64,000 nt of DNA, taken from NCBI GenBank assembly GCA_977020255.1, contig CDROCS010004052.1:1-64000 (forward strand), given 5' to 3'. Shown here one piece after another: positions 1-64,000 of the stretch. Under the pieces are notes generated by a model. It was not told the origin of the DNA and made no database searches. It worked only from the letters and a program-made list of their open reading frames with translations. Each line of letters begins with the position of its first letter. Within the stretch, counting starts at the first letter, position 1. Source of the stretch: Obrimoposthia wandeli (lineage: Eukaryota). The translations under genes were made by a program, and so were the position numbers.

Positions 1-566
1 ACCTTGGCACCTTGCGTATCGTTGTTAGCTTAGATAATGTTTACCAGCGCCTCTTTGATAAAGCCGTTATTATTTTAATCACTCAAAGCTTTAAAACTTT
101 TTTAGTTTCACTGTTCATTTTTGTAATCTTCTACTCTTTAGTAGGTCGGCACCTTAATACTATCGCAAACTACGGAAAATCATTAAGTTTAGATTATCAT
201 ACGCAGCCAATCGAATTAAAACGGCCAGAACAAAGCGATGAAAACAAAGATGAGCTGGCACTTTTGCAAATCGCAATTAACCAAATGCGAGATAATTTAT
301 ATCTTTCTTATAACCAACTCAAAAAAAGTAACTTCAATCTGCAACACGAAATCGGCGAACACAAGATTGCAGAGCAAAAAATTGTCACTTTAAATACTGA
401 ACTCGAAGAAACTATTAAAAAAAGAACACAAAAGCTGAAGCAGACAAATGAAGAACTCGAGACCTCTCTTGATACATTACGCTCTACTCAAAAAGAGCTG
501 GTAGTCCAAGGTAAAATGGCTATTTTAGAAAAGACGCTTCTCATACAACCAGGTGTGCTTGCATGA
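1..566 (+). CDS. Sensor histidine kinase, N-terminal fragment (TM helix + HAMP + coiled coil); open off the left edge, ends at an apparent frameshift
   Basis: Frame is open from the window start (LGTLRIVVSLDNVYQRL...). It has a TM segment, HAMP-like DELALLQIAINQM and the pre-H-box KELVVQGKMAIL. It stops at TGA 564-566, just before the H-box, which lies in the +1 frame. Confidence 0.75.
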   Translation, partial: LGTLRIVVSLDNVYQRLFDKAVIILITQSFKTFLVSLFIFVIFYSLVGRHLNTIANYGKSLSLDYHTQPIELKRPEQSDENKDELALLQIAINQMRDNLYLSYNQLKKSNFNLQHEIGEHKIAEQKIVTLNTELEETIKKRTQKLKQTNEELETSLDTLRSTQKELVVQGKMAILEKTLLIQPGVLA

Positions 567-1257
567 ATTAAATATCATGAGGAACAGTATCACGGCTACA
601 ACATCTCTCAAAGAAAGGAACAAAGAGCTAATCAGTAAAATAGAAAACAACAGCTTAAATAAAAAGGAGTTCACCCGCTATCTAAAGCACAGTAGCGCAG
701 CAACCGACATTATTACCTCAAACCTCAATACCGCCTCCGACTTGGTGATCAGTTTCAAACAAGTATCAACAGATCAAGCGCATGAGCAGTTACAGCGCAT
801 TGATTTAGGAAACTATTTACAGTACATTTTCAAAGGTCTTAAACCTGAATTTGCCACAGCTAAGCATAGCTATAAGATTGAATTGGCCCATGCTATAGAA
901 ATACATACTTACCCCGAAATTCTCGACAAAGTCATTACAAGTCTAGTGATGAACTCTCTCACTCACGGCTTTGAAGGCATGACAGATGGGCTAATAACCA
1001 TTCGAGCGAGTAGCTATGATAAAGAGTTACATATGACTTATTTAGATAACGGGAAAGGCATAGAAGAAAATCTAATACCTAAAATATTTGATCCGTTTTA
1101 CACAACCAAACGCGGCCAAGGTGGAACTGGGCTAGGCTTACACGTTACTTATAACCTAATCACACTCAACTTAAATGGCAGTATTAGTTGCACCAATAAC
1201 CCTGCAGGTAGTGGCGTAAAGTTTAATATTAGTTTTCCAATTGATAATACAGCCTAA
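553..1257 (+). CDS. Histidine kinase C-terminal fragment (H-box + HATPase_c); probably the same gene as 1..566
   Basis: HELN H-box, N-box LVMNSLTHGF, G1 YLDNGKGI, F-box IFDPFYTTK and G2 GGTGLGL. Confidence 0.8.
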   Translation: MCLHELNIMRNSITATTSLKERNKELISKIENNSLNKKEFTRYLKHSSAATDIITSNLNTASDLVISFKQVSTDQAHEQLQRIDLGNYLQYIFKGLKPEFATAKHSYKIELAHAIEIHTYPEILDKVITSLVMNSLTHGFEGMTDGLITIRASSYDKELHMTYLDNGKGIEENLIPKIFDPFYTTKRGQGGTGLGLHVTYNLITLNLNGSISCTNNPAGSGVKFNISFPIDNTA

Positions 1258-1997
1258 TACCCAACTATCAATTAGTGTCTACTATGAAAATTCTGATCAT
1301 CTTGCTTTAAGTAACTCATTACACTGTATCAGTACAACTTATTTAATGACTCCCTCTGATTAAGCCCTCCACATAGCGAGATTTCACTTCGTTAAGTAAG
1401 ATCGTTCCAGTGACTGTTGGTTTTAATAAAAACATTCCCCGATAAAACCACAAGTATGTTTAGTCGATATTTACACAACATAGCACTCAGCAAAGCGCTA
1501 TCTGCTAGGTTTATTTAGGGTAATTACTACACGCATATCAAATAATACTCTTTCGTTTTCTAACATATGCTTAGGTACCAGAATCAAGTAATTTTGAATA
1601 TTTTTGGTACTATCGCTTGAAAATATCTATGCTAAGATCTGTGGACTGATTATAAAAACAACAAAAACCTAACCCACAATTAAAATAAAACTGTTTAATA
1701 ACAACAGCTAACAGAAACCTATCACTGTATATATTTATTATGTGATTGATAATTACGAATGCATTAAATCTAGATATCTATTTATCTTTAGGTAATAAAA
1801 ATTATAGCTTTCAAGCTGGAACTTCTATTTGTATAGCTGATAAAGCTATCGCAAGCGATATTTTAAAATGCGTTTAACAGCACGTTTAAAGAACACTCAA
1901 ATTTAGGCATTACCAGCCAATCCTGCTGCTTTTTTTTCCATGAAAGATTGAAAAGCATCACCTGTAAATAACAATAATTACATTACGGTTAACCTAC

Positions 1998-3095
1998 ATG
2001 TCGTCAGATAAAAGTTACGTACAATTTAAAAATGTAAAGAAAAGTTACGATCAAAAGATACTGGTCGTCAAAGATTTTAATCTCGATATTAAAAAAGGAG
2101 AGTTTGTTACTTTGCTTGGCCCCTCAGGCTCTGGCAAAACCACTTGCCTAATGATGCTTGCCGGTTTTGAAGGGGTAACCAGCGGCGAGATTATTATTAA
2201 TGGTCAATCAGTAAATAATATCGCACCTTATCATCGTAATATCGGTATGGTTTTCCAACACTATGCACTATTCCCGCATATGACAATTGCTGAAAATTTA
2301 GCCTACCCTCTACAAGTGCGCAAGATGGCCAGTCATGTGGTTGATAAAAAAGTAGCCGATTCACTCGCATTGGTGGAACTTAACCAATTTGGGAAACGCT
2401 ATCCTGGTCAATTATCCGGTGGGCAAAAGCAGCGTGTGGCACTGGCCCGTTCATTAATTTTTGAACCCAGTATTGTACTAATGGATGAACCTTTAGGCGC
2501 CTTAGACAAAAACTTGCGCGAACAAATGCAATTTGAAATTAAGCGCTTACATGAAGATTTAAACTTTACTGCGGTGTATGTCACCCACGATCAAACAGAG
2601 GCACTCACTATGTCTGATCGTATTGCTGTTTTCGAAGACGGTATTGTTCAACAATGTGCTACCCCAACTGAGCTGTACGAGCAACCTAGTAATTCATTTG
2701 TAGCCGACTTCATTGGTGAAAACAACCGCATTAAAGGCGCTATTATCAGTGTTAATAAGGGTATTGCCGACATTCAATTAGACAGCGGTACCTTAGTAAA
2801 AGCCGTTTGCAGTGAAATTGCCAGTAGCAATAAACAATGCGTTTTAACGATTCGACCAGAAAATCTGTTTATCGCCAATCAGAATCGATCACTTGAAAAC
2901 TCTATAGAGGCAAGTTTTGTCGCGCGCTTATATGTCGGAGATTCAATTCGATATTTTTTCCGCTTATCCAGCGATGAAAACTTAATGATCAAAGCACTCA
3001 ATGACCAAGATGCTCCACTCTTTAATGAAGGCGATACGGTAAAGCTTACTTGGGCTACCAACAAAGGCCTTGCATTGGATGTACCCCTCACTTAG
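1998..3095 (+). CDS. ABC transporter ATP-binding protein, PotA/spermidine-putrescine family
   Basis: Walker A GPSGSGKTT, signature LSGGQKQRVALAR, Walker B VLMDEP, H-loop YVTHDQ and a C-terminal TOBE-like region. Confidence 0.92.
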   Translation: MSSDKSYVQFKNVKKSYDQKILVVKDFNLDIKKGEFVTLLGPSGSGKTTCLMMLAGFEGVTSGEIIINGQSVNNIAPYHRNIGMVFQHYALFPHMTIAENLAYPLQVRKMASHVVDKKVADSLALVELNQFGKRYPGQLSGGQKQRVALARSLIFEPSIVLMDEPLGALDKNLREQMQFEIKRLHEDLNFTAVYVTHDQTEALTMSDRIAVFEDGIVQQCATPTELYEQPSNSFVADFIGENNRIKGAIISVNKGIADIQLDSGTLVKAVCSEIASSNKQCVLTIRPENLFIANQNRSLENSIEASFVARLYVGDSIRYFFRLSSDENLMIKALNDQDAPLFNEGDTVKLTWATNKGLALDVPLT

Positions 3096-3179
3096 CGCCA
3101 TGTACCATTTTTTTAAGCAACACTTTGACTCACTAATTTATTTCAGTAGATATACAAACAAAAACAACAGAGGTATTAC

Positions 3180-4238
3180 ATGAAAAAATTGAAACGTTTA
3201 GCTGCTGCTATTGCACTAAGTACTGCGCTCGCGGGTACAGCAATGGCAGATCAAATGACAGCAGTCTCCTTTGGTGGCGCCTATGGTGCTGCACAACAAA
3301 AGCATATGATTGATCCTTTTGTGAAAAAAACCGGCCATAAAATCCTGTTTGAAAACTATTCCGGTGGTATCGCCGAAATTAAAGCCCAAGTTGAGAGTGG
3401 TAACATTCTCTGGGACGTGGTTGATATTGAAGTGATCGATTTAGAGCGTGCCTGCTCAGAAGGACTACTTGAAGTGTTCCCGCAAGACACCCTGCCCCCA
3501 GGTGATAACGGGGTGGCTGCCGCTGATGATTTTAGTAAAGCGGCCTTGGCCAATGAATGCGGTGTCGGCAATATAGTGTGGACCATCCTATTTGCCTACA
3601 ACAGTGAGACGATGAAAGGGGCAAAGCCTACTAAAATTACCGATTTATTTGACACTAAAACCTTCCCTGGCAAGCGCGCATTACGCAAGCGTCCTCAAGT
3701 AAACATGGAATGGGCACTACTTGCTGATGGCGTATCACCTGCTGATTTATATGAAGTACTCAGTACTGATGAAGGCCAGCAACGTGCCTTTAAAAAGCTT
3801 TCGACAATCAAAGACGACTTAGTTTGGTTTGATAGCTGGTCACAAGCACCACAATTACTCAATGACGGCGGTGCAGTCATGGTGCAATCTGCAAACGGGC
3901 GAATTTTTGATGCGATCCAAGCGGATAAAAAACCCTTTGAAATGGTTTGGGATTCCCACGTATATGATTTAGATGTATGGGCTATTGTTAAGGGCAGCAA
4001 AAACAAGGCACTGGCTGAGGACTTTATCCGTTTCGCTACCAGCTCTAAGCCAGAATCAGGCATGCAAGATGTTGCCTATGGTCCTACCCGCGAATCTTCT
4101 TACGCTTATGTAGATAAAGCAGTACTTTCTAAACTGCCATCGGCGCATTTAGATGAAGGCATTAAAGCCTCTGGCGAGTTCTGGGCAGATTACGGCGAAT
4201 CGCTCGGTGAAAAATTCAACGAATGGCTACTTAAGTAA
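3180..4238 (+). CDS. ABC transporter substrate-binding protein, polyamine/GABA-type (PotD-like superfamily)
   Basis: Signal peptide MKKLKRLAAAIAL...AMA; SFGGAYGAAQ and WDVVD motifs; lies within the ABC operon. Confidence 0.85.
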   Translation: MKKLKRLAAAIALSTALAGTAMADQMTAVSFGGAYGAAQQKHMIDPFVKKTGHKILFENYSGGIAEIKAQVESGNILWDVVDIEVIDLERACSEGLLEVFPQDTLPPGDNGVAAADDFSKAALANECGVGNIVWTILFAYNSETMKGAKPTKITDLFDTKTFPGKRALRKRPQVNMEWALLADGVSPADLYEVLSTDEGQQRAFKKLSTIKDDLVWFDSWSQAPQLLNDGGAVMVQSANGRIFDAIQADKKPFEMVWDSHVYDLDVWAIVKGSKNKALAEDFIRFATSSKPESGMQDVAYGPTRESSYAYVDKAVLSKLPSAHLDEGIKASGEFWADYGESLGEKFNEWLLK

Positions 4239-4249
4239 CAGGTAATATG

Positions 4250-4281
4250 ACGGTTATTATCCAGCATAATAACCGTTTCTT
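4250..4281 (+). terminator. Hairpin after the SBP gene (intrinsic terminator or mRNA stabiliser)
   Basis: ACGGTTATTAT-CCAGC-ATAATAACCGT, a perfect 11-bp stem followed by TTCTT. Confidence 0.6.
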
Positions 4282-4425
4282 ATTACCCTAACATCAGTAG
4301 TTGGATATCGTTTTAGGCTAAGTATCGCATTGCAACGAGGTTTGGTTTGCGTATTTAGTACACAACTACTGTTAGAGCTGAGTACCACCAGCATTTTTAA
4401 AAAGCTTAAAAGAACAGGTAAATCC

Positions 4426-5691
4426 ATGAGTACTGTCACGCTAGATAATTCCAATAATAGCCTTAGCGCATCAGAGAAAAAAGAGAGCAATAAAAACCGA
4501 CTACGCAGTAAGCTACTTGCACTCATGTTTGTCGCCCCGCTGGTTTTCTTTATCTTGGCTTCTTTTATAGCCCCTATAGGCACCATGCTGTATCGCAGCT
4601 TTTATCACCCAACCGTTGCGCAATTAATTCCAGAGACGCTTGAGCAATTAAATGCTTGGGATGAGACCAGCAACAATATACCTAACAGCCAAACACTGAT
4701 TGTTTTTATCAAAGAAATGAAACACTTAGCAAAAGAGCGGAAAGCCGGCAAACTTGCTGAAGAGATTAACCGTAGCCTGCCTGGCAGTTCTAGCTTAATT
4801 AAATTTAGCGCCCGAAAAATCAAAAAAATAACAGATGATAAACTCGCCACTGATGGTTATAAAACGCTGTTAGGTTTGAAAAAAGGTAAGTGGCAAAACC
4901 CAGATCTTTGGTTGGCCATCAAGAAATCAGGCGCGGTATTTACCGACCGTTATTACTTAACTGCCTTAGATTTAAAACGTAACAGCGCCGGAGAAATAGT
5001 ACAACGCGAGACCAAAATATACTTAAAACTGTATTGGAAAAGCTTAAAAATTGCGCTGTATATTACCTTACTGACCATAATAATTGGTTTCCCATTATCT
5101 TACTATTTAGCGACTGCACCGACCAAAACAGCCAATGTATTGATGGTGTTTGTGCTATTGCCATTTTGGACCTCTCTTTTAGTACGCACCACCTCTTGGA
5201 TTGCCTTATTGCAAACCAATGGCGTTGTTAACTCGACCTTACAAAGTTTACATATTATTACTGAGCCACTAGAGCTCTTGTATACCCAGTTTTCAACCAT
5301 CATATCGATGACGCACATCCTACTGCCTTTTATGATTTTGCCGCTTTACAGTGTGATGAAAGGAATAGATCCAAGCTACTTTAGAGCAGCGCTCTCTCTT
5401 GGGGGTAAACCAATACCTGCTTTTATCCGCATTTATATGCCCATGACAGTTCCTGGCATAAGTGCCGGCGCACTACTGGTGTTTATTATCTCCATTGGCT
5501 ACTACATAACACCTGCCTTAGTGGGCGGCACCGATGGGCAAATGATCAGTAACATCATTGCGTTTCATATGCAGTCATCAAACAACTGGGAACTAGCGGC
5601 CGCGTTGGGCTCGCTATTACTCGCGCTTATTATCATTATTTATTGGATCTACGATCGCTTCGTAGGTGTCAGTAACATTAAATTAGGATAG
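4426..5691 (+). CDS. ABC transporter permease (PotB-like) with a large periplasmic loop
   Basis: BPD_transp_1-type TM pattern, LLPFWTSLLVRT and the EAA-like RAALSLGG motif. Start moved from 4330 to ATG 4426, which has the SD-like ACAGGT upstream. Confidence 0.88.
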   Translation: MSTVTLDNSNNSLSASEKKESNKNRLRSKLLALMFVAPLVFFILASFIAPIGTMLYRSFYHPTVAQLIPETLEQLNAWDETSNNIPNSQTLIVFIKEMKHLAKERKAGKLAEEINRSLPGSSSLIKFSARKIKKITDDKLATDGYKTLLGLKKGKWQNPDLWLAIKKSGAVFTDRYYLTALDLKRNSAGEIVQRETKIYLKLYWKSLKIALYITLLTIIIGFPLSYYLATAPTKTANVLMVFVLLPFWTSLLVRTTSWIALLQTNGVVNSTLQSLHIITEPLELLYTQFSTIISMTHILLPFMILPLYSVMKGIDPSYFRAALSLGGKPIPAFIRIYMPMTVPGISAGALLVFIISIGYYITPALVGGTDGQMISNIIAFHMQSSNNWELAAALGSLLLALIIIIYWIYDRFVGVSNIKLG

Positions 5692-5695
5692 TTAC

Positions 5696-6538
5696 ATGTT
5701 TCCAGCATATTTTACATTTTGGCAAAAACTGGGTATCTACACGTTGCGCTTTGCAGCTTGGGGAACATTAGCGTTCTTAATGATCCCTATTCTGGTCATA
5801 GTACCGTTGTCTTTTAACGCAGAACCTTACTTTACGTTCACACAGGGGATGCTAAATTTTGATTTAGACGCTTATTCACTAAAATGGTATCAACAAATTT
5901 GGGACGACGACAAATGGATTTTGGCGATTAAAAACAGTTTTTATATTGGCTTTTGGGCCACCATAATTGCCACGGTATTTGGTACATTTGCCGCCATTGG
6001 GTTAACCAAAGCTAACATGCCATTACAAAGTGCATTTATGGCACTGCTAATCTCGCCAATGATCGTCCCTTTAATTATCACAGCGGCAGGCATGTTCTTC
6101 TTTTACAGCCAGCTTAATTTATCAGGCAGTTATTTAGGTGTCATTATTGCACATGCCGCCTTAGGCACCCCCTTTGTGATAATAACTGTCAATGCAGCGC
6201 TTTCAGGATTTGATTATTCATTAGTGCGTGCCTCTATGGGTCTTGGCGCAAAACCTGTTTACACTTTCTTTAAAATCATTATTCCGCTGATTCGCCCCGG
6301 AGTAATTTCAGGTGCTTTATTTGCTTTTATTACCTCATTTGATGAAGTGGTAGTGGTATTGTTTTTAGCAGGTCCTGAGCAGCGTACCATCCCCAGACAG
6401 ATGTTTTCTGGGCTACGTGAGCAAATTAACCCGACTATATTGGCAGTGGCGGTGTTATTAGTGGTTGTCTCAGCTTTGATGCTGTTCACCTTAGAATACT
6501 TAAGAGCGCGCAGTGAGAAAATTAGAACCGGAGTTTGA
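5696..6538 (+). CDS. ABC transporter permease (PotC-like)
   Basis: SPMIVPLIIT, RASMGLGA (EAA loop) and FITSFDEVVV motifs. Confidence 0.9.
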   Translation: MFPAYFTFWQKLGIYTLRFAAWGTLAFLMIPILVIVPLSFNAEPYFTFTQGMLNFDLDAYSLKWYQQIWDDDKWILAIKNSFYIGFWATIIATVFGTFAAIGLTKANMPLQSAFMALLISPMIVPLIITAAGMFFFYSQLNLSGSYLGVIIAHAALGTPFVIITVNAALSGFDYSLVRASMGLGAKPVYTFFKIIIPLIRPGVISGALFAFITSFDEVVVVLFLAGPEQRTIPRQMFSGLREQINPTILAVAVLLVVVSALMLFTLEYLRARSEKIRTGV

Positions 6539-6678
6539 GCATAAGAAATCACGCTGCAAGTAAGTGGCTAAGCAGTAACTTTGTAGGTACTGGGTATTTA
6601 AACAGTAAGTCGCAGTTTATTTTTGGTGCTATAACAGGTTGCTGATTAGCTATTGCACAGTGAGTGTAGATAACCTAA

Positions 6679-7731
6679 CTATGTATTCGCTTGTTCGTGA
6701 TCTATCAACCAGCGCTTTCTCTCTAATCCACCAGCATAGCCGGTTAGTTTACCACTCTTTGCGAGCACTCTATGGCAGGGGATAATGATTGAGATTCTAT
6801 TAATGCTATTTGCCCGTGCCACTGCGCGCACTGCATTGATATCACCTACAGTCATTGCCTGTTGCTGATAACTGGTCGTTTGCCCATAGGGGATATTAAG
6901 CAATACGTTCCAAGTGCTTTGTTGAAACGCAGTACCCTGAATATCAAGCGCTACGTTAAACGCTTGGCGAGTACCCTCAAAGTATTGCTCTAGCTCTTTT
7001 TTAGCCTGTTTGATAAACGCATTTTCTCCGGCAATTATCCTACGCTTAAATAAACACTGTATGTCTTTAAACTGCGTTTCTAATCGCGCGCGGTCGGAAA
7101 ATTCAAGTAGACAAAGACCGTTGTCCGTAGCGCAAACAAACATCGGCCCTAACGGTGTGGTTAATCTGCTAATAAGGATTATTTTATTTTCTTTATTATC
7201 AATAGGCGCTTGGCCCAGCACTTTTTTATAGGTATAGCCAAAACCGCTCAGTGACTCATAACCACTATCAAACGCGCTGTTCGTGACGTTCTTTCCACTC
7301 TTTAACTCTAACAGCGCATTATTAACCCGGTACATGCGTTGAAATACTTGAAAAGTGATGCCGTAATTGCGCTTAAACCAACGCCTAACGGTATGTGGAC
7401 TGATACTATTATTTGTCAGTATTTCATCTGTGATTTTATGTTTTGGATTATCGCGCACTAATGTAATGGCAGCTTCAACCTCTGCAGGCGCTTGACCTGA
7501 GTTTTCGGTAGGCTTACATATTTTGCAAGGCCGATAGCCAAAGTCTAAAGCTTCTTTAAATGTGGTATAAAACTCAACGTTTTCAAACTTAGGCTTTCTC
7601 GCACGGCACGTGGCTATGCAAAAAACCGAGGTTGTTTTTACCCCGACAAAGAAAATACCGACATAACTAGACTCCCTATCTATTAGTGCCTGATAGTAGC
7701 TCTGTATTTTGAGCTTATCTGTTACTAACAC
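6679..7731 (-). CDS. ada: Bifunctional transcriptional activator / DNA repair methyltransferase Ada
   Basis: N-Ada Zn motif FCIATCRARKP...GYRPCKIC, an AraC HTH region and the C-terminal active site IIIPCHRV. Start is likely GTG 7731, with SD AAGGAG inside the end of the upstream gene. Confidence 0.92.
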   Translation of the reverse strand: MLVTDKLKIQSYYQALIDRESSYVGIFFVGVKTTSVFCIATCRARKPKFENVEFYTTFKEALDFGYRPCKICKPTENSGQAPAEVEAAITLVRDNPKHKITDEILTNNSISPHTVRRWFKRNYGITFQVFQRMYRVNNALLELKSGKNVTNSAFDSGYESLSGFGYTYKKVLGQAPIDNKENKIILISRLTTPLGPMFVCATDNGLCLLEFSDRARLETQFKDIQCLFKRRIIAGENAFIKQAKKELEQYFEGTRQAFNVALDIQGTAFQQSTWNVLLNIPYGQTTSYQQQAMTVGDINAVRAVARANSINRISIIIPCHRVLAKSGKLTGYAGGLERKRWLIDHEQANT

Positions 7732-7732
7732 T

Positions 7733-8551
7733 TTAAAACACTCCTTTGAACGATTGATCACTCAGCACAGCTGCTAATGTGTTTTCAAGATGCTGATGCA
7801 TATTTTCATATAAGAAGTTACCCATACTAATCCTTTTTACACCTAGATCAGTTAGTGTAGTAAAGTCTGCTAAATTTGGCATACACATAACATTTAAAGG
7901 TAGTGTACTAAAGCGAGTCAGCTCTGCTATATCAACTGCTGCTTCTATTGCCGGTACAAAAATTCCATCGACACCTGAGCGTTGGTATAGCTCAATACGC
8001 GCTTTTGCCTCGCTCACCAAATCATTACTCAGACACTTATTATCCGCCATACTGCTTTGTGTATTTGCTCTAGTAACTGGCAGCGCTTTTGGGGGACATA
8101 AATAGACATCGGTTCTAACATTAATAAACACCTCAATAGCGGCTACTTTTAACTGTTTTACTATCGCTGCTAAAAAGTGTGTAAAGGTGTTTGCATTAAT
8201 TAACCTGCGTTGTTGCTCAACCACAGAGTCTTCAATATTAACCCCTTGCACTCCAAGCTTTGACAGTGCTGTGATATGTTCAGCAACCTTGATAGGATCA
8301 CGACTATAGCCTGATTCAATATCAACGCTTAAAGGAATATTAATGTGTGCCACTATTTTTTGTACGCAGCGATATAGCTCTAAAAAAGGCATGTCTTCAC
8401 CGTCTTCATATCCTAGCGTGCGCGCTATAGCAGCACTGGATGTACCTATTGCACTAAAGCCCATTTTTTGGGCTAATTTTGCGCTGGCGACATCCCATAC
8501 GTTACACAATAATAATGGTTGGCTAGTTTGATGTAGTTCTCTAAATGTCAT
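7733..8551 (-). CDS. Isocitrate lyase / PEP mutase family protein
   Basis: NVWDVASA, IGTSSAAIA, VDIESGY, GVNIED and NVRTDVY motifs of the ICL/PEPM superfamily. Confidence 0.88.
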   Translation of the reverse strand: MTFRELHQTSQPLLLCNVWDVASAKLAQKMGFSAIGTSSAAIARTLGYEDGEDMPFLELYRCVQKIVAHINIPLSVDIESGYSRDPIKVAEHITALSKLGVQGVNIEDSVVEQQRRLINANTFTHFLAAIVKQLKVAAIEVFINVRTDVYLCPPKALPVTRANTQSSMADNKCLSNDLVSEAKARIELYQRSGVDGIFVPAIEAAVDIAELTRFSTLPLNVMCMPNLADFTTLTDLGVKRISMGNFLYENMHQHLENTLAAVLSDQSFKGVF

Positions 8552-8670
8552 GGGGTTTACTCGCTAATCTTGCACTTATGATCGTAATGACGATGTACTA
8601 TAAGACAAGCGTACTGTGATACAGGTATTACTCACAACCGAAAACTGAACAAGTATTTTTACAGTCTAAA

Positions 8671-9318
8671 TTACTTAGTGCTATTGACTAGACCTTGGCT
8701 TATAGCATAGTGGATGAGCTCAGCTAAAGAGTCACACTTTAGTTTAACTTTGATATTTCTCCTATGTGCCTCTACTGTTCTGACACTAATATTGAGCTGA
8801 TTCGCTACCTCTTTACTAGAAAGCCCTTTCGCGATTTGCGCTAACACCACTTGCTCTCTGGTAGTTAATTTCACATCATCACTAGCAACTGGTGTCTCTA
8901 TTAATAACCGCGCTATTGAACTACTAAAGTGCGTTTTGCCGCTATGGATAGCTTTAATCGCAAAATACACTTCTTCAGAATTAGTGTCTTTTAGAATATA
9001 ACCACTCGCACCTGATTGCACCGCACTTGATACAAATTCCACACTGTCATGCATGCTAAAAATTAACACCTTGGTACGTGGTGATTGCTCTAATATCAAC
9101 TCAGTGGCATCTATGCCGTTCATTTCAGGCATACTTATATCCATCAACACCACATCGGGCTTTAACACAGGTACTTGTTGCAATGCATCTTTACCATTAC
9201 TTGCTGTGCCCAATACAACAATGTCATCATAAAAAGATAAACACGCACTTAAGCCATCTTGAACCATCGGGTGGTCATCTGCCAACAAGACGGATATTTT
9301 TTTATCATCATGGCTCAT
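8671..9318 (-). CDS. Response regulator, NarL/LuxR family
   Basis: REC domain (LLADDHPMV, phosphoacceptor VLMDISMP) plus LuxR HTH (LTTREQVVL...RTVEAHRRNI). Start set at ATG 9318 (SD AAGGA). Confidence 0.92.
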   Translation of the reverse strand: MSHDDKKISVLLADDHPMVQDGLSACLSFYDDIVVLGTASNGKDALQQVPVLKPDVVLMDISMPEMNGIDATELILEQSPRTKVLIFSMHDSVEFVSSAVQSGASGYILKDTNSEEVYFAIKAIHSGKTHFSSSIARLLIETPVASDDVKLTTREQVVLAQIAKGLSSKEVANQLNISVRTVEAHRRNIKVKLKCDSLAELIHYAISQGLVNSTK

Positions 9319-9377
9319 AACAGTTTTCCTTTCATTGCAGTGATTACGATTACGACTCAACCTTCAGTCGTTAGGTG

Positions 9378-10757
9378 CTAATCACCTGAAAAATAATTGG
9401 CGAAGCTCGCTGTAGGTATTTTTGCTTTTATACTGGTTCCCACCACAGATGAAACATATTTAAACTCACCGTTATGATATTGAATCCGCTCTGCTAAGTT
9501 TCTTAAACCGATTCCTGAGTTTAATTTAGTCACTTTGGTCTGTGTATCAAACCCTTTACCGTTATCGACTATATTAAGTGTCAGCCATTTTTTATCTATC
9601 GCTAAATTAATGGTCACTTTACTCGCTTGGGCATGCTTTTCTACGTTAGTTAAGGCCTCTTGCACCGTTCGGTAAAGTGTTGTGCTTATATTGGCAGGCA
9701 ATATATTACGCACTGCAGGTTTAGCAAATTTTACCTGTATTTTGGTTCTGTCTGTAAATTCCGCTGCAAGCGAATCTATAGCCGATGACAAGCCTAATTC
9801 ATCTAAAACTCTAGGGTGTAGGTGGTGTGATATTCGTCGTATTTCTTGAATTGCGGTGACTAAGTTATTTTCAGCTTGTATCAGCGGTTGCGGTTTCTCT
9901 TGCTGCTGTTTTTTTAAGAATAGGCCTGTCGCTTCAATCGAGTATTTAATAGACACCATAATTTGAATAATGCCATCGTGTAGCTCTCTTGAAATATGAC
10001 GTCGCTCATCTTCTTGTAAGTTAATGATTTTCTGTCCAAGTTTATCAATTGTTAGCTCATTTTTGCGCTTTTGATTTAGATGGATAAATAAGCCCACCAT
10101 AAATAACAATGCGATAGATGACATAGTAACGCGCAAAATTATTTTCTGTGTACCTGCAATGTGCTGATCAATTTCTTGCTGTAATTTATTAAGCTGAGAA
10201 TTCACATCATCTAAATAAATGCCGGTGCCCAACATCCAATCTAACTTTTCTAAATACAGAGAGTAACTAATTTTCTCAGAGATACTCGCACTCGATGGTT
10301 TAAGCCAAGGGTACTGATAAAATCCGCCACCAGATTTAGCATTGCTTATCAGTATCTGTATTATTTTTTCACCTTTATTATTCTCTAATTCCCACCAATT
10401 TTTGCCTACTCTAAAAGGCTCTTTTGGATGACTAATGCCATTACCCGCTCCGTCATAAACAAAGAAATAACCATCTTGCCCATTAAATAATAGGCTACCA
10501 AGTACTTGCGCTACCCGTTGCTTTTGATAGCGAATACTCTCCTTTTCAGGCACTGATAAATGCTTAACCGCTGATGTTGCCAGCGATGTATAGTTTTTAA
10601 GTTCTTGCTTTTTTTGCTCAATTAGAAACGTCTCTAAGGTATTTAAGCTCTCGTGAGACAACTTACGGTATTCACCAGCGATCAAGTAATAGGTCACAAA
10701 CGCTGTCAATATCAGTTGCAAGACAACTAAGTAAAGTAACTTAAATGAAACGTTCAT
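9378..10757 (-). CDS. Sensor histidine kinase with single Cache (sCache_2) domain, HisKA_3 type
   Basis: Cache motifs GYFFVYD...HP and GGFYQYPW...K..Y....DWMLGTGIYLDD; H-box ERRHISRELHDG; ATPase EALTNVEKHA, DNGKGF and GIGLRN. Confidence 0.92.
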   Translation of the reverse strand: MNVSFKLLYLVVLQLILTAFVTYYLIAGEYRKLSHESLNTLETFLIEQKKQELKNYTSLATSAVKHLSVPEKESIRYQKQRVAQVLGSLLFNGQDGYFFVYDGAGNGISHPKEPFRVGKNWWELENNKGEKIIQILISNAKSGGGFYQYPWLKPSSASISEKISYSLYLEKLDWMLGTGIYLDDVNSQLNKLQQEIDQHIAGTQKIILRVTMSSIALLFMVGLFIHLNQKRKNELTIDKLGQKIINLQEDERRHISRELHDGIIQIMVSIKYSIEATGLFLKKQQQEKPQPLIQAENNLVTAIQEIRRISHHLHPRVLDELGLSSAIDSLAAEFTDRTKIQVKFAKPAVRNILPANISTTLYRTVQEALTNVEKHAQASKVTINLAIDKKWLTLNIVDNGKGFDTQTKVTKLNSGIGLRNLAERIQYHNGEFKYVSSVVGTSIKAKIPTASFANYFSGD

Positions 10758-10826
10758 GCGTTCAACCCCTTAATACTAAAAATGCACCACACTCGATTAT
10801 CGCAACTATCAGTTGAAACCACTATC

Positions 10827-10875
10827 GGTAGTTACCCTTAGGTATTTCTACCTAGTAAAAATGCGTAGTTGTACG
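10827..10875. promoter_or_regulatory. Candidate NarL-family response-regulator operators in the divergent HK/dctP promoter
   Basis: Perfect palindrome TAGGTA-N4-TACCTA at 10839-10854, CGTA-N4-TACG at 10864-10875 and the related GGTAGTTACCC at 10827-10837. Confidence 0.45.
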
Positions 10876-11082
10876 AATAGTTAGATTTTGAAAAATCTTT
10901 ATTATTTCCTATAGAACTTCTTAATTAGTGTACGTCCTGAAACAGGGCTGTGCGAGGTAGGCCCAATGATTCGAGATGGACACTAATTAGCTCGGCTTCC
11001 CCTTGCGCTCGCTCAGAAGCTCTTAATAAGAATAGTTGAACTGCCACTGTTCTTAAAGCTCTCTTAAAATAGGATAAAAATA

Positions 11083-12171
11083 ATGAAGAAAACACTCCTC
11101 AAATCTTTACTCGTTGTTGGCTTAGGTCTATCAACGTTAGGCTTAACTAATGTCGCTAACGCCGATGACAATAAAAAATACCAATGGCGTTTAGCAGAAA
11201 CTTGGGGGGCTAATTTCCCGATTTTTGGCGAAGCGAGTAAGAATATGGCCAAAATGGTGAAGGAAATGTCAAACGGCAGGCTCACTATTCGCATTGATTC
11301 ATCCAACAAACATAAGTCAGCCTTTGGTATTTTTGATTTTGTAAAAAGTGGCCAGTACCAAATGGGCCATTCGGCATCTTACTATTGGAAAGGTAAAGAT
11401 TTTAATACCTTATTTTTCACCACTATTCCATTTGGCATGACAACCAGTGAACAATACGCTTGGTTTTACCACGGTGGTGGCATGCAATTGATGAAGAGCG
11501 TGTACGATAAGTACGGCATTATGTCTTTCCCTGGCGGTAATACTGGTAACCAAATGGGCGGTTGGTTCAAGAAAGAAATAAACACACTCGAAGACCTTAA
11601 AGGTTTAAAAATGCGTATTCCTGGCTTTGCCGGTGAAGTATTCGCAAAACTGGGCGCAAAGCCGACTAACATCCCACCTGGAGAACTCTATACAGCGCTT
11701 GAGCGTAACACTATTGACGCATTAGAGTGGGTAGGGCCTTCATTAGACTTGCGCATGGGCTTTCATAAAATAGCGCCGTTTTACTACACCGGCTGGCACG
11801 AACCAGCCACTGAACTGCAGTTCATGGTTAACCAAAAAGCCTATGATTCACTGCCTAAAGATTTGCAAAAAATCTTAACCGTCGCAATGAAAACTGCCGC
11901 TTACGATATGTACACACAGTCGACTCACGAAAGTGGAAAAAACTTAGACACCATTTTAACTGAGTATCCTAATATCGAAATTCGCACTTTTCCAGAACCT
12001 GTCATGACAGCTATTGGCGATGCGAATAAAAAATTGTTAGCAGAGTTTGCCGCTAAAGACCCTGTGACTGAAAAAATCCTTAAGTCTCTACAAACCTACC
12101 AAACTAAAGTACGCAAGTGGACTGATATTTCTGACCGAGCTTATCTAAATAATTTCGACGATAAAAAGTAA
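11083..12171 (+). CDS. dctP: TRAP transporter substrate-binding protein (TakP/2-oxoacid-lactate type)
   Basis: Signal peptide; QMGHSASYYWKGK, GNTGNQMGGWFKKEI, KMRIPG and EWVGP motifs. Confidence 0.92.
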   Translation: MKKTLLKSLLVVGLGLSTLGLTNVANADDNKKYQWRLAETWGANFPIFGEASKNMAKMVKEMSNGRLTIRIDSSNKHKSAFGIFDFVKSGQYQMGHSASYYWKGKDFNTLFFTTIPFGMTTSEQYAWFYHGGGMQLMKSVYDKYGIMSFPGGNTGNQMGGWFKKEINTLEDLKGLKMRIPGFAGEVFAKLGAKPTNIPPGELYTALERNTIDALEWVGPSLDLRMGFHKIAPFYYTGWHEPATELQFMVNQKAYDSLPKDLQKILTVAMKTAAYDMYTQSTHESGKNLDTILTEYPNIEIRTFPEPVMTAIGDANKKLLAEFAAKDPVTEKILKSLQTYQTKVRKWTDISDRAYLNNFDDKK

Positions 12172-12186
12172 CGTATTAAGATAAAC

Positions 12187-12214
12187 AACCTATAGCGAAA
12201 ACTATAGGTTTTTT
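12187..12214 (+). terminator. Intrinsic terminator/attenuator between dctP and dctQ
   Basis: AACCTATAG-CGAAAA-CTATAGGTT followed by a T-run. Confidence 0.7.
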
Positions 12215-12227
12215 CAGTGAGATTACT

Positions 12228-12749
12228 ATGAATACACTGCTACACCCTCTGGGTAAATTTATTGATTTTATCGGCAGCTTATGCAGCCTGATTATGATTT
12301 TAATGGTGCTTAATGTCTTTTATGACGTGCTTATGCGCTACTTTTTCAACGATGTAAGTATCGGTATGCAAGAGCTTGAATGGCATTTGTTTGCAGCAAT
12401 GTTTATGTTGGGAATAGGCTATACACTTAAAGAAGACGGCCATGTTAGAGTCGATGTTTTCTACGAGGGGATGAACGCTAAAGCCCAGGCGGCGATCAAT
12501 ATCTTTGGCTCCGTTTTTTTCGCATTACCTATTACTTGTATCATCCTCTATTACGGCTGGGGCTACACGTTTGAAGCGTATAGCATGGGTGAGGGCAGCC
12601 CCGACCCCGGTGGCTTACCGCATCGCTGGATCGTGCGATCTATCATCCCTATCTCCTGTACTTTTCTAGTCTTTTGCATCGCTCATGTATTAATGCAAAA
12701 CATCATCGCATTCCGTAATGTAGATAATAAGAAGGGGCTAAACCCATGA
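12228..12749 (+). CDS. dctQ: TRAP transporter small permease
   Basis: Four TM segments; ELEWHLF and GHVRVDVFY motifs. Confidence 0.92.
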   Translation: MNTLLHPLGKFIDFIGSLCSLIMILMVLNVFYDVLMRYFFNDVSIGMQELEWHLFAAMFMLGIGYTLKEDGHVRVDVFYEGMNAKAQAAINIFGSVFFALPITCIILYYGWGYTFEAYSMGEGSPDPGGLPHRWIVRSIIPISCTFLVFCIAHVLMQNIIAFRNVDNKKGLNP

Positions 12750-14026
12750 CCGGTATTGTGCTATTTGCAATCGCATTATTTTCATTGTTTTTAGGCTATT
12801 CAGTCGCTTTCACCTTTGCTGGTGTATCAGTTATCGTTGGGGTTATTGTACTTGGCCTCGATCTATTTTCCTTTATGCCATTTCGTATTATGAGTATTAT
12901 GGAAAACACCATTTTAATGGCTATTCCGATGTTCGTTTTCATGGGGATTGTATTACAAAAAACCGGACTGGCTGAGCGGTTACTTGAATCATCAGCAAAA
13001 CTGTTTGGCTCGATACCGGGTGGCATCGCTATTTCGACTATTGTTGTTGGGGCCTTACTTGCAGCCTCCACTGGTGTAGTTGGTGCCAGTGTCGTCGCGA
13101 TGGGGGTTATCTCCTTGCCTGTGATGCTAAAAAACAATTATCACGAACCCACTGCAACAGGCGTTATTTGCGCATCCGGGACACTGGGGCAAATTATTCC
13201 ACCTTCAATAATTTTAATCATCCTCGGTGATGTAATGGGAGTACCTGTTGGTGATTTATTCAAGGCAGCGGTATTACCCGGTAGCTTATTGATTGTCTGC
13301 TATGCGATATACATACTCGTTCTTAGTAAGTTCAAGCCTGATTTTTGTCCACCGATGCAAGTAACACAAAATAAAAAAGCTTTATTGATCCAAGCAGCTA
13401 AAGATATTCTTCCGCCATTAATTTTAATTTTTTCTGTGCTGGGCTCTATTTTTAGCGGTGTTGCTACACCGACAGAATCGGCTTCAATTGGTGCTGTTGG
13501 CGCTGTTGTACTCTCCGTCTTTTATGGTGGTTTTTCATTCTCTAAAATCAGTGATGTATCTAAAGAGACAGTAAAGGTCACCTCGATGATTTTTGCCGTA
13601 TTACTAGGTGCTACCGCTTTTTCAATGGTGTTTAGTTATTCAGGCAGTGAATATCTTATCGAAGAGTTCTTCCTCGATTTACCAGGGGATAAATGGTCAT
13701 TTATTTTAATCGCTATGTTGGCCATTTTAATATTAGGCTTCTTTATCGATTTCATAGAGATCGCTTTTTTAGTAGTACCTATTCTAATTCCCGTCGCAAT
13801 AGCACTAGAGATAGATTTAATTTGGTTCGCCATTTTAATTTCTATGAATCTACAAACATCTTTTTTAACCCCTCCGTTTGGCTTCAGCCTATTTTATTTA
13901 AAAGGGGTCGCACCAAAATCATTAAAAACCACCACCATATATAAAGGCGTTGTACCTTTTATCTTGATACAAATCGCCGTGTTAGTGCTCGTGCTAATAT
14001 TTCCTCAATATTTGATACTCAATTGA
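12746..14026 (+). CDS. dctM: TRAP transporter large permease
   Basis: Polytopic; AIPMFVFMG, ASGTLGQIIPPS and TPPFG motifs; ATGA overlap with dctQ. Confidence 0.92.
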   Translation: MTGIVLFAIALFSLFLGYSVAFTFAGVSVIVGVIVLGLDLFSFMPFRIMSIMENTILMAIPMFVFMGIVLQKTGLAERLLESSAKLFGSIPGGIAISTIVVGALLAASTGVVGASVVAMGVISLPVMLKNNYHEPTATGVICASGTLGQIIPPSIILIILGDVMGVPVGDLFKAAVLPGSLLIVCYAIYILVLSKFKPDFCPPMQVTQNKKALLIQAAKDILPPLILIFSVLGSIFSGVATPTESASIGAVGAVVLSVFYGGFSFSKISDVSKETVKVTSMIFAVLLGATAFSMVFSYSGSEYLIEEFFLDLPGDKWSFILIAMLAILILGFFIDFIEIAFLVVPILIPVAIALEIDLIWFAILISMNLQTSFLTPPFGFSLFYLKGVAPKSLKTTTIYKGVVPFILIQIAVLVLVLIFPQYLILN

Positions 14027-14443
14027 CGACAAACAACATAGGTTAACCGCTCTAAATATTAGCTACAGGGACGTAGCGATTACCCATTTTTGATGGCTGT
14101 ACTTAGTAGCTTCTGAACAGTTTCAGTTGAATATATCATTACATCTCTAAAAATCCGACGGGTATCTTGGCAGCGAGTGCTGGCATAAATCAACTCTCCC
14201 GCTCAATTGCTATCACTTATCGTTATTAATCAAGACTGACCTATTGCTCTTTACCTCAATGCGCTCAAAACCTCTTATTATTCAATACTTAGCCTAGGAT
14301 TCTGTCGAACTTATTGCTAATCTACTGCGAATAACCTGCCTCAAATCTTATTTTCACGATCGGCTAAGTCCAACAAGCTCCTTGTGTAGTAAAATAGCTA
14401 TCTATGTGGCATATTAGCTGGTCATCCTTCGTAGAATCTTTGC

Positions 14444-15424
14444 TTGAGCACACTACCATTTATGCATAACACACTTAAAACAAGCATTGGCGTTTTCTTC
14501 TTATTTATCAATAATTTGTCTTTTGCTGCACAACATACCCATATAGCGACCTCACACTTTGCTTTTTTTGAAGTTCCTTTTTTAATACTTGCTGTGGTGT
14601 TATCTATTTATTGTGCTATCACCCTTAAAAACCTAAAAGCATCTCCCTCCCCCAGACAGCTCAGCAAAGCAATGTTTGCTTTCTCAACTGGTTTTTTTAT
14701 CATGGCTATCGGCCATGCAGTGATGCTCTACCGAAAATTTAATGATATTGATCTATTTATTGAAATTTTTGGTCCCACTTTAGGCGGGACTATGTGGATC
14801 ATTGCATTGTCGCTTACCTGGACTTTCTTTGCGATTGGCGCCTATATAGTTATACGCGGTATTACTCGCTCTGAAATAGAGAATAAAACCGGGCGCTTAT
14901 TACAACTAAACAAAGAATTGGTTAATAAAGCTTATACCGACGGATTAACTCAATTATTAAATAGGCAATGTTTCGAGGAAAACGCAGCGAATTATTGGCA
15001 GGAGATTCGCACTAAAAGTACTCAATCACAATTTTCTATCTTAATGATAGACGCAGATTACTTTAAAACAATAAATGATAAATTTGGCCACTCAGGTGGA
15101 GACTTTGTCCTCAAAACTGTTGCTGATAGCTTAAAAGAAACGGTACGCAACAATGATGCGGTGTTCCGTTATGGCGGTGAAGAGTTTTGTGTATTAATCA
15201 AAGATACACCACACCAGGCAGCGCTTAAAATAGCTGAGCGCACGCGTGAAGAAATAGCCAAAACGACTATTAACTTCAACCAGCAGGCTATCAATATAAC
15301 CGTTAGCATAGGTATCGCTCACTGCCTTGATACCCATACGAGCCTCAATGAGTTAGTGATTGAAGCAGATAAAGCACTGTATTTAGCCAAAGATAAAGGG
15401 CGTAATCAAGTCGTGGTGTTTTAG
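14444..15424 (+). CDS. Membrane-anchored diguanylate cyclase (GGDEF)
   Basis: N-terminal TM helices, TDGLTQLLNR, DADYFKTIND.FGH, active site RYGGEEF and I-site RNND. Start codon uncertain. Confidence 0.9.
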   Translation: MSTLPFMHNTLKTSIGVFFLFINNLSFAAQHTHIATSHFAFFEVPFLILAVVLSIYCAITLKNLKASPSPRQLSKAMFAFSTGFFIMAIGHAVMLYRKFNDIDLFIEIFGPTLGGTMWIIALSLTWTFFAIGAYIVIRGITRSEIENKTGRLLQLNKELVNKAYTDGLTQLLNRQCFEENAANYWQEIRTKSTQSQFSILMIDADYFKTINDKFGHSGGDFVLKTVADSLKETVRNNDAVFRYGGEEFCVLIKDTPHQAALKIAERTREEIAKTTINFNQQAINITVSIGIAHCLDTHTSLNELVIEADKALYLAKDKGRNQVVVF

Positions 15425-15552
15425 CTACCCCCATAAAGAAAAAGCGCATTACAAAAGATAACGACACTGCCTTCAACGCTCATCAAAGATATCCACGAAG
15501 GGTGATATAAGCGCATCTGTTCTTGCTTACGCTATTAACTTTTAACTGCTGT

Positions 15553-15996
15553 TCACTGCCCATCTAAATACCTTTTTTCAAGTTCAGGTGTAGGTAAAAA
15601 ACAGGTATCGTATTTACCAAACAGTTTATATCTATTTAGTGCGATACGATCATACAACCAATTACGTATTGGTAATGGGACTATTTTTAAGCACGTTAAT
15701 AATATCCAAGGTAACCCTAAGGTTTTCATTACATATAAAAAAGCCACACTTTTCTCAAGGCAAACATTGTCATGTATTACTAACATCGTATTAAACGCAT
15801 CCGTCGGGTAATTAAAGTGCGCGAGTATCTCTTTACCTGCTGTAGATTGCACACTAGCCAATTTAAATACCTGCTTTTTATCATATCGAATAATAAAGTG
15901 GCTCCATGCATGACAAAGTTTGCACACCCCATCAAACAAAATGACTTTGTCGGATTGCTCTATATGTGGAGGTTTGATCTCTTGTGTGACTTTCAT
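15553..15996 (-). CDS. DCC1-like thiol-disulfide oxidoreductase (DUF393/YuxK family)
   Basis: ILFDGVCKLC (DxxCxxC) and RNWLYDRIALNRYKLFGK motifs. Confidence 0.88.
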   Translation of the reverse strand: MKVTQEIKPPHIEQSDKVILFDGVCKLCHAWSHFIIRYDKKQVFKLASVQSTAGKEILAHFNYPTDAFNTMLVIHDNVCLEKSVAFLYVMKTLGLPWILLTCLKIVPLPIRNWLYDRIALNRYKLFGKYDTCFLPTPELEKRYLDGQ

Positions 15997-16267
15997 TTTA
16001 TCTCACCCTTATCTTTGATAATCAGTGTATTTAAATCAAAAACCTGTAGCAAATTTTAAGGAAATATTTTCAGATTCATACAGCTATATCCTTTACGTCT
16101 CTATAAAGCTAAAACTAGCAACTTTCAAGCTGCAAAAAAACATCTAATGCCCCTCATTGCAATAATTTTCACATCTTCTTGAGCTGTCACATCCTTGTCA
16201 TACTGACTATATATCTTATTGAAATGCCTTTTGGGGCTCTGTGTTTTAAATTATAAGAGACTTTAAT

Positions 16268-17701
16268 ATGTCGAGAAAAAAATGCCTTTCAACTATCTTG
16301 AAAAACACCGCACTCACCTCTCTAGTTGCTACCTCAGCTGTCATTGCTGCACCTGTAGCCGCTCTAACACCTGAAACAACATTGGGAGTTGAACAGATTG
16401 ATCCTCTCAAAGGCGCCGCTCTGCCATTCGAAGTTTTACGTCATGATATTAGTGATAATGCAACAGGAGGCAACATGCTAGAAATTCGCAATGGAGGCTA
16501 CGGTTCTGATATGACAGCCCACCCTACCAATAAGCATCAGTTTTATGCACTCACTGATCGCGGCCCAAATGCATCTTATAAGGATGCTATTTATGGCAAA
16601 GGTAAAATTTTTCCCACACCTGATTACACGCCACGCATTGGTTTATTTGAAGTAACCCCAACCGGCAACGTTATTTTAGTAAAAAATATTCTATTGAAAC
16701 GTCCTAATGGCAAAAAAATTACAGGCTTGCCAAATAATGCAGCAATGGGCGGCACCGGAGAAACCCCTTTTAATATCAATAAAAAACCGATAGTCCATGA
16801 TATGAGCAAACCTTTTAATAAAGACACCAACCCTATTAAATTAGATAACTACGGCCTAGACGGTGAAGGATTAGTAGCACTTAGCGACGGTACGTTTTGG
16901 GTCAGTGACGAATACGGGCCGCACATTGTTCATTTTGATCAAAACGGTATCGAAATTAATAGAATCAATCCATTTACTAAAGACAATCGCGGTACTATTA
17001 AGCTGCCTGCTGAATTAGCAAAAAGACGGCCAAACAGAGGGATGGAAGGCTTAGGTATAACGCCTAATGAGACAACCCTAATCGGTACAATGCAATCAAC
17101 CATCTACAACCCTGATAAGCAGGTTAAGAATTTAGATTTAATCAGACTAGTGACTGTCAATCTCAACACAGGAAAAACCGGCCAATACCTCTACAAACAA
17201 GAGAAACCGCAAAACTCTAATTCAGGCATTACAGCCCTTTCAGATAAAGAGTTTATCGTTATTGAGCGCGATGGGGCTTTTATTCGTGACAACCCAGCAG
17301 CGATGAAGCGTTTATATCGCATTGATTTAACCCATGCTACTAATCTAGAAAACGTTGAACTCGCTAATGGCTTGGCGCAAGATCCAGAATTAGGCCTAAC
17401 CATTGATGGAAAAACTTTAGAGCAATATGTATTAGTAAATGGCTGGCAAGCATTAGAGCATTATCAAATCAAAGCTGTAAGCAAAACGTTAGTCGCAGAC
17501 CTTAACCAAAGCATCGGCTACGCCCACGATAAGCTCGAAGGAATTTGGCTTATAGATTCAAGCACCGTCGGTGTGTTAAATGATGACGATTTTGCTACGT
17601 GGGGGAAAAAGGGTAAGTTAGAGCAAAAGTATTTAAATAAAGAAAAAACCATCATTGATACTAATACGCTATATATCCTCAAAGACTTACAACTAAATTA
17701 A
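16268..17701 (+). CDS. Secreted esterase-like-activity-of-phytase family protein
   Basis: Signal peptide; ALTDRGPN, LDGEGL, FWVSDEYGP, NRGMEGL, KLEGI and NDDDF motifs. Confidence 0.85.
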   Translation: MSRKKCLSTILKNTALTSLVATSAVIAAPVAALTPETTLGVEQIDPLKGAALPFEVLRHDISDNATGGNMLEIRNGGYGSDMTAHPTNKHQFYALTDRGPNASYKDAIYGKGKIFPTPDYTPRIGLFEVTPTGNVILVKNILLKRPNGKKITGLPNNAAMGGTGETPFNINKKPIVHDMSKPFNKDTNPIKLDNYGLDGEGLVALSDGTFWVSDEYGPHIVHFDQNGIEINRINPFTKDNRGTIKLPAELAKRRPNRGMEGLGITPNETTLIGTMQSTIYNPDKQVKNLDLIRLVTVNLNTGKTGQYLYKQEKPQNSNSGITALSDKEFIVIERDGAFIRDNPAAMKRLYRIDLTHATNLENVELANGLAQDPELGLTIDGKTLEQYVLVNGWQALEHYQIKAVSKTLVADLNQSIGYAHDKLEGIWLIDSSTVGVLNDDDFATWGKKGKLEQKYLNKEKTIIDTNTLYILKDLQLN

Positions 17702-17867
17702 AGCAGCTAGACCAATCATTATAGTCATAAAATAGATGTAAGGACTTTGCAACAACAGATTAAAAGCAACGTAAGCGCTTAATAGCCTTGCGTTGCTTGA
17801 GATAACTTAACGCTTAAAACCTCTTTGCAACTCAACTGCGTAATACAACAATCAATCACCCCTCCTT

Positions 17868-17935
17868 GCATAGTTTTTTTTAATCCTATATAGAAATTAA
17901 TACTATTTTATTAATATAAAAATTCACTCTATGCT
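17868..17935 (+). promoter_or_regulatory. LysR box + sigma70 promoter A of the hin-like regulon
   Basis: GCATAGTTTTTTTTAATCC (17868-17886), 14 nt, TACTATTTTAT; -35 TTTATT (17907-17912), 17 nt, -10 TATGCT (17930-17935). Confidence 0.7.
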
Positions 17936-18009
17936 CCTTTACTCCACTTTCTTTTGATTTACATCAAACTTAACTCAGCGATGTGAATAATAACAGCATA
18001 GGGTTTTCA

Positions 18010-19167
18010 ATGGCGCAGCAGCTCACTCTTGATATATTAAAACGGCTCATATCTTTTGATACCACCAGCTGTCATTCAAATTTGGCACTGATGCACTATA
18101 TCCAAGGATATTTGCACAGCTATGCTATCAGCAGCCAATTAATCTATAACGAACAGCGCACTAAAGCGAACCTCTACGCAACCATAGGCCCCGTAAATAA
18201 AGCGGGCATCATGCTTTCAGGGCACACCGATACCGTGCCTGTTACCGGCCAAAACTGGGAGAGCGACCCTTACCAGCTATCCCAGCGCAAAGGGCGACTA
18301 TATGGTCGCGGCAGCTGCGACATGAAAGGTTTTATAGCCACTGCATTAGCTGCAATACCCCAAATAGACACTAAAAAACTACACACACCTTTGCACCTTG
18401 CCTTCTCTTACGATGAAGAAATAGGCTGTATAGGCGTACGCCGCATGATTGATATGTTAGCCCAGCACCCTATTAAACCTTCTATTTGTATTATTGGCGA
18501 GCCAACTTCGATGCAAGTGGTGACAGCGCATAAAGGTAAAATTGCAGCGCGCGTCACTGTACAGGGCAAGGAATGCCATTCAGGTATGGCGCCCCAAGGG
18601 GTAAATGCAATTAACTACGCAGCAAGGCTGATTGTTTGGCTAGAGCAACTGGCGCTAGAGAAGCAAAACACCGGCCCATTTGATCCAAGCTACGACATTC
18701 CATACAGCACCGTGCATACCGGAACAATCAAAGGGGGTAATGCACTCAACATTGTTCCTAAACTCGCTACTTTCGATTTTGAAATCCGTAACATAGGAGC
18801 CGAATCTAGCACCCCTTTATTAGAGCGTTTACACACTTACGCTGATCAACTCAGTGCGCAAATGCAAACAATTGATAGCCACTGCCATATAGATATACAA
18901 ATAATTACACAGTACCCAGGGCTCACCACAACCAGAGATACTCATGCTATCGATTTTGTTAAAAAGCTTAGCGCAAACAACAGCATTGCCAGCATCAACT
19001 TTGGCACTGAAGGGGGTCTATTTAGCTCGCAACTAGGTGTAGCCACGCTGGTTTGCGGCCCTGGCAGTATGGATCAAGGGCACAAACCTAATGAGTTTGT
19101 CAGCCTGACACAAATAGAGCATTGCGAAGCATTTATGAGTCGTTTGATTAATGAAATAAGCGACTGA
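18010..19167 (+). CDS. argE: Acetylornithine deacetylase-like M20 amidohydrolase (ArgE family); probable hin pathway hydrolase
   Basis: LSGHTDTVP, GRGSCDMKGF, YDEEIGC, IIGEPT and GHKPNEF motifs. Alternative start GTG 17983. Confidence 0.85.
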   Translation: MAQQLTLDILKRLISFDTTSCHSNLALMHYIQGYLHSYAISSQLIYNEQRTKANLYATIGPVNKAGIMLSGHTDTVPVTGQNWESDPYQLSQRKGRLYGRGSCDMKGFIATALAAIPQIDTKKLHTPLHLAFSYDEEIGCIGVRRMIDMLAQHPIKPSICIIGEPTSMQVVTAHKGKIAARVTVQGKECHSGMAPQGVNAINYAARLIVWLEQLALEKQNTGPFDPSYDIPYSTVHTGTIKGGNALNIVPKLATFDFEIRNIGAESSTPLLERLHTYADQLSAQMQTIDSHCHIDIQIITQYPGLTTTRDTHAIDFVKKLSANNSIASINFGTEGGLFSSQLGVATLVCGPGSMDQGHKPNEFVSLTQIEHCEAFMSRLINEISD

Positions 19168-19269
19168 TACCGAACCGCTTTATCTGGATAAAAATGCGTA
19201 TTTAAGTAAGCGCTGCATCCTATCGTATTGCATCAGCTGACAATAAAATAAAAAAACCAGGAGGAAACT

Positions 19270-20694
19270 ATGCCCAACACATTCGCCCCTACTACGCAAT
19301 CAAGCGCGAGTAGCCCGCCCGTCAATAGCGGTTTTCGCCGCACTTTAGGCCTCGTATCACTACTCGCTGTCTCTGTGGGATTAGTTGTCTCGCAAGGGGT
19401 GATGGTACTGATGTTACAAGGTGCGGGCATTGCTGGTTTGGGCTTTATTATCCCTCTTATTATCGGCTATGTGCTGGCGCTGACTTATATCAGCTCTTTT
19501 TCTGAACTGTCTTTAATGATCCCAAGAGCGGGTGGCCTCAGTAGCTATACCGAGGTGGCTATTGGGCATTTTCCGGCGATTCTTGCGGTGTTCTCAGGTT
19601 ACGTTGTGGTTACTATGTTTGCAGTATCTGCAGAGCTATTGCTGGTCGATTACATTATTAACAAAATTTACCCTGGGATTTTCCCTAAGTACACTGTTGG
19701 CTTTAGCTTACTGGCACTCTTCACGTTATTAAACCTAAGGGGCATCGATGTCTTTGCCAAACTGCAATCGGTTTTAGCCTTTGTAATGATCGTTTTATTA
19801 TTAGCCATGGGCTTAGGTGCTGTTGGTGGTGTGGTTGAGCCAAAACCTGCAGGCATCGATTTAACAAGTAATTGGAATATGCTTGGCACTGAGGTGATTA
19901 CGTTAGTTGCATTGGCTATTTGGGGCTATGTAGGCGCTGAGTTTGTCTGCCCATTGGTAGAAAATGCCAAAAACCCGCAACGCGATATCCCTCGCTCAAT
20001 GACCATTGGTGTCACAGTTATTTTTGTCACTATTGCGCTGTACTGCCTAGGCGCACTCTATTATGTTCCCGCTGCAGATTTAGCGTCATCATCCCTACCA
20101 CATTACGATTTCGCCAAAGCAGCCTTTGGCGATGCAGGGCTTATTTTAATCGCTGTAGCCTCCGTCGCTGCTACTTGCAGTACGGTAAATACTTGTTTAG
20201 CGTCCATCCCGAGAATGCTCTATGGAATGGCACAAAATGGCCAAGTATTTCCACAGTTAAAAACACTCTCTAAGCGTACCAATACCCCTTGGGTTGCAGT
20301 GCTATTTGTCGCTGCCATTACTGGTATCCCTATGGTGTTACTCGCCGACCAGCCTGAATCTATCGGCTTACTGCTTATTTCTGCGGCAATTGCCTGGTTA
20401 TTTGCCTACATCATCACCCACATTAATGTTATTGCATTGCGCAAGCGCTATCCCAATATTGCACGACCTTACAAAACGCCTTTTTATCCGCTGCCACAAG
20501 TGGTTGGTATAGCTGGCATGTTATACGCAGTGGTTTACGCATCTCCTGCACCGGAGCTGAGCGCACAAATTTATGGTGCAGCTGGCGTCGTATTGGCTGT
20601 CGTGGCAATAATTGCTGCTATTTGGGTCAAACTGGTGATGAAGAAAAATCTGTTTACCCCAGAGCCGATCGAAAAAGCACTCGAGGCAAAATAG
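19270..20694 (+). CDS. APC family amine permease, HinA-like (candidate histamine permease)
   Basis: About 12 TM; GLVVSQGVMVLMLQG, FSELSLMIPRAGGLSSYTEVAIGHFPAIL and RPYKTPFYPLPQ, which I recall as close to the Pseudomonas HinA/PA0220 family. Confidence 0.82.
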   Translation: MPNTFAPTTQSSASSPPVNSGFRRTLGLVSLLAVSVGLVVSQGVMVLMLQGAGIAGLGFIIPLIIGYVLALTYISSFSELSLMIPRAGGLSSYTEVAIGHFPAILAVFSGYVVVTMFAVSAELLLVDYIINKIYPGIFPKYTVGFSLLALFTLLNLRGIDVFAKLQSVLAFVMIVLLLAMGLGAVGGVVEPKPAGIDLTSNWNMLGTEVITLVALAIWGYVGAEFVCPLVENAKNPQRDIPRSMTIGVTVIFVTIALYCLGALYYVPAADLASSSLPHYDFAKAAFGDAGLILIAVASVAATCSTVNTCLASIPRMLYGMAQNGQVFPQLKTLSKRTNTPWVAVLFVAAITGIPMVLLADQPESIGLLLISAAIAWLFAYIITHINVIALRKRYPNIARPYKTPFYPLPQVVGIAGMLYAVVYASPAPELSAQIYGAAGVVLAVVAIIAAIWVKLVMKKNLFTPEPIEKALEAK

Positions 20695-20828
20695 CGAGTT
20701 TTATACCGCTTTGCATCAGTATTATTAATGCTAAAGAGAAAAATTAAATATTTTATTTATGCCTAAAAAGTACCTAACGTACGCGTACTTAACTTGCGGC
20801 TAAAATTGACACTAGGAGCTAACTGAAA

Positions 20829-22223
20829 ATGTCCGACAATAACAATATCGATATGCAACAAGTATGGCAACAAGACAAAGACCACTACATTCATCCATGG
20901 ACAGACTTTTCTACCTTTAAAGAAACGGGGTCTATGATCCTTGCAGACAGTGATAATGTACATGTCAAAGATGGTGAAGGACGCGAGTATCTTGATGGTA
21001 TCGGTGGATTATGGTGTGTAAATATCGGCTATGCACGCAAAGAAATGGCCGATGCTATAGCAGAGCAAATCTGTAAAATCCCCTACTTCTCTAGCTTTGG
21101 TCATCACACAACGATACCGGCAGCACAATTATCTGCAAAATTAGCGGAACTGGCACCCGGTAATTTAAACCACGTATTTTACGGCTGTGGTGGCTCTGTT
21201 GCCAATGACACTGCGGTCAGAATCATTCATTTTTACTTTAACCAATTGGGTCAAAAGTCGAAGAAAAAGATTATCTCGCGCATTGATGGCTACCACGGTA
21301 GTACCTATATGGCGATGTCGATTACTGGTGTAAAGTTTGATCACATTGGTTTTGATATTGATAATCAATTAGTGCACCACATCTCTTGCCCTAATCCATA
21401 TCGCCGCCCTGATGAGCAAACAATTGCAGCATTTTGCGATGAAAAAGTCCAAGAGCTAGAAGATAAAATCCTCGAGCTAGGCCCTGACAATGTTGCCGCG
21501 TTTTTCGCAGAACCGATACTCGGAGCCGGGGGCGTTATTGTACCACCAGAAGGTTATCATAAACGCACTTTGGCTGTGTGTCGTAAGTATGGTGTACTCT
21601 ACGTATCGGATGAGGTAGTTACAGCGTTTGGTCGTTTAGGTCACATGTTCGCATCAGAAGATGAGTTTGGTATTGTGCCCGATATGATCACTTGCGCAAA
21701 AGGCCTAACATCGGGTTACTTGCCATTAGGAGCGACTATTCTCTCTGAGGATATTTACAACGTCATTAGTAAGCCACAAGCGGATGGTGCCATTTTTACC
21801 CATGGTTACACTTACTCAGGCCACCCGGTGAGCTGTGCAGCTGCTAATAAAAACATTGAAATAATGGAGCGGGAAAATATTTGCGGCCATGTTAAAGACA
21901 TGGGTGCTTATTTTGAAGCGCAAGTTAAGAGCTTAATCGATTTACCAATCGTCGGCGACGTACGCGGCAGAAAGTTCATGATGTGCATAGAAAATGTGGC
22001 TAACAAGCAAACTAAAGAGCTCATCGACTCTGATGCTAAAGTAGGTAATCGCATTGCAGATCACTGCCAAGAACGCGGCTTAATTGTACGCCCATTGGCA
22101 CATATGAATGTTCTTTCACCACCGTTGACACTCACTAAGGAAAATATAGATTTCCTAGTAAAAACATTACGTGAAAGTATTATAGCCACAACCGAAGATC
22201 TTAAAAAAGCAGGCTTCTTGTAA
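20829..22223 (+). CDS. Class III PLP aminotransferase, HinC-like (candidate histamine:pyruvate aminotransferase)
   Basis: YLDGIGGLWCVNIG, YHGST, SDEVVTAFGR, PLP lysine CAKGLTSGY and HGYTYSGHP motifs. Confidence 0.85.
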   Translation: MSDNNNIDMQQVWQQDKDHYIHPWTDFSTFKETGSMILADSDNVHVKDGEGREYLDGIGGLWCVNIGYARKEMADAIAEQICKIPYFSSFGHHTTIPAAQLSAKLAELAPGNLNHVFYGCGGSVANDTAVRIIHFYFNQLGQKSKKKIISRIDGYHGSTYMAMSITGVKFDHIGFDIDNQLVHHISCPNPYRRPDEQTIAAFCDEKVQELEDKILELGPDNVAAFFAEPILGAGGVIVPPEGYHKRTLAVCRKYGVLYVSDEVVTAFGRLGHMFASEDEFGIVPDMITCAKGLTSGYLPLGATILSEDIYNVISKPQADGAIFTHGYTYSGHPVSCAAANKNIEIMERENICGHVKDMGAYFEAQVKSLIDLPIVGDVRGRKFMMCIENVANKQTKELIDSDAKVGNRIADHCQERGLIVRPLAHMNVLSPPLTLTKENIDFLVKTLRESIIATTEDLKKAGFL

Positions 22224-22236
22224 TAAAGCGCCAAAC

Positions 22237-22260
22237 GCTCCCCTTTTATATGAGGGGGGC
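22237..22260. terminator. Hairpin between convergent genes (likely bidirectional terminator)
   Basis: GCTCCCCT...AGGGGGGC GC-rich stem between stops at 22223 and 22273. Confidence 0.5.
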
Positions 22261-22272
22261 TCTGCTAACCCA

Positions 22273-24627
22273 TTACTCAAACACCAGTGTTGATATCGCT
22301 ACCGGCTTACCCAGACCGTAACCTTGCAGATAGTTAATACCTATATTTTGACACTCACGCACTATCGCATCATTTTCTACATATTCAGCTATGGTTGCTA
22401 TTTTCATCACTTTACCCACTTGATGAATAGCCTGTACCATCGCTAAATCAATGGGATCATCCACCATATCACGTACAAATGCGCCATCTATTTTCAGGTA
22501 ATCAACTGGGAAGTTTTTTAAATAGGTAAATGAGGAAAGACCGCTACCAAAATCATCCAGAGCAAAGCTGCAACCTAATTTTTTTAAGCTTTTCATCAGC
22601 GATAACGCTTGAGGTAAATTGGCTATTGCCGTGGTCTCGGTTATTTCAAAGCATACTTGCTCACCTTGTACTATACCGTCTACAAAATGCTCAGCAACAA
22701 ATGCGCAGAACTGGGCATCCCCCAAGCAGGCGCCCGATAAATTGATCGCAACTTTAGGCCGGTATTGGCACTGTTTTTTTAACCAGCTAAACGTTTGGCT
22801 TATCACCCAACGATCTATATTGGACATAATCCCGTAGCGTTCTGCTAATGGAATAAACTCATTAGGGTAGATGATCTGATCATTGTCTGATACAAGACGA
22901 ATCAACACTTCATAGTGATGTATTGTTAAGGATTCGCCACAGACGATGGGCTGTGCATATAATGTAAATTGGTTATTATCTATCGCATCACTGATACGGT
23001 TTACCCACTCTAATTCTGCCTCTTTAACAGCCCCCTCTTCGTGTCTAAACACATGAATACGATTTTTCCCGCCTGCTTTGGCTTCATAGCAGGCAGTGTC
23101 TGCGTGGTGAATATAATTGCTAACCGAGTCTTTTTCGCGAATAGCAACAAAACCGATCGAGACTCCTATACGAAACACCTTTTCGTTCCAGTTGAAACGA
23201 AAGCCTTCAGTAACTTTTCTGAGTTGTTCTGCTATTTGCAGGCCTTTATGCAAAGAGCAATCATCTAATAACACGCCAAACTCATCTCCCCCTAATCGGG
23301 CGAGCAAGTCACTTTTGCGGATCTGCGATTCGAGTAGTGAGGTTAACTGCTTTAATAAATCATCACCCGCAGCGTGACCACAACTATCGTTGACTACCTT
23401 AAATTGGTCTAAATCCATAAATAAAAGAATATGCGATTTCTCCGCATTTCTTCGATCATCTATCGCCAATTGTAATTGCCGCTCAAATTCACGCCGATTG
23501 GCTAACCGGGTAAGTGGATCATGATTGGCGAACCATTTTAGCTCCTGGGTTAACTGTCTGGAACTAGTCACATCATGAAAAGCTAACACTGTGCCATGTA
23601 CTTTTTGATCGACCCCAATAATTGGAGCGGCTGAGTATTGAACTGCCTTTTCATCGCCTAACAAACTAATCAATAGGCTTTGATCTAAACTGTGCTGCAC
23701 TTCTTTTGTACTGATAGCCATTTGCGAAAAATCAGCGACTTGCTCCCGGCTTATTTCATGCAGTACTTTAAATACTTCACAAAGATTTTTACCTGCAGCT
23801 CCCTTATTAGTCCACCCCGTTAACCCCTCTGCCACGGGGTTTAGAAACTCAACCACGCTATCATTATCGCAGACAATGACCCCATCAATAATTGAGTTTA
23901 AAGTAGTAAGTGACTTTTCTTTTTCATTCCATAACTTTTGGTACGACTCTTTAGTATTCTGCTCTAATTGGTTAAACGCCTGTGCGAGTAGATCAAGTTC
24001 ATCAGGAGCAGAGCCACGCTTTTTGTGACGCTTGAGTTGCAGCGGAGCAGCATCCTTTTGAGGTTCAAAGCGCTGTAGACGCTCAAGCAGTTGATATAGA
24101 TGCCTAGAGACAAGGTAATGAAAAAATAGAATAATGAAGCCAGCAACAAGAAATGTCTTCAACGCATTACTGGCTAAAATAACCAACGCCTTTTCGATCA
24201 ATTGATCGTAAACCTCAGATAAATCAGCCAAAATCAACAGAGTACCGATGTTCTGATTTATACCTTTATAGCGATATTCAAGCGGCACACGTTTTTCTAT
24301 CACACTATCATGATCAGGACTGCCCGCTTGCCAGCGAACTTCGTCTTTGACCAATATGGCCAAATACTCAACGCCTTGTAGCTTTACTAAACTTTCTAAT
24401 TGCGTGCCAATTTGCTCATTATCAACCAACCAAACACTGTTCACTATGATCGGTAAACTGCTCACTTGGATTTCATACAAGTTATTATCAATAGCCTCCA
24501 CCGATTGGCGGTAATCAATGTAAAGTTGCACGGATGTGGTGAGCAGTGTCAGTACTGTGCTGAACATCACGACGCCCACAATTAATCGCTTTGCAATGAG
24601 GTTTTTTTTACTCAACCACTGCTTCAT
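22273..24627 (-). CDS. Membrane sensor - HAMP - PAS - GGDEF - EAL c-di-GMP enzyme
   Basis: Two TM segments around a periplasmic domain; PAS (IDGVIVCD...NPVAEGLTGW); HDPLTRLANR; intact GGDEF; EVLIR and DDFGSG. Confidence 0.92.
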   Translation of the reverse strand: MKQWLSKKNLIAKRLIVGVVMFSTVLTLLTTSVQLYIDYRQSVEAIDNNLYEIQVSSLPIIVNSVWLVDNEQIGTQLESLVKLQGVEYLAILVKDEVRWQAGSPDHDSVIEKRVPLEYRYKGINQNIGTLLILADLSEVYDQLIEKALVILASNALKTFLVAGFIILFFHYLVSRHLYQLLERLQRFEPQKDAAPLQLKRHKKRGSAPDELDLLAQAFNQLEQNTKESYQKLWNEKEKSLTTLNSIIDGVIVCDNDSVVEFLNPVAEGLTGWTNKGAAGKNLCEVFKVLHEISREQVADFSQMAISTKEVQHSLDQSLLISLLGDEKAVQYSAAPIIGVDQKVHGTVLAFHDVTSSRQLTQELKWFANHDPLTRLANRREFERQLQLAIDDRRNAEKSHILLFMDLDQFKVVNDSCGHAAGDDLLKQLTSLLESQIRKSDLLARLGGDEFGVLLDDCSLHKGLQIAEQLRKVTEGFRFNWNEKVFRIGVSIGFVAIREKDSVSNYIHHADTACYEAKAGGKNRIHVFRHEEGAVKEAELEWVNRISDAIDNNQFTLYAQPIVCGESLTIHHYEVLIRLVSDNDQIIYPNEFIPLAERYGIMSNIDRWVISQTFSWLKKQCQYRPKVAINLSGACLGDAQFCAFVAEHFVDGIVQGEQVCFEITETTAIANLPQALSLMKSLKKLGCSFALDDFGSGLSSFTYLKNFPVDYLKIDGAFVRDMVDDPIDLAMVQAIHQVGKVMKIATIAEYVENDAIVRECQNIGINYLQGYGLGKPVAISTLVFE

Positions 24628-24705
24628 TTAGACTCACTCAAAAGTAAAAAAACACATTGATTACTACTAAATATCAAGCTAATAGCCAATTTTTCCAGCG
24701 TATAC

Positions 24706-25446
24706 TTACTCAATTTTAAGGTATTTTTTTTGAATTGCTTCATATGTTCCATTGTTCTTTATCGTTTGTAAGCCCTCTTTAAATAGTGCGACCAAATGCG
24801 CATCGGACTCAGGGTTAAACGCCAAATACAGCTGATCTGAAAGTTCTTCTAACCGCAAGATTCGCTCAAACAATGCAGCATCTAAACCCTCTTCTTTGAC
24901 TGCATAGTTAAACGACGCCTCTTCGTAGGCAATTAAATCTATTCGATCGTTAACAAGTAATCGAATATTAAGCACATCACTGGACACTATTTTTAAAGCG
25001 GGAAACTGGTGTCGCTGCAAATAGGTCAGTGTCACATCGTTTAGTGATACGCCAATTTGATACTGTTTAGCTTGTTCAATCGAGTTCACTTGAACTGAGC
25101 TATTCGCCTTTAACTTATACAGTGACGTTTTATAAGGTGCTATTGCACCAACCCATCGAAATAAGGTCTCTCGTTCAGGAATTCTCGCGATCGAATAAAT
25201 CAAAGTATTTTTCTCATTGCGGGCTATTTCATAAGCTCTCGCCCACGGATAAAACTCTATCGACGCTGTTAAATTAACCTCATCTAACACTGCTTGCACC
25301 ACTTCACTAGACAGGCCTTTTGCCTTATCAGCAACTTCATAGTTATAAGGAGCAAAGCTTTCAGTTACAACTTTCAAGGGTTCGGCCTGTGCAGCGCTCA
25401 CAACGAGTAGTGAAAAAAGTAATACGATACCTATTCTCGTAACCAT
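24706..25446 (-). CDS. Orphan amino-acid-type solute-binding protein (SBP_bac_3-like)
   Basis: Signal peptide; VVTESFAPYNY, FYPWARA and LYLAFN motifs. Start ATG 25446 with SD GGAG. No adjacent permease or ATPase. Confidence 0.85.
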   Translation of the reverse strand: MVTRIGIVLLFSLLVVSAAQAEPLKVVTESFAPYNYEVADKAKGLSSEVVQAVLDEVNLTASIEFYPWARAYEIARNEKNTLIYSIARIPERETLFRWVGAIAPYKTSLYKLKANSSVQVNSIEQAKQYQIGVSLNDVTLTYLQRHQFPALKIVSSDVLNIRLLVNDRIDLIAYEEASFNYAVKEEGLDAALFERILRLEELSDQLYLAFNPESDAHLVALFKEGLQTIKNNGTYEAIQKKYLKIE

Positions 25447-26003
25447 AGAGCTAACTCCTAACGCGTTATTTGATACCAAATAAGTATAGCAAAGAAGAAT
25501 AAAAGTGCAGGTTTAAAAAGAAATTAGTGTCGCAAAAAATGAATAGTATTATTATATTTACAGACCCCTCATTATTGTTTATCTAAGGTCTTATCTACTG
25601 TGCCTTAGTTACATTGTGTTGATTTGACAAGATATTTTTATTTGCAATCGCTTTCGCCTAGTAAAGTAGAATACCGTAGCATGCGATGAAGCGCAGCGAG
25701 CAGCAGTGTATATTTCTTTTGTTCTTTACAACATCAGCTTTAAACATTTAACGGCTAACCTCTTCGGTTTAAATTGCACATACCTACCCATTACAATGGT
25801 GTAATCATAGCAACTTTATTCGCTTTTACAGCCTGGCATGATGTGGGTATTATCGACCAATCAACCCGTTTTTTTGCAGATATACCAACGCAAAGTAATA
25901 TACGAGATCTTGTTTTAACTATGCTAGAAAAGACACGCCCTAGCCCCGTTTGTCTTTTGAACTAAAATGTTTAGATATTTTATATGACAAAGTGAGCGAT
26001 ACA

Positions 26004-26615
26004 ATGAAGCCTAGCAAACTAATATTTCTTCCCGGTGCCGGTGGCGATAAAAATTTTTGGGCACCTGCCTCAAATTTAATTAATCATTCGGCGCAAAGAG
26101 AGTTTATTGAATGGCCTGGTATTAGTGGTGCACAAGAAAACCCTAATATAAAAAGCTTTGATGACTTAGTTGTGAGTATTACGGATAAAATTGACCAGCC
26201 TTGTGCCATTATTGCTCAATCTATGGGTGGTGTTGTAGGTGTTCTTGCTTTATTACAGCAACCAGAATTAATTACCCATTTAGTACTAGTCGTTACTTCT
26301 GGAGGTATTAATATAAGTGATATTCATCATGAAAACTGGCGTCTCGCATATAAACAAGAAAACCCCGCATACCCTGACTGGTTCACAAATTATACTGAGG
26401 ATCTTACAGATCAATTAAAAAAGATTAACATACCTGTGCTATTAATTTGGGGCGACTGTGATCCTATAAGCCCTGTGGCTATAGGTGAACGACTAAATAA
26501 AATATTTTTGGACTCTCAACTAGAAGTAATAAGTGAAGGCGATCATGCACTGGCAAATAAGCTTCCCAAAGTCGTTGCATCACTTATTAATAGTCATCTC
26601 AAAAAAGCGCAATAA
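26004..26615 (+). CDS. Alpha/beta fold hydrolase
   Basis: FLPGAGG oxyanion region, nucleophile AQSMGG, WGDCD and catalytic GDH. Start set at ATG 26004. Confidence 0.85.
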   Translation: MKPSKLIFLPGAGGDKNFWAPASNLINHSAQREFIEWPGISGAQENPNIKSFDDLVVSITDKIDQPCAIIAQSMGGVVGVLALLQQPELITHLVLVVTSGGINISDIHHENWRLAYKQENPAYPDWFTNYTEDLTDQLKKINIPVLLIWGDCDPISPVAIGERLNKIFLDSQLEVISEGDHALANKLPKVVASLINSHLKKAQ

Positions 26616-26684
26616 TCACAAAAAAACGATCACTATTTGTATATGAGTATCACTACCGACTGTTTAATTTAAGGTGAAAGACAA

Positions 26685-27230
26685 ATGAAATATCAATCCC
26701 ATTTTTTGCTGATGGCTAATTATAATTTTCGTATGAATGAACAAATTTTTGCAGCTTCCAGTCAACTATCTACACACACTCTAATTGCTGATAAGGGGGC
26801 ATTCTTCAATTCAATACTCGGTACGCTTAACCACATTATCGTGGGCGATTTAATATGGCTCTCTCGATTTTCTAAGCATTCACCACGATACAAATCATTA
26901 GCACAGTTAGCATTAGACTCTAAGCCCAAAGCACTCAATGAAATACTTTATTCTCAACTTGATTCATTGAAAACTAGACGAGTTGAAATTGATTTAGTCA
27001 TCAAAGAATGGTTACTCAATGAGGTAGATGAATCAGATTTCACAAAGCCACTAAAATACAAAAACACGAAAGGAGAAGCGAGTGAGCGAAATTTGGGAGA
27101 GCTTATTTTTCATTTCTTTAATCACCAAACACACCATCGTGGGCAAGTAACAACCTTGTTAAATCAAGAGAACATAGAGGTAGGTGTCACTGATTTTCTA
27201 ATCGATATACCAGATTTAGCACACAGCTAA
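26685..27230 (+). CDS. DinB family protein
   Basis: FFNSILGTLNHIIVGD and HFFNHQTHHRGQ metal-binding motifs. Confidence 0.9.
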   Translation: MKYQSHFLLMANYNFRMNEQIFAASSQLSTHTLIADKGAFFNSILGTLNHIIVGDLIWLSRFSKHSPRYKSLAQLALDSKPKALNEILYSQLDSLKTRRVEIDLVIKEWLLNEVDESDFTKPLKYKNTKGEASERNLGELIFHFFNHQTHHRGQVTTLLNQENIEVGVTDFLIDIPDLAHS

Positions 27231-27362
27231 CGTTTGCGATATAGCTGAAGTACAAAACAAAAAACCTTTATTTATCGACAGATTCAAGGACTGGCTATTT
27301 ATTGTTCCAATGTTAAAGTACTTTAAAATCATCTTAATATAACCTTTATTGGGGGCTTAACT

Positions 27363-27653
27363 ATGAGACTAGTGGCATATTTTACAGATAAAGAAGGCAT
27401 GTTAGCGCATCGTTTAAAAAATGAGGCAGCTCACATTGAGTACCTAAGAATTAATCAAAACAAAATTCCTATCGCTGGTGGGCTTCGACCAGAACCGAAC
27501 GGCAAGTTTGTTGGTGGTTTATGGATCATGGAAGTCGACTCTTTTATTGAAGCGCAAGAGATTATAAAAAACGACCCTTACTACGCCCCTCAATTACGCA
27601 GCTATGAATTACTGGTTTGGGGGAAAGCAATTGAAGGTGATGTTGTACTTTAA
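27363..27653 (+). CDS. YciI family protein
   Basis: AHIEYL, GGL..., GGLWI and DPYY motifs. Confidence 0.8.
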   Translation: MRLVAYFTDKEGMLAHRLKNEAAHIEYLRINQNKIPIAGGLRPEPNGKFVGGLWIMEVDSFIEAQEIIKNDPYYAPQLRSYELLVWGKAIEGDVVL

Positions 27654-27767
27654 GCTTCGCTACTCGCTAGAACAAGCTTTTCCATTTTAGCGATTCTATT
27701 GATAAAATTTTAAAGCAGTGCGTTGCATTGGAATATGGCAACATAGAGTTATGACAAAGGACAGTCT

Positions 27768-29435
27768 ATGAAAATATTGATTATCGGTGGTTACGGTGTG
27801 TTTGGCGGGCGGTTAGTAGAATTACTAGCCGATATGACTGACATAGAGCTTATCGTTAGTGGCCCAAACCTAGCTAAAGCACAAGCATTTTGCACAGCCT
27901 CTAAAAGTCAGGCAACAATACGGCCGCTACAGCTTGATCGCAAAGATATTGCCAATGTACTTAGTACACAGCGACCTCAGATTGTGGTTGATGCTTCTGG
28001 ACCATTTCAAGCGTATGGCACTGACTGTTACAGTGTCATTAAATCCTGCATAGCTGAGAGTGTCCATTACTTGGATTTTGCTGATGCGGCAGATTTTGTC
28101 TATGGCGTATCACAATTTAATGATGCAGCGAAAGCCGCTGGAGTATTTGTTTTGTCAGGGGTAAGCAGCTTTCCAGTACTGACGGCTGCTGTATTGCGAG
28201 ATATGGCTTTGACGATGGACATTGTTACCGTGCAAGGCGGTATAGCGCCATCTGTGCATGCTGGAGTGGGTCTAAATGTCATGCGGGCAGTCATCAGTTA
28301 TGCAGGAGAGCCTGTCACACTACAGCGCAATGGAGTAATAGGTGAGGGCATCGGTCTTGCAGAGAGTATGCGATATACTGTGGCTGTCCCTGGAAAAATG
28401 CCGCTTAAAAACATTCACTTTTCGCTGGTCGATGTGCCTGATTTACAGATTATTCCACCACTGCATCCCACGTTAACTGATATATGGATGGGAGCAGGCC
28501 CTCAACCAGAAACTTTTCACCGAATACTTAATCTTTTAGCGAAGGCGCGCGCCCGTTTTAAACTGCCTTCTTTAGTGCCGTTTTCAAAGCTTTTTTTTAG
28601 TGTTTTGAATAAAGTTAAATTCGGCGAACATCGCGGTGGCATGTTTGTCCATGCACAAGGCACCGCTAATGGTAAAACAATATCTCAAAGCTGGCATCTC
28701 TTGGCAGAGGGAGATGATGGCCCTTATATCCCATCAATGACGATAGCAGCCATTATTAGAAAATGCATTTTAGGCCAACAACCTGATACCGGCGCACGAT
28801 CTGGAGCCAATGCGCTTGAGCTTGCTGATTATGATAGGTTGTTTATTGGCAGAAAAATTTATACCGGCTTTAGAAGAGGTGAAAGCTCACCTTTACTATT
28901 TCGACATGTATTGGGGTCAGCTTACGACACTTTACCTGTAAAGGTTCAAGAATTACATAACACAACCGGTAGCAGTCAATGGAGTGGATTGGCGAATGTC
29001 AGACGCGGTAATAGCCTGTTAGCCAAAATAATCTGTGCTTGTATTCACTTCCCACAAGCTGCAGATAATGTGCCTGTTGATGTATCAATAAAGCCCGAGG
29101 GTAATCGCGAGCGCTGGACACGTAACTTTGATGGCAAGGTATTCTCTTCACTACAGCAGCGTGGCACGCATAAAAATGAATTTTTATTGGTTGAAAGCTT
29201 TGGCGTATTAGATATTTCAGTGGCGTTAGTAATAGAAGATGATCGATTATACTTTACACCCAGAAGCTGGTCTTGCTTTGGCGTTCCTCTCCCGAGGTTG
29301 CTTTTGCCCACAGGGCGTAGTTTTGAAACCGAGAAAAATGGAATGTTTTGTTTCAATATTGAAATCAGCGCGCCTATGATTGGTTTGATTGTTTCTTATG
29401 AGGGCAACTTAAAACGAGTATCAAAAACTAGTTAG
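27768..29435 (+). CDS. Saccharopine dehydrogenase-like Rossmann protein fused to a C-terminal DUF4166 domain
   Basis: IIGGYGVFG, VVDASGPFQ and YLDFAD at the N-terminus; LPVKVQELH and ERWTRNF in the C-terminal domain. Confidence 0.8.
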   Translation: MKILIIGGYGVFGGRLVELLADMTDIELIVSGPNLAKAQAFCTASKSQATIRPLQLDRKDIANVLSTQRPQIVVDASGPFQAYGTDCYSVIKSCIAESVHYLDFADAADFVYGVSQFNDAAKAAGVFVLSGVSSFPVLTAAVLRDMALTMDIVTVQGGIAPSVHAGVGLNVMRAVISYAGEPVTLQRNGVIGEGIGLAESMRYTVAVPGKMPLKNIHFSLVDVPDLQIIPPLHPTLTDIWMGAGPQPETFHRILNLLAKARARFKLPSLVPFSKLFFSVLNKVKFGEHRGGMFVHAQGTANGKTISQSWHLLAEGDDGPYIPSMTIAAIIRKCILGQQPDTGARSGANALELADYDRLFIGRKIYTGFRRGESSPLLFRHVLGSAYDTLPVKVQELHNTTGSSQWSGLANVRRGNSLLAKIICACIHFPQAADNVPVDVSIKPEGNRERWTRNFDGKVFSSLQQRGTHKNEFLLVESFGVLDISVALVIEDDRLYFTPRSWSCFGVPLPRLLLPTGRSFETEKNGMFCFNIEISAPMIGLIVSYEGNLKRVSKTS

Positions 29436-29924
29436 CGCTTTAGATGGCAATGACGTTAAGTCTTTTGCAATAGAACTAGACGCCACTCAAACCTCTTCAG
29501 GTTTTAAAAAAACTGATACCTCGTGTGCATAGTGCTAATACGATCAGGTTAATTCTAATTCATGACAACACACTAAAACGCCCTTGAGATTACCGCCGCA
29601 GCTATTTTCTAAATAGTGTAGGAGCCTTTCGGTAATCGTAAGTGGCCTTTTTATGTTCAGAATGAACGGTATTAGCAATGTATGGGATGGCAAAGAGCGA
29701 CTTTGGTTCGGCTTCTTTTGCCTACAGGAAGTAGGTAAGGGGCGATAGCAGGACGCGGTAGCTTTGGCCATCAAAAGAAATGAACTCAAGGAAGTCGAAA
29801 CCGGTTTTAATCTTTTAATTTAAATAAATCAGCTAAAGCTTTTTAAACTAAGGACACAACGTCAACCAAAGCACCCACAAAAAAATCGATCATGCATTAT
29901 TCAACATCTAACTGTTCATTTACA

Positions 29925-30326
29925 CTAAATTTTTTCAAGCACAGACTGCAGTTTTAAATATTGCACAAAGGGTAAAAAATCTTTATCTAAAAACAGTAGA
30001 GGGATATTGTTTTCTATACAAAAAGTGGCAATTATTACATCGTTTGTTTTTCTTATCGTAATACCTTGTTTCCTCAATTCACGAAAGTTATCAGCACATT
30101 TAATTGCCAGTTCTGTATTGAACATCTGGTATTGATCTAGCGTCAATAGTGTTGATTTCGCTTGTAAATAATCCTTCTCATTTCGAAAACCTTGTAGTAT
30201 TTCAAGAAAAATCAGATCACCGATTGCAACGGTTCCGTTTATTAATGCTAAATCTAAAGTGTCCGTATGCGGGTTAACCACTCCTTTGAAATAGTCGATC
30301 CACACACTGGTATCAACAAGTATCAA
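29925..30326 (-). CDS. vapC: VapC PIN-domain toxin
   Basis: ILVDTSVWIDYF, EILQG, TIRKTNDVIIA and DKDF acidic PIN residues. Confidence 0.92.
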   Translation of the reverse strand: MILVDTSVWIDYFKGVVNPHTDTLDLALINGTVAIGDLIFLEILQGFRNEKDYLQAKSTLLTLDQYQMFNTELAIKCADNFRELRKQGITIRKTNDVIIATFCIENNIPLLFLDKDFLPFVQYLKLQSVLEKI

Positions 30327-30518
30327 TTATTTGCCTCTCATTTCATCTAAGTCACCTTCCCAATCTAGCTTGCCACGCAGCTTTCGTACAGCTTGTTGCT
30401 TATTTCTAAGAACGATAAGTTTGAGCCCTTGTTCAACGAGCTCTTTTTTGGTATTTAGCCCGCTTGCCTTAAATGCTTGATCCATAAGTTGATCATCTAT
30501 TACTATATTGGTTCTCAT
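30327..30518 (-). CDS. vapB: VapB antitoxin (RHH, DUF2191-type)
   Basis: MRTNIVIDDQLM...TKKELVE.GL, immediately upstream of vapC. Confidence 0.9.
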   Translation of the reverse strand: MRTNIVIDDQLMDQAFKASGLNTKKELVEQGLKLIVLRNKQQAVRKLRGKLDWEGDLDEMRGK

Positions 30519-30532
30519 TTTTGCTCACCTAG

Positions 30533-30559
30533 TGTGTATTTTTTTAAACTATATACACA
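30533..30559. promoter_or_regulatory. Inverted repeat upstream of vapBC, likely autoregulatory operator
   Basis: TGTGTAT-N13-ATACACA directly upstream of the vapB start. Confidence 0.6.
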
Positions 30560-31066
30560 TCATTTTAATATGTAAGAAAAGCTATAACAAGTTTCTTACA
30601 CTGAAAATTAAATCGACTGCTCTCACCCATTTTTTAAACACCAAAAATCCTCGCCCTACAGCTTTTTGCTTTGTCAGGTATTTATACGCTCAATATTATC
30701 TAAACAGGTATAGCGAAGCATTGCGATGATGCGTAGAGCGAATGGGCTATGGATAGCTCTACCACGGCTGTTAATGCAGTAATAGCTGGAGTCTTTTGGT
30801 AATTTAATTGCAGGTGACCTTTTTATACTCCAATGAGCGATCCGTTTTTGTTCCCTATAAGACTAAGCACTTACATCTATATAAGAAATTAGCGTTGCCA
30901 CGGTGAAAAGCAAGAGGCTAATTTAGTGCGCTTTCTTTTGCCTTGGTTTCCAAAAGATGTGCTTTGAAGAAGACCCCGTCTATTGAAAATAGAATTCAAT
31001 GGTGCTTTATACTGCATAACTTATATAGGTAAAGCGCACTCTTAATTTGCTTTATAATAGAATATT

Positions 31067-31708
31067 TCAACTGCGGTTTGTCAGTAAGGTGACACCTGCA
31101 AAAGCGAAAAATGTACCAAGAACTCCTTGGATAGCACGGCGGGATTTACCGTAAAGTCGTACCATGGCAGGTGTTGAGAATGCGACGGCATAAAGAATGT
31201 GAATTGCAATTGACATCGCAAAGGTTCCAACTACGATGGCTACACCAACCCATAACGGAGCACCATCGTGCAAGCTCAAAGAAATAATGGCTATCCACGA
31301 TAGTGCTGCTTTTGGATTAGTCATTTGGATGAGATACCCACGTTTAAAATACCCGAATGGAGCACGTCGACCTCCTCTTAATTCTTTAGCCTCTATGTCG
31401 TGTGCGGATGTTGCGGACTTGAAAGACTTGTATGCAAGCCACAATAAATATATACCTCCGAAAATTTTGATCAACAATAGCGCCCAAGCGTAAGTTGCCA
31501 ATATAACCGACAAACCAGATATAGTCAGAAGCGCCCATGTAAACGAACCCGTAGCCACCCCCAATGCTAAAGATATTCCAGATTTTCGCCCTACTTCCAT
31601 TGATGTGCCTATCACTGCAAGGATATTGGGGCCGGGACTTGCAACACCCAATAAAAAAGCTGAATACGCGAGAAGAATGCCCGGAAGATAGAGAGTAAAG
31701 TCTTGCAT
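31067..31708 (-). CDS. LysE/RhtB family translocator
   Basis: SPGPN, GGIYLLWLAY and QMTNPKA motifs; six TM. Confidence 0.9.
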   Translation of the reverse strand: MQDFTLYLPGILLAYSAFLLGVASPGPNILAVIGTSMEVGRKSGISLALGVATGSFTWALLTISGLSVILATYAWALLLIKIFGGIYLLWLAYKSFKSATSAHDIEAKELRGGRRAPFGYFKRGYLIQMTNPKAALSWIAIISLSLHDGAPLWVGVAIVVGTFAMSIAIHILYAVAFSTPAMVRLYGKSRRAIQGVLGTFFAFAGVTLLTNRS

Positions 31709-31992
31709 AGTATGCTCCTAAGAAATAATACGTCTCGTATTTTTATCTGTTTCAGTTCAACCGTAATGGCGATTGAAGCTCAATGAGTATCGCTAGCTTT
31801 AACCGCTCAAAGCAAGCTGTCTAGCCTATAGAGCTGCATATTAACTAGTTTACCTATGCTTAAGATGGAAGGAAAATTTCTATTTTTTGAAAATTACATA
31901 TATTTTATAAGTCACATATTTCTTAAAATCTAAATTTGTGTTGAGCACCGCGCCAAAAAATTTTGTGCTTTGGTTAATAAAATCAATTATCC

Positions 31993-32019
31993 GCGCTCAG
32001 CCAATACAGAACTGAGCGC
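31993..32019 (-). terminator. Hairpin downstream of the aldehyde dehydrogenase gene
   Basis: GCGCTCAG-N11-CTGAGCGC, 17 nt after the stop codon. Confidence 0.5.
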
Positions 32020-32036
32020 ATTAATTTTCTGTGGGG

Positions 32037-33527
32037 TTATCCCAACTTTATCCAGGTAGTTTTCAGCTGAGTAAATTTATCCAAAGCGTGTAGAGATAAA
32101 TCTCTGCCAAAACCAGACTGCTTGTAGCCGCCAAATGGCGTACTAAAATCCAGTGCATCCATGGTATTAATTGAGACCGTCCCCGCTTTTAAACGCTTAC
32201 TAACACGGTGCGCACGATTAATATTAGTGGTCCATATAGAGGCAGCTAAGCCGTAGATTGAATCGTTGGCAATGCTCACAGCTTGTTCTTCACTATCAAA
32301 GCCTATCACCGCTGCTACTGGGCCGAACACTTCTTCGCGAGCTATCGTCATATCGCTGCTTACATCACTAAATATAGTCGGTGTAACGACAGCATCATCT
32401 GTTGATGTAACACCGCCTGTTAATAATGTTGCGCCCTCACGCTGTGCGTTTTCAATACAAGCACGTACATTTTTCGCGTGGTTTACATCAATCAATGCAC
32501 CGACTTGAGTGTCAAACTCTAGCGGGTCTCCTACTTTCATACTTTGCGCTTTGGCGACAAACTTCTCTAAAAACGCTGCTTTGATGCTATTTTCAACGAG
32601 CACCCGCGAATTGGCCGAACACACCTCCCCTTGATTAAAGAATATCCCCATCGTCGCGTGTTCAACAGCGGCGTCTAAATCGCAATCTGCAAAAATTAAA
32701 TTTGGACTTTTACCACCGGTTTCTGGCCATACTTGTTTCATGTTTGACTCCCCCGAGTAAGCCATAAACAATTTGCCGACCTCGGTTGATCCAGTAAACG
32801 CTAAGCAATCCACATCATTGTGTAACCCCAGCGCTTTACCGACGATTTGACCATGCCCTGTGACGACATTGAGCACCCCATCAGGCAAGCCTGCTTGCTT
32901 TGCTAATTCCGCTAATTTAAGTGCCGTTAACGGCGATTGCTCAGCGGGTTTTAATACCACTGAATTACCGCTAATTAAAGCAGGTGCGAGCTTCCACGCG
33001 GCAATATCTAACGGGAAATTCCAAGGAACCACGGCTGCAACCACCCCAACCGGTTCGCGAGTAATAGTCGCTATGTTGTTATTATCTGTAGGAGCGACTT
33101 CCCCATACAGCTTATCAATAGCCTCTGCGTACCACTCAAAGCAACCAGCAGAACCAGGAATATCTACATTCAACGCATCTTGAATTGGCTTACCAACATT
33201 TAGGCTCTCTAGTAACGCTAACTCCTCTATATTATCCATGATCAGCACTGCGAGCTTTTTCATCACAGCTTTGCGCATCGCTGGTGCTAAATCTGCCCAA
33301 ACACCACTTTCAAAGCTGCTGCGAGCGGCATCAACCGCACGATCTACATCGTCTGTAGTGCACGCCGCTGTTGCTGTTAATAACTCACCGGTCGCTGGGT
33401 TGATTGTCTCATATGTGCCACCATCGCTGGCATCGCAAAATTCACCTGCAATAAAGGCTTGTGATTGCAGCGCCAAGTTCGCCTGTTTTGCTAGCCAGTA
33501 AGCTCTGTCTTGATTGGTCATATTCAT
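32037..33527 (-). CDS. NAD-dependent aldehyde dehydrogenase, PuuC/HinD-like (candidate imidazole-acetaldehyde dehydrogenase)
   Basis: VVPWNFP, LKPAEQSP, FTGSTEVG, catalytic ETGGKSP and NQGEVC, EEVFGPV and PFGGYKQSGFGRD motifs. Confidence 0.9.
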   Translation of the reverse strand: MNMTNQDRAYWLAKQANLALQSQAFIAGEFCDASDGGTYETINPATGELLTATAACTTDDVDRAVDAARSSFESGVWADLAPAMRKAVMKKLAVLIMDNIEELALLESLNVGKPIQDALNVDIPGSAGCFEWYAEAIDKLYGEVAPTDNNNIATITREPVGVVAAVVPWNFPLDIAAWKLAPALISGNSVVLKPAEQSPLTALKLAELAKQAGLPDGVLNVVTGHGQIVGKALGLHNDVDCLAFTGSTEVGKLFMAYSGESNMKQVWPETGGKSPNLIFADCDLDAAVEHATMGIFFNQGEVCSANSRVLVENSIKAAFLEKFVAKAQSMKVGDPLEFDTQVGALIDVNHAKNVRACIENAQREGATLLTGGVTSTDDAVVTPTIFSDVSSDMTIAREEVFGPVAAVIGFDSEEQAVSIANDSIYGLAASIWTTNINRAHRVSKRLKAGTVSINTMDALDFSTPFGGYKQSGFGRDLSLHALDKFTQLKTTWIKLG

Positions 33528-33545
33528 TTCCTTTATTTTTATTTG

Positions 33546-35426
33546 TTAGACGGCGTTGCTATGAACCGCATTAGTGCGAACTCGCCTCGGGGCCGTCATA
33601 TTTTCTACACTGAGAATATCTTCAAGCGCTTCAGGGGTTAGTAAGCCCTCTAGCAAGACTAAATCTCGCACACTGTGATTCCCCTCTATTGCTTGTTTAG
33701 CCAATCGAGTTGCATTGTCATATCCGATGTAAGGATTCAGTGCCGTGATAATTCCTATGCTGTTGTTCACCATTTTCAAGCAGTGCTCGCGATTAGCACT
33801 AATCCCTTTAATGCACTTGCTCGCAAGGGTTTCTATTGCTCTTGTTTGCAAGCGCAACGACTGTAATACATTAAATGCGATCACAGGTTCCATCACATTT
33901 AACTGCAACTGTCCCGCCTCTGCTGCCATTGTTATCGCAATGTCATTACCTATCACTTGAAACGCTACTTGGTTAACCATTTCAGGAATCACAGGGTTCA
34001 CTTTACCCGGCATTATTGAGCTACCTGGCTGCATTGCTGGTAAATTAATCTCTCGAAAGCCTGCGCGCGGGCCACTTGAAAGCAAGCGTAAGTCATTACA
34101 TATTTTTGATAACTTCACCGCATTGCGTTTAAGCACGCTTGAGAAGGTCACAAATGCGCCCATATCAGAGGTGGCTTCTATTAAGTTTTTGGCAGCAACC
34201 ATCTCTTTGCCACTAATTTGGCACAACTCTTCAATCACCAAAGATGAGTATTCAGGATCTGTATTTATCCCCGTACCTATCGCCGTGGCTCCCATATTTA
34301 TTTCACGAAAATACTGCACAACATCTTTTGCTTCTTGAATATCTTCTTTTACTGTGGAGTACCAAGCATCAAACTCTTGGCCTAATGTAATCGGCACTGC
34401 ATCTTGTAGCTGTGTACGACCCATTTTGACAACAGAGCAAAACTCCACCGCTTTTTGTTTAAACTGGTAACACAGTGCTGATAACGCACTCACGTATTCT
34501 TGATGACTAAGTAAAATACTCAGGCGAATAGCGGTAGGGTAAGCATCGTTGGTCGATTGCGATAAGTTGACATGGTTATTAGGGTGTAAATGTTGATAAT
34601 CTGCCCGCCGGTGGCCAAGAATTTCTAACGCGCGATTAGCAATCACTTCGTTCGCGTTCATATTGGTCGAAGTGCCTGCCCCTCCTTGAATCACATCGAC
34701 AACAAAATGAGAGTGCCATTCACCTGCGATAATTTCATCGCACGCTTGGTCAATAGCTGCTGCTTTAGGCGGCTCCAATATACCGAGTTTACAGTTGGCT
34801 TTTGCCGCGGCTTTTTTCACCATAGCCAATGCATTCACTAGCTGAGGAAAATGTTTAAGCTTGATTCCTGTAATTGCAAAATTTTCAGTAGCACGTAACG
34901 TTTGTATACCGTACAACGCACTATTAGGGACTTCTCGCTCACCGAGTAAGTCTTTTTCGATGCGAACCGTCTCTGTGCGCGGTACATTTTTATGACAGCG
35001 CTGACGGTTCATTTCTAAGTGTAGTAGCCATGCTGCAAGCACTGCCGTGCGATCTGATAACAGCATCCACTGCTCAAGAGAGCAGCGCTCTATCTGTAAT
35101 AAAACCAGCTCAGACAACGCCTGGTATTGAACACGAATGTCTGAATTTTCTTCATCATTATGGGACTCAGTTATCGGTTTAGTTGTCGTTTTAATTAGCA
35201 ACAGCGGGTTGCACAATGCAGGGGCTTCAATGACTAACTCAGTCAAATGGGTGAAGGCTATAGTCCCTTGTATTAACACCGTTAATTTTTGCGGATGACT
35301 CACAAAAGTGCAACCTTTAGAGAGCGGCTCTAGCTGGCATATGTCTAACAACGTGTTCCATTCGGTATCTTTCAAGTGGGTGCATTTAAGCACCGCTTTA
35401 ATTAATTTCTTATTATTGGCAATCAT
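33546..35426 (-). CDS. aspA: Aspartate ammonia-lyase with an N-terminal extension of about 150 aa (HinI-like)
   Basis: RIEKDLLG, YGIQTLRA, QGGAGTSTNMNANEV, KMGRTQLQDAVP and signature GSSIMPGKVNP. Start ATG 35426 (SD AAGAGAAG). Confidence 0.9.
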   Translation of the reverse strand: MIANNKKLIKAVLKCTHLKDTEWNTLLDICQLEPLSKGCTFVSHPQKLTVLIQGTIAFTHLTELVIEAPALCNPLLLIKTTTKPITESHNDEENSDIRVQYQALSELVLLQIERCSLEQWMLLSDRTAVLAAWLLHLEMNRQRCHKNVPRTETVRIEKDLLGEREVPNSALYGIQTLRATENFAITGIKLKHFPQLVNALAMVKKAAAKANCKLGILEPPKAAAIDQACDEIIAGEWHSHFVVDVIQGGAGTSTNMNANEVIANRALEILGHRRADYQHLHPNNHVNLSQSTNDAYPTAIRLSILLSHQEYVSALSALCYQFKQKAVEFCSVVKMGRTQLQDAVPITLGQEFDAWYSTVKEDIQEAKDVVQYFREINMGATAIGTGINTDPEYSSLVIEELCQISGKEMVAAKNLIEATSDMGAFVTFSSVLKRNAVKLSKICNDLRLLSSGPRAGFREINLPAMQPGSSIMPGKVNPVIPEMVNQVAFQVIGNDIAITMAAEAGQLQLNVMEPVIAFNVLQSLRLQTRAIETLASKCIKGISANREHCLKMVNNSIGIITALNPYIGYDNATRLAKQAIEGNHSVRDLVLLEGLLTPEALEDILSVENMTAPRRVRTNAVHSNAV

Positions 35427-35562
35427 TTCGCTTCTCTTACACCTAGTGGTGTATTGATACGGTTGAAAAGAGCGCACTAAATTTCATTGCCATCACCCAA
35501 AATGGTTATCACTCAACTGCTGGTATTCAGGTGATAGTCAATAAAGTCAGTGGCGCACCCTC

Positions 35563-35630
35563 AGCCTAAGAAGTGACGTTGCATATGTAAAATATTATAA
35601 ATATGTCATATGCATCAGTTTTTTTAATGC
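35563..35630 (-). promoter_or_regulatory. LysR box + sigma70 promoter B of the hin-like regulon
   Basis: 19-mer GCATCAGTTTTTTTAATGC (35612-35630). On the minus strand: 14 nt, TAATATTTTAC (35597-35587); -35 TTTACA, 17 nt, -10 TAGGCT (35568-35563). Confidence 0.7.
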
Positions 35631-35800
35631 AAAAAAATAAACAGAGCCAGTGCCCCGTGTTTCTGAGGGCTTGGCACTTTTATAACGCACTTTTAATGCA
35701 ATTTTTTAACGATTTTCTACCAAGCAACTCCGCAATAAGACCTAACTGGATAATCAAACACCTAGCTGCCACCGCTTAATTCAAACGGCGATGAACTTTA

Positions 35801-36778
35801 TCAAAGATCTTTATCAACTGGTTTTGTATCAACAGGATCCAAATGTTTATAAAATCGCTGATCAGTAAACACTGATTTCGCCAATTCAGCGGCCCTCTCT
35901 TTCAAGGTTTTAATGAATGCATCTGCGATTGGGGTCAACCGAAAGCGCGATATTTTAGCGACACCTAAGCGTAGTGGACGCAGCTTACCACGCAGTGGAA
36001 TAGCGACTATTTCACTGCCATCTAGCGCTAAGTTATTTGCCAGTGGTGTGTTAAACAACGAATAACCAAACCCATTAGCAACCAAGCCACGCACCATCGC
36101 TAAAGATTGCGCACGATAGGCAAAATTCGGTTCTAAATCTTGGCTTAAAAATAACGAAAAGAAATATTCACGGCTCATTGGCCAGTCTAATAGCACCATC
36201 GGATACTGAGCTAATTCATCCAGTGACAGCTCTTCGCAGTGCGCCAGTGGGTGGTCTTTAGCTAACACCGCATAAGGGGGAAACTCAATAACCGGCTCAA
36301 ATTCAATGTCTGTCGGTAACTGTAAATCATAGGTTAACGCCAACTCGTAACGCCCATCCATCAAGCTTTGAATAATATCTTTTTGGTGGCTTTCATCACA
36401 CTGAATATCGACACCTGGATAGGTGTCGATAAACTTCTTCATCAACGATGGCAGTAAAATTGGAGTGAAAGTAGGGAAGCTTACAATACGTAAAGAGCCG
36501 GCAATATCTTCCCCTAAGCTAGTGGCGTATTGACCTAAGCTCTCTGCATCGAGCAGGAGTTGTTTCGACTTAAGAATAAACTGGCGTCCAGCAGGTGTGA
36601 GTGACAACCCTTGTGCATGATGCCTTACAAACAGCTGTAAACCAGTGGCTTGCTCTAAGTGTAAAATGGCAGAAGAAATTGACGGTTGAGACACATAGAG
36701 CTCCTCAGCCGCACGCGTAACACTGCTGTGCTCCCCGGCTTTAACAAAATAGCGTAAATGTTTTAATGTGAAGTGCAT
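35801..36778 (-). CDS. LysR family regulator, HinK-like
   Basis: HTH LRYFV...YVSQPSISSAI..LE...LFVRHHAQGLSLTPAG; divergent from the monooxygenase operon. Confidence 0.9.
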   Translation of the reverse strand: MHFTLKHLRYFVKAGEHSSVTRAAEELYVSQPSISSAILHLEQATGLQLFVRHHAQGLSLTPAGRQFILKSKQLLLDAESLGQYATSLGEDIAGSLRIVSFPTFTPILLPSLMKKFIDTYPGVDIQCDESHQKDIIQSLMDGRYELALTYDLQLPTDIEFEPVIEFPPYAVLAKDHPLAHCEELSLDELAQYPMVLLDWPMSREYFFSLFLSQDLEPNFAYRAQSLAMVRGLVANGFGYSLFNTPLANNLALDGSEIVAIPLRGKLRPLRLGVAKISRFRLTPIADAFIKTLKERAAELAKSVFTDQRFYKHLDPVDTKPVDKDL

Positions 36779-36926
36779 AATAAAATCTCAGGTTATAACC
36801 AGCACTCTGATGAGCGCCTGCATTAATAATTATTTACTAAAAACCATACTAGATTCGAAATAATAATTCAAAGGCCATCAAAAATCATTCGTGTCCCTGT
36901 CAATCTTCACACTTATATTTTCCTCT

Positions 36927-36994
36927 GCATAGTTTTTTATAATCCTTTTGCTCAGTTAATAATATTTTACCAATCCAGAGAGTTTTTCTACTCT
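36927..36994 (+). promoter_or_regulatory. LysR box + sigma70 promoter C of the hin-like regulon
   Basis: GCATAGTTTTTTATAATCC (36927-36945), 14 nt, TAATATTTTAC (36960-36970); -35 TTTACC, 17 nt, -10 TACTCT. Confidence 0.75.
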
Positions 36995-37134
36995 GATCCA
37001 TCTGACCTAGCAGGGAATGTGCAGCGTTGCTCTAATATGCGCAAACATCAGCGGCCAAGTTTTCACTGGCGCACATTCAAGAGGTCTGATCCAGCTCTCA
37101 TTGAGAGACAGAACAACTAAAACAGGATAAAAAC

Positions 37135-38385
37135 ATGACAGTTGAAAACATAGACACTTTGGTAATTGGAGCTGGGCAAGCTGGCGTCGCTATGAGTGAA
37201 CACTTAAGCAAGTTACAAGTACCTCATATCGTATTAGAGCGCGATCGCATTGCCGAGCGCTGGCGCACTGGCCGCTGGGATTCGCTAGTCGCCAATGGAC
37301 CCGCTTGGCACGACCGCTTCCCCGGTTTAGAGTTTGAGGGGGTTGATGATAATGCCTTTGCACCAAAAGAGCGTGTAGCAGACTATTTTGTAGAATACGC
37401 CAAAAAATTTAAAGCACCCATACGCACCGGGGTTGCTGTGATAAAAGTACAGCGCAATGCTAACCAAGCGGGCTTCACGGTAGAGACATCTCAAGGGGTG
37501 ATCAACGCCCAGCGCGTCGTCGCGGCAACCGGACCTTTTCAACGCCCTATTATCCCGGCAATTGCACCGCAAGATGATCGTTTGCATCAAATACACTCTG
37601 CTGATTATCGCAACCCAGAACAACTGCCTGAAGGTGGGGTAATGGTTATCGGTGCAGGATCTTCCGGTGTGCAAATTGCCGATGAGCTGCGCCGCTCTGG
37701 TCGAGAAGTGCATTTATCTGTTGGCCCTCATGATCGCCCCCCTCGCAGTTATCGCAACCGAGATTTTGTCTGGTGGTTAGGTGTATTAGGCGAGTGGGAT
37801 GCAGCGGCCATGAAGCCCGGTACTGAGCATGTCACTATCGCTGTTAGTGGTGCTCACGGTGGACACACTATCGATTTTAGAAACCTTGCAAATCAAGGGA
37901 TCAACTTAGTCGGGCACACCGACTCATTTAACAATGGCGTGGTTAAGTTTCAGGGTGATTTAGTAGATAACATCAACCGTGGTGATGAAAACTATAACAG
38001 CCTACTCGATGCCGCAGATGCTTACATTGAGCGCAACGGTTTGGATCTTCCACTGGAGCCACAGGCACGCCAAACTTACACTGACGCTGAATGCATCAGT
38101 AATCCAATTCGTGAGCTAAACCTTGAAGCCGCCGGAATAAATAGCATTATTTGGGCGACGGGATTTGCACTAGATTACAGCTGGATGCAAGTAGATGCCT
38201 TTGATGATAAAGGTAAACCCGCTCACCAACGCGGTGTCTCAACTGAATCTGGTATCTATTTTATTGGCTTGCCTTGGCAGTCACGTCGCGGCTCATCATT
38301 TATCTGGGGAGTATGGCACGATGCAAAGTACGTAGCGGATCATATCCAAACCCAGCGCACTTATTTAGCTTACACAGATGCCTAA
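37135..38385 (+). CDS. Flavin-dependent monooxygenase (FMO-like), HinF-like (candidate imidazole-acetate monooxygenase)
   Basis: FAD motif VIGAGQAG, IHSADYRNP, NADPH motif VIGAGSSGVQIA and IIWATGF. Confidence 0.85.
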   Translation: MTVENIDTLVIGAGQAGVAMSEHLSKLQVPHIVLERDRIAERWRTGRWDSLVANGPAWHDRFPGLEFEGVDDNAFAPKERVADYFVEYAKKFKAPIRTGVAVIKVQRNANQAGFTVETSQGVINAQRVVAATGPFQRPIIPAIAPQDDRLHQIHSADYRNPEQLPEGGVMVIGAGSSGVQIADELRRSGREVHLSVGPHDRPPRSYRNRDFVWWLGVLGEWDAAAMKPGTEHVTIAVSGAHGGHTIDFRNLANQGINLVGHTDSFNNGVVKFQGDLVDNINRGDENYNSLLDAADAYIERNGLDLPLEPQARQTYTDAECISNPIRELNLEAAGINSIIWATGFALDYSWMQVDAFDDKGKPAHQRGVSTESGIYFIGLPWQSRRGSSFIWGVWHDAKYVADHIQTQRTYLAYTDA

Positions 38386-38458
38386 TTTCTTCACCTTAAA
38401 TAGATGTTCTTTATAAGTAGTGCTCGCGCTGCTTTATTTTCCCAATTCGGAGTGATAA

Positions 38459-38872
38459 ATGCCAACACATACCCGTATCCGCATGTTTAATACCAAAGAA
38501 ACCTACCCAAACCAAAATTTAGATAATGACCTATGCCAAGCAGTGCGCGCCGGTAATACCGTTTACGTGCGCGGCCAAGTTGGCACTGATTTTGATGGCA
38601 ATTTAGTCGGCCTTGGCGATCCTGGCGCCCAAGCAGAACAAGCCATGAAAAACGTTAAACAGCTCTTAGAAGAGGCGGGATCTGACATAAGCCATGTTGT
38701 CAAAACCACCACCTATATCACAGATCCACGCTATCGCGAGGATGTGTATCGTGAAACCGGCAAATGGTTTAAAGGGGTTTACCCAATCTCCACTGGCATT
38801 GTAGTACAAGCACTGGCACAGCCGCAGTGGTTGATGGAAATAGACATCATCGCCGTTATTCCAGATAAGTAA
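38459..38872 (+). CDS. RidA/YjgF family enamine deaminase, HinL-like
   Basis: VYVRGQVG, QAEQAMKNV, STGIVVQALA and LMEIDIIA motifs. Confidence 0.9.
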   Translation: MPTHTRIRMFNTKETYPNQNLDNDLCQAVRAGNTVYVRGQVGTDFDGNLVGLGDPGAQAEQAMKNVKQLLEEAGSDISHVVKTTTYITDPRYREDVYRETGKWFKGVYPISTGIVVQALAQPQWLMEIDIIAVIPDK

Positions 38873-38897
38873 ACCCAGCGTATTTTTAGGAGTCACT

Positions 38898-39569
38898 ATG
38901 ACATTTTCAGTTGCAGGCGTATGTCCCGATACAGGCATGGTGGGTTGTGCGATTACCTCATCGAGCATTTGCGTAACCAGCCGCTGTGCATTCACTCGCG
39001 CTAATACCGGCGTTGCACTCACTCAAAATATAACCAACCCAGATTTAGGCCCGCTGGCACTCGATTTAATGCAGCAAGGACAAAGCAGTGCGCAAATTAT
39101 GCAGGCATTAGCCAGCGCCGATAGCGACGTACAGTGGCGTCAACTAGGGATCTTAGCTCTGGATGGCCAAAGCAGCACCTTTAGCGGAGCACAAGCATTG
39201 GGTATACACGCCACTGCCAGTGGCAAAAATTGCATCGCTATGGGTAACTTATTGGCAAACGAGCAAGTGCCTCAAGCCATGATAGACAGTTTTGAAAACA
39301 GCCGTGGTCATCTCGCTGAGCGCTTAATTAGCGCACTGCATGCGGGCAAAAAAGCCGGTGGTGAGCTAGGCCCTATTCACTCAGCGGGTATTAACGTAAA
39401 CGCCCAAGCCGATTGGCCAGTGGTCGACTTGCGCGTAGATTGGCACGAACAACCCATCGATCAATTGACACAATTATGGGCCTTATACGAGCCGCAAATG
39501 CAGGCATATATCACCCGTGCCACGGACCCTGCCAATGCCGAATCTTACGGCGTACCCGGCGACGAATAG
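38898..39569 (+). CDS. DUF1028 Ntn-hydrolase-fold protein (hin pathway hydrolase homologue)
   Basis: N-terminal nucleophile start MTFSV; TQNITNP, RQLG, GNLLAN, DLRVDWH and PSYGVPGDE-like terminus (AESYGVPGDE). Confidence 0.85.
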   Translation: MTFSVAGVCPDTGMVGCAITSSSICVTSRCAFTRANTGVALTQNITNPDLGPLALDLMQQGQSSAQIMQALASADSDVQWRQLGILALDGQSSTFSGAQALGIHATASGKNCIAMGNLLANEQVPQAMIDSFENSRGHLAERLISALHAGKKAGGELGPIHSAGINVNAQADWPVVDLRVDWHEQPIDQLTQLWALYEPQMQAYITRATDPANAESYGVPGDE

Positions 39570-39590
39570 CAACTCAAAAACTAAATAATA

Positions 39591-39629
39591 GAGTGTAGTC
39601 GCTCTGATATTCGCAGCAGCACTACACTC
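39591..39629 (+). terminator. Hairpin after the DUF1028 gene
   Basis: GAGTGTAGT...ACTACACTC, 9-bp inverted repeat. Confidence 0.45.
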
Positions 39630-39678
39630 AAAGCTCCTAACAGGCTGTTTTATAGGTAACTATTTAAAGGCGCCATTT

Positions 39679-39746
39679 GGATAAGTTTTATCTATCCCAA
39701 AAGCACGATTTTAATATTTTACTAATACGCAGCAAAACCCTAACGT
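39679..39746 (+). promoter_or_regulatory. LysR box + sigma70 promoter D of the hin-like regulon
   Basis: GGATAAGTTTTATCTATCC (39679-39697), 14 nt, TAATATTTTAC (39712-39722); -35 TTTACT, 17 nt, -10 TAACGT. Confidence 0.7.
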
Positions 39747-39869
39747 TTTAATGCAGTCATTCATCATTTAGTAAAGCGCAGGCGCTTAAAACGGGTAATT
39801 ACTCTTGATAATTTAGGCAACGCCTAATTCATCTCTAATAAGTATAATAATTACAGAGAAAACTAAGCT

Positions 39870-40940
39870 ATGAAGCACGCTATAAGTATAAAAAACGTCA
39901 GCAAGTTTTACGGTAGCTACCGTGCAATTAAAGACATCTCTTTCGACATACAAGACAATGAATTTTTTACCTTACTAGGCCCTAGTGGCTGCGGTAAAAC
40001 CACTTTATTAAGAATGATTGCCGGTTTTGAAATGCCCAGCGGCGGTGTCATCAAACTACATGGTACAGATATTCAATCACTGCCGGCCCACCAGCGACGT
40101 GTGAATACGGTCTTTCAAAACTATGCGCTTTTCCCGCACATGAACCTTGCTCAAAACATCGCCTTTGGCTTACAAATGCTTAACTGGCCTAGTGATAAAG
40201 TGGCCAGTCGTGTCGATGAAATGCTAGAGCTAGTACACATGCAAGCCTTCGCATCGCGTATGCCTGCTGCGCTTTCAGGTGGACAACAACAGCGTATTGC
40301 ACTGGCCCGTGCGCTGGCCCCGCAACCTGAGGTTCTGTTACTTGATGAACCGCTCAGCGCGCTGGATTTAAAACTGCGCCAATCGATGCGTGATGAGTTA
40401 CAACAGCTGCAACGCGACACTGGGATCACGTTCATTTTCGTTACCCACGACCAAGAAGAAGCGCTGGCCATGTCCGATAGGATTTGTGTACTTGCTCAAG
40501 GCGAGGTACAGCAACTTAGCAGCCCCAGCGACATTTATGAAAACCCTACTAACAAATTTGTTGCTGACTTTATCGGCGAAACTAACTTTTTACCGGTCTC
40601 TCTTGAAAGTAACGGCTCTGACATGGTTGTGGTTAACAATCCATTAGGGGTAGCGCTAAGTTTACCTGCTGCTGATTACAGCACATCTCAAGAGGCAACT
40701 ATGTCATTGCGCCCAGAGAAAATTTCAATCAATACACAAGGGCTAGAAGTTAATCTCACAGGAGAAGTAGTACACCGTACTTATATGGGCGGTTACACCC
40801 ATTACAAAGTACGTACAGCTAACGCAACTGAGTTACGCGTATCAAAGCGTAATACGATCAGCAATGACATTGAATACAGTATCAACCAACAGGTAAACAT
40901 TGGCTTTAGTAAAGCCTCTGTCAGAGTGCTGTGCCAATGA
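39870..40940 (+). CDS. ABC transporter ATP-binding protein, PotA family
   Basis: GPSGCGKTT, LSGGQQQRIALAR, LLDEP and FVTHDQ motifs. Confidence 0.92.
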   Translation: MKHAISIKNVSKFYGSYRAIKDISFDIQDNEFFTLLGPSGCGKTTLLRMIAGFEMPSGGVIKLHGTDIQSLPAHQRRVNTVFQNYALFPHMNLAQNIAFGLQMLNWPSDKVASRVDEMLELVHMQAFASRMPAALSGGQQQRIALARALAPQPEVLLLDEPLSALDLKLRQSMRDELQQLQRDTGITFIFVTHDQEEALAMSDRICVLAQGEVQQLSSPSDIYENPTNKFVADFIGETNFLPVSLESNGSDMVVVNNPLGVALSLPAADYSTSQEATMSLRPEKISINTQGLEVNLTGEVVHRTYMGGYTHYKVRTANATELRVSKRNTISNDIEYSINQQVNIGFSKASVRVLCQ

Positions 40941-41815
40941 ATAAATTCAATTGGAATTTTTGGGGGTTACTCCCAGCATATGTTGTGATGTCATTATTAA
41001 TGATCATTCCGCTGCTGATTATTTTCTACGTGTCACTCATGACATCTGATCCGTACGGTGGATTTAAAGCAATATTTTCACTGCAATCTTACCATCAAAT
41101 TTTGTACACCTCTGACTGGGACGACAACTTAGTACTCAATTTACAATACTTAAAAATCATTGGCCGTACCTTAGTTTTGTCTGGTGTAACCGCCATCATC
41201 TGCCTGTTAATTAGCTTCCCTGTGGCCTACTATATTTCTCGTCAGAGTCACAACATGAAAACACTGTTGCTCTATTTAGTCACCCTGCCTTTTTGGGTCA
41301 GCATGGTCGTACGCGTTTATGCTTGGGTACTGATTTTAAGCAACGATGGAGTACTTGAAAACGGGTTGCGATTTTTTGGTTTAATTGGCGATATCGACAG
41401 CTTACTTTACAACAACACCGCCATGATGGTCGGCATGGTATACACCTATATCCCACTGATGATTTTACCCATCTACGCCAGCATAGAGAAACTTGATAGT
41501 CGTTTAATAGAAGCCGCTAGTGATTTATACAGTAATCGTTTACAGACATTATCCAAAGTAATTATTCCATTGTGTAAACCTGGAATTGTCGCCGGCTTTA
41601 TCTTAGTTTTAGTCCCCTGTTTAGGTACGGTTTTAGAGCCTATGCTACTGGGCGGCGGAAAAACGATGATGCTGGGTAATTTAATTCAAAACCAATTTGG
41701 CGTCGCTAGAAACTGGTCATTTGGGGCGAGCTTAACCGTTTTGTTATTGTGCATCGTACTGGCATTTTTAATGCTGCAAGCACGCAGATCCACTGCCGCT
41801 AAGGAGCCAGCATGA
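40937..41815 (+). CDS. ABC transporter permease, PotB-like
   Basis: TLPFWVSMVVR and IEAASDL (EAA) motifs; ATGA overlap with the ATPase gene. Confidence 0.9.
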   Translation: MNKFNWNFWGLLPAYVVMSLLMIIPLLIIFYVSLMTSDPYGGFKAIFSLQSYHQILYTSDWDDNLVLNLQYLKIIGRTLVLSGVTAIICLLISFPVAYYISRQSHNMKTLLLYLVTLPFWVSMVVRVYAWVLILSNDGVLENGLRFFGLIGDIDSLLYNNTAMMVGMVYTYIPLMILPIYASIEKLDSRLIEAASDLYSNRLQTLSKVIIPLCKPGIVAGFILVLVPCLGTVLEPMLLGGGKTMMLGNLIQNQFGVARNWSFGASLTVLLLCIVLAFLMLQARRSTAAKEPA

Positions 41816-42621
41816 GTATTAACGCACTGTTTAAAAAAAATCACGATGCAAAACACTATCCAGGTTTTGGGGCAGTGGGCATCGTATTCTTTACCTTTCT
41901 CTACTTGCCAATACTGGTGATAGTTGCCTATTCATTTAACAGCAACCGTATTGTTTCGGTGTGGCAAGATTTTTCATGGCAGTGGTACGCCAGTGCCCTG
42001 CAAAATGATGGTTTGCTCAACGCATTACACGTGTCACTCACTGTCGCGTTTTTTGCGACATTGATTGCCACAGCCATTGCTATTGCAGCGGCACTGGTTT
42101 TAGCAAGAGGTAAAAATGTAAAGCACGCCAAGCTCTCTGAAGGGGTAGTTAATCTCCCCTTGATGCTACCTGAAATTGTTTTCGCAGTGGCTATTTTGAT
42201 CCTGTTCTCACAGCTGGGTATACAAAGCGGAATGCTAAAGCTCATTTTAGCGCACAGCGCATTTTGTATTCCTTTCGCTTTTTTACCGATTCGCGCCAGG
42301 TTACAGGGCATGAATAACAATTTAGAACAGGCCGCTCAAGATCTATACGCCACGCCATTGGTTACGTTTAGGCGTATCACACTGCCTTTAATTGCACCGG
42401 GCATATTTGCTGGCGCCATGCTCAGTTTTGTCATATCTATGGACGATTTTATCACCAGTAATATCGTATCCGGCGGGGGTGCTACCACCTTGCCTGTATA
42501 TATATTTTCACTGGTTAAACAGGGAGTGTCTCCTGAACTTAACGCTATCTCTACTTTAATTATGGCGGCCTCCCTACTAATCGCAACGCCTTGTTGGCTA
42601 ATCGCCAAACGCAGTCGTTAA
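41812..42621 (+). CDS. ABC transporter permease, PotC-like
   Basis: FLYLPILV, EQAAQDL, ISMDDF and TLPVYIFS motifs. Confidence 0.9.
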   Translation: MSINALFKKNHDAKHYPGFGAVGIVFFTFLYLPILVIVAYSFNSNRIVSVWQDFSWQWYASALQNDGLLNALHVSLTVAFFATLIATAIAIAAALVLARGKNVKHAKLSEGVVNLPLMLPEIVFAVAILILFSQLGIQSGMLKLILAHSAFCIPFAFLPIRARLQGMNNNLEQAAQDLYATPLVTFRRITLPLIAPGIFAGAMLSFVISMDDFITSNIVSGGGATTLPVYIFSLVKQGVSPELNAISTLIMAASLLIATPCWLIAKRSR

Positions 42622-42678
42622 GCAAACCTTTAACGCATTTAACATTCACTAAATAGTAAAAATAAAAGGAAAAAATCT

Positions 42679-43707
42679 ATGAAGTCATGCAGTAAAATCC
42701 GTTTACTTGCCCTAAGTATCTCACTGGCAGCATCTGTTAACGCTCTGGGTAACACCCTTAACATCTATACATGGGCCGAAGCGCTAGACCCAACCTTGAT
42801 AGAGAAATTTCAGAGCGAAACTGGCATAAAAGTCACCTTAGATAGCTATACCTCAAACGAGGATTTATTAGCCAAGCTTAAGTCGGGCAGCAGTGATTAC
42901 GACGTGGTTTTCCCAAGCCAGCATTTTGTTAAAATAATGATTCAAGAAGGTCTACTCAAAAATATTGATGCTAAAAGCATGCAAGCATTTAAAGCAGTTG
43001 ACAGCCAATGGAAAAACCAATGGTGGGATGAGACATCACAATACTCAATTCCATTCGTTTACGGTACAGCGGGTTATGCGGTGAACCGTGATAAATACCA
43101 TGGCCCTGCCAACTCTTGGAAAGAGTTTTTTGAACCCACAGGTGCAGCAGCGGGTAACGTTGCTGTTTTTAGTACACCGGATGAGATTGTCCCTGCAGCG
43201 CAGCTGTATTTAGGTATCGATTTTTGTACCGAAAACAGTAGCGACATGAAAAAAGTATACCAATTACTTAAAAAGCAAAAAGAGCAAGTGGCTGTGTATA
43301 GCTCGGACAATATCAGTTCACGTATTGCCAGCGGAGAAGTAGTTATGCACAACTGGTGGGATGGCGATACCATGCGCGCACGTAAAAACAACAACGCACC
43401 TATTGAATACGCGCAGCCTAAAGAAGGCTTGGTTGGCTGGTTAGACTCTATGGTGGTGCCTAAAGGCTCACGCAATGTAGATAATGCTAAAACGTTTATT
43501 AACTGGATGAGCAAAAAAGATAACGCCACTACTGAATACAACTACTATGCGCACTCATCAGCTGTAGAAATTGACCAGAGTAAAGCGGTACACAAGCGGG
43601 AAAACTCACCTGAGATATTCCCAACTGCACCGATAAAATTCACCCGCGCTTGCTCTCCTATTGCACAAAAACTAGTCGATAAAGTTTGGACACAATTACT
43701 GCAATAA
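42679..43707 (+). CDS. ABC transporter substrate-binding protein, PotD/PotF-like
   Basis: Signal peptide; LNIYTW, FQSETGIKV, SNEDLLAKL, YDVVFPS, PKEG..W.D and A.TFINW motifs. Confidence 0.9.
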   Translation: MKSCSKIRLLALSISLAASVNALGNTLNIYTWAEALDPTLIEKFQSETGIKVTLDSYTSNEDLLAKLKSGSSDYDVVFPSQHFVKIMIQEGLLKNIDAKSMQAFKAVDSQWKNQWWDETSQYSIPFVYGTAGYAVNRDKYHGPANSWKEFFEPTGAAAGNVAVFSTPDEIVPAAQLYLGIDFCTENSSDMKKVYQLLKKQKEQVAVYSSDNISSRIASGEVVMHNWWDGDTMRARKNNNAPIEYAQPKEGLVGWLDSMVVPKGSRNVDNAKTFINWMSKKDNATTEYNYYAHSSAVEIDQSKAVHKRENSPEIFPTAPIKFTRACSPIAQKLVDKVWTQLLQ

Positions 43708-43826
43708 TCAGCAGTTATTAATTGCCTGAGGCAGCGTGCTAAGCGATGCCCCGGGCTAGCTTTGCCAGTTTTAAGTTTATTTACATATTCGAGCCTAAAC
43801 TAAGTGATTCATTACACACTGCTCAA

Positions 43827-44819
43827 TTATATCTTAGCCAACTGATCAACCACCCAACGCAACAAAGGCCGTTGATGCTGTCGATGATGCCAAATTGCCA
43901 CATAAGAGAACGATGATTGAGGCTGCAAAGGTATAGCCGTTATCTGATAGTGGTTTTCAATGTGTTGTGCCATTTTTGTTGGTAGAGCGATCACACTGTC
44001 GGTATTTTCTATTAGCGGGGCAATGGCCAAAAAATAAGGCAGGCTAAAGGTGCTATCTGCAGGTTGATTAACCGATTCAATAACATTATCTTGCTGCATC
44101 AATTTAGTGCTCGGATACATCATTTTAGCCATTGGCCATTGCGCTAACTGCTCTTGCGTCACACCTTGCTGATACTTTCTTGATGCAACTAAGGGGTGTT
44201 TGTCCCGCAAAATCACTGAATACGTTTCTTCAAATAACCTTCGATAGTGAAAATCCCCCGGAATATCAAAATCAGCGAATAAAGCCAAATCTAAGCTCCC
44301 TTGCTCCATCTCTTGAAACGCACTAGGCGTAAAGTTATTCACTTGAAGTTTTAGACCTGGAGCATGCTTTAATAAAATCGGGTATAGGTGGCTGAGCACA
44401 CTCACAACGCCATAATCAGTACTGGCGATACGCAGCGTAGTATCAACTTTGGATAAATCTAAGGCATCTGCTTCAAACACTCCTGCAATAGACTCCAAAG
44501 ACAGCACAAGCTTGGGGTACAACTGGATTGCAAAAGGCGTTAAATCGTAACCCTTACTGGTGCGAACTAATAAGGGATCTTTAGTGATGTTACGTAACTT
44601 TGCCACAATTCTACTAGTCGCAGGCTGACTCAACCCCACATATTCAGCGGTGAGCGATACACTTTTTGACTCGAGCAAGTACTTTAATATACGCAGTGAG
44701 CGCACACTTAAGTTTTCAATTTCATTATTTATATTTTGCATACTGACTATGTTATCAACGTTATTCCCATGCAGTAAACAAATACTAATAATAAGCTGAA
44801 TATTTATTAAGAAACGCAC
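43827..44819 (-). CDS. LysR family regulator (NodD/LeuO-like)
   Basis: SVSLTAEYVGLSQPATS...DPLLVRT, LRIASTDYG and WHHRQHQRP motifs. True start may be an internal Met. Confidence 0.88.
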   Translation of the reverse strand: MRFLINIQLIISICLLHGNNVDNIVSMQNINNEIENLSVRSLRILKYLLESKSVSLTAEYVGLSQPATSRIVAKLRNITKDPLLVRTSKGYDLTPFAIQLYPKLVLSLESIAGVFEADALDLSKVDTTLRIASTDYGVVSVLSHLYPILLKHAPGLKLQVNNFTPSAFQEMEQGSLDLALFADFDIPGDFHYRRLFEETYSVILRDKHPLVASRKYQQGVTQEQLAQWPMAKMMYPSTKLMQQDNVIESVNQPADSTFSLPYFLAIAPLIENTDSVIALPTKMAQHIENHYQITAIPLQPQSSFSYVAIWHHRQHQRPLLRWVVDQLAKI

Positions 44820-44916
44820 GTGTTAGCCCTTCGTGTTTTACCCATAACTAAACACGGATAAAAGCTATAAGACCAAGAAACCCAACTCTCTTTAATTTAT
44901 CTCAGAAGGATCTATC

Positions 44917-45342
44917 ATGAAAAAAATATTCTTAGCATTAACCTTACTCAGCTGCATAACCGCACAGCCTTTACTTGCTGCAGGCAACGCAGCGGATTAC
45001 GAACAATCGGCATGGGATAAAAAAGTTACTGACTACACTCAAATGACAGGCAAGGTATATGAGTACGCAGTCTCTGGCTATCGCATCAAATTGACCTTTA
45101 CTTCAGAAACCTCAATTGACTGGGAAAGACTGGAAGCACCCGATGGCACAAAAGGCTTAAAAGGTAGCCAAAAGATTGATCGCCAGAATATTCATCCGGG
45201 TATTTTTGTCATGGCTTGGAGTGAAAAAGATGGCAGCAGTGTGATTGATGTTGTTGATACTCAACGTATGCAGCTGTTCGCTAACTTTGTAATGCCAGAT
45301 GGTAAGCGCTTTCAAACTAAAGCCGTTTTAGAGGAAAAATAA
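44917..45342 (+). CDS. Secreted MoaF-N / phenolic-acid-decarboxylase-fold beta-barrel protein
   Basis: Signal peptide; GKVYEYAVSGYRIKLTF...IDW...GIFVMAWSEKDGSSV..VVD pattern recalled from the MoaF/PAD fold. Confidence 0.6.
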   Translation: MKKIFLALTLLSCITAQPLLAAGNAADYEQSAWDKKVTDYTQMTGKVYEYAVSGYRIKLTFTSETSIDWERLEAPDGTKGLKGSQKIDRQNIHPGIFVMAWSEKDGSSVIDVVDTQRMQLFANFVMPDGKRFQTKAVLEEK

Positions 45343-45399
45343 GAGTAAATTTCACCTAACCTCTTTTCTTATGCTGAGGTTTCAAGCTATAAATACAAT

Positions 45400-45425
45400 G
45401 AGCCTCACTCAAACGAGTAAGGCTC
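45400..45425. terminator. Hairpin between convergent genes
   Basis: GAGCCT-C-ACTC-AAAC-GAGT-A-AGGCTC. Confidence 0.5.
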
Positions 45426-45445
45426 TCTATAGAGTTCGCTGAACA

Positions 45446-46066
45446 TTAGTACATTGTATTCTTCATACGATCTGGATAATCTGCATCATAGCCTTTGGCA
45501 TCAAACTCTTCTTTTTGCATGGCAGAAAACACCTTAACCATCTCTCCGGCAGTGGGTAATTCACTTCTTTGAATATAACTTGAGGTATCCCACAACTTAG
45601 ATCTCGCGATGGCTTTTTGACACTGAAAATACACTTTCTCAACCTTTATAGAAAGCACACTACTTGCCGCCTTGCCATTAATGGCAAAGGATTCGCACAG
45701 TTGTTGATCTATTATTAATTCAGCGTTACCACTTAAGCGAATAGTCTCCCCAGCATTAGGGATTAAGAAAATAACCCCGACATTTGGGTTAGCAATGATA
45801 TTACGTAATGTATCTAGGCGGTTATTGCCTCGTCTATCGGGGATTTGAATGCATTTTTCATTTACTACTCGCACAAATCCTGCGGGATCTCCTCTTGGAG
45901 AACAATCAATGCCTTTACCACCGCTAGTAGCTAAAATCAAAAAAGGGGCTGCCTCAATAAACTGCTGATAGTGCGCATTAATGTGGTCAATTTCTTTCCA
46001 TAATGAACGTTCAGACACTTTCCCATAAATGCTTTCTAGCTGATCAATTGTCGTAATCGTTTCCAC
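45446..46066 (-). CDS. Pyridoxamine 5'-phosphate oxidase-like FMN-binding protein (MSMEG_1061 type)
   Basis: DCSPRGDPAGF, PDRRGNNR.DTL.N and CQKAIARSKLW motifs. Confidence 0.9.
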   Translation of the reverse strand: METITTIDQLESIYGKVSERSLWKEIDHINAHYQQFIEAAPFLILATSGGKGIDCSPRGDPAGFVRVVNEKCIQIPDRRGNNRLDTLRNIIANPNVGVIFLIPNAGETIRLSGNAELIIDQQLCESFAINGKAASSVLSIKVEKVYFQCQKAIARSKLWDTSSYIQRSELPTAGEMVKVFSAMQKEEFDAKGYDADYPDRMKNTMY

Positions 46067-46286
46067 TTGTTTACTCCCTTATATCCACATTCACTTGCTC
46101 AATTAATAACCGTAAATCATCATTTAGATTTTTCACCTATAAAGCAAGTAAAACGTAACAAATAGCCTTCAGAATCTAAAGCTAAAGATTATTTAAAAGA
46201 ATAATTGCCATGATTAAAGGCATAGGGGCAACAGACTATAGAAAAGAGGTACGGGTAAAATAAAAAATTAACGGCTCTATGAAGTC

Positions 46287-46310
46287 AGAGGGCTTATGAC
46301 TAAGCCCTCT
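46287..46310. terminator. Perfect 10-bp hairpin downstream of the MBL gene
   Basis: AGAGGGCTTA-TGAC-TAAGCCCTCT. Confidence 0.5.
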
Positions 46311-46332
46311 ACTTTATTTAAAATAAGCCAAA

Positions 46333-47256
46333 TTACTCTTTGGTGTGGTTCATACCAAAGTAAAATACTTTTTGCTTCATCTCTTTGATTTTTTCAGGGT
46401 TTAGCACCAACTGTGACGTACTCAGTTTAGTGACATCTTTTTGTGCATCTACCCATTCATCAGCTGAGCTTAAAGTAGTGAGTACACTGCTGGCACCTTT
46501 GGTGTAATAGTGCCCTGGGATAACAACTTTGGGCTTATACGTTGCTAAAGCATTATCTACATCTTCGTAACTTAAAATATGCTGAGAGCCATCAATATTC
46601 ATGATTAACACGTCCACTGTTTTTAATACTTCTTGAACATGCGGGGCAGGTATTGGTCTATTATCTCCCCAGTGCGCTATTTTTAAACCACCTGTTTCAA
46701 TCACTTGAATGTAGTTATCCATATGCATTGCGTTTTCTTTGGCACAAAAATCTTGGCCAAACTCTTCATCCGCCTCTGTCCATTTATACCAGCCTTTAGA
46801 TGCACACATATGTTTATCAGCAAGGCCTGTTACTTTTAAATCGCCTAATTTGTATTCCCCTGACAAACGCTCTAATACTTGGGTGGCGTGCGGTCTGTAA
46901 ACAGCATCGTGATCAAAATGAGCGTGGGTTGATAAGACCAAATCAACCGGCACTTCAGGGAATGGCTTTGGAAACCACACGCCCCAATAACCAGAGGGAT
47001 CATTTCGCCAAGGGTCTATCATCACCTTTAAGCCATTTGGAGATGTTATTCTGTAGGCCATATGACCAAAAAAATCGATGGTGACATCCCCAGCTTTACT
47101 AGGATCACCACCCTTTTTTTGCGCTTGTATTACAGCGTTATTATTTTCACTAAAAGTCCAAGACCTTGACTCGGCTAAAACATTAGCCGCTTGCGTGACA
47201 CTCAACAACATAGTCGTTGCTAAGGCGAGAGCTTTTACCATTTTATTTTTATTCAT
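46333..47256 (-). CDS. Secreted MBL-fold metallo-hydrolase (Lactamase_B_3-like)
   Basis: Signal peptide; FFGHM, IDPW, HxHxDH (THAHFDH), AHWGD and IPGHY. Start ATG 47256 (SD AGAGG). Confidence 0.85.
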   Translation of the reverse strand: MNKNKMVKALALATTMLLSVTQAANVLAESRSWTFSENNNAVIQAQKKGGDPSKAGDVTIDFFGHMAYRITSPNGLKVMIDPWRNDPSGYWGVWFPKPFPEVPVDLVLSTHAHFDHDAVYRPHATQVLERLSGEYKLGDLKVTGLADKHMCASKGWYKWTEADEEFGQDFCAKENAMHMDNYIQVIETGGLKIAHWGDNRPIPAPHVQEVLKTVDVLIMNIDGSQHILSYEDVDNALATYKPKVVIPGHYYTKGASSVLTTLSSADEWVDAQKDVTKLSTSQLVLNPEKIKEMKQKVFYFGMNHTKE

Positions 47257-47365
47257 ATATGCCTCTATTGATACGGTTTTTATCCAACGCGGATACAACC
47301 AGGAGCCTTTCGCTCCGGTGGAATCAATATCATTAAACATTTTGAACCTAATGAAAATGGGAGGT

Positions 47366-47392
47366 TATGCGGGGAATATGCGGGGATTTCCC
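47366..47392. repeat. Tandem direct repeat TATGCGGGGA x2 plus GGGA/TCCC dyad upstream of the MBL gene
   Basis: TATGCGGGGA-A-TATGCGGGGA-TTTCCC; GC-rich within an AT-rich intergenic region. Confidence 0.75.
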
Positions 47393-47449
47393 CTTATTTT
47401 GAGATGAGATAAAAAACTAAAACTAAGTAAGGTTATGGGTTGTTGTGAT

Positions 47450-48406
47450 TTATTTATCAACCGGTAAAGAAAGCAAAAACTGTTTCAAGCTAATTTTACT
47501 ACTCACTAGACCTAGTTTTTGTCGAATATTACGACGGTGAAAATCTATAGTGCTTTTTTCTAAATACATTTGTTTAGCAATCACCTTGCTAGATAACCCT
47601 TTGCCAATTGCTTGAGCAACTTGTTGCTCCATAGCCGTTAACTCAAACCATAGGCGATGCGAAATACCTTTAGTGTCACGCAAATGCTCACAAATACGCT
47701 TTAAGTATTGCTGCTGGTCTTGCTTAAGCTCAGTACGCTCTAGTTTAACCAACCAAGGCTTAACTAACTGCTGTATTTCACTCAGTATTTCAGTTTTCAG
47801 TGACGCTTTATCTTGCTCTCTATGGTTTAACAATACTCGCATAGCGGTGTTAATTTCAGCTAAGTCGTTGGCTCTATCATGCACTTCTAGCTGTTGCTGC
47901 ACTAACTTAGCCTCTAACTGTAAGCAAGTTTGAATTTGCTCAAATTGACGCCAGATAAACCCCAGGTCTGAGTTAACAATACTTTGAAACTCTTCAATTA
48001 AATCCCGGTATTTTTTAGCACGTAAATTGTCATGGGTATCTAGCACACACAGCGTGCCAAAAACTTCTCCATCTGGCCAACATAGCGGGTACCCCAAATA
48101 AAACGACAGTGCATGTGCCATATCTGGATTATCTTGCCAAAGCGTGTTTTGAGCGGCATCGCACACTAACAGAGGTTGCTGGGTATCAATCACCGTATCG
48201 CAATACAAACCACAACGCCTAGGAGTAAGCTCATGTGCCTTATATGGGTTAGCTTGATTTTTGTTACTGACTAACATTTCAATGGATTCTGGCAATATAC
48301 GGGTAATAAGGGCCGCTGGCGTATCAGTGACACTTCCCATAATATCAACCAAGCGCTGCCACCTAGTTAAAATCTCAGCGGGTATTTCAGGTTTTTTTAC
48401 TGGCAT
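47450..48406 (-). CDS. GAF domain - coiled coil - LuxR HTH transcription regulator
   Basis: GAF (GLYCDTV, FYLGYPL.WPDGEVFGTLCVLD) and LuxR HTH (LTAMEQQVA...TIDFHRRNIRQKLG). Confidence 0.88.
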   Translation of the reverse strand: MPVKKPEIPAEILTRWQRLVDIMGSVTDTPAALITRILPESIEMLVSNKNQANPYKAHELTPRRCGLYCDTVIDTQQPLLVCDAAQNTLWQDNPDMAHALSFYLGYPLCWPDGEVFGTLCVLDTHDNLRAKKYRDLIEEFQSIVNSDLGFIWRQFEQIQTCLQLEAKLVQQQLEVHDRANDLAEINTAMRVLLNHREQDKASLKTEILSEIQQLVKPWLVKLERTELKQDQQQYLKRICEHLRDTKGISHRLWFELTAMEQQVAQAIGKGLSSKVIAKQMYLEKSTIDFHRRNIRQKLGLVSSKISLKQFLLSLPVDK

Positions 48407-48686
48407 TAGCTTCGCCTCTATTTATTATTTTACGATGATACTAAAAGTATCATCTGGCCCAGCACTTAGAAAAAATAACTTATCACTACTCATTTGTAAC
48501 ATTTTTATGGGCGTGATTAAAACGATAAATCACGGCAGTGATAACCAACACCGCCAAGGTAATTGATAAATGGAATAAAAGAAAAAATAGATTCTTGGAG
48601 AACCGGTCACATATTAGGCTATAGCTTCTATAGAGCTTAGCGCTGTGCTAATAAACCCTAGATTTAGCCTTGTTAATAACAGATTT

Positions 48687-50735
48687 CTACTCATGCGTTA
48701 CTTTTAGTATTTCGCTGTTATCTCCCATGAATCTAACCAGCGCTTGCCAAGGCAGCGGCTTAGAAAAATAATAGCCTTGCAACATATCACAACCTAACTT
48801 TTTCAATAATTTATACTGCTGCTCTGTTTCAACTCCTTCTGCTATTGTGTGCAATCCATAGGATTGAGCAATAGAAATAATCGCTTTGACCATTGTTTCA
48901 GGCGCACGATTATCAGAGCATAAAAAGTCGACGAATGACTTATCTATTTTCAAGCAATCTACAGGATAATTTAGCAATTGATTAAATGCGGTATAACCCG
49001 TTCCGAAATCATCTAGTGCCAATGTTATCCCCATTGACTTTATATCTTGGAGTACTTGAATACTTCTGTCGTCTATTTCTATCAAACTTGTTTCTGTGAT
49101 TTCCAACTCAATCTGTTGTGGGTTTATTTGATAACTCGCTAATAAATCACTCAGCTTTTTGGTGAAATCGTAATTATGTAGCTCTGCTGCAGATATGTTA
49201 ATACAAAAGATTAAAGGCGTGTTGAGCACGAAGCTGCCCGCGCTTTTAATTTGTTTAAAAACAGCCTCTATCACCCATAAATCAATTTCTTCAATCAAAT
49301 TATACTTTTCGGCAATAGGGATAAAAATATCAGGCCCTATACCTTTTAAACTACCTGAATGGCTACGTAGCAGCACTTCTACATGCCGAGTGACGAAGTC
49401 AGACGATGATACGATTGGCATGTAATTCAATGTGAAATCATTTTCTTCTATTGCGGTTTTTATCTTGGCGACAACTGATTTACGAAAGAAAATTTCATCC
49501 GCAACGCTTTCATCAAATACTTTATATTGGTATTCACCTTTGTTTTTCGCGTAAACTAGGGCGGAATCGGCTCTGAGTAAAATGGATTCAAATGTGGTCA
49601 TCTGCGAGTCAATTGCCACCGCGCCAATACACACTTTAATATAGATTTTATGTTTTTTTATTAAGATCGGCTGATGGTATTCTTGCAGTATTGAAGCAAT
49701 AATATTGGTGGCTTTGAGCAGCGCATCTGTTTGTAATAAAAGAGCGTACTCACCTCCTGACAGACGCGCAATTTTATACTTCACCTTATGTTTTTTATTT
49801 AATAACTTGCATATTATTTTTGGAAACTCGATTAATAATTCATCGCCAATAAAATGCCCAAAGGTATCATTAACTTTTTTAAAGTTATCTATATTTATAT
49901 AAGCCAGGTAAAAACTGGTCGTCTCTTTATCGGTTAAAACATCGCTTTCAATGTAATTCTTTAACCCTCTTCTATTGAGTTTTCCTGTTAATACATCAGT
50001 AGATGATAACCGCGAATGTATATTTTTTTGACGCACTACTAACACTACGGCACTTAATAACCAGAGTAATAACACTAATTTAAGAAAGTCTTTTTCACTA
50101 ATTAACTCCCCATACAAAGTAATATCACTGACTGTTATTTGATAATCACCTGGTTTGGATAACCCTTGTGCTATGACCTCAACAAAGCCAACATTGGTTA
50201 CATCATGATAACTATTATCAAAATTTATTTTATATTCGCTCACCCACCAATTCTCCACTTGAAAGGCGCTCATAGGCACAATAATTCGATCAGCATGCTC
50301 AGTGGGGTTATAGGTTATGGTATTAAATTTGAGGGAGACAAAGTCATTGCTATTGGCGTATTTAGCATTGAAATTACGCAATGATACTTTTAATTTACCA
50401 CCCTCTATAAGTGATTTATATTTGATATTTAACGCAACACGATCATATACCGACAGATCAACACCTTGACTTAAATTGTCAGTTAATACATAGCTAATGC
50501 CACATAAATTGAACTCTTTGACTTGAGTCACACGACAGTTAGCAACAGAGCTGTCTTGCAATTGCTCTAATTTGACATGGGTTTCACCCATTGAAAGTAC
50601 TGTGGTTTCACGATGATTTTTATTGTCACTTAGTACGAGAGAAACGTTTAGCAAACCTAAACGGTGAGATGAGAAAGAAATAACAGATATAATTATCAGT
50701 ACAAAAACCGCCCTAATATTAAAATCAGCGAACAA
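48687..50735 (-). CDS. c-di-GMP phosphodiesterase: periplasmic beta-sandwich domain, TM, degenerate GGDEF, EAL
   Basis: Active-site GGDEF replaced by SGGEY; EVLLR and DDFGTGY intact; TTG start with SD AGAGG 7 nt upstream. Confidence 0.88.
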   Translation of the reverse strand: MFADFNIRAVFVLIIISVISFSSHRLGLLNVSLVLSDNKNHRETTVLSMGETHVKLEQLQDSSVANCRVTQVKEFNLCGISYVLTDNLSQGVDLSVYDRVALNIKYKSLIEGGKLKVSLRNFNAKYANSNDFVSLKFNTITYNPTEHADRIIVPMSAFQVENWWVSEYKINFDNSYHDVTNVGFVEVIAQGLSKPGDYQITVSDITLYGELISEKDFLKLVLLLWLLSAVVLVVRQKNIHSRLSSTDVLTGKLNRRGLKNYIESDVLTDKETTSFYLAYINIDNFKKVNDTFGHFIGDELLIEFPKIICKLLNKKHKVKYKIARLSGGEYALLLQTDALLKATNIIASILQEYHQPILIKKHKIYIKVCIGAVAIDSQMTTFESILLRADSALVYAKNKGEYQYKVFDESVADEIFFRKSVVAKIKTAIEENDFTLNYMPIVSSSDFVTRHVEVLLRSHSGSLKGIGPDIFIPIAEKYNLIEEIDLWVIEAVFKQIKSAGSFVLNTPLIFCINISAAELHNYDFTKKLSDLLASYQINPQQIELEITETSLIEIDDRSIQVLQDIKSMGITLALDDFGTGYTAFNQLLNYPVDCLKIDKSFVDFLCSDNRAPETMVKAIISIAQSYGLHTIAEGVETEQQYKLLKKLGCDMLQGYYFSKPLPWQALVRFMGDNSEILKVTHE

Positions 50736-50983
50736 AACATAACCTCTATTTTAAATAAGAAAAAACTGCTACCCGAAAATATGAACTTACTACAATAAAG
50801 TAAAGGGCCAATTCATGAGAATATCTATATAAATTATATATTAGCTAAGTGTAGTACTCTTTTTCAGCTATATTTGCTCAGCTTAAAGAGTATAGTTTCA
50901 TAATCAAATAACGCGCATTAAAATAAAAAATTAGCGCACTTCAGTGCACTAACAAAGAGAAATAACAGTAATTAAACCCAGCG

Positions 50984-51979
<996 letters not shown>

Positions 51980-52185
51980 TTTTAACTCCTGTTAGCTGCC
52001 TAAAAGCCATGAACGATGACTGTTGGCTGCTAAATATCTTATACGTCTGTCCTGCTAGTTCATTAGGTCGATACTCTATAAAACTTGCCTATTCCTACAA
52101 ATCGTTTCGCTACTGCTAAATTTTTTGCGCAGATCCTGTCATACTCAATGTGTAATAACTAACAACCTATGCACGGTGGTACTCT

Positions 52186-53094
52186 ATGGATAACTTGGTC
52201 TCTAAAGCGTTACATTTTTTATCGCAAGCAACAGTGATGACTATAGATGAACCCGCTTTAACTCTAGTAAGGTGTGATAAAAGCATGTCTGAGCGAGCAG
52301 CTGTTATTTATGATCCGTGTATTTACTTTGTATTACAGGGGAGTAAATCAGCGTTATTGCACGGTGAAGAATATATCTATGATGCAATGAATTATCTGGT
52401 GCTTTGTGTGCCATTGCCACTTGAGTGTAAAGTGCTACAAGCGAGTAATGATGAGCCTTATTTAGCCGTTAAAATTAACATCGATGTTGCTCTACTGACT
52501 GAATTAGTACAAGAACTTGAGCCTGCCCCTATTAATGAGACCCTAGTGCAGCCTGGAATTTTTGTTTCTCAAATGGAGTCACAAATAACATCCAGTCTAT
52601 CAAGATTATTGGATTATATTGACAATAAAAGCCAAGCCAAAGTACTGGGCAAGATAGCAATTAAAGAATTACTTTTTCACGTATTACAAGGGCCTCAAGG
52701 CGCCAAGTTACGCTCGTTTGCTTATCGTGATCGGCAAAATTTTCAAATAGCCCGTGCCATTGGATACATACAGAAAAACTTTGCACAAAATATCGAAGTT
52801 GCAGATTTAGCGGCGAAAGCTAATATGAGCCAATCATCATTCCATTCTTATTTTAAATTGATCACTCGCTCATCGCCCATTCAATATATAAAGGCAATTC
52901 GTTTACACGCAGCGCGCACCCAGATGATTCATGATAATTTTTCAGCAAGTAATGCTGCGTTCAATGTTGGATACGCCAGCCCATCACAATTTAGTCGCGA
53001 ATATCGCCGATTTTTTGGCGAATCCCCCTCTAGAGATACACGTAGCCAAATTAAGAAAATACAAATAGCTAACCCGCTTTCATCGGCCAGCTAA
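52186..53094 (+). CDS. AraC family regulator (AraC_N type), divergent from the AKR gene
   Basis: YDPCIYFVLQGSK, SPIQYIK.IRL and VGYASPSQFSREYRRFFG motifs. Confidence 0.92.
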   Translation: MDNLVSKALHFLSQATVMTIDEPALTLVRCDKSMSERAAVIYDPCIYFVLQGSKSALLHGEEYIYDAMNYLVLCVPLPLECKVLQASNDEPYLAVKINIDVALLTELVQELEPAPINETLVQPGIFVSQMESQITSSLSRLLDYIDNKSQAKVLGKIAIKELLFHVLQGPQGAKLRSFAYRDRQNFQIARAIGYIQKNFAQNIEVADLAAKANMSQSSFHSYFKLITRSSPIQYIKAIRLHAARTQMIHDNFSASNAAFNVGYASPSQFSREYRRFFGESPSRDTRSQIKKIQIANPLSSAS

Positions 53095-53259
53095 GCCTTA
53101 CCAGAACGCTCGTTTATTGCAAATATTAGCATCGACGGAGTTATTTTTAACTACTGACACATCCTGTCACTAGCGTTGTTGCATACTTATAATCACACGC
53201 TACATAATTTTATTAGCGATCACCTACTGATTTTGGGTTCATAACAATAAAGGAGCACT

Positions 53260-53961
53260 ATGATTTATTTACACAGTTTCGGAAAGAATTTAGGCGTACT
53301 TGACCCTAGCCCATTTGTGATGAAAGTCGATGCTTTTTTGCGCATGGCTGGCATCGAGTTTGAACATGTCTCATCAATAAAAAACTTAAAACATGCACCT
53401 AAAGGTAAACTCCCTTATGTTGTGGATGCTGATAACACCATTGCAGATTCACAAGCAATAATTGAATATTTTCAACAACAGCAAAACTATAACTTAGATA
53501 ACCATTTAAATGATCAACAACGCGCCCAGAGCTACTTACTCACTAAATCGTTAGATGAAAATCTATATAACATTCTGGTTTATTCAAGATGGTGTCGTGA
53601 CGATACTTGGCCAATAATTGAAAAGGCTTTTTTTTCAAGATTACCTTTACCTGTTAAGTTTTTACTTCCTAAAATAATACGCAGACACACCATGAAAGGC
53701 CTTTATGCACAGGGAATAGCCAGACACTCAGATCAAGAACTACAAGCGATGATGCGCAAAAACATGCAATCGCTGAGTGAGTTACTGGCAAATAATGATT
53801 ATTTTTTTAATGACAGCCCCTCTTCATTTGATGCAGCGGCTTTTGGGCTGTTGAGCGCTTTCATAAAAGTAAATATTGATAACCCTTTCAATCGTATTGC
53901 GAGAGATCACCAAAACTTGGCTGATTTTTGTCAGCGAATAGAGAACAAATACTACAGTTAA
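53260..53961 (+). CDS. Glutathione S-transferase family protein (metaxin/Tom37-like)
   Basis: SPFVMKV, PKGKLPY, DSQAII and DAAAFG motifs. Confidence 0.88.
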   Translation: MIYLHSFGKNLGVLDPSPFVMKVDAFLRMAGIEFEHVSSIKNLKHAPKGKLPYVVDADNTIADSQAIIEYFQQQQNYNLDNHLNDQQRAQSYLLTKSLDENLYNILVYSRWCRDDTWPIIEKAFFSRLPLPVKFLLPKIIRRHTMKGLYAQGIARHSDQELQAMMRKNMQSLSELLANNDYFFNDSPSSFDAAAFGLLSAFIKVNIDNPFNRIARDHQNLADFCQRIENKYYS

Positions 53962-54213
53962 GTGATTAACCATAAATAACTATCTGTGTGCAACCCCTTT
54001 GCTTTATCAAAAGTTCGTACACCTTGTTGTAGTCGAGAAATAAAGACTCATACTCAATAGCTCTACAGACTCTAATTTCAGGCTTTTAAATCACAGTATC
54101 GAAAAATAAAGTATCATACTGAGAGTGGTCTATCTTAAAAGCGGGGTGTTTTTTAGTAAAAAAATTGCATACTAAAATACTGTAATGTTACATGATTGCT
54201 AAGTGTTATCGGT

Positions 54214-54240
54214 GGCAGCTAACGGCCAAAAGGAGACATT
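54214..54240. repeat. Short degenerate hairpin repeat, copy R1
   Basis: GGCAGCT-AACGGCC-AAAAGGAGACATT; related to the copies at 55853, 55901, 59561 and 59672. Confidence 0.5.
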
Positions 54241-54473
54241 TTGGGTGTGAGAAGCAATAATCTACTTTCTGTGTTTTTATACAGTGAATCAATAAATTCC
54301 ACATTAATAGATAGTTTTTGTACCATCGTGGCGCACTTTGCTACAAAGTGATATTCTCGATTCTTTTTAAATTCAGTTAGTTAAACTACTCTCGTTGATA
54401 GATAGTGGGACAGTAGTTCGGGAAAAGTAAGACGTCTCGAAAACTACAACTTTCAATTTAAAAATCACTTACA

Positions 54474-54538
54474 AATTAACACGTTGTCTGACCATCACTT
54501 TCACGTAAATGAAACATCGCACAATCAAGCTGTTCTGA
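54474..54538 (+). mobile_element. Degenerate attC-like site or insertion point upstream of the RDD cassette
   Basis: AATTAAC-ACGTTG...CAAGCT-GTTCTGA with inner TTTCA/TGAAA hairpin. GTTC (54532) complements the GAAC at the 3' end of the RDD cassette. Confidence 0.4.
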
Positions 54539-54552
54539 GTAAAGGAGAAGTA

Positions 54553-55134
54553 ATGGAATTTTTACCCATTGAAATAAATAATGAAAAAGTTTATGCGGGT
54601 TTTGGTAAGCGCTTGGGCTCAGCCATTGTCGATATGCTGGTTTTTATACCATTCATGTTTTTATTTCACTTTATTGAAAGCTCATCTCTTTTGATGGCAA
54701 TGGTTAGTGTGGTTCTATCGAGCTTATTTTTTAGTGCATATACTATTTTTTTCCATTACAAATTTGGTGCTACTCTCGGAAAAATGGCATTGGGCATCAA
54801 AGTCACATTACCTAATGGAGAAAAAATTGGCTTAAAGCAAGCACTCCTTAGATCTTCGGTGGATTTGGCTTTCGCACTATTTATGGTTATTGCTCAAGTG
54901 ATAGCAATATCCAGCGCAGACCCCGAGGTTTATCTAAATGCTGGCTGGATGGAGCGTACTGAATATATTGTTCCACTATTCCCTGTTTGGTATGGTGTCG
55001 TAAACATAGCTAGCGAACTATGGTACTGGGGAGAGTTTATAGTATTGCTATTCAATAAAAGAAAAAGAGCTTTGCATGATTTTATTGCTGGCACTGTAGT
55101 TATCCGAAAAGAATATGCGGAACAAGTCAATTAA
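54553..55134 (+). CDS. RDD family membrane protein (integron gene cassette 1)
   Basis: YAGFGKRLGSAIVD, GATLGKMALGIKV and RALHDFIAGTVVI motifs. ATG 54553 with SD AAGGAG; 3' end overlaps an attC. Confidence 0.9.
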   Translation: MEFLPIEINNEKVYAGFGKRLGSAIVDMLVFIPFMFLFHFIESSSLLMAMVSVVLSSLFFSAYTIFFHYKFGATLGKMALGIKVTLPNGEKIGLKQALLRSSVDLAFALFMVIAQVIAISSADPEVYLNAGWMERTEYIVPLFPVWYGVVNIASELWYWGEFIVLLFNKRKRALHDFIAGTVVIRKEYAEQVN

Positions 55135-55205
55135 TTACACGCTTTCAGCGTCAGACAGCTTAATCGTGGCTTCGCCACAGGCTACTGATTATTGATGCGT
55201 TATAA
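55117..55205 (+). mobile_element. attC site 1 (89 bp)
   Basis: R'' GCGGAAC; L'' AAT[T]AAT pairs with L' ATTATT leaving one extrahelical base; inner hairpin GTGGC-TTC-GCCAC; R' GTTATAA. Confidence 0.75.
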
Positions 55206-55220
55206 CTACAAGGAAGTATT

Positions 55221-55760
55221 GTGATACACGAAAGTTATTACTGGAAACAGCCTCTGTTAGAAAGCTCTGAGAAGTTCAAAGCTTTCAAAGAGCTTTTTGA
55301 TATAGATGAAGAGACCTATGTAAAAATAGAAAAGGATATTTTTATTGGTTTTTATGCCATTAGAAAGCTAATAGAAACTGAAACCAAAGTAACTGATGAT
55401 CTAAAGTCTGCAAAGCATAATATATCGTGGTTTGAACATGTTGGTGATGAAGTCACTTGGCGCAATAATCATAAAGTTGATCAGCTCTACAACCTTGAAA
55501 AATCTCATTCTGAAAAAAGAGACCTCTGGTTCATTGCAAGTCGTATAACACATAGCTTCATTTTCAATTTATGCGTCAATGAAACTGGCGGATTCGATGG
55601 TATTCTGTTTACTTCAGACAGTGATAAAAACAAGAAACTGTATACCCTATCTCTTAATGAAATCATTAATTTATTCGAACTCGTAGGTAATAATGACGTA
55701 ACAGAAATAAAATGGCATCGCTGCCCAGAAACAGACAAAGAAGTCACTAGTTCAAAGTAG
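55221..55760 (+). CDS. Hypothetical protein (integron gene cassette 2)
   Basis: 179-aa ORF; GTG start with SD AAGGA about 20 nt after the GTT crossover; stop codon directly abuts the next attC. No motif recognised. Confidence 0.8.
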   Translation: MIHESYYWKQPLLESSEKFKAFKELFDIDEETYVKIEKDIFIGFYAIRKLIETETKVTDDLKSAKHNISWFEHVGDEVTWRNNHKVDQLYNLEKSHSEKRDLWFIASRITHSFIFNLCVNETGGFDGILFTSDSDKNKKLYTLSLNEIINLFELVGNNDVTEIKWHRCPETDKEVTSSK

Positions 55761-55843
55761 CTATAACAAGCAATTAAAAATCGTGCAACAAAAACACGTT
55801 GCACTGGACTCTCTATCGCTCGCCGTTTATTGCTGCGTTAATC
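55761..55843 (+). mobile_element. attC site 2 (83 bp)
   Basis: R'' CTATAAC complements GTTATAA at the cassette 5' end (6/7); AAGCA-AT[T]AAA pairs with TTTAT-TGCT; inner perfect hairpin GTGCAAC/GTTGCAC; R' GTTAATC. Confidence 0.85.
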
Positions 55844-55852
55844 TTTATCTGA

Positions 55853-55928
55853 AATGTCTGCTTTGTGTCAGGTCCTGCCTTTATCTCTATGAAGCACTAG
55901 ATGCGGGAAACGGCCTGAAGCGGCCATT
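55853..55928. repeat. Pair of short degenerate hairpin repeats (R2, R2b)
   Basis: AATGTCTGCT-TTGTGTC-AGGTCCTGCCTT (55853-55881) and ATGCGGGA-AACGGCC-TGAAGCGGCCATT (55901-55928). Confidence 0.5.
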
Positions 55929-58628
55929 ATCATCCGAGATTAACTCTGCTGAGAGCATCCAATATCACTAATAACATCTATCAGCATGAATTATTTAAAG
56001 TGCATTTTTACCACTAGGATAATTATTTAGAATGAAAAGCTTTTTCAAATTAATTGTACAAAGCGGAATTATTTCTTCCGTACTTACTTTTCTTTATGTA
56101 CTTTCAGCCACCTTAGTAACCATAATATCCTTTATTTTAAATGGTAATGAAATTTTGGATGTTTTAAAAAGTATAGATTTATATTCATTATCTGTTATGT
56201 AATAATTCAGAGGATTGCATCCTTGCCTGGGTATAATTCCTGGTTCATGGACTAATTCGTTATATATACATGAAATTAATAAAATAATTGTTAGGTAATG
56301 ATTTACCATAGTTCCAGATCGGTGAGTAAACCAGAGTCATCCTTCGAAAGCCTATATTGAAGTATTTATCTGATAAACAGAAATCGAAGCCAAGATTTAA
56401 CTTCTGATATCTACTCACGTATGCTAACTGTGAAACCCTGTTTTATTTGAAATATTCATTTGTTCGTGCGTTTTTTGTTTTAGTATGCTGTAGGCAGAAA
56501 TAAGCAGGGCAATGTCGGTTAAGTTGAACGTTGGTGGTAACGGCCGCCGATTTTCAAGCAATCGTCATCTAAGAATTCTAATCGCCTCTATTTTAATTCA
56601 AACAAAGTGTTTCAAAAGATGCAAGAAATTCAGAAAACAATTGGCAAACAAATTATCATGCATACATTTGCTTCATTTTTTCCTTTCAGTTTCTAGTAGT
56701 ATTATCAAAATCGAAACACTGAACTTCAGGTACTCGTGCGCAATGTGTTGTTCTTCCATTTTAGCTTTGATTTTTGGCGTTATATCTTTGTGTGCATGAA
56801 AATATTTTTTTGGAACTCTAAATTGACCTTATGGCATTGAGATGCTAATCAGCTTTTGGTGGGTTGGTTTACGGCTACGTTGGCGTCTTGTGCTCTAATT
56901 GGCTTGAAGGCTGCAGATGCCTGAGCGGCTTTGTCTGGGCGTGTTGCGGGAAAACAATTTTGTGTAACCGTTTATCATTATAAAACAGTAGGTGGCTTTT
57001 CATGATAAACCTGGCTTCAAAAGATATTCTGAATGTTGATATCATCGCGGCTTCAGAAACTAACAGGGAGTAAACGGACAGCAAGGGTTGCTATTCTGGA
57101 GCCAAAAGCACCAGCTCACTAACAAATTGCTTCCCTGAAGTAATTAAGGAGTCCGTTTTAATTGATCAGCTCCAGTCTTAACATGAATAAACTTTAAACC
57201 GCGATGGCTGAAATCGGCCAATATAATCATTTAGTCAAACTAGGACCTAACAACAGCCTGGGTTGTTGTTTGCTCCAACAAAAACTAACACCAAACGGCA
57301 TTCGACACCTGCTCTCGTTGAAGTTGAGAGGATTGTTTTGGTATGAGGCCGGAGAATAAATAGCAAGCCTGTGACAGTTGCAGGGGTGCCAAATGACTTT
57401 GTTGCGACGGAGAATATTACCTTAAACAACAGGTTAATATTAGAGAGCCGGAGCAATCACGGTTAATGAAAAAGAAAAAAGCAGAGCTAAAATATAATAT
57501 ACGAAAGCGGTCTTTCAACTTTCGCCTGATCCCAGGGCTTTATAAATAAGGGATTAACAAAAATTGAATAAACTTGACGGGAATTGGAATATTGCCATAA
57601 TAAAATGTCTTAACTGGTATTGCAGACTGGTAGCGAAAACTCAGATCTGGAAGCCGTTAATTGACGGCGTTTAAGAAAACTGACTATAGTCTAAGTTAAA
57701 TTGATCTTATTGGTCCGATATTTTATAGATGCGATAGTGAAAGGCGTTTTCAGCTTATGGTACTTCGGAGTTGCTACGCACAGCCATGTCAAACCCTGCC
57801 ACGCCTCTAACCTATAATGAAAATCAGCCAAGAAAACTGACTCTTTTGATCTAAATATTACACCTTCTTCAGATTATAAAGAAATGTCTTATTTAAAATT
57901 TACTTGAAATAATTATAAACAACTGTGTGTGTATGAAACTTTTTAAAGTTCTATTGAATTATGGATGATAAATAAAATGATTCATTTTTTGTGCCTTTGG
58001 GCATGTTAAGAGCTGTCTCCTGTTTTTGAGAGTCTGTCATGGACGTGGCATGAAATAAATACCATAACTCACCCAGCATATCAAGTACCAATTATACGGT
58101 CTGCTAAAGTTAATAAAGTCAGGTCCATACTGGGTTGGGGAGCGATGATTTTATCAGTATGCATTTTTTTGGTAAAAATAGTTACATTTCCACTTTCGAT
58201 GTATGAATCGAAGATTTTCCAAACTTAAAACTGAAGTTTAATGGACTCCAAAATTTTTTTATCTATAACAATAGAATATTATACATTCCACTATTTTAAA
58301 CCATAATTTCGTAGCACGTTGTTTCGTACGTGGGTAGACATTTGGCAGACCTTGCCGGTCGACAATTTGCCTGATAGAACAACGGCAGACGTTGTTTTTC
58401 CCAACTGGGGTGTATGGGCAAGCTGCGAATGCTTGTCTTGTCATTCAGCGTGATAATTTCTACCACATGATTTTCAGCGAAAAGGATCGCTCTCAAAGTC
58501 CGTCTTGATGAAACATCTAATATCACCAGAAACGACTTTTTACAAACTGTAATAAATTATAAAATAAGCATGACATCTTAAGATTTACGCTCACAATCGC
58601 GTGCTCAAAACGTTAACCACGCAAGATC

Positions 58629-59012
58629 ATGGAGGGTCACTGCTGGGTCTTTGGTAAAATATCTAACAAGATTGGTATACCCTTTAATAAGTCAAGACTG
58701 ATTGAACCCAAATCAAAATACCAATTTAGACGTGAAAGTAATTATTGGGCATTTTCTACTAAAGAGTTATTAGATTCAGTAAACAATATAGACCACTTGA
58801 ACAAACTGTTAGATCTTCTATCGGGTAAAGAATTGGAAATGCAGGCGCTTCGAGATGCAGGCTGTTCGACTGACATATTTTGTTTTTGGAGCTCTAATGG
58901 ACAAGGAGGCCCTAGTCTCGATGTCGAACTGATGAATCGCATAGTTAATTTTGGTTTGAAAATAACTTGGGATCAATATGTTTTTGATGAAAATGAATCA
59001 GGCCATGGATAA
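58629..59012 (+). CDS. DUF4279-like protein, probably N-terminally truncated
   Basis: W.FST...HLNKLLDLL...DIFCFWSSNGQGGPSL..ELM..I...GL.I.WD.Y pattern; the expected N-terminal strand is missing. Confidence 0.55.
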   Translation: MEGHCWVFGKISNKIGIPFNKSRLIEPKSKYQFRRESNYWAFSTKELLDSVNNIDHLNKLLDLLSGKELEMQALRDAGCSTDIFCFWSSNGQGGPSLDVELMNRIVNFGLKITWDQYVFDENESGHG

Positions 59013-59102
59013 TGATTGAATTCTAATCTGAAGCTTTCCAGCACTGAATATATCTGCTCGTGAGGTGAAATGGCGCTTTGTTGTGCTTGAACTTGGGATC
59101 TT

Positions 59103-59490
59103 GTGCGGTTGATCGGGAGTGTACCAAATAAGGTCTCTCCTCAGAATATTGAGGATTTCACCTTAGCATGGAGATGGACAAGCTCGTCACATGCCAAGTT
59201 TTCGGCTAAAACCTTAAGTGAGCTTCAGCCTTTAAATATCGAACTAGCAAATGAATTAGCGTCTAACTTACTTGTTGATTTTCCTGTTGAAGCCGCTAAA
59301 TTTGATGCTTCCAATGATCAATTAACGAAAATTTGGTTACGAAGAATCGAATTTGAACCTCGGTATTGCTTCACAGTAGTTACGTATTGCTATACAGAAA
59401 CTTTTGATTTCTTAGTTTAATCTTTTGTAAATCTGATGGGATGATTTTGTTGCATCCATCAAACGATGATGTAGATAATTAATTCTTAGA
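59103..59490 (+). pseudogene. Frameshifted hypothetical gene (DF.LAWRWT...WDDF..PS.DD family)
   Basis: The 105-aa ORF ends at 59420, but protein-like sequence (WDDF; HPSNDDV in another frame) continues to about 59490. Confidence 0.4.
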
Positions 59491-59560
59491 AGCAATTAAA
59501 ATGCGCTTTTACAGAAGTAATTTTGAGCAATTTCAAGCGCGCTTTCCGATAAACAAAGAA

Positions 59561-59697
59561 AACGGCAGCTTTGTGTCATTTGCAAAACTTTCTAAAATGC
59601 CCTGGCTGCCTCATTCAGTTTTTGATAATGCTTGGTATAGATAAGCCTTCATTCCTCGACCACATTGCTGAGCACTACTTTTCGCCAGAGCGGAAGT
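59561..59697. repeat. Pair of short degenerate hairpin repeats (R3, R4)
   Basis: AACGGCAGCT-TTGTGTC-ATTTGCAAAACTT (59561-59590) and GCACTACT-TTTCGCC-AGAGCGGAAGT (59672-59697). Confidence 0.5.
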
Positions 59698-60684
59698 AAA
59701 GGTTAAATTCTGTAAGTCGATGCTTACAAACTTCACCAGGCTTTGGTAATACCAATCGCTACTGAGATATCAAAAACAATAATAATCAGCCAGTTAACCT
59801 ACTGGCTGTTTTTTGTTTACGAACAGATTGATGCAGCGGATTCTTCACCATTTGCTCACTGACCAGCTTTGATTATGTTTTCTATGGGTTTGTCATTACT
59901 TGCCAAAGCTTTTGCTCATCAAAAACAACCGCTATCAGCAATTACGGTCAAGTTAATCTGTCACCACTTCTCGCTTTCTCAAATTATTATCTCTTGACCT
60001 CAGTGGTGTGTGTTTAATTGAAGCCTGATAAATTGCTGGGGTTTTCAAAACCCGCAAGCAGGACAACCAGTAATCGACTTTTTTTAACATAATCATTTCA
60101 ACTGCTCATGTGGGTTTTCTTAAAATATCATGCCTCTGCTCACAGCTTGGGTATTGCAGTGACGTCGGTTTTTAACTGTTACAAAATTGGTCATCATCTA
60201 ACGCTTTTGCCATCGCAACTTTTCAAGAGCATGCGCTTTAAAGCATAACGTTTAATCCACGCCAGCAGCGCCACACCGAAATGCGCATCACCGAGCACTA
60301 AAGCCGTAAAGACTATTACAGTAATCGCGTAATTACGCTAATGAGTTATTAACAAATTGGTCAAAACTTTCCCAACAACCTGGATAAAATTGGAAGTACT
60401 CGTCATCATCGATTCTGGTGGCATGGAGTTGGGTTTAGCGCAAATATATCGCACAAGCCTCAAAATTGTTGCTGCTTATAATAAAAACCATTAAATGCAT
60501 CAAGTGAGGGGATGCAAAATGGGGGGACCGCCTGCAATTCAAAATTACACGCAAAGTCGAAATAATCATCAATTGCCAATATTATGTAGCCTGATGTTGT
60601 TGCCACCATGTTGCTTGATCGCATAGTCTTCGCGTCGTTAAACGCTTTGGACGGCTTTGGGAATGACTTAATAAGATTGCGCCG

Positions 60685-62478
60685 TCAACCAATATTCTCA
60701 GTGGGCACTGAGCAACAAAGTAAAACTCGGTCCACTGGATCCGTTTCGTTTCTTGAAGGGCCGCCTTTGAACGCGTGTTTACAACTTTCGCCCACACACC
60801 CGCACGACAATGAGAGGGTAAGTTAAGCCCTAAGTTTTCAGCAAAGAAATAACAAAGTCTAATAATGCCGTCAGTGGCGCTACACCTGAGCAATTCAAAC
60901 TCAGCTGTTGGGCGATTAAGGCAGCGCTGGAAGCAGTTGACTCTATAATTTTATCCTGGCGTCGAAAATACTTCGGTGGCCTATTCGATCAAGAGATTTC
61001 GCACCTGAGATCATGCGCGCGATCAAAACCTGACATGGGGAACAATTATAGGGCCTGACAATATAAATCAAACATTTGCTATCGAAACCCGCTAAATCGT
61101 GATGATGTACTTTGGGTTGAGGTCTGCCGTGATTCGCGTTATTACTCTGCTCTTGTGTTAAATGTAGATGTGTTTCAATATTCGATAGCTGCGTTGAATA
61201 GTGTAGAAGCTCATTCCACAGCGCCAAGTGTAACCGACTAGGTGCAACATGATGTAGCACAACCTGACGATGAGTATTTTGCGCGACTAACGCGCGTATA
61301 ATTGCCATATGCGGGGTAATACCTATGCCTGCACTGACCAAGACTAAAGGCGAGTCCCCCTCTTTAAGTACCGCCTCTCCAAAAGGCCCAGTGACTAAAA
61401 CCTCATCGCTAACTCTGAGAGAATGCATAGCGTTAGATCCCTCACCGGATTCGCGTTTTACGGTCACACGCGTACTACAATCATCTACCCCTGATACACT
61501 GTAGCTTCGCCAAGTAGATGATTCACCGTTGCCTTTATTTAGCGCATGAAAGCGTAAATATTGCCCCGCTTTAAAGTGTTCGAGAACACCATGTTGTACT
61601 AATGGATCATTGAAATAGAGAGACTTAATTCCCGCGGCCTCTTCTATAATTTCAGTGACAATGGCGCTGCGTGGCCACGCTGTAATATTAGGCGCTGTTG
61701 TCTGCCTGATAGCGTTTTCTATTTCATTTTCAGGTGCATCACCTGACAGGGAAAATGTCTGATTCACAGCCACATCTCCAGGCTCAGTCACTCTCGCATA
61801 TACTCCACAATACATATGCCCAAAATGTTTCTCGAGCTCCCCCGGCATATTCATGTCAGTGTTACCATTTAATGGATTTACCGAGGTTGCACTGCATCGA
61901 TCGATTGGACGAATAACACTAAGTGACACGCCATTAGTAGATAGTTTTTTACCCAGCCAGCTAAACTCACTCCAAGCAGTCGCTCGCACATAAAGGTTAC
62001 CGCGAAAGCGATTCGGATCAATTTTTCTGCCTGTTTTGCGCTCGATGTCTGCCACTGTTTCTAAATTAATAATTGAGACACTAGCATCTGCATGATCCCA
62101 ATAACCCGTCTGATTTTTTGAACTACTGACCAATCTAGCTTGCTGCCCAAACATCGACTTTATTTGCTGTTGCTGCGCATCTGTTGGCCTGTGCGCATCA
62201 CTATCAAACTCAATCGTTGTACCTGCCTTTTGTATAGCCAAGATGTTTTTTTTCTTCAACACTGAGGCCTTTGCTAATAGCGGAGTAATTGTGAGCCGTT
62301 CAAATGCTTGGCAAGGTGTCCAAGCGCCATTGGGTTCTATATCACAAGCGCCTGATGTTATTGCCCATCGCCTATCGCCTGCTAAGCCGCTTACCTCAAG
62401 TAACACACAAGAAGTATCAATGCCTGGGAGTCCTTTGATTGGATACGTCATCATTCTCTCTATTGATATGGAACTCAT
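60685..62478 (-). pseudogene. MOSC domain - FAD/NAD reductase - 2Fe-2S ferredoxin fusion (YcbX-like), frameshifted at the C-terminus
   Basis: ORF 60943..62478 has MOSC (YPIKG, GDRRWA, RFRGN, RCSATSVNP), FAD (AGQYL, WRSYSV, GPFG) and NAD (SAGIGITP) motifs. Ferredoxin pieces LPSHCRAGV / CGESCK / LLCCSVP are scattered over other frames down to a TGA at 60685. Confidence 0.75.
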
Positions 62479-62803
62479 TTATCACCTTTATAAGATTAAA
62501 GCACATCGATACTTAGGCACTGGGTTATAAATATTTCAACCCCAGTGTGATTTGTCAGCAAAGATGATTACTATACAGCTGCGACTTGAGGGGAAACTTC
62601 GAGTAATTAATAATTAATGAGGAAATTAGTCGATAATAGAGTGTTAGTAATGACTTTCCTTGGTAATTTGCTATAAGACGCACATTTTGTACGCTATATA
62701 AAAAGCAATCAAACCTAAATCGTTTAATAGATACCTGTTAGATTCTGTACTATTAAAAAATAACATCATAGCGCAGTCTTTCGCGCTGCTAACTTAAGAA
62801 TAT

Positions 62804-63364
62804 ATGAGAGAAAAAGTGATTCGATCTATTAAACTGTTGTTCACAGCCCTTATCTGCTGCTTGTCGTGCAGCGCATTCGCTGTTGATCTTATTGAATTAA
62901 AACCAGGGGCAAATAACATAGATATCAACGCTGATGGTCGTATGGATTATGCTTTTCTTGCCCAGTATGACAATAATAAATCACATCCTAGTCAAACGAT
63001 TACATTCTATATCCAAAAACCCGGAGGGGGATACAGTATTATGCCAAGTATCGTGGACAACGAGTTCCCTTATTTTAGCGTGTCTCTATCTGGTAGTCAG
63101 GTGACTGTGAACGGGTTTGCTTTAGTGCAAAACAAAACAGGTGTCTATTTTGCAACAGCAGATAAGCATATAGTCAGCGCCTATGATGCTCAAAAATTCG
63201 ATTTCACATTTTATAAACTAATAGAAACAGATGATCACCCAGGTATTGCGCTTTATCACTGGAAGAAAGCGGCTATTGCTACGAGTGCAGGTAAATTCAG
63301 ATCGGCAGATGGCGCATTTAAAGCACTCAAAAAGCAGGTGATTCATTTTATAACTAGCGACTAG
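62804..63364 (+). CDS. Secreted CarG/CpmJ-like protein
   Basis: Signal peptide; LKPGANNIDINADG...YDNNKSHPSQTITFY pattern recalled from the CarG carbapenem self-resistance family. Confidence 0.55.
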   Translation: MREKVIRSIKLLFTALICCLSCSAFAVDLIELKPGANNIDINADGRMDYAFLAQYDNNKSHPSQTITFYIQKPGGGYSIMPSIVDNEFPYFSVSLSGSQVTVNGFALVQNKTGVYFATADKHIVSAYDAQKFDFTFYKLIETDDHPGIALYHWKKAAIATSAGKFRSADGAFKALKKQVIHFITSD

Positions 63365-64000
63365 CCAAGTGCTCGCCCAATCGATACCCAAGACACATTA
63401 AAGTAAAACTCGGGGCGATACCCCATGGTTTTGGGATCACCGAGCCATCACAAACATATAGCCCTTGCACATCCGTTTGCAAATTTGCATCCACCAAGTC
63501 TCCGATTTTAGCTCCGCCCCCAGGATGGGCTGCAAAATGGTGCGAGTGGAAAATCTTTCGTGCGCCTGTTGCCACCAGAATATCTTTGGCTATGGCAATA
63601 CCTGAATCCAACCGAGCACGGTCATCATTGCTAAGTGATTTGTTCATCCATTTAGGGCCAATTACTCCGCCCAAATCGTCTTTTATTTTCACCATCACAC
63701 TGAGTGTTTGCTGATGCGCCAGCAGCCTATCAAAACGCCCAACTTGTGCGGCGAACGCTTGATACATTGAACGGGGTAAAGTTAAATCTGACAACGTAAT
63801 ACCTTGCTCAGGCAAATGAATACCTGCTGCCATAGGTACTTCTTGACCGGCACTACTGCTGTTTAAATCATCGACTGTACCCATTACGGCAATGACAGGG
63901 TCGACAAAGTAATCGCGCCCAGCTTGATCAAAGCCTGAATTTTGTAGTATACGCGGCGAGCCAATGCCACCTGCTGCAAGAACTACCTTATCGGCATATA
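63354..64000 (-). CDS. GMC oxidoreductase, C-terminal part (runs off the right edge)
   Basis: Frame stays open to the window end (ADKVVLAAGGIGSPRILQNSG); HPGGGAKIG and LYVCDGSVIP motifs. Confidence 0.85.
   Translation of the reverse strand, partial: YADKVVLAAGGIGSPRILQNSGFDQAGRDYFVDPVIAVMGTVDDLNSSSAGQEVPMAAGIHLPEQGITLSDLTLPRSMYQAFAAQVGRFDRLLAHQQTLSVMVKIKDDLGGVIGPKWMNKSLSNDDRARLDSGIAIAKDILVATGARKIFHSHHFAAHPGGGAKIGDLVDANLQTDVQGLYVCDGSVIPKPWGIAPSFTLMCLGYRLGEHLASR

What the first reader, a model, noticed from the sequence alone, without database searches (positions are those of the whole stretch)
17868..43707. Complete hin-like histamine / imidazole-4-acetate catabolic gene set in a rearranged four-operon layout
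In Pseudomonas putida U and P. aeruginosa, histamine is degraded to aspartate and fumarate. The pathway uses an APC permease (HinA), an aminotransferase (HinC), an aldehyde dehydrogenase (HinD), a flavin monooxygenase (HinF), a RidA protein (HinL), DUF1028 and ArgE-like hydrolases (HinH/HinG), an aspartase (HinI) and a LysR regulator (HinK). Every one of these families is here. The ArgE-like gene has moved in front of the permease and aminotransferase, and the dehydrogenase follows the aspartase. Standard annotation would scatter these as argE, puuC, aspA and 'polyamine' genes. Histamine use by a marine non-Pseudomonas gammaproteobacterium would matter for fish-associated niches.
Basis: partly seen in the sequence, partly recalled or inferred. 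Interest (0 to 1): 0.85.

Follow-up and report, generated by a model that had tools for sequence, protein, structure and literature searches.

The report
Histamine/imidazole-acetate breakdown gene cluster, marine bacterium
This marine Oceanospirillales-type bacterium carries a complete, co-regulated gene set of the known Pseudomonas "Hin" type for breaking histamine down to fumarate. It is a real but fairly ordinary new member of a known pathway, and similar clusters turn up in many other marine bacteria.

Summary
All nine named families sit at the stated places, in two blocks (17868-22223 and 32037-43707) separated by about 9.8 kb that is not part of the set.

- The FMO-RidA-DUF1028 operon and the M20 gene are 77/86/48/48 % identical to a P. 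putida hinFLHG-type operon.
- The LysR's best solved relative by far is PA0218 (HinK).
- The aminotransferase, aldehyde dehydrogenase and permease lie beside hinFLHG-like genes in every close relative examined (Osedax symbiont, Amphritea, Marinobacterium, Litchfieldella, Vibrio, Ca. Pseudothioglobus, an unnamed marine MAG). One partial exception is Motiliproteus, where FMO-RidA-DUF1028 are not within the fetched flank.

New here: a 44-nt bipartite element, G[CG]AT-N11-AT[CG]C … TTAATAATATTTTA, occurs exactly five times in the 64 kb. Each copy is upstream of a hin unit (M20-permease, aminotransferase, aspartase-ALDH, FMO-RidA-DUF1028, ABC importer). It recurs upstream of the matching operons in relatives and before hinF in P. 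putida and P. helleri. So there are five units plus the regulator, not four operons.

Not tested: direct comparison with Pseudomonas HinC/D/A, and any growth or induction.

Verdict: new member of a known kind. Non-Pseudomonas occurrence is common, not exceptional. The PotD-like importer and an orphan N-terminal extension of about 150 aa on the aspartase are the unusual extras.

The parts
17868..17911 (+). 44-nt bipartite promoter/operator element upstream of the M20-permease unit (GCAT-N11-ATCC ... TAATACTATTTTAT)
   Evidence: The first 20 nt (degenerate at one position) have only two matches in the window with up to 3 mismatches allowed, both exact (expected 0.05). Scores 40.1 with a PWM built only from relatives' sites.
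17983..19167 (+). M20 amidohydrolase, HinG-like (predicted N-formyl-L-aspartate deformylase)
   Evidence: Pfam Peptidase_M20 + M20_dimer. 48 % identical to the M20 of the P. putida hinFLHG-type operon. NCBIfam profile matches that of P. putida HinG: PRK07522 534 vs 578 bits, TIGR01892 389 vs 396 bits.
19270..20694 (+). APC-family permease, candidate histamine transporter (HinA role)
   Evidence: AA_permease_2; no NCBIfam equivalog reached. 62-80 % identical permeases lie inside hin clusters of Litchfieldella, Vibrio, Amphritea, Marinobacterium and Motiliproteus.
20713..20756 (+). Promoter/operator element upstream of the aminotransferase
   Evidence: PWM score 30.8 with the relatives-only matrix. 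Matching sites lie upstream of the aminotransferase in L004, L005, L017 and L088.
20829..22223 (+). Class-III (omega) aminotransferase, HinC role (histamine to imidazole-4-acetaldehyde)
   Evidence: Aminotran_3. NCBIfam PRK07036, 740 bits against a cut-off of 618. PLP lysine K291 is invariant. Homologues at 76 % identity or more always lie beside hin genes.
32037..33527 (-). NAD(P)-aldehyde dehydrogenase, HinD role (imidazole-4-acetaldehyde to imidazole-4-acetate)
   Evidence: Aldedh. PuuC model 659 bits, below its 850 cut-off. Best PDB relatives are AldA/KauB-type. 57-84 % identical ALDHs lie inside hin clusters. Starts 18 nt after the aspartase gene.
33546..35429 (-). Aspartate ammonia-lyase (HinI role) with an N-terminal extension of about 150 aa and unknown fold
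   Evidence: Passes TIGR00839 aspA, 704 bits against 681, on residues 172-631 of the long ORF. The likely start is the ATG at 35429. The extension is conserved in L003 and L004 and has no Pfam match.
35587..35630 (-). Promoter/operator element upstream of the aspartase-ALDH unit (GCAT-N11-ATGC dyad)
   Evidence: PWM score 33.3. Orthologous sites lie upstream of aspA in L003 and L004. A terminator-like hairpin at 35658-35641 separates it from lysR.
35801..36778 (-). LysR-type regulator, HinK-like
   Evidence: HTH_1 + LysR_substrate. Best PDB hits 3fzv/6m5f at 225 bits and about 41 % identity (hand count), against 95 bits for the next hit. 39 % identical to the P. putida LysR beside hinG, which itself matches 3fzv at 544 bits.
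36927..36970 (+). Promoter/operator element in the lysR-FMO divergent region
   Evidence: PWM score 40.6. Its box 2, TTAATAATATTTTAC, is identical to the one 83 nt upstream of hinF in the P. putida locus L001. The P. helleri locus L085 has TTAATAATATTTTAT.
37135..38385 (+). Flavin monooxygenase, HinF orthologue (imidazoleacetate 4-monooxygenase, EC 1.14.13.5)
   Evidence: Pyr_redox_3/FMO-like. 75-78 % identical to the FMO that heads hinFLHG-type operons in four Pseudomonas/Litchfieldella loci.
38459..38872 (+). RidA-family protein, HinL orthologue
   Evidence: Ribonuc_L-PSP. 84-86 % identical to the Pseudomonas/Litchfieldella HinL position.
38898..39569 (+). DUF1028 hydrolase, HinH orthologue
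   Evidence: DUF1028, 210 bits. 46-51 % identical to the Pseudomonas/Litchfieldella HinH position. The N-terminal MTFS is invariant.
39679..39722 (+). Promoter/operator element upstream of the ABC importer (weakest of the five)
   Evidence: PWM score 25.2, against a maximum of 24.1 in 100 random windows. The orthologous site lies upstream of the ABC operon in L003.
39870..43707 (+). PotABCD-like ABC importer: ATPase 39870-40940, permeases 40931-41815 and 41812-42621, periplasmic binding protein 42679-43707
   Evidence: ABC_tran+TOBE_2, BPD_transp_1 x2, SBP_bac_8. The SBP is PotD/SpuE-like but far below the equivalog cut-offs. Related ABC sets (ATPase 48-54 %) lie inside hin clusters of Roseibium and Rhodobacteraceae and in locus L089.

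Best explanation
This is a Hin-type regulon for using histamine, and its intermediate imidazole-4-acetate (ImAA), as a carbon and nitrogen source.

Proposed steps:
1. Histamine enters through the APC permease and/or the PotD-like ABC importer.
2. The class-III aminotransferase converts histamine to imidazole-4-acetaldehyde.
3. The aldehyde dehydrogenase oxidises that to ImAA.
4. The flavin monooxygenase (HinF) hydroxylates the ring.
5. The RidA protein (HinL) and the DUF1028 hydrolase (HinH) carry the ring-opened product to N-formyl-aspartate.
6. The M20 hydrolase (HinG) releases L-aspartate.
7. The aspartase (HinI role) yields fumarate and ammonium.
8. The divergently encoded HinK-like LysR regulator, probably sensing ImAA as in P. 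aeruginosa, controls five promoters that share a 44-nt bipartite element.

Shown here: the homology, the conserved clustering and the shared promoter element.

Inferred: the substrates, the division of labour between the two transporters, the effector, and that the LysR is the protein that binds the element.
For: 1. Gene-for-gene match to a P. putida FMO-RidA-DUF1028-M20 operon (77/86/48/48 %). The same holds for Pseudomonas sp., P. helleri and Litchfieldella. This is the published hinFLHG composition (PMC8231116; PMC6467879, Table 3).
2. The LysR's best solved relatives are 3fzv/6m5f (225 bits vs 95). The P. putida LysR beside hinG matches them at 544 bits.
3. Litchfieldella carries hinFLHG-LysR-ALDH-permease-aminotransferase, the PA0218-0221 order listed in PMC8231116. 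The window proteins are 55/69/62/77 % identical to the last four.
4. Every aminotransferase homologue of at least 76 % identity whose locus I examined lies beside hin genes: L003, L004, L005, L017, L086, L087, L088, L089.
5. Alphaproteobacterial clusters (Roseibium aggregatum, two Rhodobacteraceae) combine ABC x4, aminotransferase, M20, FMO, RidA, DUF1028 and either LysR or ALDH.
6. A PWM made only from relatives' sites finds exactly five sites in the window, all upstream of hin units, and nothing else at score 15 or more. Random windows reach 24.1 at most.
7. Box 2 of the element is identical before hinF of P. putida and nearly so in P. helleri, both G+C-rich genomes. PMC8231116 reports that HinK binds the hinF and hinD promoters at a shared motif.
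Against: - No Pseudomonas HinC, HinD or HinA sequence was available, so orthology of the upper pathway rests on context, not on reciprocal best hits.
- PMC8231116 notes that the two Pseudomonas 'HinA' proteins are only 17 % identical to each other, so the transporter role is not a conserved family.
- The ALDH is about as similar to AldA/KauB-type enzymes (about 580 bits) as to some hin-linked ALDHs (57 %).
- The LysR is only about 40 % identical to HinK.
- More distant aminotransferase homologues (45-71 %) mostly lie in non-hin contexts, often with a Pot-like ABC set, so the family as a whole is not histamine-specific.
- The published HinK operator sequence could not be read.
- No expression data exist for this organism.
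Confidence: 0.8

Rival explanations
1. Only the lower half (FMO, RidA, DUF1028, M20, aspartase, LysR) is a Hin-type ImAA pathway. The aminotransferase, ALDH, permease and ABC importer would be a general polyamine or omega-amine module (Spu/Puu-like) that merely lies nearby.
For: The aminotransferase family is broad: homologues of 45-71 % identity are mostly in non-hin contexts with Pot-like ABC genes. The ALDH's best NCBIfam model is PuuC, and the SBP's are PotD/PotF. The PDB neighbours of the SBP all bind polyamines.
Against: The aminotransferase, the aspartase-ALDH unit and the ABC operon each carry the same promoter element as the FMO operon, and this is conserved in relatives. All close aminotransferase homologues (76 % or more) are hin-linked. 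All Puu/Pot equivalog cut-offs are missed by a wide margin. No PuuA/PuuD-type gamma-glutamyl enzymes are in the region.
Confidence: 0.1
2. The cluster degrades a related compound rather than histamine itself, for example a methylated histamine, another imidazole or heteroaryl ethylamine, or imported ImAA only.
For: No experimental data exist for this organism. Transporters in related clusters vary (APC, Pot-like ABC, TRAP in Ca. Pseudothioglobus), which suggests different entry substrates. The ALDH resembles an indole-3-acetaldehyde dehydrogenase (5iuu; the enzyme name is from my memory).
Against: 75-78 % identity of the FMO and 84-86 % of RidA to the corresponding genes of Pseudomonas and Litchfieldella hinFLHG-type operons makes a change of core substrate unlikely. 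A PotD-like SBP and an APC permease fit a cationic amine.
Confidence: 0.07
3. The genes are a chance assembly of common families with no common function.
For: Each family (M20, APC, Aminotran_3, Aldedh, Lyase_1, LysR, ABC) is abundant in bacterial genomes, and the two halves are about 9.8 kb apart.
Against: The clustering is conserved in at least 12 genomes of two classes. The five-fold shared promoter element is found nowhere else in the 64 kb.
Confidence: 0.02

Closest known systems
Pseudomonas putida U Hin pathway (hin1 hinABCD, hin2 hinFLHG, hin3 hinIJ, hinK; de la Torre et al. 2018, as summarised in PMC8231116 and PMC6467879)
   Same: The same catalytic families are present for every step from histamine to fumarate. 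The FMO-RidA-DUF1028 order matches hinFLH, at 77/86/48 % identity to a P. putida locus, and the M20 is 48 % identical to the hinG position.
   Different: - The genes lie in two nearby blocks rather than four scattered loci.
- The M20 gene is detached from hinFLH and heads the permease-aminotransferase unit.
- The ALDH is co-transcribed with the aspartase.
- No HinB, HinJ or HinE counterparts are present.
- There is an extra PotABCD-like importer.
- The aspartase carries an N-terminal extension.
- The strain U proteins themselves were not compared.
Pseudomonas aeruginosa PAO1 HinK regulon (PA0218-0221 hinK-hinDAC, PA5390-5393 hinGHLF; Wang et al. 2021 via PMC8231116)
   Same: A LysR regulator of the same subfamily: the best PDB hit is 3fzv/6m5f. 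It is encoded next to catabolic genes, and several promoters share one motif, as reported for the hinD and hinF promoters.
   Different: Identity to the PA0218 structure is only about 41 %. The effector (ImAA) and binding to the element are inferred. Five promoters carry the element here.
Putative hin cluster of cheese-rind Brevibacterium (PMC6467879)
   Same: A non-Pseudomonas organism predicted to catabolise histamine, from homologues of HinA, D, F, G, H, I and L.
   Different: The Brevibacterium prediction rests on weaker HinC and HinK matches and proposes a histamine oxidase as an alternative first step. Here an aminotransferase inside the regulon fills that step.
Puu/Spu polyamine catabolism and the PotABCD/PotFGHI importers
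   Same: Same protein superfamilies for the aminotransferase, ALDH and ABC importer.
   Different: Equivalog cut-offs are not met: PuuC 659 < 850, PotD 163 < 582, PotF 139 < 636. There are no gamma-glutamylation genes. The genes share a promoter element with the imidazole-acetate genes.

Membership tests
Hin histamine/ImAA pathway | HinF-type flavin monooxygenase heading an FMO-RidA-DUF1028 operon | tested here: met
   75-78 % identity to the FMO of four Pseudomonas/Litchfieldella hinFLHG-type operons, with the same gene order.
Hin histamine/ImAA pathway | HinL (RidA) and HinH (DUF1028) orthologues | tested here: met
   RidA 84-86 % and DUF1028 46-51 % identical to the corresponding Pseudomonas/Litchfieldella genes. 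The N-terminal MTFS is invariant.
Hin histamine/ImAA pathway | HinG-type M20 hydrolase | tested here: met
   47-50 % identity to the M20 that ends Pseudomonas/Litchfieldella hinFLHG operons. The NCBIfam profile matches P. putida HinG. It carries its own copy of the shared promoter element.
Hin histamine/ImAA pathway | HinK-type LysR regulator | tested here: met
   Best PDB hit 3fzv/6m5f at 225 bits against 95 for the next. Identity is about 41 %, so this is subfamily-level support only. That these entries are PA0218/HinK is from my memory, supported by the 544-bit match of the P. putida LysR beside hinG.
Hin histamine/ImAA pathway | HinC aminotransferase and HinD aldehyde dehydrogenase orthologous to PA0221/PA0219 or to the strain U proteins | tested here: inconclusive
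   No Pseudomonas HinC/HinD sequence could be fetched. Indirect support: 77 % and 69 % identity to the genes occupying those positions in the Litchfieldella hinFLHG-K-D-A-C cluster, plus consistent hin linkage.
Hin histamine/ImAA pathway | Histamine transporter (HinA) | tested here: inconclusive
   An APC permease is present and is conserved in hin clusters (62-80 %). However, HinA is not a single family even within Pseudomonas (17 % identity, PMC8231116). No equivalog model was reached.
Hin histamine/ImAA pathway | Aspartate ammonia-lyase (HinI) | tested here: met
   TIGR00839 aspA, 704 bits against a cut-off of 681. In an operon with the ALDH, behind the shared element.
Hin histamine/ImAA pathway | Promoters sharing one operator motif | tested here: met
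   Five sites in the window. Orthologous sites occur in four relatives. Box 2 is identical before hinF of P. putida. Binding by the LysR was not tested.
Hin histamine/ImAA pathway | Growth on histamine or ImAA and induction by them | not testable with these tools
   No RNA runs hold this DNA. Culture work is needed.
Puu/Spu putrescine catabolism | PuuC, PotD and PotF equivalog scores, and presence of gamma-glutamyl enzymes | tested here: not met
   PuuC 659 < 850; PotD 163 < 582; PotF 139 < 636. No glutamine-synthetase-like or C26 peptidase genes in 14-46 kb.
ArgE acetylornithine deacetylase | TIGR01892 / PRK07522 score above cut-off | tested here: met
   389 vs 297.7 and 534 vs 412. The HinG-position protein of P. 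putida scores the same or higher (396, 578), so these models do not separate ArgE from HinG. Context argues for HinG.

The most novel reading that the evidence does not exclude
The Hin regulon would be a widespread marine trait rather than a Pseudomonas speciality. Clusters were found in Oceanospirillales, Halomonadaceae, Vibrio, Ca. Pseudothioglobus, an unnamed marine MAG whose aminotransferase also occurs in Tara data, and Roseobacter-group bacteria. In this lineage it would have gained two new parts: a high-affinity PotD-like histamine (or ImAA) ABC importer under HinK-type control, and an aspartase with an orphan N-terminal sensor-like domain of about 150 aa that gates the last step.
Probability: 0.25. 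Interest if true: 0.6.

Novelty: new member of a known kind. Interest (0 to 1): 0.4.

Why it matters
The cluster gives a testable, well-delimited prediction: an Oceanospirillales-type marine bacterium can grow on histamine or imidazole-4-acetate.

It corrects likely mis-annotations. The M20 passes NCBI's ArgE model. In relatives, the FMO is labelled "K+ transport flavoprotein" and the aminotransferase BioA-like or putrescine aminotransferase.

It also supplies a conserved 44-nt promoter element that can be used to find hin regulons in other genomes.

The comparative data suggest that histamine/ImAA catabolism is common among marine bacteria. That bears on biogenic-amine turnover around animals and decaying tissue, and on histamine removal in seafood. 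The pathway chemistry itself is already known.

Tried and rejected
- **Reciprocal best hits to PAO1 PA0219-0221 and P. putida U HinA/C/D.** Not possible. The aminotransferase homologue list stopped at 70 % identity with no Pseudomonas. The two primary papers are not held.
- **Literature on marine hin clusters or on the pathway intermediates.** Nothing relevant beyond PMC8231116 and PMC6467879.
- **Aspartase N-terminal extension.**
  - No Pfam match at E up to 10.
  - The word-indexed search of residues 1-160 found nothing.
  - The exhaustive phmmer search gave only two fragmentary, probably spurious hits.
  - The AlphaFold model had pLDDT 53, so I ran no fold search.
  - The Atlas hint of a cNMP-binding fold (0.92, 156 shared features) is only a lead.
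- **Consensus sigma-70 and terminator scans.** At chance level and uninformative, apart from one hairpin after lysR.
- **RNA-seq evidence.** Only the genome's own DNA sample holds this sequence.
- **LysE (31067-31708) as a pathway member.** Rejected: it has no promoter element and is absent from all related clusters.
- **The M20 as a genuine ArgE.** Rejected on context and on its promoter element.

Full report
**What is there.**
- Block A (+ strand): M20 hydrolase 17983-19167, APC permease 19270-20694, class-III aminotransferase 20829-22223.
- Block B: aldehyde dehydrogenase 32037-33527 (-), aspartate ammonia-lyase 33546-35429 (-), LysR regulator 35801-36778 (-).
- Block B continues divergently with flavin monooxygenase 37135-38385, RidA 38459-38872, DUF1028 38898-39569 and a four-gene PotABCD-like ABC importer 39870-43707.

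All genes are full length compared with homologues.

The stretch between the blocks (22273-31708) is not part of the set. It encodes a CHASE5-PAS-GGDEF-EAL protein, an SBP_bac_3 protein, an alpha/beta hydrolase, DinB, a saccharopine-dehydrogenase/DUF4166 protein, a PIN toxin and a LysE exporter. In the closest complete relative found, Osedax symbiont Rs1 (locus L003), the aminotransferase and the ALDH are only 2.6 kb apart. A different insert (AAA_15/RloB genes) sits there. The two blocks are therefore one ancestral cluster with a variable junction.

**Lower pathway.**
The FMO has thousands of close homologues. Pseudomonas proteins are 75-78 % identical to it. I fetched the neighbourhood of the P. 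putida protein, which showed FMO-RidA-DUF1028-M20 followed by a LysR gene. That is the composition published for hinFLHG (PMC8231116; PMC6467879, Table 3).
- The window proteins are 77, 86, 48 and 48 % identical to these four.
- Similar values hold for Pseudomonas sp. JM0905a, P. helleri and Litchfieldella qijiaojingensis.
- The DUF1028 proteins share an invariant N-terminal MTFS, and the RidA proteins are 84-86 % identical.
- The window's M20 and the P. putida HinG-position protein give the same NCBIfam picture. Both pass the 'acetylornithine deacetylase' models. Those models cannot separate ArgE from HinG, and routine annotation would indeed call this gene argE.

**Regulator.**
The LysR's best solved relatives are 3fzv and 6m5f (225 bits, about 41 % identity by my count of the printed alignment). 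The next hit, CysB, scores 95 bits. From memory, these two entries are P. aeruginosa PA0218, that is HinK. PMC8231116 confirms that a HinK structure was solved. The P. putida LysR beside hinG matches the same entries at 544 bits, and the Litchfieldella LysR in the hinK position matches at 207 bits. The window's regulator therefore belongs to the HinK subfamily, at a distance.

**Upper pathway and transport.**
I could not obtain Pseudomonas HinC, HinD or HinA, so I tested linkage instead.
- The aminotransferase passes NCBIfam PRK07036 (740 vs 618). It is not especially close to solved putrescine/polyamine transaminases.
- Nine other loci were examined whose aminotransferase is at least 76 % identical: Osedax symbiont, a Marinobacterium MAG, Motiliproteus, Amphritea sp. 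HPY, Litchfieldella, Vibrio sp., Ca. Pseudothioglobus, and locus L089 from an unnamed MAG (its aminotransferase also has Tara as a source). In all of them the gene lies beside hin genes.
- In Motiliproteus only the M20, permease, ALDH and aspartase are within the fetched flank; the FMO, RidA and DUF1028 genes are not.
- Litchfieldella has hinFLHG-LysR-ALDH-permease-aminotransferase, the PA0218-0221 order. The window proteins are 55/69/62/77 % identical to the last four.
- Three alphaproteobacterial loci (Roseibium aggregatum and two Rhodobacteraceae) combine a Pot-like ABC set (ATPase 53-54 %), aminotransferase, M20, FMO, RidA, DUF1028 and either LysR or ALDH.
- More distant aminotransferase homologues (45-71 %) are mostly in other contexts. 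It is the close clade, not the whole family, that is hin-linked.
- The ALDH misses the PuuC cut-off (659 < 850), and the SBP misses those of PotD and PotF.

**A shared promoter element.**
The regions upstream of the M20 and FMO genes share an exact 20-mer, degenerate at one position. It occurs twice in the window against 0.05 expected. Thirty bases downstream of its start lies a second box, TAATA[AC]TATTTTA. A matrix from three window sites found further sites.
- In the window: upstream of the aminotransferase and of the ABC operon.
- In relatives: upstream of the orthologous operons in L003, L004, L005 and L017.

A matrix built only from the relatives' sites recovers exactly five window sites: 17868, 20713, 35630(-), 36927 and 39679, with scores of 25-41.
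- Nothing else in the window reaches 15, and 100 random windows peak at 24.1.
- The relatives' sites were themselves found with a window-derived matrix, so the independent part of the evidence is their position upstream of orthologous operons.

The consensus is G[CG]AT-N11-AT[CG]C, a LysR-type T-N11-A dyad, then about 10 nt, then TTAATAATATTTTA with TATTTTA invariant.
- The same box 2 stands upstream of hinF in P. putida (identical 15-mer) and in P. helleri.
- It also stands before hinF and the ALDH in Litchfieldella, and before the aminotransferase in Vibrio.
- PMC8231116 reports that HinK binds the hinD and hinF promoters at a shared motif. I could not read that motif, so equating the two is an inference.

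The result is five units plus lysR, not four operons. A hairpin at 35658-35641 separates lysR from the aspartase promoter.

**Mechanism.**
The best reading is a Hin-type regulon. Histamine would enter through the APC permease and/or the PotD-like importer. The pathway would then run through transamination, oxidation to ImAA, FMO-dependent ring oxidation, RidA-, DUF1028- and M20-dependent conversion to aspartate, and deamination to fumarate. Control would be by the HinK-like regulator. Homology, synteny and the shared element are shown here. The substrates, the effector and the transporter roles are inferred. I put this at about 0.8.

**Unusual extras.**
The aspartase has an N-terminal extension of about 150 aa ahead of a complete AspA core. 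The likely start is the ATG at 35429.
- The extension is conserved in L003 and L004.
- It has no Pfam match.
- It has no credible homologue in an exhaustive search of 1.8 billion representatives.
- It folds poorly in AlphaFold, with pLDDT 53.
- A language-model hint points to a cNMP-binding fold. That is a lead only.

The ABC importer carries the promoter element here and in L003.

**Novelty.**
The pathway and regulator are known. Non-Pseudomonas occurrences have been predicted before (PMC6467879) and proved common among the marine lineages I sampled. This is a new member of a known kind. It adds a useful regulatory motif and two lineage-specific extras.

Noticed in passing
window 33546-35429 (-), residues 1-150: The aspartase carries an N-terminal extension of about 150 aa that is conserved in L003 and L004 (MNANNKKLIK... 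start). It has no Pfam match, no credible homologue in an exhaustive representative search, and a low-confidence AlphaFold model. The only lead is an Atlas feature hit to cNMP-binding proteins.
   Followed up: partly
window 22273-31708: A variable block lies between the two hin halves: CHASE5-PAS-GGDEF-EAL protein, SBP_bac_3, alpha/beta hydrolase, DinB, saccharopine-DH/DUF4166, a PIN toxin with a small upstream ORF (30327-30518), and LysE. The Osedax symbiont has an AAA_15/RloB pair at the same junction instead, so this is an insertion hot spot.
   Followed up: partly
window 18000-22000 and 32000-44000: The hin segments have 43-46 % G+C, against 38-39 % for most of the neighbouring and intervening DNA (one intervening window reaches 42 %). 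Possible horizontal origin; not analysed.
   Followed up: no
L007, L018, L021: Gammaproteobacterial and other proteobacterial MAG loci hold the aminotransferase (58-66 %), RidA and DUF1028 (plus M20 and LysR in some) but no HinF-type FMO within 10 kb. Gaps of 0.9-1.7 kb are unaccounted for and might hold a different oxygenase.
   Followed up: no
L087 (Ca. Pseudothioglobus) 6928-9934; L089 1860-5902: Transporters in hin clusters vary. A TRAP (DctPQM) system directly precedes the aminotransferase-FMO-RidA-DUF1028-M20 genes in Ca. Pseudothioglobus. A Pot-like ABC set is present in locus L089, from an unnamed MAG whose aminotransferase is indexed in 82 collection blocks and lists Tara among its sources.
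   Followed up: no
window 43827-45342: A second LysR gene (43827-44819, -) lies divergent from a MoaF-like gene (44917-45342, +), just past the ABC importer. It has no promoter element, and the Osedax locus has different genes after its ABC importer. It is probably unrelated to the cluster.
   Followed up: no
window 36824-36837: A second, weaker copy of box 2 (TAATAATTATTTAC) lies about 50 nt from the lysR start in the divergent region. It could be an autoregulation site.
   Followed up: no

Follow-up and report, generated by a model that had tools for sequence, protein, structure and literature searches.

A conserved composite LysR-type site at five promoters of a predicted histamine/imidazole-acetate-type catabolic regulon

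Five promoters in the 64,000-nt stretch of DNA analyzed here (the window) carry the same composite site. The LysR-type regulator whose gene occupies 35801-36778 probably uses these sites as its operators, and together they would define a catabolic regulon for histamine, imidazole-4-acetate, or a close analogue. Because conservation of the site extends to more than 70 further bacterial genomes, the regulon signal is genuine, though of an ordinary kind. A previous sequence-only reading of the window had described four such promoters. All four are real, and their 19-mers, 14-nt gaps, TA(A/C)TATTTTA(C/T) blocks, -35 elements, 17-nt spacers, and -10 elements lie to the base where that reading placed them. 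The count, however, is five, as a scan with the composite pattern recovered an overlooked promoter upstream of the aminotransferase gene (P5; -35 TTTATT, spacer of 17 nt, -10 TAACGT). The five sites are as follows.

P1, 17867..17935, plus strand: dyad 17868-17886, second-site core 17901-17911, -35 17907-17912, -10 17930-17935; PWM score 45.9 bits
P5, 20712..20780, plus strand: dyad 20713-20731, core 20746-20756, -35 20752-20757, -10 20775-20780; PWM score 46.4 bits
P2, 35563..35631, minus strand: dyad 35630-35612, core 35597-35587, -35 35591-35586, -10 35568-35563; PWM score 62.9 bits
P3, 36926..36994, plus strand: dyad 36927-36945, core 36960-36970, -35 36966-36971, -10 36989-36994; PWM score 59.3 bits
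P4, 39678..39746, plus strand: dyad 39679-39697, core 39712-39722, -35 39718-39723, -10 39741-39746; PWM score 36.4 bits, the weakest of the five

The first part of the operator is a dyad of presumed high affinity, TGSAT-N11-ATSCA (positions 0 to 20; also written TGCAT-N11-ATGCA), centered 53 nt upstream of the -10 element, which would place it at approximately -65. A second site of 21 bp (positions 31 to 51) follows in the same frame, 31 bp or three helical turns downstream of the dyad. Its core, ATATTTTA, is near-invariant even in genomes of 60 to 69% GC, and its right half reads ATnCA, like that of the dyad exactly 31 bp upstream. The second site overlaps the -35 element (TTTAYN), and 17 nt further on is a poor -10, TAnnCT. 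The overlap between the conserved block and the -35 element, as first described, holds, but the block is more than a -35 element and forms the core of a second regulator-type site. Because its left half, TAATA, is unlike the dyad half-site, we call this second block a regulator site on the basis of conservation and geometry. The -35 and -10 elements were assigned by position only, and the fit of the -65/-35 geometry requires transcription to start approximately 7 nt after TAnnCT (positions 63 to 68). A simple sigma-70 scan of 35480-37140 did not call P2 and P3, as expected for activator-dependent promoters, yet this is not proof. Sequencing runs containing this DNA are all of DNA type and come from a single sample. 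The central A/T tract of the dyad is A-rich at the aspartase/aldehyde dehydrogenase promoter and T-rich at all others, a polarity that is kept across genomes. The 35612 site had been given on the plus strand in the sequence-only reading; in the orientation of P2, the center of its 19-mer is A-rich, not T-rich.

We searched the window with the pattern GSAT-N11-ATSC-N14-TAMTATTTTAY, allowing up to two mismatches, and took expectations from 100 dinucleotide-preserving shuffles. The composite pattern gave 5 matches versus 0.01 expected, and the 11-mer block alone gave 4 versus 0.57. The dyad alone was not significant in the window, with 9 matches versus 4.55 expected, the one result here in favor of a chance resemblance within AT-rich intergenic DNA or of a recently duplicated promoter cassette with no common regulator. 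The scan for further members with a 71-column PWM, proposed for the whole genome and run on the 64-kb window, returned the five sites and no others: nothing else scored at least 12 bits, and the reversed control held nothing of at least 8 bits. Compared pairwise, the five sites have a mean identity of 0.68 over motif columns and of 0.31 over the rest, against a random expectation of approximately 0.26. Because identity outside the motif columns is near random, the sites do not derive from recent copying of a single DNA segment. Together with the composite count, the lack of any control match in 1.53 Mb, and conservation that reaches across bacterial orders, this leaves the chance or duplication account a negligible probability. 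The motif is thus not common in random AT-rich DNA, and both chance and recent DNA duplication are ruled out by the shuffle statistics, the control scans, and the identity of nonmotif columns.

Phylogenetic footprinting covered 79 related loci with an orthologous LysR (W-type loci; 1.53 Mb, GC content of 39 to 69%). These loci contain 121 pattern matches and 148 PWM matches, versus none in reversed-sequence controls, and 74 of the 79 hold at least one composite match. Most of the PWM matches (130/148) are correctly oriented toward a homologue of a hin-like gene of the window that follows within less than 450 nt, and in most of the 79 loci a site is immediately beside the LysR gene, either divergent from it or just past its stop. 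Synteny across the 79 loci takes in homologues of the aldehyde dehydrogenase, aminotransferase, monooxygenase, Rid, DUF1028, and M20 genes, and operon orders in Halomonas match hinD-A-C and hinF-L-H-G.

Column counts were taken from 98 nonredundant related sites. The T at position 4 and A at position 16 singled out in the sequence-only reading recur in 98/98 and 97/98 sites, counts that are ascertainment biased because both columns belonged to the search pattern. Conservation also extends to columns outside the pattern, with T at position 0 in 86/98 sites, A47 in 93/98, and exclusively A or T at positions 9 to 11 in 98/98. The -10-like TAnnCT, likewise outside the pattern, is held at a fixed distance (T63 and A64, 85/98; T68, 85/98). 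We extended the dyad to TGSAT-N11-ATSCA because its flanking T at position 0 and A at position 20 are conserved even though they were outside the pattern. Of the 78 sites in the 35 loci with a GC content above 0.58, 64 have ATATTTTA as their core. The W-type loci also contain 151 dyad-only matches off the composite sites, mostly far from hin genes, although the reversed control is a poor one for such a short palindrome.

The dyad and the ATATTTTA core are obligately coupled: exact cores after a dyad-only match fall at a single offset in 62 of 62 cases, and approximately 126 of the 158 ATATTTTA octamers in W-type loci have a dyad. This coupling bears on an alternative in which only the dyad is a LysR site and TA(A/C)TATTTTAC is an independent promoter element. 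It could then be an UP-like element or an unusual -35 of extended length, an easily bent tract, or the target of another factor that invariably works alongside LysR. The block does overlap the -35 element, it is unlike the left half-site of the dyad, it is common to two regulator clades with different upstream sites, and its conservation exceeds that of the dyad, a pattern not usually seen at the second site of LysR-type operators. However, ATAT at positions 36 to 39, upstream of the -35 hexamer, is invariant even at 60 to 69% GC; without a dyad, the block is no commoner than chance (approximately 32 orphan octamers versus 28 in the control); and its right flank copies a dyad half-site at an exact spacing. 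We consider this alternative unlikely and continue with the reading in which both sites are bound by the regulator.

The genes downstream of the sites include family-level homologues of the hin catabolic enzymes, and the predicted promoter assignments are given below.

17983-19167, plus strand: M20 (ArgE/DapE-type) deacylase gene, predicted to be driven by P1
19270-20694, plus strand: APC-family permease gene, probably driven by P1
20829..22223, plus strand: class III aminotransferase gene with a HinC-like role, predicted to be driven by P5
33546-35477, minus strand: aspartate ammonia-lyase homologue with an N-terminal extension of approximately 165 amino acids, predicted to be driven by P2
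32037-33527, minus strand: HinD-like aldehyde dehydrogenase, predicted to be driven by P2
37135-38385, plus strand: flavin-dependent monooxygenase, predicted to be driven by P3
38459-38872, plus strand: Rid family protein, predicted to be driven by P3
38898-39569, plus strand: DUF1028 protein, predicted to be driven by P3
39870..43707, plus strand: four genes of a PotA/B/C/D-like ABC importer, predicted to be driven by P4

The PWM scan found no motif between the M20 deacylase and permease genes. The monooxygenase-Rid-DUF1028 order (37135..39569) is the same as that of hinF-hinL-hinH. Compared to loci with the Pseudomonas-type regulator, identity is 61% for the aldehyde dehydrogenase, 67 to 70% for the monooxygenase, 86 to 88% for Rid, 46 to 49% for DUF1028, 49 to 52% for M20, and only 36% for the aminotransferase.

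The regulator and the features around it are as follows.

35801..36778, minus strand: LysR-type regulator of 325 amino acids (Pfam HTH_1 and LysR_substrate), the presumed binder of the five sites
35641..35658, minus strand: hairpin resembling a terminator, with a T-run after it, located past the LysR stop codon and before the P2 dyad

P3 lies 149 nt from the LysR start on its divergent side, and P2 lies 171 nt past the LysR stop. Inspection by eye and a consensus scan revealed no convincing minus-strand -35/-10 pair for the LysR gene itself in 36779-36926. The best PDB match of the protein is 3fzv/6m5f (E value, 1e-65), followed by CysB (4e-26). From the context of the close homologue P0381, 3fzv/6m5f are probably PA0218 (HinK) of Pseudomonas aeruginosa. 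A lookup by cluster membership among ten 50%-cluster representatives did not identify the Pseudomonas clade; short peptides taken from the PDB alignment led to it, and it was then confirmed against the PDB. The window LysR clade (support, 100/99) is separate from the PA0218-type clade (100/100), many other cluster representatives lie between them, and the window protein is approximately 40% identical to the Pseudomonas-type protein. The term HinK-like used in the sequence-only reading fits the best solved-structure match but, given the separate clades, applies in a loose sense only. By its sequence, the window regulator is not an orthologue of the Pseudomonas HinK, though it is predicted to control the same gene set. 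Because orthology to the characterized protein is lacking, imidazole-4-acetate is a candidate inducer suggested only by gene context.

The HinK (PA0218) operator at the hinD and hinF promoters of P. aeruginosa is said to have been described by Wang and colleagues in Sci Bull in 2021. We recovered a Pseudomonas-type consensus, CCAGtTTTTTCaT-N9-gACATTTTTAMTATTTTTcCT. The analysis covered 84 loci with the Pseudomonas-type regulator, which also hold hinD, hinC, and hinF homologues. Pseudomonas-type hinD promoters share the TA(A/C)TATTTT core with the window, likewise in register with a -10-like xAxxxT, and have an A-G-T-tract in the register of the window dyad, but they are without the GCAT-N11-ATGC dyad of the window type. 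At a threshold of at least 15 bits, the W-type PWM hit 74 of 79 W-type loci and 0 of 84 Pseudomonas-type loci. The motif variant therefore tracks the regulator clade, as the Pseudomonas-type loci carry a related yet different operator. With composite sites near an orthologous LysR and upstream of homologous catabolic genes, the proposal of one regulon with a LysR operator is supported. According to PMC8231116, HinK is a LysR-type activator beside aldehyde dehydrogenase and aminotransferase genes that controls a monooxygenase-Rid-DUF1028-hydrolase operon. Both HinK and the window LysR are linked to aldehyde dehydrogenase/aminotransferase genes and a monooxygenase-Rid-DUF1028 set under their known or predicted control, whereas the window regulon also includes the aspartase, the M20 deacylase under its own promoter, and the PotABCD-like importer.

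The composite site could instead be bound by a transcription factor other than the adjacent LysR, and a review reports three regulators for the hin genes of P. putida U, HinB and HinJ among them. Against this, a T-N11-A dyad centered near -65 with a second site at -35 is a hallmark of LysR-type operators, the site neighbors the LysR gene in most loci, and a change of LysR clade brings with it a change of motif variant. We regard binding by another factor as very improbable and retain the adjacent LysR as the presumed binder.

Canonical LysR-type operators, such as those of CbnR, BenM/CatM, and AtzR, pair a recognition site near -65 with an activation site at -35, and it is usually the recognition dyad that is better conserved. 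The window operators resemble them in the T-N11-A dyad, whose center would lie near -65, the second site of weaker symmetry overlapping the predicted -35 element, the weak -10 element, and the placement of the regulator gene, which neighbors its target or diverges from it. They differ in that conservation peaks in the core of the second site and in that P2 is just past the terminator of the regulator and codirectional with its gene. A regulator tetramer would occupy the dyad and the second site, bending the DNA; binding of a pathway intermediate as inducer would reposition the downstream dimer; and RNA polymerase would then be recruited to an otherwise weak promoter. The TA(A/C)TATTTT block is held in a fixed register to the -10 element in both LysR clades. 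It is possible, if doubtful, that this shared block is the primary family-wide recognition/activation element and that the polarity of the dyad A/T tract sets different outputs for each promoter class. If true, this would reverse the order usual for LysR operators, where the upstream dyad serves as the conserved anchor.

Although the operator reveals no new kind of mechanism, it provides a precise candidate of approximately 50 bp in which the critical bases are specified; the LysR clade it belongs to is widespread and uncharacterized. The predicted role of this clade is in histamine/imidazole-acetate-type catabolism in marine Oceanospirillaceae, Halomonadaceae, Vibrionaceae, Zobellella, and others. 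Across various genomes, the predicted regulon gains the aspartase, the ABC importer, an outer membrane Gcw_chp protein, and a sodium:solute symporter, and the operator could become a part for histamine or imidazole-acetate biosensors. The PA0218-type regulator is also present in Amphritea, Marinomonas, and Oceanobacter.

The sequence-only reading had described four promoters, at 17868 (P1), 35612 (P2), 36927 (P3) and 39679 (P4), that share an identically spaced LysR box, -35 and -10, and all of these coordinates proved correct when the sites were re-read in promoter orientation. The 19-mer of P2 had been quoted on the plus strand, while its centre is A-rich in the minus-strand direction of its promoter. 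In promoter orientation, the four sites align without gaps and show a single order of parts: a 19-mer G(C/G)AT-N11-AT(C/G)C, 14 nt, and the block TA(A/C)TATTTTA(C/T), whose final five bases plus one more form the -35 (TTTATT, TTTACA, TTTACC, or TTTACT), followed by a 17-nt spacer and a -10 hexamer (TATGCT, TAGGCT, TACTCT, or TAACGT).

Searching the window with this composite pattern and up to two mismatches returned five matches, compared to 0.01 expected from shuffles. All four claimed sites are among them, but the total of four does not hold, since a fifth (P5) lies at 20713-20756 between the permease and aminotransferase genes. Its -35 (TTTATT) and 17-nt spacer are as in the other sites, and its -10 is TAACGT. 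By itself, the 11-mer TA(A/C)TATTTTA(C/T) matches the window four times versus 0.57 expected; the dyad by itself matches nine times versus 4.55 expected, which is not significant. A 71-column weight matrix derived from related genomes scores the five sites at 36 to 63 bits, with no further match of at least 12 bits in the 64-kb window and none of at least 8 bits in the reversed window. The shuffles argue against a motif that is simply common in random AT-rich intergenic DNA. The five sites are 68% identical in the motif columns versus 31% in all others, so the conservation is position-specific. The near-random identity outside the motif columns also rules out a leftover of recent duplication as the source of their likeness.

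Promoters in the window with the genes behind them, and neighboring features
P1, 17868: M20 (ArgE/DapE-type) deacylase, then APC permease
P5, 20713-20756: class-III aminotransferase
P2, 35612, minus strand: aspartate ammonia-lyase homologue with an N-terminal extension, then aldehyde dehydrogenase
P3, 36927: flavin-dependent monooxygenase, Rid protein, DUF1028 protein
P4, 39679: PotABCD-like ABC importer
35801-36778, minus strand: LysR-type regulator gene, divergent from P3 and with P2 directly downstream
35641-35658, minus strand: terminator-like hairpin and T-run, lying after the LysR stop (35801) and before the P2 dyad (35630)

The hairpin probably insulates the LysR transcript from the aspartase/aldehyde dehydrogenase operon. 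The enzyme set encoded behind these promoters is that of Pseudomonas histamine catabolism, which runs via imidazole-4-acetate through hinC, hinD, hinF, hinL, hinH, and hinG and then from aspartate to fumarate (PMC8231116). The aspartase homologue (33546-35477, minus strand) carries approximately 165 extra N-terminal residues that are matched by no NCBIfam or Pfam model.

The closest relatives of the window LysR, up to 88% identical, belong to Amphritea, an Osedax symbiont, and other Oceanospirillaceae. With each species represented by a single genome, a scan gave 79 loci (1.53 Mb; GC content of 39% to 69%) from Oceanospirillaceae, Marinomonas, Zobellella, Oceanisphaera, Vibrio/Grimontia, Cellvibrionaceae, Leucothrix, Halomonadaceae, Salinisphaera, and two alphaproteobacterial MAGs. 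Almost every locus has homologues of the window catabolic genes in synteny with the LysR gene. For example, one flank in Halomonas carries monooxygenase-Rid-DUF1028-M20 and the opposite flank aldehyde dehydrogenase-permease-aminotransferase, which are the orders of hinFLHG and hinDAC in the Pseudomonas hin system. With up to three mismatches, the composite pattern matches these loci 121 times versus none in the same sequences reversed. The matrix yields 148 matches of at least 15 bits, with at least one in 74 of the 79 loci and none of even 5 bits in the reversed control, and 130 of the 148 are correctly oriented less than 450 nt upstream of a window-gene homologue. This comparative evidence supports the proposal of one regulon with a LysR operator.

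Genes downstream of the 130 matches, and whether the central A/T tract of the dyad is T-rich or A-rich (promoter orientation)
Monooxygenase: 48/130; T-rich in 39/48
Aldehyde dehydrogenase: 27/130; A-rich in 22/27
Aspartase: 20/130; A-rich in 17/20
Aminotransferase: 17/130; T-rich in 13/17
M20: 8/130; T-rich in 8/8
Rid: 4/130
PotA: 3/130; T-rich in 3/3
Permease: 2/130
LysR: 1/130

Tract polarity follows target class across the related genomes, and the window obeys the same rule, with P2 A-rich and P1, P3, P4, and P5 T-rich. Several other matches precede a Gcw_chp (PF09694) outer membrane protein gene in five Oceanospirillaceae loci, and a composite site also lies upstream of a sodium:solute symporter in Kushneria and Halomonas (L043 and L047), which points to a regulon whose uptake components differ from genome to genome.

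Gcw_chp genes behind a composite site
L006: 16119-16790
L008: 18190-18939
L010: 18077-18751
L015: 18498-19172
L020: 18334-19029

Column conservation outside the search pattern, counted in 98 nonredundant sites and numbered in promoter orientation, defines the operator more closely. The upstream site reads as a 21-bp dyad, TGSAT-N11-ATSCA (positions 0 to 20), with an A/T-only centre: position 0 is T in 86/98 sites, A5 is conserved, positions 9 to 11 are exclusively A or T in 98/98, T14 occurs in 81/98, and position 20 is A or T. The block at positions 31 to 51 is a putative second site of 21 bp that keeps the frame of the dyad and lies 31 bp downstream of it; its right half, ATnCA, copies that of the dyad, its centre is a T-tract, and its left half has diverged (TAATA). 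Here T31, A32, and A33 are conserved, as are A47 (93/98), T48, C50, and A51. A -10-like TAnnCT (T63, A64, and T68 in 85/98 each; C67 in 70/98) stands at one fixed distance from the dyad. Assuming a transcription start approximately 7 nt beyond the -10, the centres would fall near -65 for the dyad and near -34 for the second site, which would then overlap the -35. LysR-type activators typically combine a recognition site near -65 with an activation site overlapping the -35, and the layout predicted for the window operator is the same.

The two elements are obligately coupled. Exact ATATTTTA octamers that follow a dyad-only match do so at a single offset (62/62), and of the 158 ATATTTTA octamers present across the loci, approximately 126 are at the right distance from a dyad, the rest being close to the control count of 28. 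Even in 35 loci with >58% GC, the core is ATATTTTA in 64 of 78 sites. The window -10 hexamers match TATAAT at only three to four positions, and a consensus promoter scan of 35480-37140 calls neither P2 nor P3, consistent with activator dependence.

We infer that the adjacent window LysR is the binder because the site has LysR-type anatomy, sits immediately next to the regulator gene, and covaries with the regulator clade. The regulator had been called HinK-like, and its best match among solved structures is indeed 3fzv/6m5f ("probable transcriptional regulator"; E value of 1e-65, with CysB next at 4e-26), which we take to be P. aeruginosa PA0218, or HinK. The apo HinK structure has been solved, and in P. 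aeruginosa HinK responds to imidazole-4-acetate by binding and activating the hinD and hinF promoters (PMC8231116). However, following up a protein that is 63% identical to the 3fzv/6m5f chain (P0171) revealed a distinct clade of Pseudomonas-type regulators. Maximum-likelihood analysis places the window type (support of 100/99) apart from this clade (100/100), with many other cluster representatives in between and approximately 40% identity across the two. As Amphritea, Marinomonas, and Oceanobacter have Pseudomonas-type regulators too, the window regulator belongs to a different subfamily and is not merely the local orthologue.

The 84 Pseudomonas-type loci (4 from exact look-ups and 80 from metagenomes) contain hinD, hinC, and hinF homologues. 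None has a window-type matrix match of at least 15 bits, versus 74 of the 79 window-type loci. Instead, their hinD promoters carry a conserved block, CCAGtTTTTTCaT-N9-gACATTTTTA(A/C)TATTTTTcCT-N16-gCCACCATC, with 35 of 44 occurrences upstream of aldehyde dehydrogenase. Like the window type, this block has the TA(A/C)TATTTT core, which keeps its register to a -10-like xAxxxT (positions 63 to 68), and an A-G-T-tract at positions 5 to 12, but it lacks the GCAT..ATGC dyad. These differences indicate that the motif variant switches together with the regulator clade, as expected if the adjacent LysR binds.

Five co-oriented composite sites with fixed spacing, deep conservation, and coupled elements are linked to a LysR gene and catabolic genes and covary with the regulator clade. 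A LysR tetramer may cover the dyad, at approximately -75 to -55, together with the second site, at approximately -44 to -24. A pathway intermediate, by analogy most likely imidazole-4-acetate, would make the downstream dimer change position, so that RNA polymerase could use the weak promoter, while the LysR gene would be insulated from P2 by its own terminator. The earlier interpretation is supported, and the result is both sound and useful. The operator has the textbook layout of the LysR type, and the Pseudomonas counterpart of the catabolic regulon is already characterized; new are the fifth site, a precise 50-bp consensus conserved in more than 70 genomes, a regulator clade that is separate from HinK and has a dyad of its own, a second site better conserved than the dyad, and a regulon reaching aspartase and several transporters.

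Several individual loci stand out. In Amphritea sp., P. cichorii, and Serratia (L082, L083, and L084), Pseudomonas-type HinK homologues lie beside monooxygenase-Rid-DUF1028(-M20) genes together with a PhyH dioxygenase, a fused ABC permease/ATPase, and a solute-binding protein, plus a class II aldolase gene in L082 and L084; these extra genes make up a different upstream module that leads into what seems to be the same lower pathway. A MAG labelled Phycisphaeraceae (L007) has a LysR locus and operator near-identical to those of Pontibacterium (L008 and L009), and its 453-kb contig is probably mis-binned or mislabelled. In Aliamphritea spongicola (L076, approximately 10940-16680), the P2-type site and aspartase lie approximately 5.7 kb from the LysR gene, compared to approximately 100 to 250 nt in other loci, suggesting an insertion. 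Two Marinobacterium loci (L025 and L026, approximately 5084-6015) hold a second window-type LysR (61 to 62% identical) approximately 4 kb from the first.
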